A stretch of DNA of 64,000 nt, from the NCBI GenBank assembly GCA_905618945.1, contig CAJQTF010000001.1, positions 3,282-67,281 on the forward strand, read 5' to 3'. Of this stretch, positions 1 to 64,000 are shown one piece after another; positions within the stretch are counted from its first letter, which is position 1; each line of letters opens with the position of its first letter. Source of the stretch: an uncultured Methylophilaceae bacterium. GTDB lineage: Bacteria; Pseudomonadota; Gammaproteobacteria; Burkholderiales; Methylophilaceae. A model generated the notes under the pieces. The model was not told the DNA's origin. It saw nothing but the letters and a program-made list of their open reading frames with translations, and did not search any database. A program made the position numbers and the translations under genes.

Positions 1-734
1 GCTAAACCAACACCAAAAGCACCACCAAATACAGATAAAAACGTTAAATCTAGCCCGATTGATGACAAAGCAACTACAACCGCAACTACATAAAGTGTTA
101 TTTTAAACACTTTATTTAGCATTACTCTTGCATTCATATCTAATTGGTCTACCTTCATCAATCTATTTTCAATAAATTGACCCAAGGTTACTGCAAAAAG
201 CACAGCCAAGGCAGATCCAAATAGAATTTGAAATACTAAAAATAATGAAAAATTATTATCTCCAAAGCTAAATTGCACTTGGTCAAGGGTTTCTCTGATT
301 GGCGAGAGAAGTCCAAATAAATATAATGCGACTATCACCCATACTAATGAAGCAATCGTATTCTCCAAAGCACGAATCCATGGTCTAGGTTTTGTAAGAT
401 ATCTAATAAAATAAACACCTAAACGAATTACAATAAGAGCATTTACAAGGCTAATAGCGATATGCAAAAATGGAGTTGTTTGGAAAGTATCTAAATATAT
501 CTTTGAGAAGAAAAGAACAATTAAAATAATAATAGGTGAAATTATTCTAACTAAACCATCAACTGCCATTTTCCAATTATTAACAGCTGAGCCAACAACA
601 TAATTTTTAATAATTTGATTGGAAAAAAAAGATAAAGCTAAAGCAACAAAAATCGCACATAGCTGCCATAAAGTAGGCATAGATAATAAAAATTCTAAAC
701 TAAAATTATTTTTAATAAATTCAAACTTATTCAT
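1..734 (-). CDS. MscS-family mechanosensitive channel, 5' part (runs off window start)
   Basis: Not in the ORF track. Manual translation from ATG at 734 (MNKFEFIKNN...) gives several TM segments and ends ...VVALSSIGLDLTFLSVFGGAFGVGL, the MscS TM3 motif. Confidence 0.85.
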   Translation of the reverse strand, partial: MNKFEFIKNNFSLEFLLSMPTLWQLCAIFVALALSFFSNQIIKNYVVGSAVNNWKMAVDGLVRIISPIIILIVLFFSKIYLDTFQTTPFLHIAISLVNALIVIRLGVYFIRYLTKPRPWIRALENTIASLVWVIVALYLFGLLSPIRETLDQVQFSFGDNNFSLFLVFQILFGSALAVLFAVTLGQFIENRLMKVDQLDMNARVMLNKVFKITLYVVAVVVALSSIGLDLTFLSVFGGAFGVGL

Positions 735-740
735 AATTTT

Positions 741-2174
741 CTATAATAAAACTACAGTAGCTAACCCTAAAAATATAAAGAAACCACCACTATCCGTCAT
801 TGCGGTTATCAGCACACTGGACCCTACTGCTGGATCTTTCCCTAAACGATTTAATACTAAAGGTATCATAACACCCATTATTGCTGATAAAATTAAATTC
901 AATATCATTGCAGCAGTCATTACGTATCCTAATTGTATATTGCCATAAAGTAAGTATGCAAAAACACCTAGGACACTCCCCCATAGAATTCCATTCACCA
1001 ATGCCACACCAATTTCTTTAAACATAAGTAAACGAAGGTTGCTAAATGTGACCTGACTTAAGGCGAGCGCTCTTACAATCATAGTTGTAGTCTGATTTCC
1101 AGAATTCCCTCCAATACCAGCAATTATTGGCATTAGGGCTGCAAGCGCAACAACTTTTTCAATTGAACCCTCAAAAATACCAATTACTCTTGATGCTATA
1201 AGAGCTGTAACTAAATTAATAGCTAACCATGCCCAACGATTTTGAACTGATTTCCATATTGTGGAAAACATATCTTCTTCTCTTAATCCCACCATTGATA
1301 ATTTTTCGGTTTCTGTCTCATCACGAATATAATCCATTACTGCATCAACAGTTAGTCTTCCAAGTAATTTACCTGCCTCATCAACAACTGGGGCAGTCAC
1401 AAGATCATAGCGCTCAAAAGCATTTGATGCCTCATGTGCAGTATCTGCTGGCTTAAAAAGAACTGTATCTGTTGCCATTACATCTTTTACTCTCACGTGA
1501 GAATCGTTCACCACAATTCTTTCCAGAGGAAGAACGCCAAGAATTGATCCAAAACGATTCACTACGAATAATTTATCAGTATGGTCGGGTAATTTTTTTA
1601 TTTTTCTAAGGTAATTAAGGACAACTTCAAGAGTAATATCATCACGAATTGTTGTAATATCAAAATCCATTAATGCTCCAACTGATTCATCTGGATGAGA
1701 TAACGCAGATTCTAATCTTTCTCGATTTTGAACATCTAAACTTTCAAGTAAATCATTTAAAACGTCGTCAGGAAGATCACTTGCTATATCTGCTATTTCA
1801 TCAGTATCTAACTGTTCTGCTGCGGCCAATAGTTCAGTATTATCCATATCAGCAATAAGTGTTTGCCTAACAACATCAGAAACCTCAACAAGAATATCGC
1901 CATCATTTTCTGATTTCACTAGCTCCCATATTGTTAATCTCCTTTCTAAAGGAAGAGCTTCAAGAATGTCAGCAACATCAGATGGATGAAGATTGTTTAA
2001 TAAATTTTGAAGTGATTTTAAGTTTTCTTTATTGGTTAAATTCTTAATTAACTTATGCTTTGCTGAATCTTCAACATCAACAATAATTTCTGGTGTATTT
2101 TGTTCACCAAGCAGAGCATCGATTTGCTCTAATACATCAGTTAAGAATTCTTTTTTTTCAGTATTTTTTTTCAT
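741..2174 (-). CDS. mgtE: Magnesium transporter MgtE
   Basis: N-domain LHPSDVADILE, CBS pair, TM motifs GIGGNSGNQ and DPAVGSSVLITAMTD. Confidence 0.96.
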   Translation of the reverse strand: MKKNTEKKEFLTDVLEQIDALLGEQNTPEIIVDVEDSAKHKLIKNLTNKENLKSLQNLLNNLHPSDVADILEALPLERRLTIWELVKSENDGDILVEVSDVVRQTLIADMDNTELLAAAEQLDTDEIADIASDLPDDVLNDLLESLDVQNRERLESALSHPDESVGALMDFDITTIRDDITLEVVLNYLRKIKKLPDHTDKLFVVNRFGSILGVLPLERIVVNDSHVRVKDVMATDTVLFKPADTAHEASNAFERYDLVTAPVVDEAGKLLGRLTVDAVMDYIRDETETEKLSMVGLREEDMFSTIWKSVQNRWAWLAINLVTALIASRVIGIFEGSIEKVVALAALMPIIAGIGGNSGNQTTTMIVRALALSQVTFSNLRLLMFKEIGVALVNGILWGSVLGVFAYLLYGNIQLGYVMTAAMILNLILSAIMGVMIPLVLNRLGKDPAVGSSVLITAMTDSGGFFIFLGLATVVLL

Positions 2175-2244
2175 AATCTTGTTTGGTTAATTTTTAACAT
2201 TTTGGCATCTATTATATGTATATTTTATAAACATTAATCTAAAA

Positions 2245-2279
2245 TAATAAAAAAGCCAGCAAAGCTGGCTTTTTTATTA
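2245..2279. terminator. Bidirectional intrinsic terminator after rplQ (end of alpha operon)
   Basis: taataaaaaagccagc-aaa-gctggcttttttatta perfect inverted repeat with A/T tracts on both sides. Confidence 0.9.
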
Positions 2280-2299
2280 AATTTAATTTTATGATTAAA

Positions 2300-2791
2300 T
2301 TAAACTTTTTTTTCAGCTTTCTTAGCTTCCTTTTTCTTAGTCGGTTTATCTTTTTTTTCCTCAGCAGTTACCGGCTTAATTTCTTTAGCTTTTGATGTTT
2401 TTGCTTCCTCAACCAACTCTGCCTTATCTTCTATTACGCGATCTACAAGCTCAATATAAGCCATTGGTGCATTATCGCCTTTACGGAAACCACACTTCAA
2501 TATTCTTGTATACCCGCCATTTCTTTTGCTGTATCTAGGGCCAATTTCACCGAACAATTTCACAACAATCTCTCTATCTCTTAACCGGCTAAATGCAAGA
2601 CGTTGATTATGCACACTTGAATCTCTTGCAAGAGTAATCAATGGTTCAGCAATTTTTCTCAATTCCTTTGCTTTTGGCAATGTAGTTCTAATAATTTCAT
2701 GCTTAAGCAATGAAGTCGCCATATTTTTAAACATTGCTTTTCTATGGCTACTTGTTCTATTAAGCTTTCTGTGATGTTTTCCGTGTCGCAT
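2300..2791 (-). CDS. rplQ: 50S ribosomal protein L17 with Lys/Glu-rich C-terminal extension
   Basis: [20 protein letters not shown]...GGYTRILK...[12 protein letters not shown]. Confidence 0.98.
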
Positions 2792-2815
2792 TTTATTACT
2801 CCATATTCTTTCTAG

Positions 2816-3805
2816 TTATACTGTTTTTTCTGCATCGGCTTCTGGCCAATTTTCAACAGGCATTCCTAATGACAGGCCTTTTGTGTTTAAAATATCTTTA
2901 ATCTCGTTTAATGATTTTCTTCCAAGATTAGGTGCTTTTAATAAATCGCTTTCATTTCTTTGAATAAGATCACCAATATAATGTATATTCTCTGCCTTTA
3001 AGCAATTAGCTGATCTTACAGTCAATTCAAGATCATCTACTGGCCTAAGAAGTATCGGATCTATTACTGGCGCTTGCTTAACTTCTACTTCAGTTAATTC
3101 ACTTTCCAAATTGGCAAATACAGACAATTGACCCATAAGAATTCTTGCTGCATCTCGAATTGCTTGCTCTGCGTCAACTACTCCATTTGTTTCTACGTCC
3201 ATTATTAATTTATCTAAATCCGTTCTTTGTTCAACACGGGCACTTTCAACTACATAACTAACCTTAGTAATGGGGCTAAAAGATGCATCGATCATAATAA
3301 AACCAAGCACATTATCACTTTCTGATCCTTTTGTCCTAACAGGTACAGGCTGATATCCTCTACCCATTTCTACTTTAGCTTCAATATTTAATTTTCCACC
3401 TTTATTCAAATGAGCAATTACATGATCTGGGTTTACAATCTCAACATCATGGCCAACCTCAAAATCTCCAGCAGTAACAGGGCCTTCTTCACTCTTATTT
3501 AACGTTATTGTAGCTTCAGTAGTATCATGCATTTTTAATGCTATCTTTTTGATATTAAGAAGGACATCTACAACATCTTCTTGAACACCATCTAGTGTTG
3601 AGTATTCATGAACAACCCCATCTATTTTAACTTGAGTAATTGCGAATCCTGGAATTGATGAAAGCAAAACTCTTCTAATAGAATTTCCTAATGTAAACCC
3701 AAATCCTCTCTCCATCGGTTCAAGAACAACCTTTGCTCTTTGCGGGCTAACTATATCTACATCAACAATTCTAGGTTTTAAATATTCTGTTGGGTTCATT
3801 TCCAT
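2816..3805 (-). CDS. rpoA: RNA polymerase alpha subunit
   Basis: [26 protein letters not shown]; [15 protein letters not shown]. Confidence 0.99.
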
Positions 3806-3839
3806 GAGTGGTGTCCTTTTTTGTTTTGTACTTAACTAA

Positions 3840-4469
3840 TTATTTAGAATAAAGCTCAACAACTAATGATTCGTTAATTGTTGCGGGTAGATCATCACGT
3901 TCAGGTTTATTTTTAAAAATTCCTTTAAAAGCTTTTATATCCACTTCTAACCATTCTGGAAAACCTCTTTCTTCAGCAGCTTCAAGTGCAGCTTTAATTC
4001 TTAATTGGTCTTTTGAGTGGCCATCAACAGAAACCTCATCTCCAGGTTTAACTTGGTAGGATGGTATATTAACTCGCTTACCATTCACAAGAATGCTATT
4101 GTGCTTTACAATTTGACGAGCCTCAGTTCTTGATGCCCCCATTCCCATTTTATAAGTTATATTGTCTAATCTACACTCAAGCAATTGAAGAAGGTTCTCA
4201 CCGGTTATGCCTTTTCTTCTATCTGCTTCAGCATAATATCCGCGGAACTGCTTTTCTAATATTCCATATATTCTTCTTAATTTTTGTTTTTCTCTTAGCT
4301 GAACACCATAATCAGATAGGCGAGATGCCCTTCTTTGACCGTGTTGTCCAGGTGGGTAATTTCTTTTATCTATTGCGCATTTGTCAGTGAAACATTTTTC
4401 ACCCTTAAGAAAAAGTTTTTCACCTTCTCTTCGACATTGACGACATTTTGGGTCAAGATTTCTAGCCAA
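3840..4469 (-). CDS. rpsD: 30S ribosomal protein S4 (four-Cys form, TTG start)
   Basis: [27 protein letters not shown]; position in alpha operon. Confidence 0.98.
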
Positions 4470-4506
4470 TTCTATTCTCCTATTAGTTTTTTCTGACTAA
4501 ACAAAA

Positions 4507-4896
4507 TTAAATTCTTCTCTTCTTTGGTGGTCTGCATCCGTTATGAGGTACCGGTGTAACATCTTGGATACTAGTAATTTTTAAACCTACTGCATTTAGA
4601 GCTCTTACAGAAGATTCTCTACCAGGGCCTGGTCCTTTAATTCTAACTTCAATATTTTTTACACCAAATTCTTGCGCCGCTTTACCAGCTGCCTCTGCTG
4701 CGACCTGAGCGGCAAAAGGTGTACTTTTTCTTGACCCCTTAAATCCGGCTCCGCCAGAAGTTGCCCATGATAGCGCATTTCCTTGACGATCGGTAATAGT
4801 AATAATAGTGTTATTAAATGAAGCATGGACATGTGCTATGCCCTCTACAACATTCTTTTTAACTTTCTTTTTTACTCTAATATTGTCTTTTGCCAT
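4507..4896 (-). CDS. rpsK: 30S ribosomal protein S11
   Basis: [34 protein letters not shown]. Confidence 0.99.
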
Positions 4897-4913
4897 TCTA
4901 TTTTTACCCTTTA

Positions 4914-5270
4914 TTATTTCCTAATTGCTCGGATAGGACCTTTTCTTGTTCTTGCATTATTTTTTGTATTTTGCCCTCTAACCGGCAAACCTCTACGATG
5001 CCTTACACCCCTATAACAACCAAGATCCATTAAGCGCTTAATGTTCATTGAAACTTCTCGTCGAAGGTCACCCTCAACAGTAAAATTATCTAATTGGCTC
5101 CTAAGCTTTTCAACATCAGACTCATTTAAATCCTTAAGTTTTGTTGTTGCTTCGATTCCAGCAGCAACACATATTTTTTTCGATGTTTCTCTACCAACAC
5201 CATAGATAGACGTTAACGCTATCACGGTATGCTTATTATCTGGTACATTTACTCCTGCAATACGGGCCAT
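4914..5270 (-). CDS. rpsM: 30S ribosomal protein S13
   Basis: MARIAGVN...[17 protein letters not shown]; start moved to ATG 5270 (GGAG 8 nt upstream). Confidence 0.98.
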
Positions 5271-5315
5271 ACACATTACTCCAATAAAAATGGCATTATT
5301 TCAATAAAGCCTTAA

Positions 5316-5344
5316 ATTATAACTATTTTTTACGCTCTTAACAA
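5316..5344 (-). promoter_or_regulatory. Putative sigma70 promoter of alpha operon (rpsM)
   Basis: TTGTTA-17 bp-TATAAT on minus strand between rpmJ and rpsM. Confidence 0.65.
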
Positions 5345-5350
5345 TGTAAA

Positions 5351-5473
5351 TTAATGACAAGCGCCTTGTCTTTGCTTATGACGTGGATCTTTGCAAATAA
5401 CTCTAACCACGCCTTTTCTTCGAATTACTTTGCAATTTCTACACAATGCTTTTACTGATGCTCTAACTCTCAT
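5351..5473 (-). CDS. rpmJ: 50S ribosomal protein L36 (40 aa)
   Basis: Too short for the ORF track. Manual translation [40 protein letters not shown]. Confidence 0.97.
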
Positions 5474-5502
5474 GATATTTCCTTAATTTCATATAGATAA
5501 GT

Positions 5503-5721
5503 TTATTTCTCTCTAAATGTTATTCTTCCTTTTGATAAGTCGTAAGGTGAAATTTCAACAGTTACTTTATCTCCAGGCAGGATTCTAATATAATTCATTC
5601 TCATCTTCCCTGAAATATAACCTAACACCTCATGTCCATTTTCTAATTTTACTTTAAAAGTTGCATTTGGAAGATTTTCTAAAACCTCTCCTTCCATTTC
5701 AAGTACATCTTCTTTTCCCAT
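5503..5721 (-). CDS. infA: Translation initiation factor IF-1
   Basis: [14 protein letters not shown]...[18 protein letters not shown]. Confidence 0.99.
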
Positions 5722-5724
5722 AAT

Positions 5725-7050
5725 CTACAGTCCCCCTCTTCCAGATTCTGACTTAAAGTTTGCCTTTTTTAGCAAGCCATCATACTGATAAGACATCATT
5801 CTAGACTGCACTTGCGTCATGAAATCCATCGTCACAATTACAATAATGAGAAGAGAAGTTCCACCAAAATAGAATGGTGTATTAAATTTAAGAATAAGAA
5901 ACTCAGGAACTAAACATACTCCAGCAATATATATTGCGCCTACAAGTGTTAGTCGCCCCACAATTGTATCTATATAACGTGCTGTTTGTTCTCCTGGCCT
6001 TATTCCTGGGACAAAGGCACCACTTTTCTTTAAGTTATCTGCTGTTTCAGTCGGGTTAAATGTAATCGCGGTATAAAAATATGCAAAAAAGATAATTGCT
6101 GTTGCAAATAATAATATATAGATAGGTTGTCCTGGTGAAATTGCTGCACTTAGGTCTTTCAACCAATACATACTTTGATTTGAACCAAACCACCCAGCTA
6201 TTGTTGCAGGAAAAAGAATGACACTAGAAGCAAAAATTGCAGGAATCACCCCTGCCTGATTTATTTTAAGTGGCAAATGCGAAGACTGGCCCCCAAACAT
6301 TTTATTTCCTACTTGTCTCTTGGCATAATTGATTGTAATTCTTCTCTGCCCTCTTTCTACATAAACAACTAATGCTGTCACAAGAACAACAGCTACTATA
6401 AGGAAGAATACTAAGGGGATAGAAAAGGCCCCCGTTCTTGTTAATTCAAGTGTGCTACCCAAAGCACTTGGCAATCCTGCAACAATGCCTGCCATAATAA
6501 TCATAGAAATACCATTTCCAATGCCACGCTCAGTTATTTGCTCCCCTAACCAAACTAAAAACATTGTGCCACTAACTAATGTAACAATAGCTGTCAATCT
6601 AAATAGTAACCCGGGGTCTAATACAAGGCCCGGTTGAGCCTCTAATGCAACACTTATTCCTAAAGCTTGAAAAGCTGCTAATACGACTGTGGCCTGTCTT
6701 GTATATGATGTTATAACTCTTTGACCTGCCTGGCCTTCTTTTTTAAGATCTTTTAATCTTGTGTTCATTGAGGTTAAAAGCGTCATAATAATTGACGCTG
6801 AAATATAAGGCATTATTCCAAGAGCAAACACAGTAAATCGGCTTAGAGCACCCCCTGAAAACATATTAAACATTCCAAGAATTCCACCACTTTGTGAATC
6901 GAAAAGCTTTCTTAATTCTATTGGATCAATTCCAGGAACAGGAATATGAGCACCCAAACGAAAAATAATTAATGCGCCAAGAAGAAAAAGTAAGCGACTT
7001 TTTAACTCACTCATTTGACCCAATCCACCAAGAGAATTATTCTGAGCCAA
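5725..7050 (-). CDS. secY: Preprotein translocase SecY (TTG start)
   Basis: [38 protein letters not shown]. Confidence 0.99.
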
Positions 7051-7054
7051 AAAA

Positions 7055-7639
7055 TTAATCCTTTTTCACTTCTGGTTCAGCTGCTGCTTTTTTCACTTCT
7101 GGTTCAGCTGCTGCTTTTTTTGGTACTTTTTTTACTGCTGCTGCTTTTTTTGCTGCCGTTTTCGCTGCTGCTGCTTTTTTTGCTGCTTCAACAACAGTCT
7201 CCTTAACTTCCACAACCTTTCCACCTGCAGATTCAATAGCTTTCTTCGCGCCTTCAGTCATGGAGATGCCCTGAATAGTAAATTTCTTTTTTACTTCGCC
7301 AGATAAATAAATTTTAGCAGTAAGGGTTATTTCGGATATCAAATTCGCTGCTTTCAAGCTGGATATGTCAACAATATCTGAATCTAATTTACCTAATTCA
7401 CTAGTTCTTATTTTTGCATTATACTTTTTAGTTAAAGATCGAAATCCTCTTTTTGGTAATCTTCTTTGAATTGGCATTTGTCCACCTTCAAATCCTACCT
7501 TATGAAATCCGCCTGTTCTAGATTTTTGCCCTTTAATTCCTCTTCCAGCTGTTTTTCCAAAACCAGAACCGTTTCCTCGCCCTACTCGACGAGCCGCTTT
7601 TGTTGAACCAACTGCTGGTTTAATTGTATTTAATTTCAT
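7055..7639 (-). CDS. rplO: 50S ribosomal protein L15 with Ala/Lys-rich C-terminal tail
   Basis: [31 protein letters not shown]. Confidence 0.98.
7062..7115. repeat. 2 exact 27-bp tandem copies in rplO tail (KKAAAEPEV)
   Basis: tttttcacttctggttcagctgctgct x2, adjacent to further degenerate KKAAA units. Confidence 0.95.
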
Positions 7640-7643
7640 TTTA

Positions 7644-7826
7644 TTAACTCTCTACTTTAAGCATAAAATTTACTGCATTAATCATCCCACGTACTTCAGG
7701 GGTATCTTGGAGCTCAACTGTATGATGCATTTTCTTTAATCCTAATCCAACAACAGTACCCTTTTGAGATGCTGTTCTTCCAATTAGACTTTTAATTAAT
7801 GTAACTTTAATCATTTCTTTAGCCAT
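7644..7826 (-). CDS. rpmD: 50S ribosomal protein L30
   Basis: [11 protein letters not shown]...GLGL...DTPEVRGMI. Confidence 0.97.
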
Positions 7827-7830
7827 AAAA

Positions 7831-8346
7831 TTAACCTCTTATCTCTTCAACTGTTTTACCTCTTTTAGCCGCAATTGATGCAGGGCTGTTCGTCGAAGCT
7901 AGTCCATTAAGTGTTGCTCTAACAACATTGTATGCATTGGCTGAACCTATGCATTTTGCAGTTACGTCTGTTATTCCCATTACTTCAAATATAGCTCTCA
8001 TCGCGCCGCCAGCAATAATACCTGTTCCTTCAGAAGCAGGCTGAATTAATACTTTGGCTGCACCGTGTCTACCAATAACCGAATGATGCAAGGTTCCATT
8101 ATTAAGATCAACTTTTACCATGCCTCTTTTAGCTTCTTCCATTGCTTTTTGAACGGCTAAAGGAACTTCGCGTGCCTTCCCTTTACCCATACCAACAGCA
8201 CCATCACCATCACCTACTACTGCAAGCGCTGCAAAACTCATGATGCGGCCACCTTTAACAACTTTAGTCACTCTATTGACGTTAATCATTTTTTCTCTTA
8301 AGCCGTCAGTTTGGTTTTGATCTTGATTTCTATTATCTTGTGCCAT
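7831..8346 (-). CDS. rpsE: 30S ribosomal protein S5
   Basis: [20 protein letters not shown]. Confidence 0.99.
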
Positions 8347-8363
8347 CTTGATTCCTAAATTTG

Positions 8364-8717
8364 TTAGAAAGTTAAGCCATTTTCTCTAGCAGCATCTGCT
8401 AAAGCTTTAATTCGGCCGTGATATTTAAATCCAGAGCGATCAAAAGCAACTACTTTAATTCCAGCTTTGACGGCCTTCTCGGCAATTCTTTTTCCAATTT
8501 CCACTGCTGCCTCTTTATTGCTAGTATTTTTTAATTTCTTTTTAACATCTGCCTCTAGTGTGGATGCAGCTGCAAGTACTTTATTATTTTTTCCATCTAT
8601 GATTTGAGCATATATATTCGTATTTGAACGATGAACCGTTAAACGAGTTATATTTAATTCGGCAATTTTAGCCCTTGTTTTTCGTGCTCTTCTTAGTCTT
8701 ATATTTTCATTATTCAT
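8364..8717 (-). CDS. rplR: 50S ribosomal protein L18
   Basis: RLTVHRSN...[24 protein letters not shown]. Confidence 0.98.
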
Positions 8718-8727
8718 GATTCAACCT

Positions 8728-9261
8728 TTAAGTTTTTTTAGCTTCTTTAATTGCTACATACTCATCAGAATAACGAACACCTTTTCCTTTGTATGGCTCT
8801 GGTGGTCGGTAAGCTCTAATTTCTGCTGCAACTTGGCCTATCATTTGCTTGCTTGAGCTTTTCAGTATTATTTCTGTTGGGCTTGGTGTTTGAGCAGTAA
8901 CGCCTTCAGGTAATATATGATGTACAGGATGTGAAAAACCTAGCTCAAGGTTAACCTTATTACCCTGAACAGCTGCTTTATATCCAACACCTATTAATGT
9001 TAATTTTCTTTCAAAGCCTGCTGAGACACCAGTTACCATATTTTGCACGAGTGATCTAATTGTTCCTGACATTGCTTTTGAAAACTTTGTTGCTTTCTTA
9101 GCTTCAAAGGTAAGGGTAGTATCTTCTTTCTTAATTTCAACATCACCAATTAACTCTTGTCTTAACTCCCCTAATGGGCCTTTAACTGTAATAGCATCAA
9201 TAGCTATATTAACTTCTACTTTTTCTGGAATAATTACTGGGTTTTTTGCAATTCTTGACAT
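8728..9261 (-). CDS. rplF: 50S ribosomal protein L6
   Basis: [21 protein letters not shown]. Confidence 0.99.
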
Positions 9262-9270
9262 GACTTTCTC

Positions 9271-9666
9271 CTATGATACGTAGCAAAGAACTTCGCCACC
9301 GATACCAGCAGCTCTTGCCTTAATATCAGTCATAACACCCTTGGAAGTTGTAACAATTGCAACTCCAAGCCCATTCATTACCCGAGGAAGGCTTTCGCTT
9401 CCTTTATATATTCTTAAACTAGGCTTACTAATTCTTTCAATTTTTTCAATAACAGGTTGTCCTGCATAATATTTTAAATCTATATTAAGTAATGGTTTCC
9501 CGTCATTTGCACTAACGCCGAAACTTTCAATATAACCTTCGTCTTTTAGAACATTAGCAATTGATTGCTTAATTTTAGATGCTGGCATTGATACGGAAAC
9601 CTTATTTCTCATTTGACCATTTCTAATTCTGGTTATCATATCTGCGATTGGGTCTTGCATGCTCAT
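9271..9666 (-). CDS. rpsH: 30S ribosomal protein S8
   Basis: [16 protein letters not shown]...TSKGVMTD...GGEVLCYV; start corrected to 9666 because the ORF-track start overlaps rpsN. Confidence 0.98.
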
Positions 9667-9679
9667 ATTTTTTTCCCCT

Positions 9680-9985
9680 TTACCAGCTTGCTTTTGTAAT
9701 ACCAGGGACTTCACCGGTAAGCATAAGCTCACGTAATTTTCCTCTGGCAATACCAAATTTACTATAAACGCCTCTTGGGCGACCCGTTAAAGCACATCTA
9801 TTTCTTAATCTTACCGGGCTTGAATTACGCGGTAGGCTCTGAAGTTCGGCTCTCGCTTCTGCTCGGTCTTCTGAAGAAGCACCAAAATTATTTATGGTCT
9901 CATTTAAGGCCAAACGCTTAGCTTTAAACTTTTCAACCATTTTCCTTCTTTTTTCTTCACGTTTGATCATACATAATTTAGACAT
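9680..9985 (-). CDS. rpsN: 30S ribosomal protein S14 (long, non-zinc form)
   Basis: [22 protein letters not shown]...PGITKASW, 101 aa. Confidence 0.98.
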
Positions 9986-9986
9986 A

Positions 9987-10631
9987 TTATTTATCTCCCT
10001 GCTGGTTTTCTACTACTGGAGCTTCCTCAGCTGGCTGAACTTCCTCAGCTGGCTTTACTTCCTCAGCTGGCTTTACTTCCTCAGCTGGTTTGGCTTTGTT
10101 AAATGGAAAACTAAAGGCTGACAAAAGTGCACTCGCTTCATCATCAGTTTTAGCGGTAGTTGTAATTGTGATATTCATACCTCTTAATTTATCTATCTTG
10201 TCATATTGAATTTCTGGAAAAATTATTTGTTCCTTAATTCCAAAATTATAATTTCCTCTACCGTCAAATGATTTTAATGACAATCCTCGGAAATCTCTTT
10301 CTCTAGGGATAGCAATATTAATTAACCTATCTAGAAATGTGTACATACTAGACTTTCTTAAAGTTACTTTACAACCAACAGGGTAATCATCTCTAACCTT
10401 AAAATTTGCTATTGATTTTTTTGCTAAAGTAACAATTGGTTTCTGACCGGCTATTTTTTCCATGTCAGCGACAGCACTATCCATCACTTTTTTGTCAGCT
10501 ACAGCTTCACCAACACCCATATTTAATGTGATCTTAGTAACTCTTGGAACTTCCATTACTGAAGAATATTTAAACTGTTTTGTGAGTTCTTTTACAACAG
10601 TGTCAAAATAAAATTGTTTTAGTCTCGCCAT
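9987..10631 (-). CDS. rplE: 50S ribosomal protein L5 with acidic repeat tail
   Basis: [29 protein letters not shown]. Confidence 0.98.
10022..10093. repeat. 4 tandem 18-bp units in rplE tail ((K/Q)PAEEV)
   Basis: cttcctcagctggcttta, two exact and two variant copies. Confidence 0.95.
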
Positions 10632-10639
10632 ATTTTTTC

Positions 10640-10957
10640 CTAAACGTCGATTGCTTCTTGATTAGATTTAAAGATTCTAATTTTTTTTCCATCTTTTAAT
10701 GTTTTAAATGTAACTTTGTCAGCCTTTGAGGTTGTATTATTAAAAATAGCAATGTTAGAAACATCCAAAGGCATTTCTTTACTTATAATTCCGCCTTGTT
10801 CACCTTTTCCAGGGTTTGGCTTTACATTTTTTTTGGCCATATTAAGACCTTCAATAACTACTCGCTTGTCATTAATAAACTCAGATAAAATACCTTGTTT
10901 ACCTTTATCTTTTCCAGTGTGGATAATTACTTTGTCGCCTTTGCGAATCTTATTCAC
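10640..10957 (-). CDS. rplX: 50S ribosomal protein L24 (GTG start)
   Basis: KIRKGDKV...[11 protein letters not shown] motif. Confidence 0.98.
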
Positions 10958-10968
10958 TTTTAATACTC

Positions 10969-11337
10969 CTAAATAACTTCTGATGCTAAAGATACAATTT
11001 TCATAAACTTCTCTGTTCTTAACTCACGGGTAACAGGTCCAAATATTCTAGTACCGATTGGTTCAAGCTTTGCATTTAAAAGAACAGCGGCATTACTATC
11101 AAACTTAACTAATGATCCATCTGAACGACGTACACCTTTTGCAGTTCTAACAACAACAGCATCGTATACTTCACCTTTCTTGACTCGGCCTCTTGGTGCT
11201 GCGTCTTTTATACTGACTTTAATAATATCGCCAATAGATGCATAACGTCTTCTTGAGCCACCGAGCACTTTGATGCACATAACTGAACGTGCACCAGTAT
11301 TGTCGGCAACTTCTAATCTTGACTGCATTTGTATCAT
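10969..11337 (-). CDS. rplN: 50S ribosomal protein L14
   Basis: [29 protein letters not shown]. Confidence 0.99.
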
Positions 11338-11345
11338 AAAATAAT

Positions 11346-11459
11346 CTCCAACTTAATCCGTTTAAATACTTAGCCTACATTTATAAGCTAACACCGCGGT
11401 CAGTATTGGGGCGCTAGCTAAATTTAAAATACGAGCGCCAAAAAGAAGCCTGCATTATA
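11346..11459 (-). promoter_or_regulatory. Structured spc-operon 5' leader (candidate S8-binding r-protein leader) with TATAAT -10 box
   Basis: TATAAT at 11454-11459; GGCGCT/AGCGCC hairpin; CCAATACTGACCG...CGGATTAAGTTGG stem reproducing the 16S h21 S8 core and pairing into the GGAG SD. Confidence 0.7.
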
Positions 11460-11494
11460 TGTTATTTTTATTAATAATCCTAACTTTGAGCTAT

Positions 11495-11860
11495 TTAGGT
11501 TTCTATCCTTGCTTTAGAAACTACTTTAGTCACAACCCAAGACTTACTTTTTGATATAGGTTTATGCTCGGTAATTTGAACCACATCACCCTCATTAATC
11601 TCATTTTTCTCATCATGTGCATGAAATTTATTTGATTGATTGATATATTTACCATACAAAGGATGTTTCACCTTTCTTTCAACAAGCACAGTAATTGTTT
11701 TATCCATCTTATTACTTGTAACTTTTCCAGTTACTGTTCTCTCAATTTTTTTAGCTACGGCCTTAACAGGGGCGGCCTTAACAGGGGCGGCCTTAACAGG
11801 GGCTTTTTTAGCTACAGTTTTAACAGGAGTTTTTTTAGTTGTTTTAGATTTATCTTCCAT
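11495..11860 (-). CDS. rpsQ: 30S ribosomal protein S17 with Lys/Ala/Pro-rich N-terminal extension
   Basis: [14 protein letters not shown]...HPLYGK...PISKSK; ATG 11860 has a GGGTGA SD (alternative start 11878). Confidence 0.96.
11758..11802. repeat. 3 exact 15-bp tandem copies in rpsQ N-terminus (APVKA)
   Basis: cggccttaacagggg x3. Confidence 0.96.
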
Positions 11861-11880
11861 TTTTTCTTTATCACCCATAA

Positions 11881-12075
11881 TTATGCTTGTTTTAATTTTT
11901 CAGCAAGAATTGTTTTAATCCTAGCTATATCTTTTTGAAACTTTGCAATCTGATCAGTTTTATTAGATTGCTGAGTTGAGATTTGCATTCGAGCTGAAAA
12001 CTGAGCTTTCCTAACCTCAAGTAGCTCTTTTTCTAGATCATCAGTCGACTTTTTTCTTAAATCAATAGTTTTCAT
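11881..12075 (-). CDS. rpmC: 50S ribosomal protein L29
   Basis: LRKKS...KDIARIKT; position between rplP and rpsQ. Confidence 0.96.
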
Positions 12076-12087
12076 TTTTTCTCCTTA

Positions 12088-12501
12088 TCAACCCACATGT
12101 CTAGTAGCAAAAACTGTTAATAATGGCAGTTTTGCTGCAGCTAATCTAAATGCTTCTCTTGCAATCTCTTCAGATACGCCATCCATCTCATACAACATTT
12201 TCCCAGGCTGAATTTCGGCTACATAGAATTCAACACTTCCCTTACCTTTACCCATTCTAACTTCAGCAGGTTTTTTTGTGATTGGTTTATCAGGGAAAAT
12301 TCTAATCCAAACTCGCCCACCTCTCTTAATGTGTCTAGTCATAACTCTTCTGGCAGCTTCTATTTGTCTAGCTGTAATCCTTCCTCTACCAATTGCTTTA
12401 AGTCCAAAATCACCAAAACTCACCTTATTACCAGTAGTCGCAAGGCCTCGATTTCTTCCTTTATGTTGTTTTCTAAATTTACTTCTAGCCGGCTGTAACA
12501 T
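12088..12501 (-). CDS. rplP: 50S ribosomal protein L16
   Basis: [38 protein letters not shown]. Confidence 0.99.
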
Positions 12502-12503
12502 CG

Positions 12504-13343
12504 TTATGCCCCATCTTTCTTAGATTCATCATTTACTTCTTTAGGCGTTTCCTCTAAAGCTACTTTTTTCTTTACTGCAACCTTAACTGTTTTCTTTTCT
12601 GTCACCCCGTCTGCTTTCTTCGAAACAGTTTTAACAGTTTTCTTCGGAGCCCCTTTAGGTTTATCTTCTATTTTTTGCTCTACTTCACTTTCATTAATAG
12701 TAACTTTTTTATTATCTTCAAATATCTCGCCTTTAAATACCCAAACTTTAATTCCAATAATACCGTAGGTTGTTTGAGCTCTAGCAACACCGTAATCTAT
12801 ATCAGCACGAAGTGTATGAAGAGGAACTCTTCCTTCTCTATACCATTCTGATCGAGCAATTTCAATTCCGTTTAATCTTCCAGCACTTTTAATTTTAATT
12901 CCCTGTGCTCCCAATCTCATTGCATTTTGCATAGCTCTTTTCATTGCTCTTCTGAACATAACTCTCTTTTCAAGTTGTTGAGCAATGCTCTGTGCAATTA
13001 ATGTGGCATCTATTTCTGGCTTTCTAACTTCCTCAATGTTTAATTGAACAGGTATTCCCATTAGCCCTTGAAGGCTGGAACGAAGAGTTTCAATATCTTC
13101 ACCTTTTTTCCCAATTACAATACCTGGGCGAGCACTATAAATTGTAATCTTTGCATTTTTAGCTGGACGTTCAATTATTATTTTACTCACAGCTGCATTG
13201 ATTAATTTTTTATTTAAGAACTCTCTGACTTTTATATCATTAAGTAATAGTGCAGAAAAGTTCTTTGAATTTGAGAACCATTTAGATGACCAGTTTTTTT
13301 TAATTGCTAATCGAAAACCAATTGGATTTACTTTTTGTCCCAT
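12504..13343 (-). CDS. rpsC: 30S ribosomal protein S3 with long charged C-terminal tail
   Basis: [35 protein letters not shown]. Confidence 0.99.
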
Positions 13344-13353
13344 AATTATCTCT

Positions 13354-13689
13354 TTAACTTCCTACAATCACAGTAATGTGACTAGTTGGTTTAATAATTT
13401 TCGCTGCACGACCCTTAGATTGCGCACGAATCCGTTTTAAAACTGCACCTTTATTAATATAAATGGTTTTAATTTTAAGCTCATCTATATCGGCACCGTT
13501 ATTATTCTCTGCATTGGCAATTGCAGACTCAACTACCCTCTTAATAATTTCAGCACCTTTTTTTGGGCTAAAATTAAGAATATCAAGAGCATTGCCTACC
13601 TTCTTCCCTCTAATGAGGTCAGCTACTAATCTAGCTTTTTGTGGAGAAATTCTTACTCCATTTAAAATTGCTGAAACTTCATTTGCCAT
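13354..13689 (-). CDS. rplV: 50S ribosomal protein L22
   Basis: [31 protein letters not shown]. Confidence 0.98.
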
Positions 13690-13691
13690 AA

Positions 13692-13967
13692 TTATTCCTT
13701 TGTCTTCCTGTCACCAGTGTGACCTTTAAAGGTCCTGGTTAATGCAAACTCACCTAATTTGTGTCCCACCATATTTTCTACGATTAATACTGGAATATGC
13801 TGACGTCCATTGTGAATAGCTATTGTTAAACCAATAAAATTGGGGAGTATTGTTGATCGTCTTGACCAGGTTTTAATTGGTTTACGATCTCTGCTCTCAG
13901 CTGCAATAAATACTTTTTTTGCAAGATGTGAGTCAACAAATGGTCCTTTTTTAATTGAGCGTGACAT
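13692..13967 (-). CDS. rpsS: 30S ribosomal protein S19
   Basis: [27 protein letters not shown]. Confidence 0.99.
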
Positions 13968-13972
13968 ATTTT

Positions 13973-14806
13973 CTACCTTTTATTTGATGGTCTACGACTG
14001 AGTCTCATATTATCAGTCCGTTTATTATTTCGTGTACGGTATCCCTTAGTTGGAGTACCCCAAGGACTTACTGGATGACGACCTCCAGAACTTTTTCCTT
14101 CACCACCGCCATGTGGGTGATCAACTGGATTCATAACTACACCTCTAACAGTTGGGCGAACACCTCTCCACCTCATAGCTCCAGCTTTACCAATAGATCT
14201 TAATGAATGTTCTTCGTTACCAACTTCACCAATTGTTGCCCTACAATCTGAATGTACTTTTCTTACCTCTCCCGATCGTAATCTTAATTGCGCATACGCC
14301 CCTTCACGAGCAAGAAGTTGTACTGAGGTTCCAGCAGACCTAGCCATTTGAGCTCCCTTGCCTGGCTTTAATTCTATGCAATGTAATGTGCTACCGACTG
14401 GAATATTTTTAAGTGGAAGAGTATTGCCAACCTTAAAAGGTGCATCGATACCATTCATTAATTCCTCACCAGCTTTAACGCCTTTTGGTGCAATAATATA
14501 CTTTCTTTCTCCGTCAGCGTAACAAAGTAATGCTAAACGAGCTGAACGGCCTGGATCATATTCTATCCTTTCAACTTTTGCTGGTATACCATCTTTAATT
14601 CTCTTAAAATCAACTATTCGAATATGTTGTTTATGTCCGCCACCCTGGTGTCTAACTGTTATTCTGCCATGATGATTACGCCCAGCTTTACTATGCTTTT
14701 TCTCTAGCAATGGTGCAAAAGGTTTACCCTTATGCAAATCTGGTGTTACTACCTTCTGAAGCCCACGTCTACCAGGTGAGGTTGGTTTTACTTTTATAAT
14801 TGCCAT
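13973..14806 (-). CDS. rplB: 50S ribosomal protein L2
   Basis: [17 protein letters not shown]. Confidence 0.99.
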
Positions 14807-14816
14807 CTATTTTTCC

Positions 14817-15188
14817 CTATTCACCCGTAAAATTAATTTCTTGCCCAGCTTTAATACTCACATAGGCCTTTTTCCAGTCAGCTCTTTTACCCATAGTGTT
14901 CCGACTAGCTTTTTTTGTTTTACCTTTAACGTTTATTAGATTTACAGCTTTAACATCTACTTTAAACATCGTTTCAATTGCTTCTTTTACTTGAACTTTT
15001 GTTGCATTTTTTCTTACCTTAAAGATTACCTGATTAAGCTTATCTGCAACCATAGTTGCCTTCTCAGTGACGTGGGGAGATAAAACTGATTGTAGTGATT
15101 TATCAGCTACTTTTTTAACAGCTACTTTCTTCTCAGCTACTTTTTTAACAGCTACTTTCTTCTCAGCTACTTTTTTATCTTCACTCAC
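14817..15188 (-). CDS. rplW: 50S ribosomal protein L23 with repeat N-terminal extension (GTG start overlapping rplD stop)
   Basis: [22 protein letters not shown]. Confidence 0.97.
15103..15177. repeat. 2.5 exact 30-bp tandem copies (five 15-bp subunits) in rplW N-terminus ([10 protein letters not shown])
   Basis: tcagctacttttttaacagctactttcttc x2 plus a half copy. Confidence 0.95.
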
Positions 15189-15811
15189 GCAAACATCTCC
15201 TCTAGTTGTTTCACGGAACCAGTAGTTGCAATAACTTTTGGAAAGTGCACTAAACTTACTGGGTCAGCAAAGCGTGCTTCAATAACTAAAATATGTGGAA
15301 GATTTCTTGATGCTAAGTAAAGATTTTCATCGAATGAATCAACTAAAATTAAAACTCTATCTGTAACACCTAGTGATTTCATTTTCGTAATAAAAGCTTT
15401 GGTTTTAGGTGCTTCAACCTTAAATTCTTCAACAATTGATAGGCGATCCTGTCTAACTAATTCCGAAAGGATAGATTTCATACCTACACGATAAGCTTTT
15501 TTATTAATTTTCTTTACAAAGTTTTCATCTGTTCTGTTTGGAAATGCCCTACCTCCACCTCGCCAAACTGGACTCGAAGTCATACCAGCTCTTGCATTAC
15601 CAGTTCCTTTTTGTCTATAAGGCTTTCTGGTACTATGCTTTACTTCAGCTCTTGTTTTTTGTGATCTCGTTCCTGAACGCGCATTTGACATGTAAGACAC
15701 TACTAATTTATGAATTAAAGCTTCATTAAAGTCTTCGCCAAATATCGCATCGGATGCGGTAAGTGTTTTTTTTGATAATTTACCCTGATTATCTAATATT
15801 TTAAATTCCAT
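15185..15811 (-). CDS. rplD: 50S ribosomal protein L4
   Basis: [14 protein letters not shown]...SPVWRGGG. Confidence 0.98.
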
Positions 15812-16461
15812 TAAGCACCCGCCTTAACTTTAACTGCAGGCCTTATCATTATATCTGAACCCTTTGAACCAGGGACAGCACCCTTAATTAGAATTAAATT
15901 TCTCTTCGAATCAACTCGGACAACCTCAAGGTTTTGTGTTGTTCTTCTTTTATCTCCAAGATGTCCTGGCATTTTTTTACCCGGAAAGACTCGGCCTGGA
16001 TCTTGGCATTGGCCTGTCCCACCTAAGTGTCTATGTGAAATTGATACACCATGAGTTGCTGGTTGTGCTGCAAAATGATGTCTTTTAATAGCGCCCTGAA
16101 ATCCTTTACCAATAGTGGTGCCAGTAACATCTACTTTTTGGCCTTCTTGAAAGATTTCAACAGTATTCTTAGATTCAGTTGTGAAGTTTGCTAAGTCAGC
16201 TGATGGAATTCTAAACTCATGAAGTCCAGTTCCTGCCTCCGCTCCAACTTTTGCATAATGGCCTGCTAAAGGCTTAGATAGCTTATTCGGTTTTTTTTGA
16301 CCGTAAGCAATCTGAAGGCTTTCATAACCATCATTTTTGATATTCTTGATCTGTGTCACGCGATTTGGAATAACTTCTAGCACAGTTACTGGAATTGAAT
16401 TACCTTCAACAGTAAATACACGGGTCATCCCGATCTTGCGACCAATAAGCCCTAAGCTCAT
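15811..16461 (-). CDS. rplC: 50S ribosomal protein L3
   Basis: [34 protein letters not shown]. Confidence 0.98.
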
Positions 16462-16492
16462 GATCTTTTCCTTATATTATTATTATTAAGAT

Positions 16493-16561
16493 AACCGATT
16501 ACAATTGATCGGTTTCTTTAAAAAGAGCGCTATTATATACCAACGCTTGCGTTTCTTACAA
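16493..16561 (-). promoter_or_regulatory. Putative internal promoter and leader hairpin upstream of rplC
   Basis: TTGTAA-18-TATAAT (16556-16561 / 16532-16537), GC-rich discriminator AGCGC, hairpin AACCGAT-caattgta-ATCGGTT. Confidence 0.55.
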
Positions 16562-16864
16562 CTTTATTTCGACATCAACTCCTGCAGGTAAATCTAATTT
16601 CATTAAAGCATCAACTGTTTTATCAGTCGGGTCTACTATGTCCATTAATCTTTGGTGAGTTCTAATTTCAAATTGATCTCGGGCTTTCTTATAGACATGA
16701 GGGGAGCTTAATAAATCAAATCTTTCTATTCTTGTAGGAAGTGGGACTGGGCCCTTAACAACGGCACCAGTTCTTTTTGCTGTATCAACAATCTCCTGAG
16801 CAGATTGATCAATTAATTTATAATCAAATGCTTTTAATCTAATTCTAATTTTCTGACTATCCAT
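16556..16864 (-). CDS. rpsJ: 30S ribosomal protein S10
   Basis: [28 protein letters not shown]. Confidence 0.99.
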
Positions 16865-16942
16865 TTCTTATATCCTTCTAAAGAGCGAATACTCATTTCA
16901 GAGTATTATTTTATTTAAAATCTAACTTTTTATTCAATATCT

Positions 16943-18133
16943 CTATTCAATAACTTTTACCACCACACCAGAGCCAACGGTTCTTCCGCCTTCACGAATA
17001 GCAAATCGCAAACCTTCTTCCATAGCAATTGGGGCAATTAGTGTTCCAGTAATTGATACGTTATCTCCTGGCATTACCATTTCTGTTCCTTCTGGCAATT
17101 CAACTGCACCAGTTACATCTGTTGTTCTAAAGTAAAATTGTGGGCGATATCCATTAAAGAATGGAGTATGTCTTCCACCTTCGTCCTTACTTAAACAATA
17201 AATTTCTGCTGTGAATTTAGTATGTGGCTTTATTGAGCCTGGTTTACATAAAACCTGCCCACGCTCCACATCCTCACGAGCTGTTCCACGAAGTAACACA
17301 CCTACGTTATCTCCTGCTTGACCTTGATCAAGTAATTTACGGAACATTTCAACACCTGTACAAATTGTTTTTACCGTATCTTTTAAACCAACAATTTCAA
17401 TTTCTTCATTAATTTTCACAACCCCACGTTCAACACGCCCAGTCACTACAGTGCCTCGGCCTGAGATCGAGAACACATCTTCTACTGGCATTAAAAATGC
17501 ACCATCAATTGCTCTTACTGGTTCTGGGAAATAGCTATCTAACGCTTCAGCCAATTTAAGAATTGCTGGCTCACCTATATCTGACTGGTCACCTTCTAAT
17601 GCTTTAGTAGCAGAACCCATGATGATAGGAATATCATCCCCAGGGAAATCGTATTTACTAAGCAGTTCACGTACTTCCATCTCAACTAACTCAAGTAGCT
17701 CTTTATCATCTACCATATCGGCTTTATTCAAGAACACAACAATATGAGGCACACCCACTTGCCTTGCAAGTAGAATATGTTCGCGTGTTTGTGGCATTGG
17801 TCCGTCAGCGGCAGAACACACAAGTATTGCACCGTCCATTTGAGCGGCACCGGTAATCATATTCTTTACATAATCAGCATGGCCTGGACAGTCAACGTGA
17901 GCGTAATGGCGTTTATCTGTTTCATATTCAACGTGTGAAGTATTAATTGTTATACCACGTGCTTTTTCTTCTGGAGCTGAATCAATTTCAGCAAAGTTTT
18001 TTGCATCGCCACCGAACTTTTTAGTTAGTACAGTTGAGATTGCAGCTGTTAGTGTAGTTTTCCCATGATCAACGTGACCAATAGTGCCAACGTTAACATG
18101 TGGTTTGGTACGCTCAAATTTACCTTTAGCCAT
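16943..18133 (-). CDS. tuf: Elongation factor Tu (str-operon copy)
   Basis: [24 protein letters not shown]. Confidence 0.99.
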
Positions 18134-18151
18134 AATATATTGTCCTTAAAA

Positions 18152-20242
18152 TTACTGTTTATTAATAATTGCATCCGCAATATTTCTTGGTGCTTCTGCG
18201 TAATGTTTAAACTCCATCGAGTAAGTAGCTCGTCCTTGTGATAAAGATCTTACAGTAGTTGAATATCCAAACATCTCTGCAAGAGGAACCTCTAAACGAA
18301 GTACTTTTCCTGTAGCGTTATCATCCATTCCTTGAATAATTCCTCTCCTAGAAGATAAATCACCCATCACATCGCCCATATATTCTTCTGGAGTTTCAAC
18401 TTCAACCGCCATCATTGGTTCTAAAATAATTGGGTCTGCTTTTTTGCATCCATCTTTGAATGCAAATGATGCTGCCATTTTAAATGCATTCTCGTTTGAG
18501 TCAACATCATGAAACGATCCATCATAAAGGGTTACTTTAACATCCTCAACTGGGTATCCAGCTAGCACGCCCGATGTAATTGTTTCTTTTAAGCCTTTAT
18601 CTACTGCAGGTATAAACTCTCTTGGTACAGCTCCGCCTTTTATTGCATCAATAAATTCGTAGCCTTTTCCTGCACCATTTGGTTCAATCTTAAGCCATAC
18701 ATGCCCATATTGGCCTTTACCGCCAGATTGTTTAACGAATTTTCCTTCAGCTTCTACTGTTTTCTTAATTGCTTCACGATAGGCTACTTGAGGTGCTCCT
18801 ATATTTGCATCAACCGTAAATTCGCGCTTCATTCTGTCAACCAAAATTTCTAAATGAAGCTCTCCCATTCCTGAGATAATTGTTTGATTAGTTTCCTCGT
18901 CTGTTTTAACCCTAAACGAAGGATCTTCTTGAGCAAGCCTTCCTAAAGCAATTCCCATTTTTTCTTGATCTGCTTTCGTTTTTGGTTCTACCGCAACATG
19001 GATTACTGGTTCTGGAAAAATCATACGTTCAAGAATAATTGGTTTTTTTAAATCACAAAGCGTTTCACCCGTAGTAACGTCTTTCAATCCAACGGCTGCA
19101 GCTATATCACCTGCACGAACTTCTTTAATTTCTTCTCGATTATTAGCATGCATCTGAAGAATACGTCCGATCCGCTCTTTTTTCCCATTAATTGAATTTA
19201 ATACTGTATCGCCAGCTTTGACCACCCCAGAATAAACTCTAAAGAAAATTAATTGGCCAACAAATGGATCTGTTGCAATTTTAAACCCTAAGGCAGCAAA
19301 TGGTGCATCATCTGATGGTTTACATGTGATTGCGTTGCCTGATTCATCCTCACCCGGAGTTTCATCTATATCAATAGGTGAAGGCATGTATTCAATTACC
19401 CCATCAAGCATTGCTTGAACACCTTTGTTTTTAAATGCTGATCCACATACCATAGGAACAATTTCATTCGCTAAGGTTCTAATTCGTATCCCTTGTTTTA
19501 TTTCTACTTCAGACAAGTCCCCTGTCTCAATATATTTATTCATTAAATCTTCATTTGCTTCAGCAGCGGTTTCTATCATATTATCTCGCCACTTTTTACA
19601 AGTATCAACTAATTCAGATGGTATATCCTTATACTCAAAAGTAACTCCATTATCTGCCTCATTCCAAATAATTGCTTTCATTTTTACAAGATCAACAACG
19701 CCCGTAAAGGTCTCGGCAGCGCCAATTGGAACTTGGATAGGGATTGGGTTTGCTTTTAATCTTGACTTCATTTGATCATAAACTTTAAAAAAGTCTGCTC
19801 CAGCACGATCCATTTTATTTACAAATGCAAGTCGAGGGACTTTATATTTATTTGCTTGACGCCATACAGTTTCTGATTGTGGCTGGACTCCTCCAACTGC
19901 ACAATAAACCATACAAGCTCCATCTAAAACACGCATTGAACGTTCAACTTCAATTGTAAAGTCAACGTGTCCAGGGGTATCGATAATGTTGATACGATGT
20001 TGTTCAAACTGATTGCTCATCCCTTTCCAGAAGCATGTTGTGGCAGCAGAGGTAATTGTTATTCCTCTTTCTTGCTCTTGCTCCATCCAATCCATGGTTG
20101 CCGCGCCATCATGCACTTCACCAATTTTGTGATTAACACCTGTATATAGCAAAACTCTCTCTGTTGTTGTTGTTTTACCAGCATCAATATGAGCACTAAT
20201 ACCTATATTTCTGTAACGTTCAATGGGGGTTATTCGAGCCAC
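18152..20242 (-). CDS. fusA: Elongation factor G (GTG start)
   Basis: [25 protein letters not shown]. Confidence 0.99.
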
Positions 20243-20263
20243 TTAATTATACCTTTAACAAAA

Positions 20264-20734
20264 TTAAAAACGGAAATGTGAGAAGGCTTTGTTTGCTTCA
20301 GCCATACGATGAACTTCTTCTCTTTTTTTCATCGCTGACCCTTTATTCTCAGAAGCTTCCATAAGTTCAGCTGCTAAGCGGAGATCCATTGATTTTTCAC
20401 CTCTTTTCCTCGATGCATCTCTCAACCACCTCATCGCAAGAGCTGCTCGTCGTGAAGGCCTTACCTCAACTGGTACCTGATAATTTGCTCCACCTACACG
20501 CCTACTCTTTACCTCTACTAATGGTTTTAAATTTTCAATAGCTAATGAAAATACTTCAATTGGATCCTTGCCACTTTTTGTTTGTATTTGATCGAATGCA
20601 CCATAAATTAATCTTTCTGCAACCGATTTTTTGCCGCTAGTCATCAATACATTTACAAACTTAGATACCTCTTGGCTTCCAAATTTTGGATCTTGAAGGA
20701 TGAGTCTTTTTGGAACTTCTCTACGTCTTGGCAT
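20264..20734 (-). CDS. rpsG: 30S ribosomal protein S7
   Basis: [23 protein letters not shown]. Confidence 0.99.
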
Positions 20735-20757
20735 ATCTTGTAACCTCTATATTTAAA

Positions 20758-21135
20758 TTAAGATTCTTTTGGGCGTTTAGTCCCATATTTAGAACGACCT
20801 TGTTTCCTATCTTTTACTCCTGAAGTATCTAAATTCCCTCGAACCATATGGTATCTAACGCCAGGTAAATCTTTCACTCGGCCGCCACGAAGTAAAACAA
20901 CTGAATGCTCCTGCAGGTTATGCCCTTCACCGCCAATATAACTAATCACTTCGTATCCAGTAGTTAAGCGAACCTTAGCTACTTTTCTTAAAGCAGAATT
21001 TGGTTTTTTTGGCGTAGTGGTATACACGCGCGTACAAACCCCTCTTTTTTGTGGGGACGCTTCAAGCGCAGGAACCTTACTCTTTTCAATAATTCTCTTC
21101 CTAGGCTTACGTATTAACTGATTAATTGTAGGCAT
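20758..21135 (-). CDS. rpsL: 30S ribosomal protein S12
   Basis: [25 protein letters not shown]. Confidence 0.99.
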
Positions 21136-21218
21136 TACCTATCCTTTTATTTATTATACTTTTATTAAAACAATCTAATTCTAAACTTTTCCAGAAATTA
21201 ATTCCTGAAAAGTCCAGA

Positions 21219-21247
21219 ATTTTATTTTGCTTCGCTCATAATGTCAA
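21219..21247 (-). promoter_or_regulatory. sigma70 promoter of str operon
   Basis: TTGACA-17 bp-TAAAAT just after the rpoC stop, followed by a 5' hairpin (about 21185-21213). Confidence 0.8.
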
Positions 21248-21253
21248 CTTAAA

Positions 21254-24200
21254 TTACTTAGTTGGCTCTTTAATCTCTAGATCTTTATCAACAGATTCTT
21301 GAATAGTTGAATTCTCATTCACCATTTCTGTTTCTGTTTTCTTGCTCTCGGCAGGTGGAGTAAATGCTTCTTCTGCTTTTTCTAAATTACTCATTTCCCC
21401 TTCTTTACCATCTACTAATCCATTCTTTGCATTCAATTTTGCATCAGCAACTTGTTTTCTATTGAGATGATACGCTAATCCAGTCCCTGCAGGAATTAAT
21501 CGACCAACTATTACATTCTCTTTTAACCCTCTTAAAGAATCTCTCTTTCCTAGAATCGCAGCTTCTGTTAAAACACGAGTGGTTTCTTGGAAAGATGCCG
21601 CAGAAATAAATGAATCTGTTGAAAGTGATGCTTTTGTAATACCTTTTAAAACAGCCTCAAATTCAGCTTCTTTTTTCTTATCAGCTTTCATAAGATCATT
21701 TACTTTAAATACCTCTGCGCGCTCAAGCTCTTCTCCATTAATAAATGATGTATCACCAGCTTTGGTAATCCTTACTCGTCTAAGCATTTGTCTTACTATA
21801 ACTTCAATATGCTTATCATTTATTTTCACCCCTTGTAATCTATATACATCTTGAACTTCATCAATGATGTATCTTGCAAGAGCCTCTCTACCTTGAAGCC
21901 TTAAAATATCGGCTGGGTCGGCTGGTCCATCAACAATAACCTCGCCCTTAGTAACTACCTGGCCATCATGCGCTGTTACATGTTTATCTTTAGGAATTAA
22001 AAATTCGCTAGCATTCCCATCAGAATCAGTAATAACCAAACGTTGCTTACCCTTTGTATCCTTACCAAAAGAAACTGTACCGGTATTCTCAGCTAAAACA
22101 CCAGCATCTTTAGGAGAGCGAGCCTCAAATAGTTCTGCTACTCTTGGCAAGCCACCAGTTATATCTCTAGTTTTAGAGGATTCCTGAGGGATTCTTGCTA
22201 TTATATCGCCTTTCTTAACTACTTGATTGTCTGTAACAGTAATGATGTAGCCCAGTTGGAATGTTACGTTAACTGAGTTCTCTGTATTATTTAATTTTAC
22301 TTCTTTACCTTTACTATCTAGTAATTTAATTTGTGGCCTTAGTCCTTTTGATTGGCCAACTTTTTGCTTAGATTCAGTAACAACAAGCGTTGACAATCCA
22401 GTAACATCATCTATTTGTTTAGCTACCGAAACGCCCTCAACAACATTCTCGAATTTTGCAACGCCATCATACTCAGAAATAATTGGTCTATTATGAGGGT
22501 CCCAAGTAGCCATTACCATTCCAGCCTTTACTACTTGTGCATCATTTGCTAATAAAGTTGCGCCGTAAGGAACTTTGTGTCGCTCTCGCTCTCTTGCAGA
22601 ATCATCTTCAATTATAAATTCACCATTTCTTGAGATAACCACTTTCTCACCATTTGCATTTGTAACCAATCTCATTGCTTGAAATCTCACCTTACCTGCA
22701 GATTTATTTTCAATCTGACTTACTGATGCAGCTCTTGATACAGCTCCACCAATATGGAATGTTCTCATAGTAAGTTGGGTTCCAGGCTCACCAATTGATT
22801 GCGCCGCTATAACCCCAACTGCTTCACCTTGGTTGATTAAATTACCTCGGCCAAGATCTCGCCCATAACATTTGGCACAAATGCCGTAACGTGTCTTACA
22901 AGTAAGTGCAGTTCTTACAGTAACCTCATCTATCCCAAGGACTTCAATTTTTTCAACTTCATCTTCGCCTAAAAGAATACCTGCATTATAAAGAATCTCT
23001 TGTGTCTCTGGATTTATTATATCGAATGCAGAAACTCTACCTAGAATTCTATCGCTCAGTGGCGTAACTGTCTCACCGCCTTTAACTAATGCCTTGGTTA
23101 AAAGGCCATCCTCTGTTTCACAATCAAGCTCTGTAACTACAAGATCCTGGGTTACATCGACTAATCTTCTTGTTAAATAGCCAGAATTTGCTGTTTTAAG
23201 AGCGGTATCTGCTAAGCCTTTCCGTGCCCCATGAGTAGATATAAAGTATTGTAGAACATTTAATCCGTCACGAAAGTTTGCTGTAATTGGAGTCTCAATA
23301 ATTGAACCATCTGGTCTAGCCATTAAGCCTCGCATTCCTGCCAGCTGTCTAACTTGGGCTGCAGATCCCCTAGCACCTGAATCAGCCATCATATAGATAG
23401 CATTGAATGATTCCTGACGCATTGGGTTTCCTTTCTCGTCATTCACGGGTTTCCCATCTACATCGATTACTGGCTCATCTTGCAATTGTTTCATCATTGC
23501 ATCAGCTACTTTATCGCCGGTACGGCCCCATATATCTACTACTTTATTATATCTCTCACCTTGGGTAACAAGTCCAGAAGAATATTGGTCTTCGATTTCT
23601 TGTACCTCGGACCTTGCATCTTCCAGTAATTGTTCTTTTTCGGCTGGTATCTTCATGTCGTGAACAGAAATAGACATTCCCGCTTTTGTAGCATACTTAT
23701 AGCCCATATTTTTCAAGTTATCTGCAAGAATTACTGTATCGCGAATTCCTATTTTTCTAAATCCAACATTAATAAGATTTGATATTTCTTTTTTCTTTAG
23801 GCTTTTATTAATTAAATCAAAGGATAGCCCAGCTGGTAAAATTTCTGACAATAAAGCCCTACCTACAGTTGTTTCATATCTGTTAACTTTTAAAGTAGTA
23901 CTATTATCAAAATTCATTTCATATTCATTAATTCTAACTGTAGCCCTAGCGTGCAGATCTACATTACCATTATCATAAGCACGTCTTGCTTCGTCAACAT
24001 CGGCAAATTTCATACCTTCACCTTTTGCTGCAATTTTCTCTCTAGTTAAATAATAGAGTCCTAAAACAATATCTTGTGATGGCACAATAATAGGCTCGCC
24101 ATTTGCAGGAGATAAAATATTGTTAGATGCTAACATCAGCGTTCTCGCTTCCATTTGAGCCTCGAGAGATAATGGAACATGAACAGCCATTTGGTCGCCA

Positions 24201-25588
24201 TCAAAATCTGCATTAAAAGCTGCACAAACCAATGGGTGAAGCTGAATAGCTTTACCTTCAATTAATACTGGTTCAAAAGCCTGAATGCCAAGCCTGTGAA
24301 GGGTTGGTGCTCTATTTAAAAGAACTGGATGCTCTCTAATTACATCCTCCAAAATATCCCATACCTCTGGACCTTCTTCTTCAACTTTTTTCTTGGCTGC
24401 TTTAATGGTTGTAGCCAAACCTAACATCTCTAATTTGTTAAAGATAAAAGGTTTAAATAGTTCGAGTGCCATTTTTTTTGGTAACCCGCATTGATGTAAT
24501 TTCAATTGTGGGCCAACAACAATAACTGAACGGCCAGAATAATCTACGCGTTTACCTAGTAAATTCTGTCTGAATCGACCACCTTTACCCTTTATCATGT
24601 CAGCTAATGATTTTAGGGGTCTCTTGTTTGCCCCTGTCATTACTTTTCCGCGCCGACCATTATCAAGTAAAGAATCTACCGACTCTTGTAACATTCTTTT
24701 TTCGTTCTTTACAATGATTTCAGGTGCTCTTAAATCTAGTAAACGACGAAGTCGATTATTTCTATTAATAACTCTTCTATACAAGTCATTCAAATCAGAG
24801 GTTGCAAATCTTCCCCCATCCAGAGGGACCAAAGGTCTTAACTCGGGCGGTAATACAGGTAAAATATCCAGTATCATCCATTCTGGTTTAATTCCAGAAC
24901 TCTTAAAAGCCTCTAAAACTTTTAATCTTTTTGCAAGTTTTTTTTGTTTAGCTTCAGAACTTGTTGCCTTTAATTCCACATGTAATTCTTCAACTACCTC
25001 ATGAATCTTAATTGCTTTTAATAACTCCTTAACTCCTGCGGCCCCCATTGCGGCATTAAACTCATCGCCAAATTCTTCAACTTTAGCCATGTAATCTTCT
25101 TCAGATAATAATTGGCCACGCTTGAGCTCTGGAACCATTCCTGGATCAATAACCATATAGGCTTCAAAATAAAGAACTCTTTCTATATCTCTTAAAGGAA
25201 TATCAAGAACCATTCCCAAGCGACTTGGTAAACTTTTAAGAAACCAAATATGTGCAACAGGACTTGCAAGATCTATATGGCCCATTCGCTCGCGCCTAAC
25301 TTTAGACAAAGTAACTTCCACACCACATTTCTCACATATCACCCCGCGATGCTTCAGCCTCTTATATTTTCCACATAAGCATTCATAATCTTTCGTTGGG
25401 CCAAAAATCTTTGCGCAGAAAAGCCCATCCCTTTCAGGTTTGAAGGTTCTATAATTAATAGTCTCTGGTTTTTTTACTTCGCCAAAAGACCAAGACCTGA
25501 TTTTTTCTGGAGATGCTAACGCAATTTTAATTGCATCAAATTCTTCTTGCTGTGAAGTCTGTTTAAATAGATCTAGTAATGCTTTCAT
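21254..25588 (-). CDS. rpoC: RNA polymerase beta' subunit
   Basis: [12 protein letters not shown] catalytic motif, N-terminal Zn finger. Confidence 0.99.
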
Positions 25589-25599
25589 GTGTGATCTCC

Positions 25600-28500
25600 T
25601 TAGTTTCTATCTAGGTCAATATCAATTGCTAATGAACGAATTTCTTTGGTTAAAACATTGAATGATTCAGGCATGCCTGCATCTATCTTATGCTCACCTT
25701 TAACAATATTTTCATATACTTTCGTTCTACCTGTAACATCATCTGATTTAACAGTGAGCATTTCTTGAAGCGTATAAGATGCCCCGTAAGCTTCTAAAGC
25801 CCATACCTCCATCTCACCGAATCGTTGACCACCAAATTGAGCCTTACCTCCTAGTGGTTGTTGCGTCACTAGAGAATAAGGCCCTGTCGATCTAGCATGC
25901 ATTTTGTCATCAACTAAATGATGGAGTTTTAACACGTGCATATAGCCAACTGTTACATGTCTTTCAAAGGCTTCTCCAGTTCTACCATCATATAGCTTGA
26001 CTTGAGTTTTTTTCGCAGCAAAATCTAACATCTTAGTATGATCACTGTTATCTGGATAAGCTAAATCTAACATCTGCTGGATATCTGATTCTGCACCGCC
26101 ATCAAATACAGGTGTTGCAAAAGGGACGCCACCTGATAAATTTAAAGCCAGTTCTTTTACTTCATTATCTTTTAACGATTTGATTTCTTCTGACTTACCT
26201 GATGACTCATTATAAATTTTTTCAAGGTAGCTTCTAACTTCAGAGATTTTTTCTTCTTTTTGAAGCATTTCATTTATTCTATCCCCAAGCCCTTTTGCAG
26301 CCCACCCTAAATGAACCTCAAGAAGTTGTCCAATATTCATTCTTGATGGCAACCCAAGTGGATTTAAAACAATATCTAATGTTGTTCCATCAGCCATGTA
26401 AGGCATATCTTCTTCTGGAGCGATTTTAGAAATTACGCCTTTATTTCCATGTCGTCCTGCCATCTTGTCACCTGGCTGAATTCTTCTTTTTACGGCTAAA
26501 TAAACTTTAACCATTTTCTGAACACCGGGAGGCAATTCATCGCCTTGCGTTAATTTACGTTTCTTCTCTTGAAATCTACTATCAAATTCTTTTTTCGCTC
26601 TAGTTAAGTTTTCTTTTAATGTTTCTAATTGCTTTGAATCCTTATCTTCTTTTAAACGAATATCAAACCATTCATATCGACCAATTTCAGACAAGATCTC
26701 TTTAGTAATCTGGTCTCCCTTTTTCAAAGGTTTAGGTCCGCCAACTACAGATTTATTAAGAACAGCTTTTTCAACTCTTGTAAAAGTATCGTCTTCAACA
26801 ATTCTTAATTGATCAGCTAAATCTTGTTGGTAAGCTTCAAGCTGTGCACTTATAATGGTGTTCGCACGATCGTCCCTATCAATACCCTCTCGAGTAAAAA
26901 CCTGAACGTCAATAATTGTTCCAGACATACCTGACGGAACTCTCAAACTAGTATCTTTAACATCAGATGCTTTTTCACCAAAAATAGCTCTTAATAATTT
27001 CTCTTCTGGAGTTAGTTGAGTTTCTCCTTTTGGAGTTACTTTACCTACCAATACATCGCCAGACTCAACCTCTGCACCAATATAAATAATGCCTGATTCA
27101 TCTAGTCGCCCTATCATTCTTTCAGACAGGTTTGAAATATCTTGTGTAATCTCTTCTGAACCAAGCTTCGTATCTCTTGCTAATACTTGCAATTCTTCAA
27201 TATGAATTGAAGTATATCTATCCTCTGCAACAACTTTTTCTGATATTAAAATTGAATCTTCAAAGTTATAACCATTCCATGGCATAAAGCCTATCAACAT
27301 ATTCTGACCAAGAGCTAATTCGCCAATATCAGTTGATGCACCGTCAGCAATAACATCTCCACGCTGAATTTTCTCTCCTATTTTGACTAATGGCTTTTGG
27401 TTAATCGTTGTATTTTGATTTGAACGGGTATATTTAGTTAGATTATAGATATCAACACCAATTTCATTCTGTGCTGTTTCTTTTTCATTAACCTTAACAA
27501 CAACCCTTCTTGAATCAACGTAATCGACAATTCCACCTCGTTTAGCTTGAACAGTTGTTCCCGAATCTGTAGCTACAGTTCGCTCAATCCCAGTTCCAAC
27601 CAATGCTTTCTCTGCTCGCAAACATGGGACTGCTTGTCTTTGCATATTAGCTCCCATTAAAGCTCTATTTGCATCATCATGCTCTAAAAATGGAATTAAC
27701 GAAGCTGCTACTGATACAATTTGACCAGGCGCTACATCCATGTAATCAATTTTATCGTTATCGGCCATAGTAAATTCATTTTTAAATCTTGAAGACACTT
27801 GGCTCTCTTTAAATTTTCCTTTTGCGTCTAAATCTGAATTTGCTTGAGCAATTGTATAATCACTTTCTTCAATTGCTGATAAGTAATCAATATTAGCTGT
27901 TACTTTTCCGCCTTCAACTCTTCTATATGGAGTTTCAAGAAATCCGTATTCATTAGTTCTTGCATATAATGCAAGAGAATTGATTAGGCCAATATTTGGA
28001 CCTTCAGGAGTTTCAATTGGGCAAACACGGCCATAATGAGTCGAATGGACATCTCTAACTTCAAAACCAGCTCTTTCTCGGGTTAACCCTCCAGGGCCCA
28101 ATGCAGAAATTCTTCTTTTATGAGTAATCTCTGATAATGGATTTGTTTGGTCCATAAATTGCGAGAGCTGTGAAGAGCCAAAGAATTCCTTAATAGCACT
28201 TGCAATTGGCTTAGAATTTATAAGATCGGTTGGCATTAAATTATCTGCTTCCGCCTGACCTAAACGTTCTTTCACTGCTCTTTCAACTCTTACCAGCCCA
28301 GTTCTAAATTGATTTTCTACTAGCTCACCAACTGAACGAATGCGACGATTACCAAGATGATCAATATCATCAATATCTCCACGCGTATTTTTTAACTCTA
28401 CAAGAAGACCTACAACAGCTAAAATATCCTCACGCGATAGTACGGGAGAACCTTCAATTGTTTTTTTTCCTTCAGCATCATAAAAGCGTTTTAACCAATT

Positions 28501-29772
28501 AGCATATTGATCATAAGTCTTAGGAAATGCTCGTCGATTAAATTTCATCCGCCCAACATTTGATAAATCATATCGATCCGGATTAAAAAATAATCCTGCG
28601 AATAAAGATTGGACTGAATCTTCTGTTGGAGGCTCGCCAGGTCTCATCATTCTGTAAATTGCTACTTGAGCACTATATTGATCTGGCACCTCATCTGTTG
28701 ATAAAGTTTGTGATATGTAATCACCATGATCTAGATCATTTGAGTAAAGCGTGTTGAATGAATCAACGCCTGATTCAAGAATTTTTTCAAATAACTCTTC
28801 AGTTATTTCTGCATTTGTTTCAGCAATAACTTCGCCGGTTTCAGTGTCCACAATTGCTTTAGCAATTTTTTTACCGATATAATCTTCTGATACTACTGGT
28901 ATTACTAGAGAAGCTTTATTTTCAATTTCTCTAACATGTTTAGCTGTAATTCTTTTTTCTTTAGCAACAATCAGGTTGCCTTTTTTATCCTTATAATCTC
29001 TCTTTGAAATCTCCCCCCTCAACCTCTCAGGAACTAGCTCCATTGAAGCCTTTTTACTTTTTACATGAAAATTTTCAAAATCATAAAAGGTAGATAAGAT
29101 TTCTTCTGATGAAAGTCCTAAAGCCTTTAGCAGAGTTGTAACAGGCATTTTTCTTCTACGATCAATCCTAAAATACAAATAGTCTTTAGGATCAAATTCA
29201 AAATCTAACCAAGAACCTCGATAAGGAATGATTCTTGCAGAAAACAATAATTTTCCAGAACTATGAGTCTTTCCTTTGTCATGCTCAAAAAATACTCCTG
29301 GACTGCGATGTAATTGAGAAACAATTGCTCTTTCAGTTCCATTAATCACAAAAGAACCATTTTGTGTCATCAAAGGAATTTTTCCCATATAAACTTCTTC
29401 TTCTTTGGTGTCTTTAATTACCTTTTTCTCACCAGACTCCCTATCGTAAAGAGTCAGGCGTACTTTAGCTTTTAAAACCACTTCATATGTGAGGCCTCTT
29501 TGTTGGCATTCTTTTACTTCAAACTCTTCCTGTCCTAAGGTGTAACTTACAAAATCTAACCTTGCAAAACCTGCGTGACTTGAAATTGGGAAGAGTGTAT
29601 TAAAAGTTGATTGAAGACCTGAATCGGTTCGATCTTCTGGTTTAATTTCTTGTTGAAGAAATGCCTTATAAGATTGAAGTTGCAATGCTAAAAGATATGG
29701 TATTTCTAAAACAGTTTCTCTTTTTGCAAAACTTTTTCTAATACGTTTTTTTTCAGTAAAGGAATAACTCAT
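25600..29772 (-). CDS. rpoB: RNA polymerase beta subunit
   Basis: [42 protein letters not shown]. Confidence 0.99.
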
Positions 29773-29856
29773 TGCATCTCCAAAGTTAAGAATTTATATA
29801 ACAAAAAACTAAAATTAAATTTCTTGTTATATAAAAAATCAGTTATTAAAAATAAA

Positions 29857-29892
29857 TGAAGGTTGTCTTTATTAAATTAAAGACAACCTTCA
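29857..29892 (-). terminator. Intrinsic terminator/attenuator between rplL and rpoB
   Basis: 15-bp perfect stem tgaaggttgtcttta/taaagacaaccttca followed by TTTATTTTT on the minus strand. Confidence 0.85.
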
Positions 29893-29905
29893 AATTAAGT
29901 TTAAA

Positions 29906-30286
29906 TTATTTCAACTCGCCTGTTGCGCCAGCATCGGTTAGTTTTTTCAAAGCTTCTTCAGCAGAGGCTTTATCTAAAGTTTCTTTAACAACTTTAGGTG
30001 CAGCATCAACAATATCTTTAGCTTCTTTTAAGCCGAGGCCTGTAATTTCACGAACTGCTTTAATAGTATTTACCTTGTTGTCACCAATAGCAGTTAAATG
30101 AAGATCAAATTCAGTCTTTTCTTCAGCTGCCACAGCATCGCCACCGCCCGCAGCAGCTGCTGGAGCAGCTGCTACTGCTGCTGCAGAAACGCCGAACTTC
30201 TCTTCCATCTCTTTAATCAATTCTGATAAATCTAGAACTGACATTCCACTTATACCTTCTAATATGTCTTCTTTTGAAATAGCCAT
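29906..30286 (-). CDS. rplL: 50S ribosomal protein L7/L12
   Basis: [10 protein letters not shown] hinge, [15 protein letters not shown]. Confidence 0.99.
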
Positions 30287-30331
30287 ACTTTTAATACTCC
30301 TAATAGTTTTAATTAAGTCTAATACAATAAA

Positions 30332-30853
30332 TTATGCTGGTTTTTGATCTCGAACTGCTGCAATACCTCTTACAAATTTTGTTGGTACTTCATTTAATGT
30401 ACGAACAAATTTTGAAATTGGCGCCTGCATAGTTCCCATCAATTTCGCTAATAATTCTTCTCGACTTGGTAAAGAAGCAAGAGCTTTAATTGCTCCAGCA
30501 TCCATTTTTTTATTCGGCATTGCACCTGTTTTGATAGTAAATAATTCATTTGTCTTTGCAAAGTCATTTAAAATCTTTGCGGCTGACACAGGATCTTCAG
30601 ATATTCCAAATAATAAAGGGCCTACCATATCTTCTGATAGTGACGAAAATGGGGTATTCTCAACTGCTATTTTAACCAAATTATTCTTCAGCACTTTAAG
30701 ATATACGCCTGATTTTCTTGCTTCTGCCCTTAAAATTGTCATATCTTGAACGCCAACCCCACGATACTCAGCAAGTATCATAGATTGGGCATTCTCAATC
30801 TGCTTACTAACTTCAGCTACAACTGCTTTTTTTTTATCAAGATTCAGACTCAA
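30332..30853 (-). CDS. rplJ: 50S ribosomal protein L10 (TTG start)
   Basis: [24 protein letters not shown]. Confidence 0.98.
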
Positions 30854-30878
30854 GGTCTTCTCCTTTCGTTAAATAAAA

Positions 30879-31035
30879 GTATTAGTTTCCTAATACCGAC
30901 TAAAACGACGACCTCTGTCAGGATATTATCCTTAAGGGGATTCGCCATCTGCGTAGGTTTAAATATCTAAATTAAACTTTCGTACCTACGGTCTTTGACA
31001 ACTTCATTGAAAAAACTAATCAATGAACCCAAAGC
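30879..31035 (-). promoter_or_regulatory. L10 ribosomal leader (L10(L12)4-binding RNA)
   Basis: Minus strand AAAGACCGTAGG...CCTACGCAGATGG consensus core, with flanking hairpins including GTATTAG-GAAA-CTAATAC. Confidence 0.88.
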
Positions 31036-31076
31036 TCTTTATTGTGAAAAAATATATTCCACAAAATTCATCAAAC

Positions 31077-31769
31077 CTAATTTAATAAGCTTGTTTGGTC
31101 TATTCGAACACCGACTCCCATCGAGCTCGAGACCGATAATTTTTTTATAAATACACCTTTAACATCTTTTGGCTTTGCCTTGCTAATTTCACCAAGCAAA
31201 GCTGTTAAATTTCCTTGTAATTGATCAGAACTAAATGACGCTCGTCCAATTGTACAATGAATAATTCCAGCCTTATCTGTTCTATATTGCACCTGACCTG
31301 CTTTAGCATTTTTTACAGCTTTTTCAGTATCCGGGGTTACTGTCCCAACCTTAGGGTTTGGCATTAACCCTCTTGGACCTAATACCTGTCCTAATGTACC
31401 GACGATTTTCATAGCATCAGGAGTCGCTATTACTACATCAAAATCCATTACCCCTTTTTTTACTTGTTCAGCTAAATCTTCAAATCCAACGATATCAGCC
31501 CCTGCTTTTTTTGCTGCGTCTGCCGCTTCACCCTGAGCAAATACTGCTACACGAGTTGTTTTACCTGTTCCATTTGGAAGTACTAGAGCACCCCTAACTG
31601 CTTGATCTGATTTTTTTGCATCAATACCGAGATTTATAGCTGCGTCTACAGATTCATCAAATTTAGCTTTAGCTGTTTCCTTCACTAAATTAAGGCCATC
31701 TAATACTGGATATAACTTATCCCTATCAACTTTCTCAATTAAAGATTTAAGTCTTTTACTTGTACTCAT
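31077..31769 (-). CDS. rplA: 50S ribosomal protein L1
   Basis: [23 protein letters not shown]. Confidence 0.99.
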
Positions 31770-32200
31770 TTCACACCCTCCACGTCAATACCCATACTTC
31801 TTGCACTACCTGCAATAGTTCTCACTGCAGCATCCATATCAGCTGCTGTTAAGTCGGGCATTTTAGTTGTAGCAATTTCTTCAGCTTGAGCTCGTGTAAT
31901 TTTCCCTACTTTATTTGTATGCGGAACTGGAGATCCCTTAGTTAGCTTTGCTGCTTTTTTAAGTAAAATTGAAGCAGGGGGTGTTTTCATAATAAAAGTA
32001 AAACTTTTATCTGAAAATGCTGTAATTACCACAGGAATCGGTAAACCTGGTTCAACTTTCTGTGTAGCTGCATTAAAAGCCTTACAAAAATCCATAATAT
32101 TCAATCCACGTTGGCCCAAAGCTGGTCCAACCGGTGGACTTGGATTTGCTTTCCCAGCTGGAATCTGAAGCTTTATATAACCCTCAATTTTTTTTGCCAT
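31766..32200 (-). CDS. rplK: 50S ribosomal protein L11
   Basis: [22 protein letters not shown]. Confidence 0.99.
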
Positions 32201-32218
32201 CTTTTTACTCTCCTAAAT

Positions 32219-32257
32219 TTTGGTTCAAACGCTTTTAAAAAATTAAAAGCTCCCAAA
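32219..32257 (-). promoter_or_regulatory. L1-binding autoregulatory leader upstream of rplK
   Basis: UUUGGGAGC-stem-GCGUUUGAACCAAA resembles the E. coli rplK leader (GGGGAGC...GCGUUAUUACCC). Confidence 0.8.
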
Positions 32258-32263
32258 TAATTT

Positions 32264-32878
32264 TTAAACTTCTTTTTCTATCTGTCCAAATTCAAGTTCT
32301 ACAGGTGTAGCTCGTCCAAATATTACAACCGATACACGAAGTTTGCTTTTTTCATAATCAATCGTGTCTACCGTGCCAGAAAAATCTTTAAAAGGGCCGT
32401 CAACAACTCTTATTGACTCACCTACCTCAAAAGTTAATTTTTGAGTTGGGTTTACTTTACTATCGTCCATTTTTTGTAAAATAATCTCGACTTCTTTGTT
32501 TGTTATAGGTGCTGGCTTTGTACCACTTCCCCCAATGAATGCTGTCACTTTAGGGTTGCTTTTTACTAAATGCCAACTATCGTCATTCATTTCCATTTGC
32601 ACCAATACATATCCAGGGTAAAGTCTTCTCTCAGTTACTTTCTTTTGTCCTGATTTCATTTCAACTACTTCTTCGACTGGAACTAATATTTCACCAAATT
32701 GATCACTGATTTTAGACTGAGCAATACGCTCTAATAGTCCTTTTTGTACAATTTTTTCATATCCTGAAAACGCTTGCACTGCATACCAACGTTTTGACAT
32801 TAAAGCATTAACTGTTTTATCAGTTTGGTCAGTTTGGTCAGTTTGGTCAGTTTGGTCAGTTTGGTTCAATATATCCAT
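32264..32878 (-). CDS. nusG: Transcription factor NusG with (QTD)5 N-terminal extension
   Basis: WYAVQAFSGYE, YPGYVLV, KOW domain, IFGRATPVEL; TAATG overlap with secE and GAGGT SD support start 32878. Confidence 0.97.
   Translation of the reverse strand: MDILNQTDQTDQTDQTDQTDKTVNALMSKRWYAVQAFSGYEKIVQKGLLERIAQSKISDQFGEILVPVEEVVEMKSGQKKVTERRLYPGYVLVQMEMNDDSWHLVKSNPKVTAFIGGSGTKPAPITNKEVEIILQKMDDSKVNPTQKLTFEVGESIRVVDGPFKDFSGTVDTIDYEKSKLRVSVVIFGRATPVELEFGQIEKEV
32820..32864. repeat. 5 exact 9-bp tandem copies in nusG 5' end (QTD)
   Basis: tcagtttgg x5. Confidence 0.97.
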
Positions 32879-33231
32879 TACTTACCTCGCCCTAATAACA
32901 AATTTATAATATATGAAAAACCAATATCGATAAAAGCAAGAAAAATAGCCATGATTACAACTAAAATAAAAACTATCATAGTCATTTGTATTGTTTCTTT
33001 TCTTGTCGGCCAAACAACTTTTTTTGCTTCTGTAATGGCTTCACCTAAAAATCTAATAGCTTGCTGGCCTTGAGATGTTGTCCAAAATACAGCAATGAAT
33101 GCCCCTATACCTGCTAATACAGATAAAATTCTTAGCACCATAGGTTGCCCAGAAAGCATATAAAATCCTAGCAATCCAGCCCCTAAAAATAAAAATGATA
33201 ATCCTAATCTAATATTAATACTCACTCCCAC
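32878..33231 (-). CDS. secE: Preprotein translocase SecE (3 TM)
   Basis: EAKKVVWPTRKET motif; start corrected to a GTG downstream of tRNA-Trp (33231 or 33225). Confidence 0.93.
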   Translation of the reverse strand: MGVSINIRLGLSFLFLGAGLLGFYMLSGQPMVLRILSVLAGIGAFIAVFWTTSQGQQAIRFLGEAITEAKKVVWPTRKETIQMTMIVFILVVIMAIFLAFIDIGFSYIINLLLGRGK

Positions 33232-33246
33232 TTCGCTTCCTTTTGT

Positions 33247-33322
33247 TGGCAGGCCAGGAGGGCTTCGAACCCCCAACCCTCGGTTTTGGAGACCGATACT
33301 CTACCAATTGAGCTACTGGCCT
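33247..33322 (-). tRNA. tRNA-Trp (CCA)
   Basis: AGGCCAGTAGCTCAATTGGTAGAG...CTCCAAA...GTTCGAAG...CTGGCCTGCCA, 76 nt. Confidence 0.97.
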
Positions 33323-33335
33323 AGGTTTAACCCTA

Positions 33336-34553
33336 ATCTCTATTCAATAACTTTTACCACCACACCAGAGCCAACGGTTCTTCCGCCTTCACGAATAGCA
33401 AATCGCAAACCTTCTTCCATAGCAATTGGGGCAATTAGTGTTCCAGTAATTGATACGTTATCTCCTGGCATTACCATTTCTGTTCCTTCTGGCAATTCAA
33501 CTGCACCAGTTACATCTGTTGTTCTAAAGTAAAATTGTGGGCGATATCCATTAAAGAATGGAGTATGTCTTCCACCTTCGTCCTTACTTAAACAATAAAT
33601 TTCTGCTGTGAATTTAGTATGTGGCTTTATTGAGCCTGGTTTACATAAAACCTGCCCACGCTCCACATCCTCACGAGCTGTTCCACGAAGTAACACACCT
33701 ACGTTATCTCCTGCTTGACCTTGATCAAGTAATTTACGGAACATTTCAACACCTGTACAAATTGTTTTTACCGTATCTTTTAAACCAACAATTTCAATTT
33801 CTTCATTAATTTTCACAACCCCACGTTCAACACGCCCAGTCACTACAGTGCCTCGGCCTGAGATCGAGAACACATCTTCTACTGGCATTAAAAATGCACC
33901 ATCAATTGCTCTTACTGGTTCTGGGAAATAGCTATCTAACGCTTCAGCCAATTTAAGAATTGCTGGCTCACCTATATCTGACTGGTCACCTTCTAATGCT
34001 TTAGTAGCAGAACCCATGATGATAGGAATATCATCCCCAGGGAAATCGTATTTACTAAGCAGTTCACGTACTTCCATCTCAACTAACTCAAGTAGCTCTT
34101 TATCATCTACCATATCGGCTTTATTCAAGAACACAACAATATGAGGCACACCCACTTGCCTTGCAAGTAGAATATGTTCGCGTGTTTGTGGCATTGGTCC
34201 GTCAGCGGCAGAACACACAAGTATTGCACCGTCCATTTGAGCGGCACCGGTAATCATATTCTTTACATAATCAGCATGGCCTGGACAGTCAACGTGAGCG
34301 TAATGGCGTTTATCTGTTTCATATTCAACGTGTGAAGTATTAATTGTTATACCACGTGCTTTTTCTTCTGGAGCTGAATCAATTTCAGCAAAGTTTTTTG
34401 CATCGCCACCGAACTTTTTAGTTAGTACAGTTGAGATTGCAGCTGTTAGTGTAGTTTTCCCATGATCAACGTGACCAATAGTGCCAACGTTAACATGTGG
34501 TTTGGTACGCTCAAATTTACCTTTAGCCATAATATATTGTCCTTAAAATTACT
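33336..34553. repeat. About 1.2-kb direct repeat of 16939..18156 (tuf plus flanks)
   Basis: Identical protein and shadow ORF; identity extends 23 bp upstream and 4 bp downstream of the CDS. Confidence 0.9.
33340..34530 (-). CDS. tuf: Elongation factor Tu (tRNA-operon copy)
   Basis: Protein identical to 16943..18133. Confidence 0.99.
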
Positions 34554-34573
34554 TTCTTTATAAAAAAATTAAC

Positions 34574-34648
<75 letters not shown>

Positions 34649-34667
34649 TAATCCAAATAATAGAATC

Positions 34668-34743
34668 TGGAGCGGGCGACGAGGTTCGAACTCGCGACAT
34701 TTAGTTTGGAAAACTAATGCTCTACCAACTGAGCTACACCCGC
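34668..34743 (-). tRNA. tRNA-Gly (TCC)
   Basis: GCGGGTGTAGCTCAGTTGGTAGAG, anticodon arm TTAGT-TTTCCAA-ACTAA, ends CCCGCTCCA. Confidence 0.96.
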
Positions 34744-34782
34744 ATACCCATACTAAACCCCACTTATAGCAGTAAAAGCTTA

Positions 34783-34867
34783 TGGTGGAGGGAGAAGGAT
34801 TCGAACCTTCGTACTCAGAGAGAACGGATTTACAGTCCGTCGCCTTTAACCACTCGGCCACCCCTCC
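34783..34867 (-). tRNA. tRNA-Tyr (GTA)
   Basis: GGAGGGGTGGCCGAGTGGTTAAAGGC...ACTGTAAAT, long variable arm, ends CCACCA, 85 nt. Confidence 0.97.
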
Positions 34868-34881
34868 AGACCGAACCCGAA

Positions 34882-34910
34882 ATTATGTGGGATTCCAATA
34901 CTTTTGTCAA
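34882..34910 (-). promoter_or_regulatory. sigma70 promoter between tRNA-Thr(TGT) and tRNA-Tyr
   Basis: TTGACA-17 bp-CATAAT, with an A/T-rich UP-like tract upstream. Confidence 0.75.
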
Positions 34911-34940
34911 TAAAAATATAAGGGTTCTGCTTGAGTTGTT

Positions 34941-35016
34941 TGGTGCCCTCTGTCGGATTCGAACTGACGACCTACGCATTACAAGTGCGTTGCTCTACCA
35001 ACTGAGCTAAGAGGGC
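34941..35016 (-). tRNA. tRNA-Thr (TGT)
   Basis: GCCCTCTTAGCTCAGTTGGTAGAG...CTTGTAAT...GTTCGAAT...GAGGGCACCA, 76 nt. Confidence 0.97.
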
Positions 35017-35072
35017 ATATCTTAAAAAACGTAACTATATCAATTTTTTTTCTTTGGAACCAGTTTTAATAT

Positions 35073-35453
35073 TTATTTTACTAAGCTTAAATAAGGTTGT
35101 TTAGTTTTTTTTCCTATATTTTTTATGTCTTTTTGAGTCATATTTTTATTAACTTCAAAAAATAAACCTTCGCCATTTTCCTTACTATAAATGCCTGATA
35201 TTGATTCCATAGGAAGAAAGATATCTTGATTTTTTCCATTAAAACGTGCTGAAAAAGATATAAAATCATTATCAAAAATTAATTTATTTGTAGATTCTAA
35301 TGATAAATTTAAAACAATCTCGTTAGATTTAATATGATTTACTGGAACTTTTACTCCAGAAATAATTTTAGCCACTACGTAAGGAGTAAATTTTGAATCT
35401 GTGCACCAATCATAAATACTCCTAATCAGATAAGGCTTAGTGCTTAAGACCAT
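35073..35453 (-). CDS. sspB: ClpXP adaptor SspB
   Basis: STKPYLIRSIYDWC.D..FTPY, FSARFNG, C-terminal YLSLVK (XB-like). Confidence 0.95.
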   Translation of the reverse strand: MVLSTKPYLIRSIYDWCTDSKFTPYVVAKIISGVKVPVNHIKSNEIVLNLSLESTNKLIFDNDFISFSARFNGKNQDIFLPMESISGIYSKENGEGLFFEVNKNMTQKDIKNIGKKTKQPYLSLVK

Positions 35454-35454
35454 T

Positions 35455-36060
35455 TTAAATGCCGGGCCTCATAGCTTTTTCTGCAGGTGACATGGCTTCT
35501 TCAAACAGTGGCCTTGAGAATATTTTATCTGCATATTTAAGTAAAGCTTTACATTGATTTCCTAATTTAATGTCGTAATGATCTAATCTCCATAATAATG
35601 GAGCCATTGCAACGTCTAGCATGGAGTATTCATCATGTAACAAAAATTCTTGCTTATCTAGTATTGGATTTAACTGAATCAAAGTGTTGGTTACGACCTT
35701 TCTTGCATTTTCCTGGACTTTAGATTCTTTAGCTTCAATATTTTTCATATGAATGAATAACTCATTTTCCATATCTTTTAAGAATAATCTTGCTCTAGCA
35801 CGCATTACAGGATCGGGCGGCATTAATTGAGGGTGTGGAAATCTTTCATCAATATATTCATTTATTATATTTGGGTCTGTCAAAACTAAATCTCTCTCTT
35901 CTAAAACAGGATAATCTGAATACGGACTCAATATAGATAAATCTTCAGGCTTATTATTTAAATCAACATCGATAACTTCGAAATCCATTCCTTTTTCAAA
36001 TAATACTATTCGACATCTATGGCTAAATGGATCTATCGAGTTTGAGTAAAGTTTCATCAT
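35455..36060 (-). CDS. sspA: Stringent starvation protein A (GST fold)
   Basis: SHRCRIVLFEKG, INEYIDERFPHPQLMP, APLLWRL. Confidence 0.96.
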   Translation of the reverse strand: MMKLYSNSIDPFSHRCRIVLFEKGMDFEVIDVDLNNKPEDLSILSPYSDYPVLEERDLVLTDPNIINEYIDERFPHPQLMPPDPVMRARARLFLKDMENELFIHMKNIEAKESKVQENARKVVTNTLIQLNPILDKQEFLLHDEYSMLDVAMAPLLWRLDHYDIKLGNQCKALLKYADKIFSRPLFEEAMSPAEKAMRPGI

Positions 36061-36062
36061 AA

Positions 36063-36761
36063 TTATTTAATATCCTTCCAAAATTCTTTCTTAAGTTTAA
36101 TTGTTAAAACAAGAAGTAAAAGTAAAAAACCAACAACGTAGAATCCCATTTTTTTTCTTTTTAACTGCCCAGGTTCTGACATGTAAGTTATAAAATTCGT
36201 CAAATCCGTAATCACCGAATCATACTCTTTTTCATTTAATTTTCCAGCCTTGATTAAACTAAGCTTACCTGTTTTTTGGTCTAGCTCTTTCTCTCCTTGT
36301 AGCTCCCACAAAATATGTGGCATAGCAGAATTAACATAAACTATATTATTCCATCCTATTTCTCTTGAGCTGTCACGATAAAATCCCTTCATGTAACTAT
36401 AAATCCAATCCGACCCTCTAGACCTTGCCACAACAGATAGGTCAGGCGGTGCTGCCCCAAACCATTTTTTTGATTCTGCCACTGGCATAGATATTTCCAT
36501 AGGATCGCCTATTTTCTTGCCAGTAAATAGTAAATTGTCTTTAATGTCTTTTTTTGAAAGACCGATATCTAGAAGCTTGTTATAGCGCATATATTTCGCA
36601 CTATGACAATTCAAACAATAGTTAATAAATGTTCTAGCGCCCTTTTGCAAAGATGGTTGGTCTGATAAATCTATAGGAGCCTTCTCAAGATAAATATCTT
36701 CACTCGCAAAAATAAATGGTGATTGTATTAATATAAAAATTAGAATTATTATACTTTTCAT
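36063..36761 (-). CDS. petC: Cytochrome c1
   Basis: NYCLNCHS heme motif, WFGAAPPDLS, AMPH, C-terminal TM. Confidence 0.96.
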   Translation of the reverse strand: MKSIIILIFILIQSPFIFASEDIYLEKAPIDLSDQPSLQKGARTFINYCLNCHSAKYMRYNKLLDIGLSKKDIKDNLLFTGKKIGDPMEISMPVAESKKWFGAAPPDLSVVARSRGSDWIYSYMKGFYRDSSREIGWNNIVYVNSAMPHILWELQGEKELDQKTGKLSLIKAGKLNEKEYDSVITDLTNFITYMSEPGQLKRKKMGFYVVGFLLLLLVLTIKLKKEFWKDIK

Positions 36762-38059
36762 TTCATTGTCACCCTTGTTGGAACAGGTTTTGTTATACTT
36801 TTTTTACTATATATAGGCATTAAAATAAAGAATGAAAAATAAATAATTGTGAAAATTCTAGCAGCTACTGTGGCTACATCACTTCCTCCAAGAAGGGGAA
36901 GAATCATCGGAAATTGGCCCCAAATAGTAGAAGGAACAGTACCTAAATATCCCAAAATAATAAAGCTAACAACAAAGGCTCCTAACCATTTTTTATAAAG
37001 AATGCCTTTATAACGAATAGATCGGACAGGGCTTTTATCCAGCCAAGGCACAAAAGCAAAAATTAATACTGATAAACCCATTGCAGCGACCCCCGGGAAC
37101 TGACTATTTAAGATTGGTGGTACAGCTCTTAAAATAGAATAGAAAGGAGTAAAGTACCATACAGGAGCAATATGTGAAGGCGTCACTAATGGGTCAGCAG
37201 GCACAAAATTATTTGCCTCTAAAAAATACCCACCCATCTCTGGAGCAAAAAATATAATTGATGCAAATACTATTAAAAATACCGTTAACCCAATCAAATC
37301 TTTCACAGTATAGTAAGGATGGAAAGGTATTCCATCAAGTGGTATACCTGTTTTTTTATCTTTATAATTTTTAATTTCAACACCATCAGGATTATTTGAA
37401 CCAACTTCATGAAGTGCAATTAAATGAGTCAAGATTAGCCCCGCAAGCGCTAATGGCAGAGCAATAACATGAAATGCAAAAAATCGATTTAAAGTCGCGT
37501 CTGAAATTAAATAATCTCCTCGCACCCATTCAGCCAAGTCAGGCCCTATAAATGGAACAGCAGCAAAAAGATTTACAATTACCTGAGCCCCCCAATATGA
37601 CATTTGACCCCATGGTAATAAATAACCAAAAAATGCTTCAGCCATCAAAGCAAGAAAGATTGCCACACCAAAAATCCATAGTAATTCACGTGGTTTTTGA
37701 TAGGAGCCATACATCAAACTTTTAAACATGTGAAGGTAAATGACAACGAAAAACAAAGATGAGCCAGTTGAATGCATATAACGAATCAACCATCCAAAAG
37801 AAACATCTCTCATAATATACTCAACTGATGCAAAGGCTTGTGCTGCGTCAGGTTTGTAATGCATGGTAAGAAAAATACCTGTCAAGATTTGCATAACAAA
37901 AACAAAAAGAGCAAGCGCCCCAAATAAATACCAAAAATTAAAATTCTTAGGTGCGTAATATTCTGTTAAATGATTTTTTATAAAAGAAGAAAGGGGAAAT
38001 CTTTCATCAATCCAACCAATAAAGCCAGCTGAATCTTGGCTGTCAATTTTTTTAGCCAT
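36758..38059 (-). CDS. petB: Cytochrome b
   Basis: RYMHSTG, GYLLPWGQMSYWG, HIAPVWYF (PEWY-equivalent PVWY). Confidence 0.98.
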   Translation of the reverse strand: MAKKIDSQDSAGFIGWIDERFPLSSFIKNHLTEYYAPKNFNFWYLFGALALFVFVMQILTGIFLTMHYKPDAAQAFASVEYIMRDVSFGWLIRYMHSTGSSLFFVVIYLHMFKSLMYGSYQKPRELLWIFGVAIFLALMAEAFFGYLLPWGQMSYWGAQVIVNLFAAVPFIGPDLAEWVRGDYLISDATLNRFFAFHVIALPLALAGLILTHLIALHEVGSNNPDGVEIKNYKDKKTGIPLDGIPFHPYYTVKDLIGLTVFLIVFASIIFFAPEMGGYFLEANNFVPADPLVTPSHIAPVWYFTPFYSILRAVPPILNSQFPGVAAMGLSVLIFAFVPWLDKSPVRSIRYKGILYKKWLGAFVVSFIILGYLGTVPSTIWGQFPMILPLLGGSDVATVAARIFTIIYFSFFILMPIYSKKSITKPVPTRVTMK

Positions 38060-38662
38060 TTATGCTTTTTCCTTAGTGTCTTCACCAAGAATAATAATAT
38101 TCTCGTCGAGATATTTATGAGGAGGAACAACAAGATTTGTTGGTGCAGGAGATCCTTTAAACACTCTACCAGCTAAGTCAAATTTAGATCCGTGGCAGGG
38201 ACAAAAGAAACCACCTTCCCAATTTTCACCCATATCACCTTTTGGTGAAAGCCTTGGTGATGGCGCACACCCAAGATGAGTGCATATGCCTACAATAACT
38301 AATATATTTGGCTTTATCGAACGTGTTTTGTTCTGACAGTATTTAGGCTGTTGAGATGAAACATTTAGGTTAGGGTCTGCTAATTTTTTTGGGTTACTCT
38401 TTAAAGATTTAATCATTTCATCTGATCGATTCAAAATCCAAACAGGCTGGCCCCTCCATTCTGTTGTTAAAACTTCTCCCGATGCAACTTGACTCACATC
38501 AACTTGCACTGAAGCTCCGGCTGCTTTTGCTTTTTCGCTTGGAAGCATGCTAGAGACAAAAGGGACGCCTAACGCAGTTGCCCCAATTGCACCAGTCACT
38601 GATGTTGCAGCAACTAGGAAACGTCTTCTATCGAGACTTACTTTTTTACTTTTATTTGCCAT
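38060..38662 (-). CDS. petA: Rieske Fe-S subunit of cytochrome bc1
   Basis: Tat signal RRRFL, CTHLGC and CPCHGS. Confidence 0.98.
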
Positions 38663-38742
38663 TAAGGCCCTTATAGAATATTTCGGAAGTTAAAATTTTT
38701 TAAGCTCATCATTATATAAAATTACTGAATAAACTGATAGAC

Positions 38743-39465
38743 CTAATGTCTTTTAAATAGTTTATTTTTTGAAATAAATAGCCCTATTTCATATAAAAAT
38801 AAAATAGGTAAGGCTAATAAGACCTGAGAAATTATATCTGGTGGAGTAAAAATAGCGCCAAAAATAAATGCAGCTACAACAATATATGGCCTATTATTTT
38901 CAAGTGTTTTTATCTTAATCCAATTAAATTTTACAGCAGTAATTATTAATAACGGCACTTCAAAAGCTAATCCGAATGCCAAGAAAAGTGCAATTATCAT
39001 TTGTAAATAACTTGATATATCAATCATGAGTTCAACATCGTTAGGTGTGGAACTAACAAAGAAGTTAAATATAACGGGGAAAATTAAAAAATAAACAAAT
39101 AACGTGCCAGCAACAAATAAGATAAAGCCAAAAAACATACTCCAAAAAACAAATTGTTTTTCGTTTTTATATAGACCAGGAGAAATAAAATTCCAAATTT
39201 GTAAAAATATAAATGGTAATGAAATTATTAATGCGCTATATGCAGTTATTTTGAAAGGAACTATAAAAGTAGAAGTGAGTTTTGTAGAAATAACAGAGCC
39301 ATTTAATGAAGTTAATTGATCTAATAATGGCTGAGAGAAAAAATAATAAATTTCATTTGCAAATGGCATCATTGCTAAAAAAACAATGAGGTAGATAAAA
39401 AGAGATTTGATTAGAGTTGATCTTAATTCTAAAAAATGCCCGAAAAAAATATTCAATCTACTCAC
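38743..39465 (-). CDS. tatC: Twin-arginine translocase TatC
   Basis: HFLELR, FISPGLYKNE, AFEVP, TPPD..SQ. Confidence 0.96.
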   Translation of the reverse strand: MSRLNIFFGHFLELRSTLIKSLFIYLIVFLAMMPFANEIYYFFSQPLLDQLTSLNGSVISTKLTSTFIVPFKITAYSALIISLPFIFLQIWNFISPGLYKNEKQFVFWSMFFGFILFVAGTLFVYFLIFPVIFNFFVSSTPNDVELMIDISSYLQMIIALFLAFGLAFEVPLLIITAVKFNWIKIKTLENNRPYIVVAAFIFGAIFTPPDIISQVLLALPILFLYEIGLFISKNKLFKRH

Positions 39466-39468
39466 AAT

Positions 39469-39684
39469 TTATTTATATTTCTTTTTAATTTCTTTTTCAA
39501 TATTTTTTAATTCTTTGAATTTACTTTCTCGTTCTAATTCTTTCTTAATATCTGAAATAAAAATTTTAACTTTTTTTGTTATTTTTCCTGCCCCTCTTGC
39601 TAGCATGGGAATATTATTTGGTGACACAAATAATATTATCGATAAAAAAATTATAATTAATTCTGCGATTGAAATATCAAACAT
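39469..39684 (-). CDS. tatB: TatB (short, 71 aa)
   Basis: MFDISIAEL, TM and amphipathic helix; lies between tatA and tatC. Confidence 0.88.
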   Translation of the reverse strand: MFDISIAELIIIFLSIILFVSPNNIPMLARGAGKITKKVKIFISDIKKELERESKFKELKNIEKEIKKKYK

Positions 39685-39702
39685 AATTATTTTTTTATAG
39701 CT

Positions 39703-39870
39703 CTACTTCTTAGCTTTCTTTTTACTTACATTTTTTTTGGGGTTTCTCATACCTTCTTTAAAGCTTTTAACAGCTGATCCTAAATCCCCTCCTATGTTTC
39801 TAAGCTTTCCGGCACCAAAAACAATTAAAACTACTAATAAAATTAATAACCATTCTTTTATTCCAGGCAT
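39703..39870 (-). CDS. tatA: TatA (55 aa)
   Basis: Missed by the ORF track. Manual translation [55 protein letters not shown]. Confidence 0.95.
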
Positions 39871-39883
39871 TACTTTCTCCTAA

Positions 39884-40225
39884 TTACAATTTTGCTAATT
39901 TTTCACTTCCGCCATATACATGAAAGTGAATATGGAAAACCTCTTGTCCACCCTCTTTGCCAGAATTAATCATTGTCCGAAAACCCTTTAAACCAAATTC
40001 TTTAGCTAATTTTGGTGCTAATAATAACATCTTACTCAAAATATCTTGGTGATCTAAATTACACTCCATCAAATTCACAATATGCTCTCTTGGAATTATG
40101 AGAAAATGAACTTTATCAATTGGATTGATATCTTTGAATGCTAACATCTCTTCATCCTCATAAACGATGGTAGATGGTATTTTTTTTTGAGAAATCTTAC
40201 AGAAAATACAATTATCCATAGTCAT
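39884..40225 (-). CDS. Histidine triad (HIT) nucleotide-binding protein, HinT-like
   Basis: CIFCKI, GGQEVFHIHFH triad; TGATG overlap with hisE stop. Confidence 0.93.
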   Translation of the reverse strand: MTMDNCIFCKISQKKIPSTIVYEDEEMLAFKDINPIDKVHFLIIPREHIVNLMECNLDHQDILSKMLLLAPKLAKEFGLKGFRTMINSGKEGGQEVFHIHFHVYGGSEKLAKL

Positions 40226-40548
40226 CACTTTTTTACTCTATTATTTTTTTCCTCAATTCCTGAGGTTCCTTGTCTTTTTTTTAATTCGTTTGTAATGTCA
40301 TCCACAGTTAAATTCTTTTGTGATAACAAAACTAAGCAATGAAACCATAAATCTGCAATTTCATGCACTAGCTCTTTATTCCCTTCTGACTGTGCAGCAA
40401 TGATAGTTTCTTCAGCTTCCTCAGAAATCTTACTTAAAATTTCATTAAGTCCTTTTTGGTGAAGAAGCGCTGTATAAGAAATTTCAGGATCATCATTCTT
40501 TTTTGATTTAATAAGGCTTAATAAGCTCTCTAAATATTCATCTTTCAT
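40225..40548 (-). CDS. hisE: Phosphoribosyl-ATP pyrophosphatase
   Basis: SYTALL, KISEEAEE, EIADLWFH. Confidence 0.96.
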   Translation of the reverse strand: MKDEYLESLLSLIKSKKNDDPEISYTALLHQKGLNEILSKISEEAEETIIAAQSEGNKELVHEIADLWFHCLVLLSQKNLTVDDITNELKKRQGTSGIEEKNNRVKK

Positions 40549-40943
40549 TTTTTCCCCTTGTAAATATCTTTTGGATCTTTAATAACTTTTTCGCATTCTT
40601 CTATTTTATTCTTTTTCATATTAATTCGGTTATAAAAGCAGCTCTCTCGCCCAGTATGACAAGCTATTCCACCTTCTTGCTTTACTTTTATAAGTAAAAC
40701 ATCGTTGTCACAATCTAAATACATATCTTCTATATTTTGATAATGTCCTGACTCCTCTCCCTTAACCCAGACCTGCTTCCTTGAGCGAGACCAATAAATT
40801 GCCTTCCTTTGCTTTATTGACTCTTCAAGTGTTTCACGATTCATCCATGCAAACATAATTATCTTACTTGAGCTTGCATCCTGAACAATAATTGGTAATA
40901 ATCCATCCGAATCCCAACGCACATTATTTATCCAGTTACTCAT
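40545..40943 (-). CDS. hisI: Phosphoribosyl-AMP cyclohydrolase
   Basis: [28 protein letters not shown]. Confidence 0.97.
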
Positions 40944-41698
40944 AGCCTCACCTCTATATTATTTTCTGCCATATATTGCTTTGCTTCTTGAATCGTAAAT
41001 TCCCCATAATGAAAAATACTTGCCGCGAGAACGGCATCAGCCTCTCCATCCTTAACTCCATCTACAAGATGCTGAAGAATCCCTACGCCGCCCGAAGCAA
41101 TAATCGGAACCTCAACAACATCAGAAATTAATTTCATTAATACATTATCAAACCCTTTTTTTGTTCCATCTCTATCCATGCTTGTAATAAGTAATTCTCC
41201 TGCTCCTAGCTTAGCCATTTTCTGTGCCCAACTTACAGCATTAATTCCTGTTGCATTCCGTCCTCCATGTGTAAAAACTTCCCAATGGTCACCAACTTTT
41301 TTTGCATCTATTGCAACCACAATAGCTTGTGATCCGAAGCGGCTTGTAGACTCAGCGACCAACTCCGGTTTTAAAATTGCTGACGTATTTATTCCAACCT
41401 TATCTGCTCCAGAATTTAAAAGATTTCTAATATCTTCACATGACCTGACTCCACCTCCAACTGTTAGCGGAATAAAAATTTGTTTTGCAACTTTCTCAAC
41501 AATATCAAACAAAAGACCTCTATTATCAGAGCTAGCAGTAATATCTAAAAAAGTTAATTCATCAGCTCCTTCTTCATTATATTTTTTAGCAATTTCTACT
41601 GGATCTCCTGCGTCTTTTAATTTAACAAAGTTAATTCCCTTAACAACTCTGCCGTCATTTACGTCAAGACATGGAATAATTCTTTTAGCGACACTCAT
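40940..41698 (-). CDS. hisF: Imidazole glycerol phosphate synthase cyclase subunit
   Basis: [27 protein letters not shown]. Confidence 0.98.
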
Positions 41699-41700
41699 AT

Positions 41701-42441
41701 TTATCCTGTTAAACGCTCAGCTAATTCCTGGGCTTCTTTAAAATCTAGGGTACCCTCATAAATAGCTGTGCCAGTTATAACCCCTCTAATGCCAATATTT
41801 GAAACATCACATAGCATTTTAATATCTTTTATACTTGAGACTCCTCCACTAGCAATTACAGGTATCTTTAAAGATTCTGATAATTTCACCGTTGCTTCAA
41901 TATTAACGCCCCCCATCATTCCATCTCGACCGATATCAGTATAAATAATCGACTCTACCCCGTACTCTTCGAATTTTTGAGCCAGATCAATCACATTGTG
42001 CCCTGTAAGTTTTGCCCAACCATTAATTGCGACATCCCCATCTTTTGCATCCAAGCCAACTATAATTTGACCAGGAAATGCATAACATGCCTCGTGTAAA
42101 AATCCGGGATTAGTAACAGCAGCTGTTCCTATAATTACCGAATCGACACCACTGTTTAAAAAATTCTCAACAGTATCTAAATTTCTAATACCCCCACCCA
42201 ATTGAATTGGGATCTCACTACCAACTTCCGATACAATCAACCTAATCGCCTCATTATTAACTGGCTTTCCTGCAAAAGCACCATCAAGATCGACCAAATG
42301 CAATCTTTTTGCTCCAAGATTTACCCATTTCCTTGCCATTTCGGCTGGGTTTTCAGAAAAAATAGTTGATTGGTCCATCAACCCTTGTTTCAATCTGACG
42401 CATTTACCTTCTTTAAGATCTATTGCTGGGATAATTATCAT
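41701..42441 (-). CDS. hisA: ProFAR isomerase
   Basis: [33 protein letters not shown]. Confidence 0.98.
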
Positions 42442-42450
42442 AATTTAAAA

Positions 42451-43068
42451 TTAAATATTCCAAGAAATAAAATTTTTCAATAACTGCAAGCCTAACTCTG
42501 AACTTTTCTCTGGATGAAATTGCACTGCAAAAATATTATCTTTGGCAATTGCGCACGTAAATTTTTCTCCGTGACTTGAGGTTGCCATTTCTAAGTTTTT
42601 ATTAGTAACCTCAGCATAGAAACTGTGCACAAAATAAAACCTACTATCTGAATCTATTTTGTTCCACATTGGATGTGTATTGGATAGATGAACTTTGTTC
42701 CAGCCCATATGGGGAATTTTTATTCTTTCATTTTTATTTAATTGGAAACGTTTTACTGCTCCAGGAAGTAAGCCAAATCCATTCACGCCTCCCTCTTCAC
42801 TTGTTTCAAAGAGCATTTGGAGGCCTAAACAAATACCTAAAAAAGGTTTTTGTTTTGCGGCTTCAATTACTGATTCTTTAAGGCCTCTTTTTTCTAGCTG
42901 TAAAATACAATCGGGCATCGCCCCTTGCCCAGGAAAAATAACTCTATCTGCCTTAGCAACAATATCTGGATCACTAGTAACAATTGATTTAGTTTGAGGT
43001 GATATGAAACTGACAGCATTATGGACTGATTTTAAGTTACCTATTCCATAATCGATAATTGCAATCAT
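42451..43068 (-). CDS. hisH: Imidazole glycerol phosphate synthase glutaminase subunit
   Basis: GICLGLQ, PHMGWN, QFHPEKS. Confidence 0.98.
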   Translation of the reverse strand: MIAIIDYGIGNLKSVHNAVSFISPQTKSIVTSDPDIVAKADRVIFPGQGAMPDCILQLEKRGLKESVIEAAKQKPFLGICLGLQMLFETSEEGGVNGFGLLPGAVKRFQLNKNERIKIPHMGWNKVHLSNTHPMWNKIDSDSRFYFVHSFYAEVTNKNLEMATSSHGEKFTCAIAKDNIFAVQFHPEKSSELGLQLLKNFISWNI

Positions 43069-43094
43069 AAATTGAATTTAAAAAAATTTATAAA

Positions 43095-43685
43095 TTAAAG
43101 AGAGCCTTTGGTTGATGGCATAACGCCTTTTATTTTCTCATCTAATTCTACCGCGACCCTTAAAGCCCTACCAAAAGCCTTAAAGATGGTTTCAGCTTGA
43201 TGATGAGAGTTCTCACCTTTTATGTTATCAATGTGTAATGTAATGTTTGCATGATTAACAAATCCTTGAAAAAACTCATAAATCAAATCCACATCAAATT
43301 CGCCTACTCTAGACCTGGTGAATTCTACATTTAGCTCTAGGCCAGGTCTACCGGATATATCCAGCACAACCCTAGATAATGCTTCATCTAAAGGAACGTA
43401 AGCATGACCGTAGCGACGAATACCTAATTTATCCCCTATAGCCTTATCAAAAGCTTGGCCTAAAGTAATACCAATATCTTCGACAGTATGGTGCGCGTCA
43501 ATATGAAGATCGCCTTGCGCTTTAATCGTTAAATCAAATAAACCATGCCTTGAAATTTGTTCAAGCATATGATCTAAAAAGCCAATACCGGTATCTAAGT
43601 CAGATGCTCCATTGCCATCGATATTAATTTCTACATTAATATCAGTTTCTTTAGTTTTTCTTGAGACTTTTGCTGTTCGTTTCAT
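43095..43685 (-). CDS. hisB: Imidazoleglycerol-phosphate dehydratase
   Basis: [24 protein letters not shown]; homology begins at MKRTA (43685), although the frame is open 46 codons further upstream. Confidence 0.96.
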
Positions 43686-43838
43686 AGGCGTAATTTTATC
43701 ATGAGTTTGACTAATTTGATCTTCTACAACGTTCTGAACAATATTTGACTTCATTCCAAACTTTTTCCCATTTCTTTCTCCAAGTAAAAGATTTTTTACA
43801 TACTTTGCATAACTTTGAATCAAGGTGCTCTTTTTTAA

Positions 43839-44897
43839 TCAAAGGACTGCCTTTAGAATCGATATAAGCTTCTGCATGTCTTCCATAGTGCCAATGGTAA
43901 TTCTTAAAAACTGCGAGATTCTTTCTGGCTCATTAAAGTGACGAACTAGAACTCCTGCCTCTCTTAATTTATTAAAGATAATAATTGCATCTTTTGATTT
44001 ATGCCGAGTAAATATAAAATTTGCTCCTGAAGAGAGAACTTCAAAATCAATTAAGAGCAACTCTTTTTCTAAAAATTTTCTTGCTTCAATAATTTTAATT
44101 CTTGTTAGATTAAAATAATTTTCATCTTGAATTGCTTTAACACCAGCTACTTGAGCTAAGCGATCAATGGGATAGGAATTAAAACTGTTCTTGATACGGT
44201 TAAGTGCCTCGATTAAATCTTCATTAGCAAAAGCACACCCTAACCTTATACCTGCTAAAGATCTTGATTTTGAAAATGACTGAGTTATCACTAAATTTTT
44301 ATATTGATTTATTAATTTGACTGCTGACTCTGTTCCAAAATCAACGTAGGCTTCATCAATTACAACAACACTTTCTTGATTTAGCTGTAATAAATTTTCA
44401 ATATCAACTACACTTTTCGGAATGCCAGTCGGCGCATTTGGATTAGGGAAAATAATACCGCCATTATTAATTAAATAATCTTCTAAATTTATATTTAATT
44501 TTTTATCTAATGGAATTCTTTTATATTTAATGTCGTAAAGACTACAATAAGCTGGGTAAAAACTATAAGTAATGTCTGGAAACAGAACAGGGGCTTCTTT
44601 ATTTAATAAAGCTTGGAAAATGAATGCAAGAATTTCATCGGACCCATTGCCAATAAAAATATTAGCTTTTGATAAGTTGTGGTAATTAGCAAGCGCTTCT
44701 TTTAAATTGATACTTTCTGGATCTGGATACAACCTAAGACTTGCTTTAGTACTTAATTTAATAGCATCTAAAACTTCACTGCTTGGGCTATAAGGATTTT
44801 CATTAGTATTTAGTTTAAGTAAAATCTTATCTTTTGGTTGTTCGCCAGGCGTATATGGAGTCAATCTACTAACAATATCGCTCCAATACTTACTCAT
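43839..44897 (-). CDS. hisC: Histidinol-phosphate aminotransferase
   Basis: [36 protein letters not shown]. Confidence 0.97.
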
Positions 44898-46198
44898 TTA
44901 TTATTAATGATTCTATATTTCGCAGATTTTGAATGTGCCTGTAAACCCTCACCTTCGGCAAGTGCTGATGCAACATAGCCTAAGTTGCTTGCAGTTTCTG
45001 GGGACAAAGAAATCAAACTAGATCTTTTTTGAAAGTCATAAACACCCAAAGGTGATGAGAATCTTGCCGTTCCTGATGTTGGTAAAACATGATTTGGTCC
45101 AGCGCAATAATCTCCAACCGCTTCACAAGTATTTCTTCCCATAAAAATCGCACCAGCATGATTAATTTCTTTTAATAGCTCTTCCGGATCTTCAACTGAA
45201 AGTTCGAGATGCTCTGGAGCTATATAATCTGATATTGCAGCTGCTTCTTTTAAATCCTTAGCTAAAATAAAAACTCCTCTATTGCTTAATGAGGAAGTAA
45301 TTACATTTTTTCTAGTCATCTCAACGATTAATTTATCAATACTAGCCATCACTAAATTTAAAAATTTTGGGTCCGTAGCAATTAAAATAGATTGGGATAA
45401 CTCATCATGTTCTGCTTGAGAAAATAAATCCATTGCAATCCAATCGGGGTTTGTATTTCCATCACAAATAATAGTTATCTCAGAAGGGCCAGCAATCATA
45501 TCTATACCTACAGTTCCAAATACCTTTCTTTTTGCCTCTGCTACATATGCATTTCCTGGGCCTACAATCTTATCAACTCTTGGTATCGTTTCAGTCCCAT
45601 AAGCTAGGGCAGCTATAGCTTGCGCACCACCTATTGTGAAAACTCTATCAACTTTTGCAATTTTTGCTGCAGCTAAAACTAGATCATTTTTTTCACCATC
45701 AGGCGTAGGCACAACCATAACCAAATCCTTTACCCCGGCAATTCTTGCAGGAATAGCATTCATTAAAACTGAAGATGGGTATGCGGCTTTGCCCCCAGGC
45801 ACATATAAGCCAACGCGATCTAATGGAGATATCTTTTGACCATAACTAGACCCCTGATCATCTTTATATGACCAAGATTCAGCTTTCTGTTTAAGGTGAT
45901 AATCGATAATTCTTGCTGCTGCAATCTCTAAGAATTTTTTTGTTTCTTTAGGAATTCTATTTAATGATTCTGTTAACTCATCTTGCTCTATTTCTAAACT
46001 TTTTAGACTAGAAGTACTCACGCGATCAAATTTTTTTGTGTAATCTAAAACCGCTTGATCACCATTTTTTTTAACCTCATTAATAATATCGTTTGTAGTT
46101 TTAATAATTTCTTCGTTATCAGCAGCATCAAAATTCAAAAGAGATTTAAGCTCAGATAAAAAATTGTCATCAGTTGATTTTAATCTTTTAATATCCAC
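44894..46198 (-). CDS. hisD: Histidinol dehydrogenase
   Basis: [37 protein letters not shown]. Confidence 0.98.
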
Positions 46199-46201
46199 GA
46201 T

Positions 46202-46840
46202 TTAATTTGCAACTGCATTTGTAAATTTATCAATCATCGGCTGAAGAATTTCTCGATTAATCTTTAAAGAAGCTTTATTCACTATTAGCCTGGAGCTAAT
46301 TTCTCCTATCTCTTCAACTGCTACTAATTGGTTGGCATCTAAAGTTTTTCCTGAACTTACTAAATCTACAATCACATCTGATAAGCCTACAATAGGGGCA
46401 AGCTCCATCGATCCATATAATTTAATTAAGTCTATGTGCAAACCTTTTTTAGCGAAATGTTTCCTCGCTACATCAACATACTTTGAAGCGACTCTTAATC
46501 GCATTCCTTTTTTTACATTTTCTTCATAATTAAAATCTTTTCTACAGGCAACCATCATTTTACATTTAGCAATATTTAGATCTAATGGCTGATAAAGTCC
46601 AACTCCTTGATATTCATCTAAAATATCTTTACCGGCTATACCTAAATCTGCCCCACCCCATTCAACATAAGTAGGCACATCAGAAGCTCGCACAATGATA
46701 AGTTGAATTTCTTCATCATTGGTTTTTAAAACTAATTTTCGAGAAGTTTCTGGGTCTTCTTCGCAATAAATTCCAGCCGCATTAAGAATTGGCATGGTCT
46801 CAGAAAAAATTCTTCCCTTTGATAAAGCAATCGTAATCAT
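46202..46840 (-). CDS. hisG: ATP phosphoribosyltransferase, short form (HisZ-dependent)
   Basis: [26 protein letters not shown]; 212 aa, no C-terminal regulatory domain. Confidence 0.97.
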
Positions 46841-46841
46841 G

Positions 46842-48107
46842 TTAATTAACCCTCTCTATTTGTGCCCCAATCTGGTTAAATTTTTTCTCTAAGTTCTCAT
46901 AGCCCCTATCTAAATGGTAAATTCTATCAATCACAGTAGTCCCTTTAGCTGAAAGAGCAGCAAGAATTAAAGATGCTGATGCTCTTAAATCTGTTGCCAT
47001 AACACTAGCACCTTCTAGCATTTTACCACCTCTTACAACTGCTGTATTTTGATTAATTTCAATATCAGCACCCATTCTAATTAATTCTTGAACATGCATA
47101 AATCTATTTTCAAAAATTGTTTCTTTTATTTCACTAACACCCTCTGCAATGGTATTTAATGCCATAAATTGAGCCTGCATATCGGTTGGAAACCCTGGGA
47201 ATGGTGCAGTTTCTATACTTACAGATTTTAAAGTACCGTTACTTTTAACTGTAACAATATTATCTGACTCAATAACCTCAACCCCTGTTTCTCTTAATTT
47301 ATTAATAATAGAAATCATCTTATCTGGCTCAACTCCTATACAATTTAATTCTCCACCTGTCATAGCGACGGCTACCATGTATGTGCCTGCCTCAATTCGA
47401 TCAAAAATAATTGAATGCTCTGCTCCATTTAATTCTTCTACACCCTCAATGGTAATTATATCAGTACCCAAGCCCTTGATTATTGCCCCCATTTTGATTA
47501 AACAATTACCTAAATCAATAACCTCAGGCTCTTTAGCAGAATTTTCAAGTATGGTTTTTCCTTTCGCAAGGCACGCTGCCATCATTAAATTTTCAGTTCC
47601 AGTCACAGTCACTTGGCTCATAGAAATTTCTGCTCCTACCAATTTCCCCCCTGGCAGCCCATTGGTAGATGCAACTATGTCGCCATTTTCAATTTTAATC
47701 GAAGCGCCCATTGCCTCAAGGCCTTTAATATGAATATCAACTGGTCTAGAGCCTATTGCACAACCACCCGGCAATGAGACTCTTGCACTTCCAAACCTTG
47801 CTAGCAAAGGACCTAAAACAAGAATAGATGCCCTCATAGTTTTAACTAAATCATAAGGAGCATGAAAATCTTTTATATCTCTTGCACTTAGTTTCATTAA
47901 AGAATCAATTTTTGATATTTCCACACCCATAGCAAACAATAGTTTCTCGGTTGTTTTTATATCAAAAAGATTAGGGACATTTTTTAATTTTAATTCTTCT
48001 TTAGATAATAAAGAGGCAATTAAAATAGGTAATGCAGCATTTTTAGCGCCAGAAATATAAACATCACCATTTAGCTTTTTCTGGCCATTTATTATAAGTT
48101 TATCCAA
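46842..48107 (-). CDS. murA: UDP-N-acetylglucosamine 1-carboxyvinyltransferase
   Basis: [30 protein letters not shown]. Confidence 0.99.
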
Positions 48108-48110
48108 GAG

Positions 48111-48419
48111 CTATGCTGGGGATATTAATTTAGCAAGCTCGCCAGACTCATACATTTCTTTGATGATATCGGATCCTCCAACAAACTCTCCATTAATGTA
48201 TAGCTGTGGAATTGTTGGCCAATTTGAAAATATCTTAATTCCTTCACGAACATCAGGGTCTTGAAGTACATCAAATGTTTCATATTTTGTTCCACATGCA
48301 TCTAAAACCTGACAGGCTAAGCTTGAGAAGCCACATTGAGGAAACTTAGGATTTCCTTTCATAAAGAGAAGCACTTGATTGTCATCAATTAATTGTTTGA
48401 TTTTCAAATTTTCAGTCAT
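48111..48419 (-). CDS. grxD: Monothiol glutaredoxin Grx4
   Basis: PQCGFS active site, [11 protein letters not shown]. Confidence 0.96.
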
Positions 48420-48422
48420 TTT

Positions 48423-48680
48423 TTATCTCCGTTTAGATTTGTTAAATTTTTGCCATTGATCTGGCGTAATTGTTTTCATCGATAAAGCATGTATTTCCTG
48501 CTTCATCATATCGCCCAAAGCCTGATAAACCATTTGGTGCTGTTTAATCATAGATTGATCTTTAAAAAGAGGGCTGACAATAGTTGCTTCGAAGTGAGTC
48601 CCATCATCACCTCTAACTTCGATGAAATCACAATCTAAATTAGCATCAATAACTTCTTCTATTTGGCTAGGTAATAACAT
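48423..48680 (-). CDS. BolA/IbaG-family protein
   Basis: GDDGTHFEATIVS..F, QHQMVY, IHALS. Confidence 0.93.
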   Translation of the reverse strand: MLLPSQIEEVIDANLDCDFIEVRGDDGTHFEATIVSPLFKDQSMIKQHQMVYQALGDMMKQEIHALSMKTITPDQWQKFNKSKRR

Positions 48681-49457
48681 TTATCCCCTTAGTTTATATC
48701 CAGATTTTAACATTTGAATCGTGCCATAAGATAAGACAATAAAAAATATGGTGACGATACTTAAGCTAAAATATGGTGACACATCTGATTGCCCAAAAAA
48801 TCCATACCTAAAGCCGTCAATCATATAGAAAAATGGATTTAATTGTGAGACTTTTTGCCAAGATGCTGGCAACGAATGAATTGAGTAAAATACACCAGAT
48901 AACATTGATAAAGGCATAATAACGAAATTTCCGAAAGCTGCCATTTGATCAAATCGTTCAGACCAAACTCCAGCAATTATTCCAAACGCCCCCATAAGTC
49001 CTCCTCCAAAAACAGCGAATAAAAATACTATCCACGGATGCTCAATAGGCAAATCAACATATAAAGTAGCGATTAAATAAATACAAAAACCAACAAATAT
49101 TCCTCTTGCTATTGACGCAATAAGAAACGAAAAAAATAACTGGATATAACTTAAAGGGGTTAATAAAAGAAAAACAATGTTCCCCATTACTTTGGCCTGG
49201 ATTAAGCTTGATGAGCTATTAGAAAAAGAGTTTTGCAAAAGAGACATCATAATTAACCCAGGAATTAAAAAAGCCATATAAGGAACGCCCTCATAAACTT
49301 CGACACGGCTATCAAGCACATGAGAAAAAATGAGTAAATATAATATTCCTGTAATTACTGGTGCAGCAACTGTTTGGAAAGCTACGCGCCAAAATCTAAG
49401 AAGTTCTTTTTTTAAAAGGGTCCATGTACCTATTAATTGATTGTGTATATTATTCAT
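48681..49457 (-). CDS. ABC-2 transporter permease (YadH-like)
   Basis: KELLRFW, FLIPGLIMM, LSGVFYSI, NPFFYMIDGFRYGF. Confidence 0.9.
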   Translation of the reverse strand: MNNIHNQLIGTWTLLKKELLRFWRVAFQTVAAPVITGILYLLIFSHVLDSRVEVYEGVPYMAFLIPGLIMMSLLQNSFSNSSSSLIQAKVMGNIVFLLLTPLSYIQLFFSFLIASIARGIFVGFCIYLIATLYVDLPIEHPWIVFLFAVFGGGLMGAFGIIAGVWSERFDQMAAFGNFVIMPLSMLSGVFYSIHSLPASWQKVSQLNPFFYMIDGFRYGFFGQSDVSPYFSLSIVTIFFIVLSYGTIQMLKSGYKLRG

Positions 49458-49458
49458 C

Positions 49459-50373
49459 TTAAACTTTATTCCCTGTCAGCTTTAAGAAAATATTTTCTAG
49501 GTCCTGATCTACAGTTTCCATATCCAATATCTCTATAGACTCTTTATTTAAGGCTGTAATGATTTTACTAATGTCAGCAATTTTTTTTAATTCAAAAGTA
49601 TAAAAATCATCATCAACTGAAAAATTTATTTCTTTAATACTGCTTGGTAATTTAAATACTCCTTTTGCAGATAGCCTAAGCTTTAAATTCTTTGCTGCAA
49701 ATTTTTTAAGAAGATTGTTGGTGGTATCTAAAGCAACTACTTTCCCAGCTCTTAGCATTGCTACTCGGTTGCATAGGGCTTCTGCCTCCTCAAGATAGTG
49801 AGTGGTCAAAACAATCGTATGTCCTTCTTTATTTAATTCTTTAATAAAATCCCATAATTTTTGCCTAAGCTCGACGTCAACACCCGCAGTTGGCTCATCT
49901 AAAACAATTACAGGAGGCCTATGAACTAAAGCTTGAGCTATTAAAGCTCTCCTTTTCATTCCTCCTGATAGCATTCTCATATTAGTAGAAGCTTTTGCTG
50001 TTAAATCTAAACGTTCGATAACTTCATCGACCCAAATATCATTACTTTTTCCTTTACCAAAATAACCTGCTTGAAAGCGAAGCATTTCTCTTAAATTAAA
50101 AAATGGATCGAAAACTAATTCTTGTGGAACAATCCCAAGAGAATGTCTAGCATTTTGATAATCTTTAACGACATCAAAGCCCATTGCTGATATAGATCCA
50201 GCGGTTGGCTTGACCAAACCTGCCAACATATTAATTAAAGTAGATTTACCAGCCCCGTTAGGGCCAAGCAAACCAAAGAACTCTCCTTCTTCAATTGACA
50301 GAGTAATCCCATTAACAGCTTTTAATTGGCCATAATTTTTTTTAACGCTCTTAAATGCAATAGCTTTTTTCAT
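49459..50373 (-). CDS. ABC transporter ATP-binding protein (YadG-like)
   Basis: GPNGAGKS, LSGGMKRR, LDEPTAGVDVELR, TTHYLEEAE. Confidence 0.92.
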   Translation of the reverse strand: MKKAIAFKSVKKNYGQLKAVNGITLSIEEGEFFGLLGPNGAGKSTLINMLAGLVKPTAGSISAMGFDVVKDYQNARHSLGIVPQELVFDPFFNLREMLRFQAGYFGKGKSNDIWVDEVIERLDLTAKASTNMRMLSGGMKRRALIAQALVHRPPVIVLDEPTAGVDVELRQKLWDFIKELNKEGHTIVLTTHYLEEAEALCNRVAMLRAGKVVALDTTNNLLKKFAAKNLKLRLSAKGVFKLPSSIKEINFSVDDDFYTFELKKIADISKIITALNKESIEILDMETVDQDLENIFLKLTGNKV

Positions 50374-50422
50374 CAAATTCTTAATTGATCTCTAAATTTA
50401 GTTTGTATATTGAAAAATATTT

Positions 50423-50704
50423 TTAAGAAATAAATTTTTCTACGCCATAAAGCTTGGCTAGACTTTCTAGATTTGCGGGAGTATTTTTTATGCTCACAGT
50501 TCTATTATATTTTTTAGCTTGTCGTTTCCATTCAAATATCAACCCTAGTAATGAGGTGTCGACTTCTTTTACTTGAATTAAATCGATTAGAACAGAATTC
50601 TTCCATTCATAGCTGATAGTTAATTTCATAATACTAGGTGCTTGAGTTAAGGTAATATCGCCCTTCATAACCCAATTATTATTATGAAATTCTATTGAAT
50701 TCAC
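50423..50704 (-). CDS. mlaB: STAS-domain protein MlaB
   Basis: IDL.QV.EVDTS, LAKLYGV; last gene of the mla cluster. Confidence 0.85.
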   Translation of the reverse strand: MNSIEFHNNNWVMKGDITLTQAPSIMKLTISYEWKNSVLIDLIQVKEVDTSLLGLIFEWKRQAKKYNRTVSIKNTPANLESLAKLYGVEKFIS

Positions 50705-50706
50705 TT

Positions 50707-51309
50707 CTATTTTTTACCTTTATTTTTCTTTGATAATTTTTTAATTAAAGCATCCATACCATTTCGTTTAATCTCACTTGAAAATTGACTTCTATAATTA
50801 GTAACTAAACTTACGCCTTCAATCACAATATCAAAAACAAGCCACTTCCCAGAGTTCTTAGATAAAGCATAGTTAACTCTAATTGGCTGACCTCCACTTT
50901 GGGTAATTTCGGTTTTAACTATAACAATTTCATCTGTGTCAGACATCCTAGTTGGTTTAAATTCTATTGCATGATCTTTATATTTTGACAAAGCTACTGC
51001 ATATGTTTTTAACAAAAGTGTTCTAAATTGGACAATAAACTCTTTTTTTTGTTCGTCACTTGCAGATCTCCAAGCTCGACCCAATACCAGGCGTGCAACT
51101 CTTTCGAAATCAAAATTTGGAAGTATTTTTTCCTCAGCTAATTTATAAATCTTTTCTTTATCCCCTTTTTGGATTTCTTCGTCTGCTTTAATTGCAAATA
51201 GAACATCCTCAGCTGTTTTCCTTACTAAATCCTCAGGACCCAAAGCAGCTATAGAATTAATTGAGAAAAATACTGCTAAAAAAAGGAACTTAATAAGATA
51301 TTTCTTCAA
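50707..51309 (-). CDS. mlaC: Periplasmic phospholipid-binding protein MlaC
   Basis: Signal peptide, LGRAWR.AS, DIVIEGVSLVTNYRSQF. Confidence 0.94.
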   Translation of the reverse strand: MKKYLIKFLFLAVFFSINSIAALGPEDLVRKTAEDVLFAIKADEEIQKGDKEKIYKLAEEKILPNFDFERVARLVLGRAWRSASDEQKKEFIVQFRTLLLKTYAVALSKYKDHAIEFKPTRMSDTDEIVIVKTEITQSGGQPIRVNYALSKNSGKWLVFDIVIEGVSLVTNYRSQFSSEIKRNGMDALIKKLSKKNKGKK

Positions 51310-51310
51310 T

Positions 51311-51775
51311 TTACTCCTCCTCTTCAGATGCTTTACTATACAAGAATTGACTAATTAATTTTTCTAAAACAACTGCATCCTGTGTCTGGGTAATCCTATC
51401 CCCTTCAGCCAAATTACTCATATCTCCTCCTGCCTCAAGTCCAATATATTGCTCACCTAAAAGGCCTGCAGTATAAATATTAGCAAACGTATCTTTTGGA
51501 AATACATATCGCTTATCAATATCTATTTTAACAATTGCATGATAAGCCTTTGTGTCAAAAACGACTGACTTTACCCTACCTACTACAACACCTGCTGCTT
51601 TTATAGGGGCTCTCGGTTTTAATCCACCAATATTTTCAAAGTGAGCTATAACTGAATAGGTTTCCCTTATATCATTAGAAGTTAAATTCCCAACCTTCAT
51701 AGCAAGACCAAGCAAAGAGATTACCCCTATTGCTACAAAGATTCCAACCCAAGCATCAAGTTTAATTTTATCCAT
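51311..51775 (-). CDS. mlaD: MCE-domain protein MlaD
   Basis: FENIGGLK..AP..AGVVVGRV, TAGLLGEQY. Confidence 0.95.
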   Translation of the reverse strand: MDKIKLDAWVGIFVAIGVISLLGLAMKVGNLTSNDIRETYSVIAHFENIGGLKPRAPIKAAGVVVGRVKSVVFDTKAYHAIVKIDIDKRYVFPKDTFANIYTAGLLGEQYIGLEAGGDMSNLAEGDRITQTQDAVVLEKLISQFLYSKASEEEE

Positions 51776-51798
51776 AAAGTTTCCTTATTTAAATCAGT

Positions 51799-52587
51799 TT
51801 ACCCACCAAGCATAAAAGAGGTCAATACAAAATCGAGTCCTAATATTACTAATGATGAGGTTACTACTGTCCTTGTAGTAGCTCGACTAACACCTTCTGC
51901 AGTTGGTGGGGCATCAAAGCCCTCAAAAAGAGCAATAGTGGTACAAGCTACACCAAACACTAAACTTTTTATAACCCCATTAACAATATCATATCTAAAA
52001 TCAACATTTGCCTGCATTTGAGACCAAAAAGCACCTTCGTCAACCCCAATTACAATAACAGCAACAACATAGCCACCTAGTATTCCTACCATTGAAAAGA
52101 TAGACGCCAATATTGGCATAGCTATCACACCTGCCCAAAAACGAGGTGCAATAATTCTTCCAACAGGATTGACCGCCATCATCTCCATTGCTGATAATTG
52201 CTCGGTTGCTTTCATTAAACCAATTTCGGCAGTAATTGCGGTTCCAGCTCTACCTGCAAAAAGAAGTGCTGTTACTACTGGTCCTAGCTCTCTAACCAGT
52301 GCAAGCGCAACTAAAACGCCTATCGCCTCAGATGATCCATATTTCTGAAGCGTATAATAACCTTGTAAACCTAGAACCATTCCTACAAAAAAAGCAGAAA
52401 CAATAATAATTACTAAAGACATTACTCCCGTAAAATAAATTTCTTTCATAGTTAAATGAAACCTTTTAAAACTTTCTCCTGAGGAAATAAGTATTAAAAA
52501 GAATAATCTTGCAGCTGTTCCAAGGCGCTGAATCCTCCTGGTAACTGAGTAACCAATTTTTTCAAAAAAATTTGTTAAGCTCTTCAT
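51799..52587 (-). CDS. mlaE: Lipid asymmetry ABC permease MlaE
   Basis: RELGPVVTALLFAGRAGTAITAEIGLMKATEQ. Confidence 0.97.
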   Translation of the reverse strand: MKSLTNFFEKIGYSVTRRIQRLGTAARLFFLILISSGESFKRFHLTMKEIYFTGVMSLVIIIVSAFFVGMVLGLQGYYTLQKYGSSEAIGVLVALALVRELGPVVTALLFAGRAGTAITAEIGLMKATEQLSAMEMMAVNPVGRIIAPRFWAGVIAMPILASIFSMVGILGGYVVAVIVIGVDEGAFWSQMQANVDFRYDIVNGVIKSLVFGVACTTIALFEGFDAPPTAEGVSRATTRTVVTSSLVILGLDFVLTSFMLGG

Positions 52588-52598
52588 ATTTTAAATTC

Positions 52599-53393
52599 CT
52601 AAAGCGCCAAGTCTGAATTATAAGATGGAGCAGCAACATGAAATGGTACTGGCCCATCTTTTTCAGAATGAATAAATTGTTTTACAAACGGAAGTTTTGA
52701 TGCCATTAATTGCTTTGGTGACCCTTCAGCGGCAACAATACCATCTGCAACAAAATAAATATAATCCGCGAAAGAAAAAGTTTCTGCAACATCGTGAGTA
52801 ACAATAATTGAAGTTGCTCCAAGTGCATCATTTAATGTTCGAATTAAGTCACAAATTACAGCCATTGAAATTGGATCTAAACCTGCAAATGGCTCATCGT
52901 ACATAATAATATCAGGGTCGAGTGCAATGGCTCTTGCTAGAGCAACCCTTCTTGCCATTCCTCCAGATAATTCTGTAGGCATTAACTTATATGCACCGCG
53001 GAGGCCTACTGCATTTAATTTCATCAAAACTAAATCTTTTATTATATTTTCCGGAAGGTCGGTATGCTCTCTCATAGGAAATGCAACATTCTCATAAACT
53101 GATAGATCGGTGAATAAAGCCCCGTGCTGAAACAACATACCCATTTTTCGTCTTAATTTATAAATACCAGATAGGTTCTGATCATGTACAACTTGACCAT
53201 CAATAGAAACGCTTCCTGACTTAGGTTTAATTTGACCGCCAATCAGTTTTAAAATAGTAGTCTTACCGCTCCCGCTACCACCCATAATTGCAGACACCTT
53301 ACCTCTTTGGAATTCCATATTAATTCCTTTATGGAGGAGTTCTTTACCATAGCCAAAAGTAAGGTTTTGAATATTTATTAAATTATCTGACAT
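52599..53393 (-). CDS. mlaF: Lipid asymmetry ABC ATPase MlaF
   Basis: GGSGSGKT, LSGGMARRVALARAIALDP, DEPFAGLDP. Confidence 0.96.
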   Translation of the reverse strand: MSDNLINIQNLTFGYGKELLHKGINMEFQRGKVSAIMGGSGSGKTTILKLIGGQIKPKSGSVSIDGQVVHDQNLSGIYKLRRKMGMLFQHGALFTDLSVYENVAFPMREHTDLPENIIKDLVLMKLNAVGLRGAYKLMPTELSGGMARRVALARAIALDPDIIMYDEPFAGLDPISMAVICDLIRTLNDALGATSIIVTHDVAETFSFADYIYFVADGIVAAEGSPKQLMASKLPFVKQFIHSEKDGPVPFHVAAPSYNSDLAL

Positions 53394-53450
53394 TATTGTT
53401 TTTCATGTTTATTGTTAAGTATATTTTACATTAAAATCTGGTAAAGCAAC

Positions 53451-54581
53451 CTATAGTTCGCCATATGAATGAAGGCCAGATAAAAATAAATTAACTCCAA
53501 GAAACGCAAAAGTTGTAATAACTAAGCCTCCCAGAGACCACCAAGCGAGAACTGTTCCCCTCAATCCTTTAATTAATCTTAAATGAAGCCATGCCGCATA
53601 ATTTAGCCATACTATTAATGCCCAAGTTTCTTTTGGGTCCCAAGACCAATAACCTCCCCACGCCTCAGCAGCCCATACAGCACCCAATATTGTTGCAATT
53701 GTAAAAAAAATAAAACCAATTGATATCGCTTTATAAGTCATCTCATCCAAAACATTTAACTCTGGTAGGTAGCTTCCTATAATGCCTTTGTCTTTGAGCA
53801 GATATGCAACTGAAATCATGGCTGCCATTGCAAATGCTCCATATCCAATAAAATTCGCAGGTACATGTATTTTCATCCAATATGATTGAAGAGCTGGCAC
53901 TAAAGGCTGTATTTCATTTGCTCCCTTTTCAAAGGTATACCAAAGAATGAAGGCTACAGCTGCAGTAATTATAATAAGCACAAACGCGCCCATTTTTTTT
54001 ATTTCTAATTTTTCTTCATAATGAAGATAAAGCAAAGATGTAATTAAACAGAAAAGAACAAATACCTCATATAAATTACTTACTGGTATATGGCCAACGT
54101 CAATACCGATTAAATAAGACTCATACCAGCGAACTAGCAGCCCAACAAACCCCATCATTGTGGCTATCCAAGTTATTTTAGTTGCAAGATTTCCATAAAA
54201 GTCTTGTTTACTAAATAAATAAACCCAGTAAGTAACGAGGCTTAACGGATATAAAGCAGTCATCCACATAATGGCTGACTGACTAGATAGAAAATATTTC
54301 AGAATGAAATTAAGCTCTATTCCTTCTAAAGTGCCTTTATAGAAATAAATAGAGATAAATGATAGTAAAAAAGTATATAAAAATAATTTTCTAAAATTTG
54401 ACCACACATTACCCATCCAAGTAAATGTAATAGCTGAACCAATTAAAATAATTAGTTCATAATTATCCATAAAATTATTAAATTTTGATATTGCAATTAT
54501 AGTTAGGCAGGCCAGCAACAAGCTGAACGAATAATTCATAAATTTATCTTTTATATTTGGTAGCATTTTTAACCCCATCAA
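53451..54581 (-). CDS. System II cytochrome c synthase subunit (ResC/CcsA type)
   Basis: WWD domain WAAEAWGGYWSWDPKETW, conserved His (KIHVP, GLHSY); exact start uncertain. Confidence 0.95.
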   Translation of the reverse strand: MMGLKMLPNIKDKFMNYSFSLLLACLTIIAISKFNNFMDNYELIILIGSAITFTWMGNVWSNFRKLFLYTFLLSFISIYFYKGTLEGIELNFILKYFLSSQSAIMWMTALYPLSLVTYWVYLFSKQDFYGNLATKITWIATMMGFVGLLVRWYESYLIGIDVGHIPVSNLYEVFVLFCLITSLLYLHYEEKLEIKKMGAFVLIIITAAVAFILWYTFEKGANEIQPLVPALQSYWMKIHVPANFIGYGAFAMAAMISVAYLLKDKGIIGSYLPELNVLDEMTYKAISIGFIFFTIATILGAVWAAEAWGGYWSWDPKETWALIVWLNYAAWLHLRLIKGLRGTVLAWWSLGGLVITTFAFLGVNLFLSGLHSYGEL

Positions 54582-56543
54582 TTAAGTAATTTTTTTAATT
54601 TTATCTTTAAACTCTATTGCATACTGATCAAAATCCATCCGGTCTCTATTAGTAGCCAAAGAAACTATCAACCTGTTACTCCCCTTTTTTCTAAAAATCC
54701 ACAAACGAATCTCTTGAATATAAATCATACAAAATATACCCAATACCAAAAGAATTGAGCCTAAATAGACCCAAAATTGACCGGGTGATTTGGTTAATTG
54801 CAAGCCACTAGCTTGGACTTCCTTAAATTCTTTTAATTCAAGATATAAAGGAACTCCGTAAAAAAAACTATCACTATAAGCAGTTAGAGCATCTTGAATA
54901 AATCTTGGAGCGTCATTGATCGGAAAAACTATATCGTCATTATTTTTAACTTGGTAACCACGAACAAGCTCTTGGCTAACTAAATAAATTATATTTATAT
55001 AAGTCTTTATCGCTTTTTCTTTATCTGCAATTGAGGCTTGATCAGGGATATTTAAATCCATTTCATCTACTACCGAATTATACCCCCCACCTACGAATGC
55101 GTTAATAATATTTTTCGCACCCAATTTAAAAGCCTCTTTCTTTCCAGCAGTTGTAAAAGCTGATGTATTGATGCCTTTATTAATTGCATTTTGAACTTTT
55201 TGTGGGTTATTTAATAAAGATTTAAGAACCATAAAGCCTTCAATACTTAAATTGTCATCTGCAGGAATTTTAAGATATTTAAATTCTTCTTGGGGTGAAT
55301 TTCTCATCCCACTCATAAAAAAGTATTTGCCGTCTACTAGCATTGGTAATTGATAAGTTTGATATTCTTTAGCTTGGCCAGATTCATTTCTAACCTTATA
55401 CAAAAAGTTTGGCCCCACATTCGTCGGCTTTGGTTTTTTTTCTTCATTTTGACCTACTTCTAAAATATTAAATTTTCTAAAATCTTTGAACTCAAGAGTT
55501 AAATTTTGATTTTCAAAAGTAAGCTTATTATTTTTAAAAATTTCAGAATTCATTTTAAAAGAGGGTTGTGAGGAGTTTAAATCCCAAACTAATAAATCTA
55601 ATTGTGAACCTCCATCTTCAAAAGCAGCCTGATAAATAGTAACGCCCTTGTAAGTTAAAGGCTTATTAACGCTAATAGTTTTATTTATAGTTTCGCCTGT
55701 TTTTTTATCTGTTACCAATAATTCACTTTCAAATGATTTAGGCTGGCCAGTAGAGTAATGCTTAATATTAAAGTTTTTTAATGTTATTGAAAATGGAATC
55801 TCTTGAACAAGGTACCCTTCTTTAGCTCTAAGAATTGCAGCTGTTTTTGTATCCCCCTCAGACAACAAAATACTTGCCCTATAAGAAAGATTATCTTCAC
55901 TCATTCTTCCTTTCAAAGGAATTTTAGATAGTGGTTGGTCTTCCATCTGAATTTGTTTTGTACCAATCAGCTCCTGAACCTTAAAAACTAGATTTCCGTC
56001 TAATAGTCCACCAATGCTAATTATCACAATTGCTAAATGAGTAAAAATATATCCAAACTTTTGAAGATCACCTTTTTTTGCTACAATTAAATCCCCGTTG
56101 CCCTCAATAACCTTGTGCTTGACTTTGTAATTATGAGATTTTAAAAAAGATATAGTTTTTTTTACACTAAAATTTTTTAATGGGAATTGGTATGAATGTT
56201 TGAAAGACAATAAAGATTTTTCTCTGACACGATCTTGAAAGCTTTTGTAGTCTTTCAATATTTTAGGGGTGTTTCTAGAGATGCATAGTGAAGTTGAAAT
56301 AATTAAAAAAACTAATATAAGAAGAAACCAAAAAGCTTGGTAAACATTATACATCCCGAGTTTTTCAAAAATTTCAAACCAAAATTGACCAAATTTAATA
56401 ATATAATTATTGTAAGGTTCATTTTGCTTTAAAACTGTTCCAATAATTGAAGCAATTGCAAGAAATGAAAACATTGCAATTGCAAATCGCATCGTACTTA
56501 AAAGACTAATAAAACTTTTTAAATTTTTATTGGATGTTTTCAA
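54582..56543 (-). CDS. System II cytochrome c biogenesis protein (ResB/CcsB type)
   Basis: STMRFAI...ASIIGTVLKQ, YIFTHLA, VNKPL, SGLQLTKSPG. Confidence 0.93.
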   Translation of the reverse strand: MKTSNKNLKSFISLLSTMRFAIAMFSFLAIASIIGTVLKQNEPYNNYIIKFGQFWFEIFEKLGMYNVYQAFWFLLILVFLIISTSLCISRNTPKILKDYKSFQDRVREKSLLSFKHSYQFPLKNFSVKKTISFLKSHNYKVKHKVIEGNGDLIVAKKGDLQKFGYIFTHLAIVIISIGGLLDGNLVFKVQELIGTKQIQMEDQPLSKIPLKGRMSEDNLSYRASILLSEGDTKTAAILRAKEGYLVQEIPFSITLKNFNIKHYSTGQPKSFESELLVTDKKTGETINKTISVNKPLTYKGVTIYQAAFEDGGSQLDLLVWDLNSSQPSFKMNSEIFKNNKLTFENQNLTLEFKDFRKFNILEVGQNEEKKPKPTNVGPNFLYKVRNESGQAKEYQTYQLPMLVDGKYFFMSGMRNSPQEEFKYLKIPADDNLSIEGFMVLKSLLNNPQKVQNAINKGINTSAFTTAGKKEAFKLGAKNIINAFVGGGYNSVVDEMDLNIPDQASIADKEKAIKTYINIIYLVSQELVRGYQVKNNDDIVFPINDAPRFIQDALTAYSDSFFYGVPLYLELKEFKEVQASGLQLTKSPGQFWVYLGSILLVLGIFCMIYIQEIRLWIFRKKGSNRLIVSLATNRDRMDFDQYAIEFKDKIKKIT

Positions 56544-56609
56544 AAAATATACGCATTAATTATATAAATAAATGACAGCTTAGGCTAATTTAAGTTGCAT
56601 GTTGGTTGG

Positions 56610-57233
56610 CTATCTTAAACCTTGGATATAATCTGCTACCGACTGCATCTCGTGTTCTGTTAATTTTTGGGCTATTGTTCTCATAACTCCAGCAGGATCA
56701 TTTTTTCTTAATTCAAGCCTAAATGCATTTAATTGTGCGAGGGTATATTCAGAATGTTGCGCATTTAATCTTGGGTATTTATCTGGTATGCCATGTCCTG
56801 ATGGTCCATGACAGCTGGCACAAGCTGCCACGCCCTTATTTTTTATTCCTGCACGAAAAATATTTTCCCCTAGAGAGCCAACACCATTTTCTATTGCTGA
56901 TGACAATAAAATATTTTGTTCAGAGAAATAATGGCCAAGATTTATCATGTCTTCCTCAGTTAAATTAGCAACCATGCCAGCCATGACTACATTTTCTCTC
57001 AACCCACTTTTAAAATTATTAAGTTGTTTTGTAATATAAGCGGCATGCTGCCCTGCTAATTTTGGATTAACTGTAATTACACTATTGCCGTCAATTGCAT
57101 GGCAAGCAATACATAAATTGTTAATAATTTTTTTGGTATTGACTAGTTCTGATGAAGAAAGCTTTGTTTCAGCAATAGCTGTAAAACTAAAAAAAACTAT
57201 AATCAAACTAACAAACTGAATAATTCTAATCAT
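56610..57233 (-). CDS. Diheme cytochrome c4
   Basis: Signal peptide, CIACH and CASCH, P.LAGQH. Confidence 0.93.
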   Translation of the reverse strand: MIRIIQFVSLIIVFFSFTAIAETKLSSSELVNTKKIINNLCIACHAIDGNSVITVNPKLAGQHAAYITKQLNNFKSGLRENVVMAGMVANLTEEDMINLGHYFSEQNILLSSAIENGVGSLGENIFRAGIKNKGVAACASCHGPSGHGIPDKYPRLNAQHSEYTLAQLNAFRLELRKNDPAGVMRTIAQKLTEHEMQSVADYIQGLR

Positions 57234-57323
57234 TAGGGCTCCGAAGTTAATTCCTTAAGGGGCTACATTTTAACTAAAATAAGCACAACGTGATAGCATT
57301 AACTCAAGACTAAAGGGGAAAAA

Positions 57324-57962
57324 ATGGCTTTTTTACAAAATGCTAGATTTGTTATTTCAGTAAATCACTTTGATGAACTTCCTATTGATGAAGGAATTGA
57401 AATTGCATTTGCTGGAAGATCAAATGCTGGAAAATCAAGCGCAATAAACTCTTTAAGCAAACAAAATCGTCTTGCTTATGTCAGTAAACAGCCTGGTAGA
57501 ACGCAATTAATAAACTTTTTTAGTATTGGCGAGCATATGTCATTAGTTGATCTTCCTGGTTATGGTTATGCAAAAGTCCCTGGTGCCATTAAAGATCATT
57601 GGGTAAAAACGTTACCTCGATACCTTCAAGAAAGGAATAGCTTAGCTGGGCTTGTTATTGTTATGGATATAAGAAGACCCTTAACTAAACTAGATACTCA
57701 AATGCTTAATTGGTTTGCTCCGAGACAAAAACCGATTCATATTTTGCTTACGAAATCTGATAAGTTATCAAAAGATAAATCGCTTAGAGCTCTTTCTGAT
57801 GTTAAGAAAATAGTTCAAACCCAATGGGCTGATTCGTTCCACACAAATTTTACTGTTCAGCTATTTTCTAGTTTAAAAAAACAAGGGCTTGAAGAAGCAG
57901 ATGAAATTATTCAAAGTTGGTTAGCTCTTAATAAAAATCATATCCCAAACTTGGTGTCCTAA
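57324..57962 (+). CDS. engB: GTP-binding protein EngB/YihA
   Basis: GRSNAGKSS, PGRTQLINFF, DLPGYGY, TKSD. Confidence 0.97.
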   Translation: MAFLQNARFVISVNHFDELPIDEGIEIAFAGRSNAGKSSAINSLSKQNRLAYVSKQPGRTQLINFFSIGEHMSLVDLPGYGYAKVPGAIKDHWVKTLPRYLQERNSLAGLVIVMDIRRPLTKLDTQMLNWFAPRQKPIHILLTKSDKLSKDKSLRALSDVKKIVQTQWADSFHTNFTVQLFSSLKKQGLEEADEIIQSWLALNKNHIPNLVS

Positions 57963-58598
57963 GTTAACCCCTCGATTTTCATACTTAGTTTTAGGCCTAT
58001 ATGAGGGTTTTTTTGAAAAATCAATATTTTTAGCTTTATACATTGAATTGTTCTTAAATATTTCTATAATCCAATTGGCATAATCTTCCCAATCTGTCGC
58101 TATATGAATATAGCCTTCTTTTTTTAATTTCATGCTTATTAATTCCAAAAAAGTCTGCTGTATCAATCTTCTTTTATTGTGGCGTTTCTTATGCCATGGG
58201 TCTGGGAAAAAAATATGAATGGCATCAATGCTTTCATCTAGGGTCATTTTTTCTAAAACTTCCACCGCATCATGCTGAATAATTTTTAGATTTTTTAGAT
58301 TTTTTTCTTGTATTTTATTTAAAAGATTTCCAACCCCTGGGGAATGGACATCGATTGCAATGAAATTAGAATCACTTAGAGTTTCAGCAATTTCAGCAGT
58401 TGTATGTCCCATGCCAAAACCTATTTCAATAATTCTTTTTCCTTGGCGATTAAAAATAGCATCCCAGTTCAAAATATTATCTCCAAAAGAAATAGCATGG
58501 AGCGGGGAAAGTGACTTAATACCTTCTGCTTGATGTTTAGTAAGACGTCCCTGTCTAAGCACATAACTTCTAATAGGTCTAATTTTTGATATAGGCAT
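57921..58598 (-). CDS. trmB: tRNA (guanine-N7)-methyltransferase
   Basis: IRSYVLRQGR, EIGFGMG, FFPDPWHKKRHNKRR, ATDWEDYA. Confidence 0.97.
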   Translation of the reverse strand: MPISKIRPIRSYVLRQGRLTKHQAEGIKSLSPLHAISFGDNILNWDAIFNRQGKRIIEIGFGMGHTTAEIAETLSDSNFIAIDVHSPGVGNLLNKIQEKNLKNLKIIQHDAVEVLEKMTLDESIDAIHIFFPDPWHKKRHNKRRLIQQTFLELISMKLKKEGYIHIATDWEDYANWIIEIFKNNSMYKAKNIDFSKKPSYRPKTKYENRGVNLGHQVWDMIFIKS

Positions 58599-58660
58599 TA
58601 AGTTGGCAAATTATTCATATTCATAGATTATAATAACCTTAAATAATATTTAAACTGAAA

Positions 58661-59410
58661 ATGAATAAAAAAAAACAAGTTGCAATAATTACTGGTGGGG
58701 CTAAAAGAGTTGGCGCAGCAATATGCCGAAAGCTCCATAAAGCCAATATTGACTTAATTATCCATTATAAAAACTCTAGAACTGAAGCAAACTCACTTCA
58801 AAAACAATTAAACAAGATTAGAAAAGGCTCTGCCTCAATAATCCAAGCAGATCTTTTAGATCCAAATAGTTACTCCTTGATTATTAATGAGGCAATTAAG
58901 ATTTATGGGCAATTAGATTTTCTAATTAATAATGCTTCATCCTATTATCCTACCAATATAAATGATATCAATGAAGCGAACTGGGATGAACTTATTGGGA
59001 GCAACCTTAAAGCATCTCTTTTCTTATCTAAAGAAGCTAGTCCTTTTTTAAAAAAATCTAATGGCTCCATAATTAATATTACTGATGCACATATTACAAA
59101 TCCTAAGAAGAACTACATTATATATTCAGTTGCAAAATCAGGATTGACAGCCTTAACTAAATCACTTGCGCAAGAACTTGGTCCCGAAATCAGAGTTAAT
59201 GCTGTTGCACCTGGACCTGTTTTATGGCCAGATAAATTAAATGAATTTGACACGCAATACCGCAAAAAAGTTATTTCACAAACTATGCTTAAAAAAGTTG
59301 GTGACGCAGATGATATTGCCAAAGCAGTTGAGTTCTTATTATTAAATGCGCCTTTTATTACTAGCCATATTTTAAATGTCGATGGTGGTAGGTCTTTCAA
59401 TAGCGAATAA
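58661..59410 (+). CDS. Pteridine reductase (FolM/PTR1-like SDR)
   Basis: TGGAKRVG, NNAS, NITD, YSVAK, VNAVAPG. Confidence 0.88.
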   Translation: MNKKKQVAIITGGAKRVGAAICRKLHKANIDLIIHYKNSRTEANSLQKQLNKIRKGSASIIQADLLDPNSYSLIINEAIKIYGQLDFLINNASSYYPTNINDINEANWDELIGSNLKASLFLSKEASPFLKKSNGSIINITDAHITNPKKNYIIYSVAKSGLTALTKSLAQELGPEIRVNAVAPGPVLWPDKLNEFDTQYRKKVISQTMLKKVGDADDIAKAVEFLLLNAPFITSHILNVDGGRSFNSE

Positions 59411-59535
59411 AAAATGACGATAAATGCCGCCAATCTCCTACAAGCATTTTACATTTTATCTTTGATTTAACTTGAATAGTTTGAATTTTATCCTTATGAT
59501 GCATAATTTTTACTGGTGCAAAAGTTAAAAACACA

Positions 59536-62031
59536 ATGACAAAACTACTGATAGTTGAATCCCCGTCTAAAGCAAAAACATTATCAAAGTATTTGGGGAG
59601 TGATTTTGTGGTTCTAGCATCGTATGGGCATATAAGAAACCTGCTTCCAAAATCAGAAGGTATCGATACAGAAAGTTTTGAAATGAAATATGCTCTGATT
59701 GATAGAAATAAAAAGCATATGGACGCAATCACAAAAGCAGTAAAAAAATCTGATGAGGTACTCTTAGCAACTGATCCTGATAGAGAGGGCGAGGCAATAG
59801 CATGGCACATTGCTGAAATCTTAAATGAAAAAAAATTACTAAAAAATAAATTAGTAAAAAGAGTGGTATTCCAGGAGATTACAAAATCCGCAATTATTCA
59901 AGCAATTGAAGAGCCAAGGGATATAGCCTTAGCATTAGTAAGGGCGCAACAGTCAAGACAAGCTTTAGATTATCTAATAGGGTTTAATTTATCCCCTTTG
60001 CTGTGGTCAAAAATACGTTATGGTCTTTCTGCTGGTCGAGTTCAAAGCCCTGCACTAAGGTTAATAATGGAACGTGAAGCAGAAATTGAAAAATTTCTAG
60101 CAAAAGAATATTGGACTTTACATCTAGAAGCAAAAAAAAATCAGTCCCAATTCTCTTCGAAATTATACATTTTAGATAATAAGAAAGTAGAGCAGTTTAC
60201 AGTTAATGAAAAAAAACAAAGTGAAAAAATTGTTGGTGAATTACTTTTAAAAAGTGGAGGAAAAACTAGAGTTTCAAGAGTTGATAAAAAACAAAGGATT
60301 AGAAACCCTTCGGCACCATTTACAACATCTACACTTCAGCAACAAGCCGTAAGAAAACTTGGCTTTACAACTAAAAGAACTATGATCGTTGCACAGAAAT
60401 TATATGAAGGTATTGATACAGGAAATGAAACAGTTGGACTTATTTCATACATGCGAACTGATTCAATGACGCTGTCAAATGATGTAATCCAGCAAATAAG
60501 AGAATATATAAAAAGTAATTATGATTTAACGTATCTTCCACAAATTGCTATTGGCTACAAAACAAAAGCAAAAAATGCTCAGGAGGCTCATGAAGCCATA
60601 AGGCCTACAGATATAAGTAGAACTCCTGCAAACTTAAAAAAATATTTGAGTGATGAACAGTTCAAACTTTATGAAATGATTTGGCAAAGAACACTATCTT
60701 GTCAAATGACTCCAGCTATATTTGATGCAGTTAGTGTCGACCTTGAAGTTGGGAAAGGGGAAAGTATTTTTAGGGCATCTGGCCAAACCTTAAAGTTTTC
60801 AGGTTTTATGTCAGTTTATATGGAAGATGAAGATGAGCACTCTGATGAAAAAGAAAAATCATCAACGCTGCCGCCCTTAGAAGTTGGTGAAATTTTGAAT
60901 ATTGAAAAAATAAAGGGTGACCAACACTTTACAGAGCCACCTCCAAGATATTCCGAGGCAAGTCTTGTTAAGACTTTAGAAGAACATGGAATTGGTAGGC
61001 CCTCTACTTACTCAAGTATTATTTCGACACTACAAGATAGAGAATACGTTCTACTTGAAAAAAAACGATTCATGCCAACCGATGTTGGTAAGGTTGTGAA
61101 TGATTTCTTAACTGAGCACTTTAGCCATTATGTAGACTATGATTTCACTGCTCAATTAGAATCTCAATTAGACGATATTGCAGCTGATAAAAAAGAATGG
61201 TTATCCGTGTTAGCTAATTTTTGGAAAGATTTTAATCATCAAATTAATGAGAAGAAAGATCTAGACCGCTCTAAAATAACCCAAAAATCTATTGATGAAG
61301 ATTGTCCAAAGTGCAGCAAACCATTACTTTCTAAACTTGGTAAAAGAGGAAATTTTATAGCATGCTCTGGGTATCCAGATTGTGATTTTACAAGAAGTTC
61401 AAATGGAGACCTCCCACAAGAACCAAAAATAATAGCTATTGAAAAAGAAACAAAGAAAAACGTAATATTGTTAATAGGGCCTTATGGTCCTTATCTTCAA
61501 TTAGGTGAACAAGATGAAGATAAGAAAATTAAGCCAAAAAGAATAACCATCCCAAGCGAAATAGCATTAGCAGACCTTAATGAAGAAATTGCTTTAAAAT
61601 TAATATCACTACCAAGAGATTTAGGTGAGCATCCTGAGACTGGTAAAAAAATTATTGCAAATATTGGTAGATTTGGTCCTTATGTAAATCATAATGGAAA
61701 GTTTAAATCTATACCAAAAGATGAAGACTTATTTAAGGTTTCTTTAGAAAAAGCTATTGACCTCCTCAAACCGATCAGAAAAATTGGAGATGATCCTGAT
61801 AATAAAGGATCTATTGATATTTATAAAGGTAGGTTTGGCTTTTATATTCAAAGAGGCACAATAAAAGTAAATATTGCTAAAGATGTTGATCTGGAATCGA
61901 TTAGTCTAGAAAAATCTTTAAGTTTATTATCGAAAAAAGAAATAGAAGAAGAAGGTAAGAAGAAGAAACCAGCGAAGAAGAAACCAGCGAAGAAGAAACC
62001 AGCGAAGAAGAAACCAGCGAAGAAGAGTTGA
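59536..62031 (+). CDS. topA: DNA topoisomerase I
   Basis: IVESPSK, ATDPDREGE, SAGRVQS, ISYMRTDS (catalytic Tyr), GIGRPSTY. Confidence 0.98.
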   Translation: MTKLLIVESPSKAKTLSKYLGSDFVVLASYGHIRNLLPKSEGIDTESFEMKYALIDRNKKHMDAITKAVKKSDEVLLATDPDREGEAIAWHIAEILNEKKLLKNKLVKRVVFQEITKSAIIQAIEEPRDIALALVRAQQSRQALDYLIGFNLSPLLWSKIRYGLSAGRVQSPALRLIMEREAEIEKFLAKEYWTLHLEAKKNQSQFSSKLYILDNKKVEQFTVNEKKQSEKIVGELLLKSGGKTRVSRVDKKQRIRNPSAPFTTSTLQQQAVRKLGFTTKRTMIVAQKLYEGIDTGNETVGLISYMRTDSMTLSNDVIQQIREYIKSNYDLTYLPQIAIGYKTKAKNAQEAHEAIRPTDISRTPANLKKYLSDEQFKLYEMIWQRTLSCQMTPAIFDAVSVDLEVGKGESIFRASGQTLKFSGFMSVYMEDEDEHSDEKEKSSTLPPLEVGEILNIEKIKGDQHFTEPPPRYSEASLVKTLEEHGIGRPSTYSSIISTLQDREYVLLEKKRFMPTDVGKVVNDFLTEHFSHYVDYDFTAQLESQLDDIAADKKEWLSVLANFWKDFNHQINEKKDLDRSKITQKSIDEDCPKCSKPLLSKLGKRGNFIACSGYPDCDFTRSSNGDLPQEPKIIAIEKETKKNVILLIGPYGPYLQLGEQDEDKKIKPKRITIPSEIALADLNEEIALKLISLPRDLGEHPETGKKIIANIGRFGPYVNHNGKFKSIPKDEDLFKVSLEKAIDLLKPIRKIGDDPDNKGSIDIYKGRFGFYIQRGTIKVNIAKDVDLESISLEKSLSLLSKKEIEEEGKKKKPAKKKPAKKKPAKKKPAKKS
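61960..62019 (+). repeat. 4 exact 15-bp tandem copies in topA tail (KKKPA)
   Basis: aagaagaaaccagcg x4. Confidence 0.97.
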
Positions 62032-62032
62032 T

Positions 62033-62911
62033 CTAAGTTTTCTTTTTATTTATCCTATTCATCCAATTTCTAATTCTTTTTACATCAGCAAAGCGGGTTA
62101 ATTTTCCATACGAATTTAATAAAACAATAATAATTGGCTCACCATCAATTACTGTTTGTAAAACTAAGCACCGCCCTGCCTCTCTAATGAAGCCAGTTTT
62201 AGATAATCCAATATCCCACACCCCTTTTCTAACCAATGGATTGGTATTATTAAAGCCAATACTATTTCTTTTGTTACCAATTTTAATGCTTTCAGATGGA
62301 GTAGTTGTTAGTTCCCTAATTACAGAATATTGATATGCTGCTCTAACTAGCTTAAGTAAATCTTTTGCAGTGGAAATATTTCTTTTGTCTAATCCTGTTG
62401 GATCTCTAAACTGGCTTTTCTGCATACCCAATTGAATTGCTTTAACGTTCATAGCATTAATAAAGCCTTTCCTACCAGAAGGATATGAGCGACTTAAAGC
62501 AAAAGCTGCTCTATTATCAGAAGATATTAATGCTGCTTTTAATAATTCATATCTGCTTAATTTTACTCCAATTGGCAATCTTGAAGTTGTCCGCTTCACT
62601 CTATCAATATCAGCCTTTGTTAGTGTAATTTTTTTATTAAGATCCATTCCGGAATCAAGAACTACCATCGCAGTCATCAATTTAGTTAAAGATGCTATTG
62701 ATGCTTTTGCATCTGCTTTCTTTTCATAAATGACCTCGCCTGTATTTTGATTTACTACAATAGCCTTTAAAGAACGGACTTTTAAACTTTTACTATTTTT
62801 AACGTAAAGACTTGGATTTTTGGCAGAAACTAGATCTTTTGCAAAGGTCAGATGGGTTAAGGATGAAATTAAAAATAAAACTAATAGGACGCTTTTAAAA
62901 TAAAATTTCAC
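62033..62911 (-). CDS. pbpG: D-alanyl-D-alanine endopeptidase PBP7-like (peptidase S11)
   Basis: SxxK (ASLTKLM), SxN (SSDN), KTG (SKTGFIREAGRC). Confidence 0.88.
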   Translation of the reverse strand: MKFYFKSVLLVLFLISSLTHLTFAKDLVSAKNPSLYVKNSKSLKVRSLKAIVVNQNTGEVIYEKKADAKASIASLTKLMTAMVVLDSGMDLNKKITLTKADIDRVKRTTSRLPIGVKLSRYELLKAALISSDNRAAFALSRSYPSGRKGFINAMNVKAIQLGMQKSQFRDPTGLDKRNISTAKDLLKLVRAAYQYSVIRELTTTPSESIKIGNKRNSIGFNNTNPLVRKGVWDIGLSKTGFIREAGRCLVLQTVIDGEPIIIVLLNSYGKLTRFADVKRIRNWMNRINKKKT

Positions 62912-63021
62912 TAAAAAACCCTTGATTTATTCAACTTCTCATGATGATATACAGTTTAATTTTATTTGTCACTTTAAAATTATAATGGTGTACTGTTTGT
63001 TTAATTATGTTGGGGAATATG

Positions 63022-63399
63022 ATGGATTATATTGATGGTTTATTTTACACAAAAGAACATATATGGGTAAAACCCTATCAAGAAAATAAATATCTCCTCG
63101 GTATTACAAATTTTGCCCAAGACTTATTAGGAGATATTGTTTACGTTGACCTAGCACTAGGGAATAAATTTAATATAGATTCATCAATAGGGTCTATTGA
63201 GTCTGTCAAAACTGCGTCAGATATTGTTGCCCCAGCAAGTGGTGAAATTATTCTTATTAATGGAGATGTTGTAAACAGCCCTGAAAAAATAAATACGAAT
63301 CCTCATGAAGCATGGCTATGTCAAATATCTCTTGACAATGAATTTGATAAAGAAAATTATTTAACTAAAGAAGCATATCTCTCATTAATAGAAAATTAA
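63022..63399 (+). CDS. gcvH: Glycine cleavage H protein (lipoyl carrier)
   Basis: YTKEH.W, GIT.FAQDLLGDIVYV, lipoyl-Lys IESVKTASD; start at 63007, 63019 or 63022. Confidence 0.93.
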   Translation: MDYIDGLFYTKEHIWVKPYQENKYLLGITNFAQDLLGDIVYVDLALGNKFNIDSSIGSIESVKTASDIVAPASGEIILINGDVVNSPEKINTNPHEAWLCQISLDNEFDKENYLTKEAYLSLIEN

Positions 63400-63402
63400 T
63401 TT

Positions 63403-64000
<598 letters not shown>

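Follow-up and report, generated by a model that had tools for sequence, protein, structure and literature searches.

In the window, a stretch of 64 kb from this genome (G000), core proteins of the ribosome, of transcription and of DNA topology carry low-complexity tails at their ends. The tails are real: their positions, their strong enrichment in translation, transcription and DNA-topology proteins, their turnover between species and the phylogenetic order in which they were gained can be observed directly. The lineage is a gene-rich example of a tail habit already described in bacteria. We consider it probable that the tails are genuine translated, disordered extensions which were made by slippage and filtered for composition and length, the basic ones acting as electrostatic arms.

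An earlier note on this DNA had listed nine tailed proteins and had attributed six of the tails to tandem repeats. Using TRF on the 64 kb, all six in-frame arrays were found at the claimed sites. Five are located on the reverse strand: L15 (7062–7120, 27 bp x2.2, 100% match), L5 (10022–10088, 18 bp x3.7, 95% match), S17 (11758–11803, 15 bp x3.1, 100% match), L23 (15103–15177, 30 bp x2.5, 100% match) and NusG (32820–32865, 9 bp x5.1, 100% match). The sixth, in TopA, is located on the forward strand (61959–62026, 15 bp x4.5, 100% match). As had also been claimed, no array scoring 60 or more was detected by TRF in other genes of the window. If placed randomly, all six arrays would fall within target genes with a chance of about 0.005, an estimate from the ORF table in which ribosomal, RNA polymerase, NusG and TopA genes (~42% of the window) are the targets. 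Array size is 46–108 bp, which is below read length. Periods are 9, 15, 18, 27 or 30 bp in G000 and 12–60 bp for these genes in relatives. Since all units are multiples of three, a change in copy number alters length only, with no on/off switching. The arrays were also compared with phase-variable contingency loci, a class that was rejected on account of the same unit lengths.

Pfam confirmed the identities of the eight genes tested (all but beta'), and every tail is located outside the domain, in reading frame between the conserved start or stop and the Pfam core. In E. coli, L17, L15, L5, S17, S3, L23 and NusG comprise 127, 144, 179, 84, 233, 100 and 181 aa; the lengths in this genome are 163, 194, 214, 127, 279, 123 and 204 aa, respectively. 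The same window contains short TatA (55 aa), TatB (71 aa) and SspB (126 aa), which had rightly been described as trimmed, and the few-bp spacers noted before are visible in the ORF table as gaps of 1–11 bp.

All tails described in the following are encoded on the reverse strand except that of TopA. The C-terminal tail of bL17 (residues about 121–163; 2300..2431) follows a Pfam domain ending at residue 116, is Lys/Glu-rich and has a net charge of +4. The C-terminal tail of uS3 (residues about 209–279; 12504..12719) is non-repetitive and of mixed charge, likewise net +4. Both are long, but TRF found no repeat array in either of them in this genome. Both therefore count among the weaker members of the set. 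In all genus members L17 tails comprise 27–86 aa with species-specific 27–30 bp arrays, and two genomes (G010 and G020) have one common 27-bp unit in 4.7 vs 8.7 copies. In large-genome Methylophilaceae the L17 tail is only 8–9 aa long, and in g39, a freshwater streamlined genus, it has 15 aa. S3 tails measure 66–101 aa in the genus, against 57 aa in g39 and 28–38 aa in other Methylophilaceae.

uL15 ends in a Lys/Ala-rich tail (residues about 146–194; 7055..7204; net +7) with its 27-bp array at the end. Among relatives the L15 tail measures 30 aa with a different unit (G002), 22 aa (G022) or 12 aa (G018), and in most of the genus 0–3 aa. An independent metagenome contig crosses the L15 array at identical length, and one metagenome contig has 27 extra bases there, corresponding to one unit. 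The uL5 C-terminal tail (residues about 179–214; 9987..10097) is acidic with KPAEEV x4 and net −5. It was found only in G000, G021, G015 and G003, each with its own unit; in the remaining genus members whose gene end is complete, and in the wider comparison loci, it amounts to 1–2 residues.

In two ribosomal proteins the tail is N-terminal. That of uS17 (residues 1–45; 11744..11878) is Lys/Ala/Pro/Val-rich with net +10 and contains the exact 15-bp array. The ancestral start Met of S17 has been lost and translation must therefore start upstream; S17 tails with other units occur in G003, G012, G015, G002 and G021. The uL23 tail (residues 1–30; 15099..15188; net +6) contains a repeated motif (10 protein letters, not shown here, x5), and in the alignment the insert comes right after the conserved first residues. 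In G003, G015 and G012 the L23 tails consist of 5–10 units of other sequence. Neither in S17 nor in L23 does the core offer a second start codon behind the tail. An AlphaFold2 model of L23, a prediction for this one protein from a 21-sequence alignment, gave a pLDDT of 47–51 over residues 1–30, which are drawn as a lone helix, and of 67–84 over the core.

NusG has an N-terminal extension of 26 codons (32801..32878) with (QTD)5 and net −5. It is unique to this genome and absent in all 20 genus relatives, in which the MSKRWY or MTKRWY start of NusG directly follows a stop or lies no more than seven codons beyond one. In G000 the ancestral TAATG start and the GAGGT Shine-Dalgarno sequence are kept at the upstream ATG, followed by 78 in-frame bases. 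The C-terminal region of beta' (about the last 69 aa; 21254..21463) is acidic, net −5, and without repeat. Its open frame of 1444 vs 1421–1424 in large-genome relatives is about 20 aa longer; the extension is marginal and beta' is the weakest member of the tail set. TopA ends in a basic C-terminal tail on the forward strand (61930..62031), (KKKPA)x4 with net +13, after the Pfam domains Toprim, Topoisom_bac, Zn_ribbon_Top1 and Toprim_C_rpt. A Lys-rich TopA tail was present in every member of the genus and order with the gene end recovered, and its units vary by species (KKKPA, KKKAV, KKKST, KKKTA, K6).

The tails had been described as histone-H1-like. When this is taken to mean at least about 30% Lys together with Ala/Pro, a clearly positive net charge and short tandem units, only the tails of L15 (29% Lys), S17 (31%), L23 (37%, without Pro) and TopA (52%) appear clearly H1-like by their composition. 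The polyampholytic L17 and S3 tails with many Glu are borderline, and the description does not hold for the acidic L5, NusG and beta'. K, A and E together account for 48–79% of the residues in most ribosomal-protein tails, with Pro, Val and Thr common too.

Similar tails were found outside the window in S6, S16, L19, L25, RNase E, DksA and FtsY of the same genome. An entropy scan detected low-entropy segments in L17, L15, L5, S17, L23, S6, S16, L19 and L25. Counting hydrophilic low-entropy segments, 9 ribosomal proteins compare with 13 of ~970–990 other ORFs (odds ratio 15–26, p 5e-7 to 8e-9), the enrichment in ribosomal proteins for which a proteome scan had been proposed.

The tails are of different ages. 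That of TopA is order-wide, those of L17, S3 and L19 are genus-wide, those of L5, S17 and L23 are restricted to a six-species subclade, and that of NusG is confined to this genome. The tails of L17, S3, L19, L25, TopA and DksA are present in all 20+ species of the genus, with presence and length kept. The window-wide pattern therefore does not represent one coordinated set. The comparison of orthologues otherwise came out as expected: tails are absent from larger-genome relatives and copy number varies between species. Tail load rises from large-genome Methylophilaceae over the freshwater streamlined genus to the marine OM43-type genus, a relation to genome streamlining within a single lineage and effectively one observation. 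Per 100 kb of ribosomal operons we counted 11.5 in-frame arrays in the genus; the corresponding figures are 0.3 for other Methylophilaceae and 2.3 for other betaproteobacteria. In the latter, tails of 70–110 aa also occur on L15 and S3.

While tails as such are shared within the genus, repeat unit and copy number are each species' own. Identity is 93–100% inside most arrays. As copies are near-identical within species and core dS is 0.6–1.5 between the species compared, the arrays arose after these species had diverged. Species-specific units with near-identical copies point to continual slippage turnover. dN/dS is 0.27–0.47 for tails (S3 tail 0.27–0.45) vs 0.02–0.05 for cores, where low-complexity alignments bias downward and the tails comprise 40–71 codons. 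These values indicate relaxed yet still purifying selection, which lends slight support to the argument that such costly tails may be selected.

From the arrays we infer that replication slippage would create and remodel the tails by adding or dropping complete in-frame units, at extreme gene ends whose protein termini face the solvent. In the marine OM43-type genus this process would have been unusually productive, with tails added stepwise to at least 10 ribosomal proteins as well as to TopA, RNase E, DksA, FtsY and NusG. Selection would mainly filter composition and length: only soluble, presumably disordered Lys/Ala/Pro/Glu/Thr/Val tracts would survive, and older tails would be held at roughly constant length. 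The youngest tails (NusG; L5, S17, L23) may have arisen too recently for any effect of selection. By analogy with actinobacterial TopA, for which this was shown by experiment, the basic ones (L15, S17, L23, TopA, RNase E, DksA) would most likely act as electrostatic arms that bind polyanions, RNA or DNA, non-specifically. The acidic tails of L5, L19, L25, NusG and beta' could not play this part and may be surface-charge modifiers or tolerated passengers. With tails of both charges present side by side, one biophysical role cannot account for the whole set.

Neither a MutS_V nor a MutL domain was found in G000, closed genus genomes or g39, while MutS was present in 98 of 98 genomes from 26 other genera. 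This would fit tails that are neutral by-products of altered repair and slippage-prone A-rich sequence and have no function of their own. In-frame arrays would then arise everywhere but last only where harmless, on the exposed ends of abundant proteins associated with nucleic acids. Young tails limited to a subclade or a single genome, unconserved unit sequence, tail charge of either sign and tail evolution about ten times faster than that of cores are also as expected from neutrality. However, g39, likewise without MutS, has 0 arrays in 74 kb of ribosomal operons, so that repair loss is not sufficient for arrays, and E. coli MutS is not known to correct loops of 9–30 nt, which also counts against this explanation. 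Similar tail length has been kept through a core dS of ~1 in genomes that shed roughly half their genes, tail composition opposes the AT bias (GC up to 0.53 vs 0.33 in the core), and tail dN/dS is below 1. We therefore regard a purely neutral origin as possible but rather unlikely.

The earlier note had proposed a slippage-tunable disordered coat for ribosome-nucleoid partitioning, for transcription-translation coupling or for ribosome protection in starvation. On this reading the tails would form a coordinated set on the ribosome and the transcription machinery, selected for that role in a streamlined cell, with copy number as a contingency switch. Although tails were gained stepwise along the streamlining lineage, basic and acidic tails occur together on one particle, and copy number varies among species and in one metagenome contig, such a coat seems very unlikely: the gains took place at different times and in different species subsets without co-inheritance as a set, units in multiples of three rule out on/off switching, and similar tails are found in many unrelated, non-streamlined bacteria (including those in PMC6821194). 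It is hardly credible that the repeats stem from errors of assembly or annotation, or that they represent untranslated spacers. The assemblies of relatives often end at these repeats and no relative has anything like the NusG extension, but a read is longer than an array, the L15 array is reproduced in a metagenome contig, the S17 and L23 cores offer no other start, and tails with different units recur in independently assembled genomes, including the closed genomes that some genus members have.

Filtered, slippage-made extensions, the reading we prefer, have relatives in the literature. Low-complexity tails on prokaryotic ribosomal proteins have been published by Ntountoumi et al. (2019, Nucleic Acids Res, PMC6821194), with S16, L25, S3, S6, L17 and L19 as frequent carriers, TopA, GroEL, TonB and FtsY among the annotations richest in low-complexity regions, RNase E activity among the enriched GO terms and lysine-rich tracts tied to nucleic-acid binding. 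Our tails resemble this class as terminal Ala/Glu/Lys-rich tracts on abundant ribosomal proteins outside the conserved domain. They differ in that L5, L15, L23, S17 and NusG are not among its named carriers, about ten ribosomal proteins are tailed in one 1.3-Mb genome, and many of the tails are encoded by exact DNA minisatellites whose unit differs from species to species. Lysine repeats of actinobacterial (Streptomyces) TopA, as summarised in PMC6821194 from Strzalka 2017, bind DNA, stabilise the enzyme-DNA complex and raise processivity. There too a type IA topoisomerase ends in tandem Lys-rich short repeats; the present tail is only ~25–30 aa long, follows zinc-ribbon and Toprim_C_rpt and is order-wide in betaproteobacteria. 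The basic, disordered PAKKA/H1-like tails of AlgP (PMC9239181), M. smegmatis Ku (PMC3553676) and HupB consist of Lys/Ala/Pro tandem repeats, which the tails of TopA, RNase E, DksA, FtsY, L15 and S17 appear to match in composition. Unlike in those proteins, the carriers here are mostly ribosomal, L23 is without proline, L17 and S3 are of mixed charge, and L5, L19, L25, NusG and beta' tails are acidic. A stand-alone 55-aa ORF of PAKKA-type composition was noticed elsewhere in this genome. Mosquito RpL23a (uL23) and RpS6 have histone-H1-like extensions according to Hernandez and Fallon 2007, as cited in PMC11764897. These are independently evolved lysine-rich low-complexity extensions, with the uL23 family in both cases, but on eukaryotic cytoplasmic ribosomes, without common descent and, in the account cited, without evidence of minisatellite turnover.

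As the repeats break short-read assemblies, core-protein tails are probably under-reported in metagenome-assembled genomes. A further-reaching interpretation, which we think quite unlikely, is that basic and acidic minisatellite tails on at least 10 ribosomal proteins, DksA, TopA and RNase E amount to a lineage-specific remodelling, favoured by selection, of the surfaces of ribosome and nucleoid that accompanied streamlining and the move to sea water, is strongest in this subclade, and has array lengths polymorphic in populations that tune surface charge. If true, this would be a rare case of a streamlined cell paying about 3–5% more ribosomal protein for a physical property. The lineage forms a natural series, with almost no tails in large-genome sediment relatives, few in the freshwater genus, many in the marine genus and more in one subclade. 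This series opens tests of selection on the tails, of rRNA, mRNA and DNA binding by the basic ones, and of coding-minisatellite turnover where no MutS or MutL was found.

All six tandem arrays in the window were recovered by TRF with the periods previously claimed for them (27 bp in L15, 18 bp in L5, 15 bp in S17, 30 bp in L23, 9 bp in NusG and 15 bp in TopA). Their copies are 100% identical in five arrays and 95% identical in L5. Translation and comparison with Pfam showed that every array lies beyond the conserved domain, at the very N- or C-terminal end of the protein. The earlier note had listed nine core proteins with low-complexity tails. Long tails are indeed present, but those of L17 (43 aa past the core) and S3 (71 aa) are free of repeats, and beta' exceeds its counterparts in large-genome relatives by only about 20 aa. 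As had been noted, no metabolic or envelope gene in the window carries an array (TRF score ≥60), and TatA, TatB and SspB are short, with 55, 71 and 126 aa (window 39469-39870 and 35073-35453). The E. coli proteins have 89, 171 and 165 aa. Disordered regions have thus been trimmed in some proteins and added in others.

The window corresponds to C1:3282-67281 of genome G000, which comprises 999 kb in 32 contigs, is 77.6% complete and has a GC content of 33-35%. The window itself carries the alpha, spc, S10 and str operons, rpoBC, the L11/L10 cluster, secE-nusG, a his/tat block and topA. Its closest public records are marine Methylophilaceae and the stretch occurs in metagenomes of marine and seawater origin (18 studies); the host is therefore an OM43-type streamlined methylotroph. 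Strain LSUCC0401, with a closed genome of 1,307,234 bp (G010), belongs to the same GTDB genus, g1. Two 396-aa ORFs of the window (16943-18133 and 33340-34530) are probably duplicate tuf (EF-Tu) genes. Duplication of tuf is ordinary and a frequent cause of assembly breaks.

When considering charge, the description of the tails as histone-H1-like applies to L15 (+7), S17 (+10), L23 (+6) and TopA (+13), which are clearly basic. It does not apply to L17 and S3, which are of mixed charge (+4 each, Glu 14-21%), nor to the acidic tails of L5, NusG and beta' (-5 each), and therefore fits less than half of the nine proteins. Elsewhere in G000 the tails of L19 and L25 reach -14. The GC content of the tails is equal to or higher than that of the cores, up to 0.49-0.53 in L5 and L19, which runs against the AT bias of the genome. 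In an AlphaFold2 model of L23 (21-sequence alignment) the tail is drawn as a lone helix with a pLDDT of 47-51 while the core reaches 67-84, consistent with a flexible appendage.

Ribosomal operons were compared across 80 genomes of betaproteobacteria, 20 species of g1 and three genomes of g39, a streamlined genus from fresh water. Between streamlined and non-streamlined Methylophilaceae, orthologues differ in tail presence and length, a comparison the earlier note had called for. The L17 tail measures 8-9 aa in large-genome Methylophilaceae, 15 aa in g39 and 27-86 aa in g1; for S3 the values are 28-38, 57 and 66-101 aa. L19 tails have 27 aa in g39 and 29-82 aa in g1 (50 aa in G000). Most g1 species have their own 27-30 bp array in L17; G010 and G020 have a unit in common (4.7 vs 8.7 copies). 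The acidic L19 and L25 tails are genus-wide in g1, and a Lys-rich TopA tail with a species-dependent unit occurs in every member of the genus or order sampled for which the gene end was recovered. Tails on L5, S17 and L23 are confined to a six-species subclade of g1 (G000, G003, G012, G015, G002 and G021), each species having its own unit in 3-10 copies. They are absent from g39 and from large-genome Methylophilaceae, except for a Lys/Ala N-terminal tail of about 55 aa on S17 in an unrelated MAG (L015). The L15 tail is likewise missing from both groups, and within g1 it was found only in G000 (49 aa), G002 (30 aa), G022 (22 aa) and G018 (12 aa). In several lineages of unrelated betaproteobacteria (L030-L064) the tails measure 70-97 aa on L15 and 90-111 aa on S3, and most have no exact DNA repeats. 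These tails and the S17 tail of L015 are independent gains. The tails of the window thus differ greatly in age and were acquired in steps rather than together.

The NusG extension is absent from large-genome Methylophilaceae and unique to G000 within g1. All 20 g1 relatives start with MSKRWY or MTKRWY at once or within seven codons of a stop, and at DNA level, read in seven relatives, the nusG start ATG abuts or overlaps the secE stop. We considered that the repeat is an untranslated spacer. However, the upstream ATG in G000 keeps the ancestral TAATG context with GAGGT upstream, and the 78 bases that follow are open and in frame; translation of the extension is therefore likely, if unproven. 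DksA, encoded outside the window (G000:C11:19049-19588; relatives L316-L336), has an N-terminal tail of Lys/Ala/Pro/Val repeats, about 40-140 aa long, with units like AKPAAKKAV in up to about 12 copies. This tail is restricted to g1 and g39 among 41 genera; in the remaining 38 Methylophilaceae genera that gave a match the protein begins at the conserved core. A literature search for a basic or lysine-rich N-terminal tail on DksA returned nothing relevant.

In order to cover the whole genome, the 1024 ORFs called in G000 were scanned for low-entropy segments, with hydrophobic (membrane) segments set aside. Such segments were found in nine ribosomal proteins (L17, L15, L5, S17, L23, S6, S16, L19 and L25) and in 13 other ORFs. 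The latter include the universal cases GroEL (GGM), DnaJ (G/F), the AccB linker and TolA, and among the rest are NusG, TopA, RNase E, DksA, FtsY and DnaK. The enrichment of translation genes, proposed earlier as a check, is real: the odds ratio by Fisher's test is 15-26 (p 5e-7 to 8e-9) at any plausible ribosomal gene number. Outside the window, tails are carried by RNase E (C23:14507-16795; C-terminal (TKKASP)x6), FtsY (C8:284-1348; N-terminal 27-bp units), S6 (C5:13140-13652; (KEPA)x7), S16 (C10:46645-47034; Lys/Ala, then Ala/Glu), L19 (C10:48287-48862; (PAAEAA)n) and L25 (C17:2069-2776; (EGE)n). RNase E has 738-781 aa in the streamlined genera vs 926 aa in a 2.6-Mb relative.

A stand-alone 55-aa ORF, also outside the window (G000:C16:11085-11252, + strand), is made up of (KKKPA/V)-type repeats preceded by a short N-terminal segment. 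A GGGGA ribosome-binding site lies 8 nt upstream of the ORF, and a terminator of hairpin and T-run lies downstream. It is kept in G021 (92% identity) and G015, and g39 has similar repeats in a 126-aa frame. This ORF is a candidate for a small H1-like nucleoid or RNA-binding protein.

Between G000 and its relatives in the subclade, dS of the cores is 0.6-1.5, copies inside most arrays are 93-100% identical and units differ from species to species. The species are therefore far older than the arrays, yet tails persist at the array positions. This pattern reads as a signature of repeated contraction and re-expansion, i.e. concerted evolution. Copy number was checked in Logan contigs (200-500 bp) of four metagenome runs. 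One contig spanning the L15 array has exactly 27 extra bases (run X2, record 22) while a second has the reference length (X3, record 28), a weak indication that the array is polymorphic in the population. For tails that can be aligned and have no repeats, dN/dS is 0.27-0.45 (S3) and 0.43-0.47 (L17) compared to 0.02-0.05 in the cores; these values are subject to short length and alignment bias. They suggest that constraint on the tails is relaxed yet not absent.

An assembly artefact was ruled out, since independently assembled genomes, closed ones among them, also have tails, and so does a metagenome contig. In relatives, short-read assemblies are repeatedly interrupted or have N-runs at or near the L5, L23, L19 and DksA arrays (G012:C12 start, G002:C7/C24 ends, G015:C5 end, G002:C34, G021:C1, G023:C1, G016:C1), so that many metagenome-assembled genomes probably lack such tails or show them truncated. 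Phase variation was rejected because every repeat unit is a multiple of three. MutS (PF00488, MutS_V) is found in 0 of 11 g1 and 0 of 10 g39 genomes, all at least 90% complete, vs 98 of 98 genomes from 26 other Methylophilaceae genera; the single-genome genus g27 (92% complete) gave no match. Neither MutS_V nor the MutL domain was found in the 77.6% complete G000, in closed g1 genomes or in g39, and MutL (PF01119) had no match in the four streamlined genomes tested (G000, G010, G015, G094). The DksA tail has the same distribution as this non-detection. However, ribosomal operons contain 11.5 in-frame arrays per 100 kb in g1 vs none in 74 kb of g39. Since g39 has no detected MutS either, loss of mismatch repair cannot by itself account for the arrays and is ruled out as a sufficient cause. 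It is a possible contributing factor. The MutS/MutL, DksA-tail and array comparisons all represent a single lineage. The main text of two comparative papers on Methylophilaceae streamlining is silent on mutS and ribosomal tails.

Low-complexity regions are frequent in ribosomal proteins across more than 1500 proteomes, most often in S2, S16 and L25, with S3, S6, L3, L10, L17, L19, L21, L31, TopA, GroEL, TonB and FtsY as further carriers (Ntountoumi et al. 2019, PMC6821194). They are Ala/Glu/Lys-rich and, the authors argue, must have a function given what they cost. Lysine repeats of Streptomyces TopA are cited there as increasing processivity (Strzalka 2017), and H1-like extensions on uL23 and eS6 of mosquitoes are cited in PMC11764897. 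AlgP (PMC9239181) and Ku (PMC3553676) carry PAKKA-type tails. A search on OM43, low complexity and ribosomal proteins found nothing. The pattern is genuine and well supported by the statistics; the kind of tail is already known, and this case is unusually dense and well resolved. A coordinated coat of tails is possible but unsupported. The best reading is that slippage would generate the disordered tails, which selection would then filter and partly maintain, and the basic tails would probably serve as generic polyanion binders.

Follow-up and report, generated by a model that had tools for sequence, protein, structure and literature searches.

Protein S8 is a known repressor of the spc operon, and mimicry of rRNA by r-leaders is established. 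In E. coli, the S8-interacting RNA was placed over the start of rplE (PMC3616713, Fu et al. 2013), and its complex with S8 is PDB 1S03. The S8 site of 16S rRNA is a helix with an internal loop that contains the triples A595-(A596-U644) and (G597-C643)-U641, and the invariant A642 makes the sole conserved base-specific contact at this site (PMC4176348). A table of known r-leaders gives S8 for Gammaproteobacteria only, and none of the 20 new motifs of the same study precedes rplN or is betaproteobacterial (PMC7247131, Eckert and Weinberg 2020). In Escherichia coli, mRNA destabilisation mediates the retroregulation of rplN and rplX, and S8 regulation elsewhere was called unknown (PMC10931766).

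The window analysed here is the whole stretch of 64,000 nucleotides from an uncultured Methylophilaceae bacterium, and carries the tuf-S10-spc-alpha ribosomal cluster on its minus strand. The source assembly measures 1.0 Mb and is 78% complete, and complete genomes of the genus measure 1.3-1.4 Mb. The RNA preceding rplN at this locus, and in Betaproteobacteria generally, is read as a uS8 autoregulatory leader of the spc operon, with a probability of about 0.83 judged from comparative sequence data. The leader is real, class-wide and apparently undescribed, and probably constitutes a new uS8 autoregulatory family.

The rplN leader in the window

Both strands of the S8-site mimic, both hairpins and the Shine-Dalgarno (SD) sequence that the sequence-only reading had listed were confirmed on the minus strand (Table 1), as was the identity of the outer GG of the stem with the GG of the rplN GGAG SD. 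The SD was called from its pairing to the 3' end of 16S rRNA, taken from a genome of the same genus, and sat 8 nt before the AUG at 11337. The gap between rpsQ and rplN was 157 nt, against 1-17 nt for the gaps inside the spc operon. The rpsH product of the window matched the S8 sequence of PDB 1S03 (E 4e-51).

Table 1. Positions of genes and leader elements in the window, with the basis of each assignment
Feature	Position	Strand	Basis or remark
rpsH (uS8), operon gene 5, predicted ligand	9271..9666	minus	End-to-end alignment with E. coli S8
rplE start region	10540..10631	minus	Core letters through codon usage, without E. coli-type operator stem
rplN (uL14), spc operon gene 1	10969..11337	minus	ORF; 74% identity to E. 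coli L14
rplN Shine-Dalgarno GGAG	11346..11349	minus	GG is the G600/G601 equivalent of the stem
S8-site mimic, 3' strand	11348..11360	minus	Equivalents of 16S positions 589-601; one bulged A at 11357
U594-U598 equivalents	11355-11351	minus	A595, A596 and G597 are 11354-11352
Variable distal hairpin inside mimic	11365..11395	minus	Inner hairpin 11391-11370, extends to 11395-11365
S8-site mimic, 5' strand	11397..11409	minus	Equivalents of 16S positions 637-649
A640-G645 equivalents	11406-11401	minus	A642 equivalent is 11404
Upstream hairpin	11410..11439	minus	Abuts the S8 stem, zero gap; lineage-specific sequence
-10 element TATAAT	11454..11459	minus	Predicted start ~11447, giving a 5' UTR of ~110 nt
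-35 element, predicted spc promoter	11478..11483	minus	TTAGGA, 18-nt spacer; conserved in relatives
rpsQ (uS17), gene upstream of rplN	11495..11878	minus	ORF

The MFE structure of the window leader alone was the described fold. Its folding energy did not stand out (z of roughly -1.2 to -1.6), and the 1-Mb genome had 46 occurrences of both core strings within 8-110 nt of each other; because of this ordinary energy and these co-occurrences, the single window sequence is weak evidence for an S8 mimic. With 37 nt of coding sequence added, forming the stem cost ~4 kcal/mol (nearest-neighbour model, base triples omitted). The stem was then only ~8% populated and an alternative fold also paired the SD, so the on-state of the window leader was not cleanly predicted.

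Some other features of the cluster were observed. In the window S8, TTS replaced the usual A642-stacking STS tripeptide, a point against the autoregulatory reading, and the Tyr85 equivalent was retained. The 94-nt rpsJ-rplC gap (16462-16555, minus strand) contained a TATAAT-like element and a small hairpin. In B. cenocepacia a primary start maps to -94 of rplC (PMC4603805 supplement), which suggests that betaproteobacterial S10 operons resume transcription at rplC; the gap is a candidate place for an L4-type leader. The TATAAT element in the 80-nt rpmJ-rpsM gap (5271-5350) is probably the alpha-operon promoter. Low-complexity extensions rich in Lys, Ala, Pro and Glu, unexpected in a streamlined genome, were present in S17 (N-terminal), L5, L15, S3 and L23 (11760-11878, 9987-10100, 7055-7200, 12504-12700 and 15100-15188, respectively). 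The extension of L5 was C-terminal, with three tandem six-residue repeats, and L36 had three additional C-terminal residues.

Occurrence of the leader and its place before rplN

Conservation of the core in relatives and a covariance model built from them, both proposed as checks by the sequence-only reading, gave results in its favour. Leaders were gathered from relatives, an even draw across the order and named contigs, and the strands CCAAnACUr and nAAGUUGG around a variable stem were present in 160 of the 164 distinct betaproteobacterial rplN leaders (a sample skewed to close L14 matches, with related members). The core with a four-pair closing stem arose in 20 of 3200 shuffles (0.6%), and by this comparison the window motif is non-random. 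Carriers by name included Comamonadaceae, Sphaerotilaceae, Burkholderiaceae, Alcaligenaceae, Methylophilaceae, Gallionellaceae, Nitrosospira, Rhodocyclaceae and Chitinibacteraceae, and the motif was also present in Comamonas and Neisseria gonorrhoeae. In an even draw of 141 genomes across the order, the covariance model matched 125, mostly with one match each. Two genomes under depositor restriction (G312 and G352) contributed to tallies only and underlie no sequence claim. The 16 misses were made up of six genomes with the motif by inspection, three with no rplN match in the assembly, four without the motif and three uninspected. Retention of the leader in streamlined genomes of 1.0-1.4 Mb suggests strong selection on it.

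Applied to genomes outside the order (144 from the class, 140 from the phylum), the covariance model gave six weak matches (E 3e-4 to 0.1); all lay away from ribosomal-protein genes and were set aside as chance. Two pattern matches inside the rpsQ coding sequence were also rejected as chance, and a loose pattern search across the class returned matches at chance level and hence was uninformative. No true copy was present at rplN in 30 directly read leaders from other gammaproteobacterial orders, nor was there a copy at rplN in E. coli, Aeromonas, Pseudoalteromonas, Legionella, Acinetobacter or Sinorhizobium. A BLASTN search of the region against E. coli genomes returned nothing.

Several lineages departed from the usual arrangement. 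Four were motif-less (L212, L214, L215 and L220), with no substitute site found within 1.5 kb, a further point against S8 control; in two of these, rpsQ and rplN were fused (gaps of 6 and 22 nt), one being a 0.9-Mb genome. The motif-less family f20 retained a 193-nt AT-rich rpsQ-rplN gap. In Comamonadaceae and Sphaerotilaceae (L072, L078, L087, L244 and others), rpsQ was at least 800 nt from rplN or separated from it by unrelated genes, and the leader remained at rplN. A contig labelled Cytophagales (L133) had a betaproteobacterial rplN locus and one labelled Acidovorax (L100) a Methylophilus-like one; both assemblies are probably misbinned or mislabelled. An ACGG lay 7 nt 5' of the stem in 105 of the 160 leaders (e.g., L041, L205 and L243), frequently forming the 3' half of a small CCC/GGG hairpin; Methylophilaceae have a different hairpin in its place. 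A near-conserved A occurred three bases past the stem. The ACGG and this A may stack on the helix or extend it.

Of the 160 leaders, 93 had a sigma70-type promoter (TTG..N16-19..TAnnnT) before the motif, against 1 of 160 coding-region controls, and the conserved promoter was always at least 30 nt 5' of the motif. Close relatives had a -35 element of TTGAG type with a 17-nt spacer; the -35 of the window matched at only three of six positions, and hence was missed by a simple promoter scan. The primary start of rplN in B. cenocepacia J2315 is at -209, with only weak internal starts through secY (PMC4603805 supplement), and a contig identical to the B. cenocepacia promoter, with the same 209-nt spacing, carried the motif at -59 to -13. 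A Cupriavidus supplement had no rplN entry. Analogy with the B. cenocepacia dRNA-seq site, by which the start-site offset in the window was also set, supports the placement of the rplN motif in a transcribed 5' UTR.

The proposed control would begin with transcription from the conserved promoter ~110 nt upstream of rplN (the start having been measured in Burkholderia). The leader would then fold, as comparative data indicate, into a circularly permuted helix-21 internal loop with flanking helices, in which A596-U644, G597-C643 and U598-A640 would be paired and A595, N641 and A642 unpaired. Free S8 exceeding 16S rRNA would bind the loop and stabilise the marginal stem that ends in the GG of the SD, and the stabilised stem would block 30S loading on rplN. 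Repression would be expected to spread downstream, as in E. coli, via translational coupling or polarity across the gaps of 1-17 nt. It would thus include rpsH, which encodes the predicted ligand in the same operon as the leader. A marginal stem stabilised by protein, as the folding model has it, would fit a feedback switch.

In 137 of 160 leaders, 8-14 nt separated the end of the stem from the start codon; 128 of these 137 overlapped the SD. The best anti-SD duplex used the last two G of the stem in 137 of 160. No terminator-like U-run hairpin was found in the window leader, and a T5 run followed the motif in just 3 of 160. Both the spacing and the scarcity of U-runs count against an unlikely variant, in which S8 binds but does not act by plain SD occlusion: it would work through ribosome entrapment, Rho-dependent termination or mRNA decay, or its control would extend to rplN-rplX only. 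In favour of that variant, the motif was invariant even 30-65 nt from the AUG, where several motifs ended, or off the SD (Neisseria had a separate SD, and the best SD was formed without the stem GG in ~23 of 160 leaders, ~15%). The retroregulation of E. coli rplN and rplX by mRNA destabilisation (PMC10931766) points the same way, and the 5' hairpin and the conserved ACGG beside the stem are left unaccounted for by occlusion.

Likeness to 16S helix 21 and structure of the leader

The E. coli 16S strings at 594-598 and 640-645 that the earlier reading had quoted were verified from MG1655. Its description of the leader as an exact mimic held for E. coli 16S but failed for the same-genus 16S, in which A641 and A645 take the place of the U641 and G645 of the leader; this comparison comprised two genomes, the assembly of the window being without its own 16S, and the window leader is probably not an exact match to the 16S of the organism itself. 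The permuted strand order that it shares with the E. coli spc operator was confirmed; that operator has A641 and C594, unlike the leader. The leader 639-599 pair was A-U, and the equivalent pair is G-C in E. coli 16S and in the operator, a difference that tells against S8 control.

A595, A596, G597, U598, C638, A640, A642, C643 and U644 never varied in the 160 leaders. Position 641 was G in 68 leaders, A in 56, U in 36 and never C, position 645 was G or A, and position 594 was any of the four bases. The S8 determinants A595, A596, G597, A642, C643 and U644 were thus invariant, and the bases for both triples and the bulged A642 were present in all 160 matched leaders (triples taken from PMC4176348, the bases alone being read here). 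Because only four leaders failed the search that required the core, the invariance of the core is not a selection artefact. The same six bases were fixed in the 16S of 13 genomes of the order, and 594, 641 and 645 varied there similarly. This common pattern of fixed and free positions in leader and 16S is the strongest evidence pointing to S8 as the ligand, as judged by sequence comparison. Leader position 641 did not follow 16S position 641 genome by genome, and therefore no co-evolution is claimed.

A scan of E. coli 16S, 23S and 5S rRNA for the paired two-strand core found helix 21 alone. The lack of a similar site in 23S or 5S, the agreement of all seven core positions and of the bulge geometry with the S8 site, the coincidence of the free positions of the leader with those free in 16S, and the standing of S8 as the known spc repressor make it very improbable that the leader serves another ligand (L24, L5/L18, L14, L6 or a metabolite) and resembles helix 21 by coincidence. 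This alternative draws on the several rRNA-binding proteins encoded in the operon, and on the uncertainty of r-leader ligand assignment without experiment (PMC7247131).

The covariation evidence for the leader stem is supportive rather than formally conclusive. In 83 aligned leaders, 86.8% of cells were paired and double changes were present in 9 of 13 pairs; none of 500 shuffles attained either value, and slid registers gave 20-51%. The sole variants at 637/601 and 639/599 were compensatory doubles (L115 and L080). The leaders are related, and in a tree-aware test the best covarying pair, 636-602, had only three independent contrasts; the core pairs yielded little covariation because they are invariant. 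RNAalifold gave a slipped register (A642 with U598), which was set aside, as RNAalifold ignores base triples.

The enclosed region measured 14-110 nt across leaders and folded better than shuffles (z below -1) in 144 of 160 (median z -2.5). An upstream hairpin with its end no more than 3 nt from the stem occurred in 148 of 160 leaders and in 55% of shuffles, and the median stem pair probability across leaders with coding sequence was 0.6. A transcription-factor DNA operator at the CCAA...TTGG inverted repeat, or a static structure with no role beyond tuning translation or mRNA stability, is also very improbable: the outer four pairs are sequence-invariant, as in a palindromic operator, and many members are predicted to form the stem as free RNA, but the half-spacing runs from 14 to >100 nt and the spacer itself base-pairs, an enclosed region that varies in length yet folds argues for RNA rather than a DNA operator, and the invariant unpaired A595 and A642 would be needless in a static structure.

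Origin, and comparison with known systems

In the window, Rfam 15 matched tRNAs only, with no match in 10500-11700 at gathering score or at E up to 10, in line with the earlier statement that no described family was known for this leader. No description of a betaproteobacterial rplN leader was found in the openly accessible literature searched. The leader would be a new Rfam family. For a class to which Neisseria, Burkholderia, Comamonas, Methylophilaceae and Gallionellaceae belong, the motif offers a candidate that is precise and open to mutation. The mechanism is not new in kind, as r-leader rRNA mimicry and S8 repression are both textbook matter.

As had been proposed, the rplE region of the window was unable to form the flanking stem, with 3 of 8 distal pairs; E. 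coli, Aeromonas and Pseudoalteromonas have the core and 7 of the 8 pairs there. Starts of rplE with the core and at least six distal pairs were found in 0 of 165 betaproteobacterial and 0 of 27 other-order sequences. The rplE operator and the rplN leader never occurred together in the sampled genomes, and most of the other gammaproteobacterial lineages sampled had neither. The proposal that S8 control had moved from rplE to the first gene was not upheld: because most other lineages have neither site, and because the flanking pairs differ, an independent origin is likelier than relocation. The fuller account is that the betaproteobacterial ancestor independently acquired a so far undescribed uS8 operator, now class-wide, by which the entire spc operon is repressed starting at its first gene; it is likely, though less so than the autoregulatory reading itself. 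If true, it would, alongside the E. coli rplE operator, mean that evolution has repeatedly arrived anew at S8 feedback, each time at another place in the operon.

Among more distant systems, Tsukamurella has a tiny S8-like hairpin around the rplN SD (L256:2177-2197), with the gene position and the predicted ligand in common with the betaproteobacterial leader. It differs in having the native strand order and the SD on the 640-645 strand, it gave no covariance-model match, and it is a separate solution. The lineage-specific r-leaders described previously (PMC7247131) and the several unrelated S15 and S4 leaders are, like the betaproteobacterial leader, class-restricted structured RNAs in 5' UTRs of ribosomal-protein operons, with rRNA mimicry.

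With 16S helix 21 (PMC4176348), the leader shares the invariant A595, A596, G597, A642, C643 and U644 and the tolerance at 594, 641 and 645, and its flanking helices span about the S8 footprint. It differs from helix 21 in its permuted strand order and in fixing U598-A640, a position at which betaproteobacterial 16S uses C-G and A-U too, and within one genome leader and 16S are frequently unlike at 641.

The gammaproteobacterial spc operator has most in common with the leader: the internal-loop core, the circular permutation in which the 640-645 strand leads, an extended distal stem of variable sequence, a bulged flanking helix, the operon, the predicted ligand and the overlap with translation initiation. 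The covariance model, with filters off, found no match in the spc loci of E. coli, Aeromonas and Pseudoalteromonas. The spc operator lies over the rplE coding start with the AUG inside its 5' strand, whereas the rplN leader is confined to the 5' UTR of the first gene, overlaps the SD via its 3' strand and, unlike the operator, has CCAA/UUGG flanks with A639-U599. On the reading preferred here, the rplN leader acts as the E. coli spc operator does, yet it stands outside the family of that operator.
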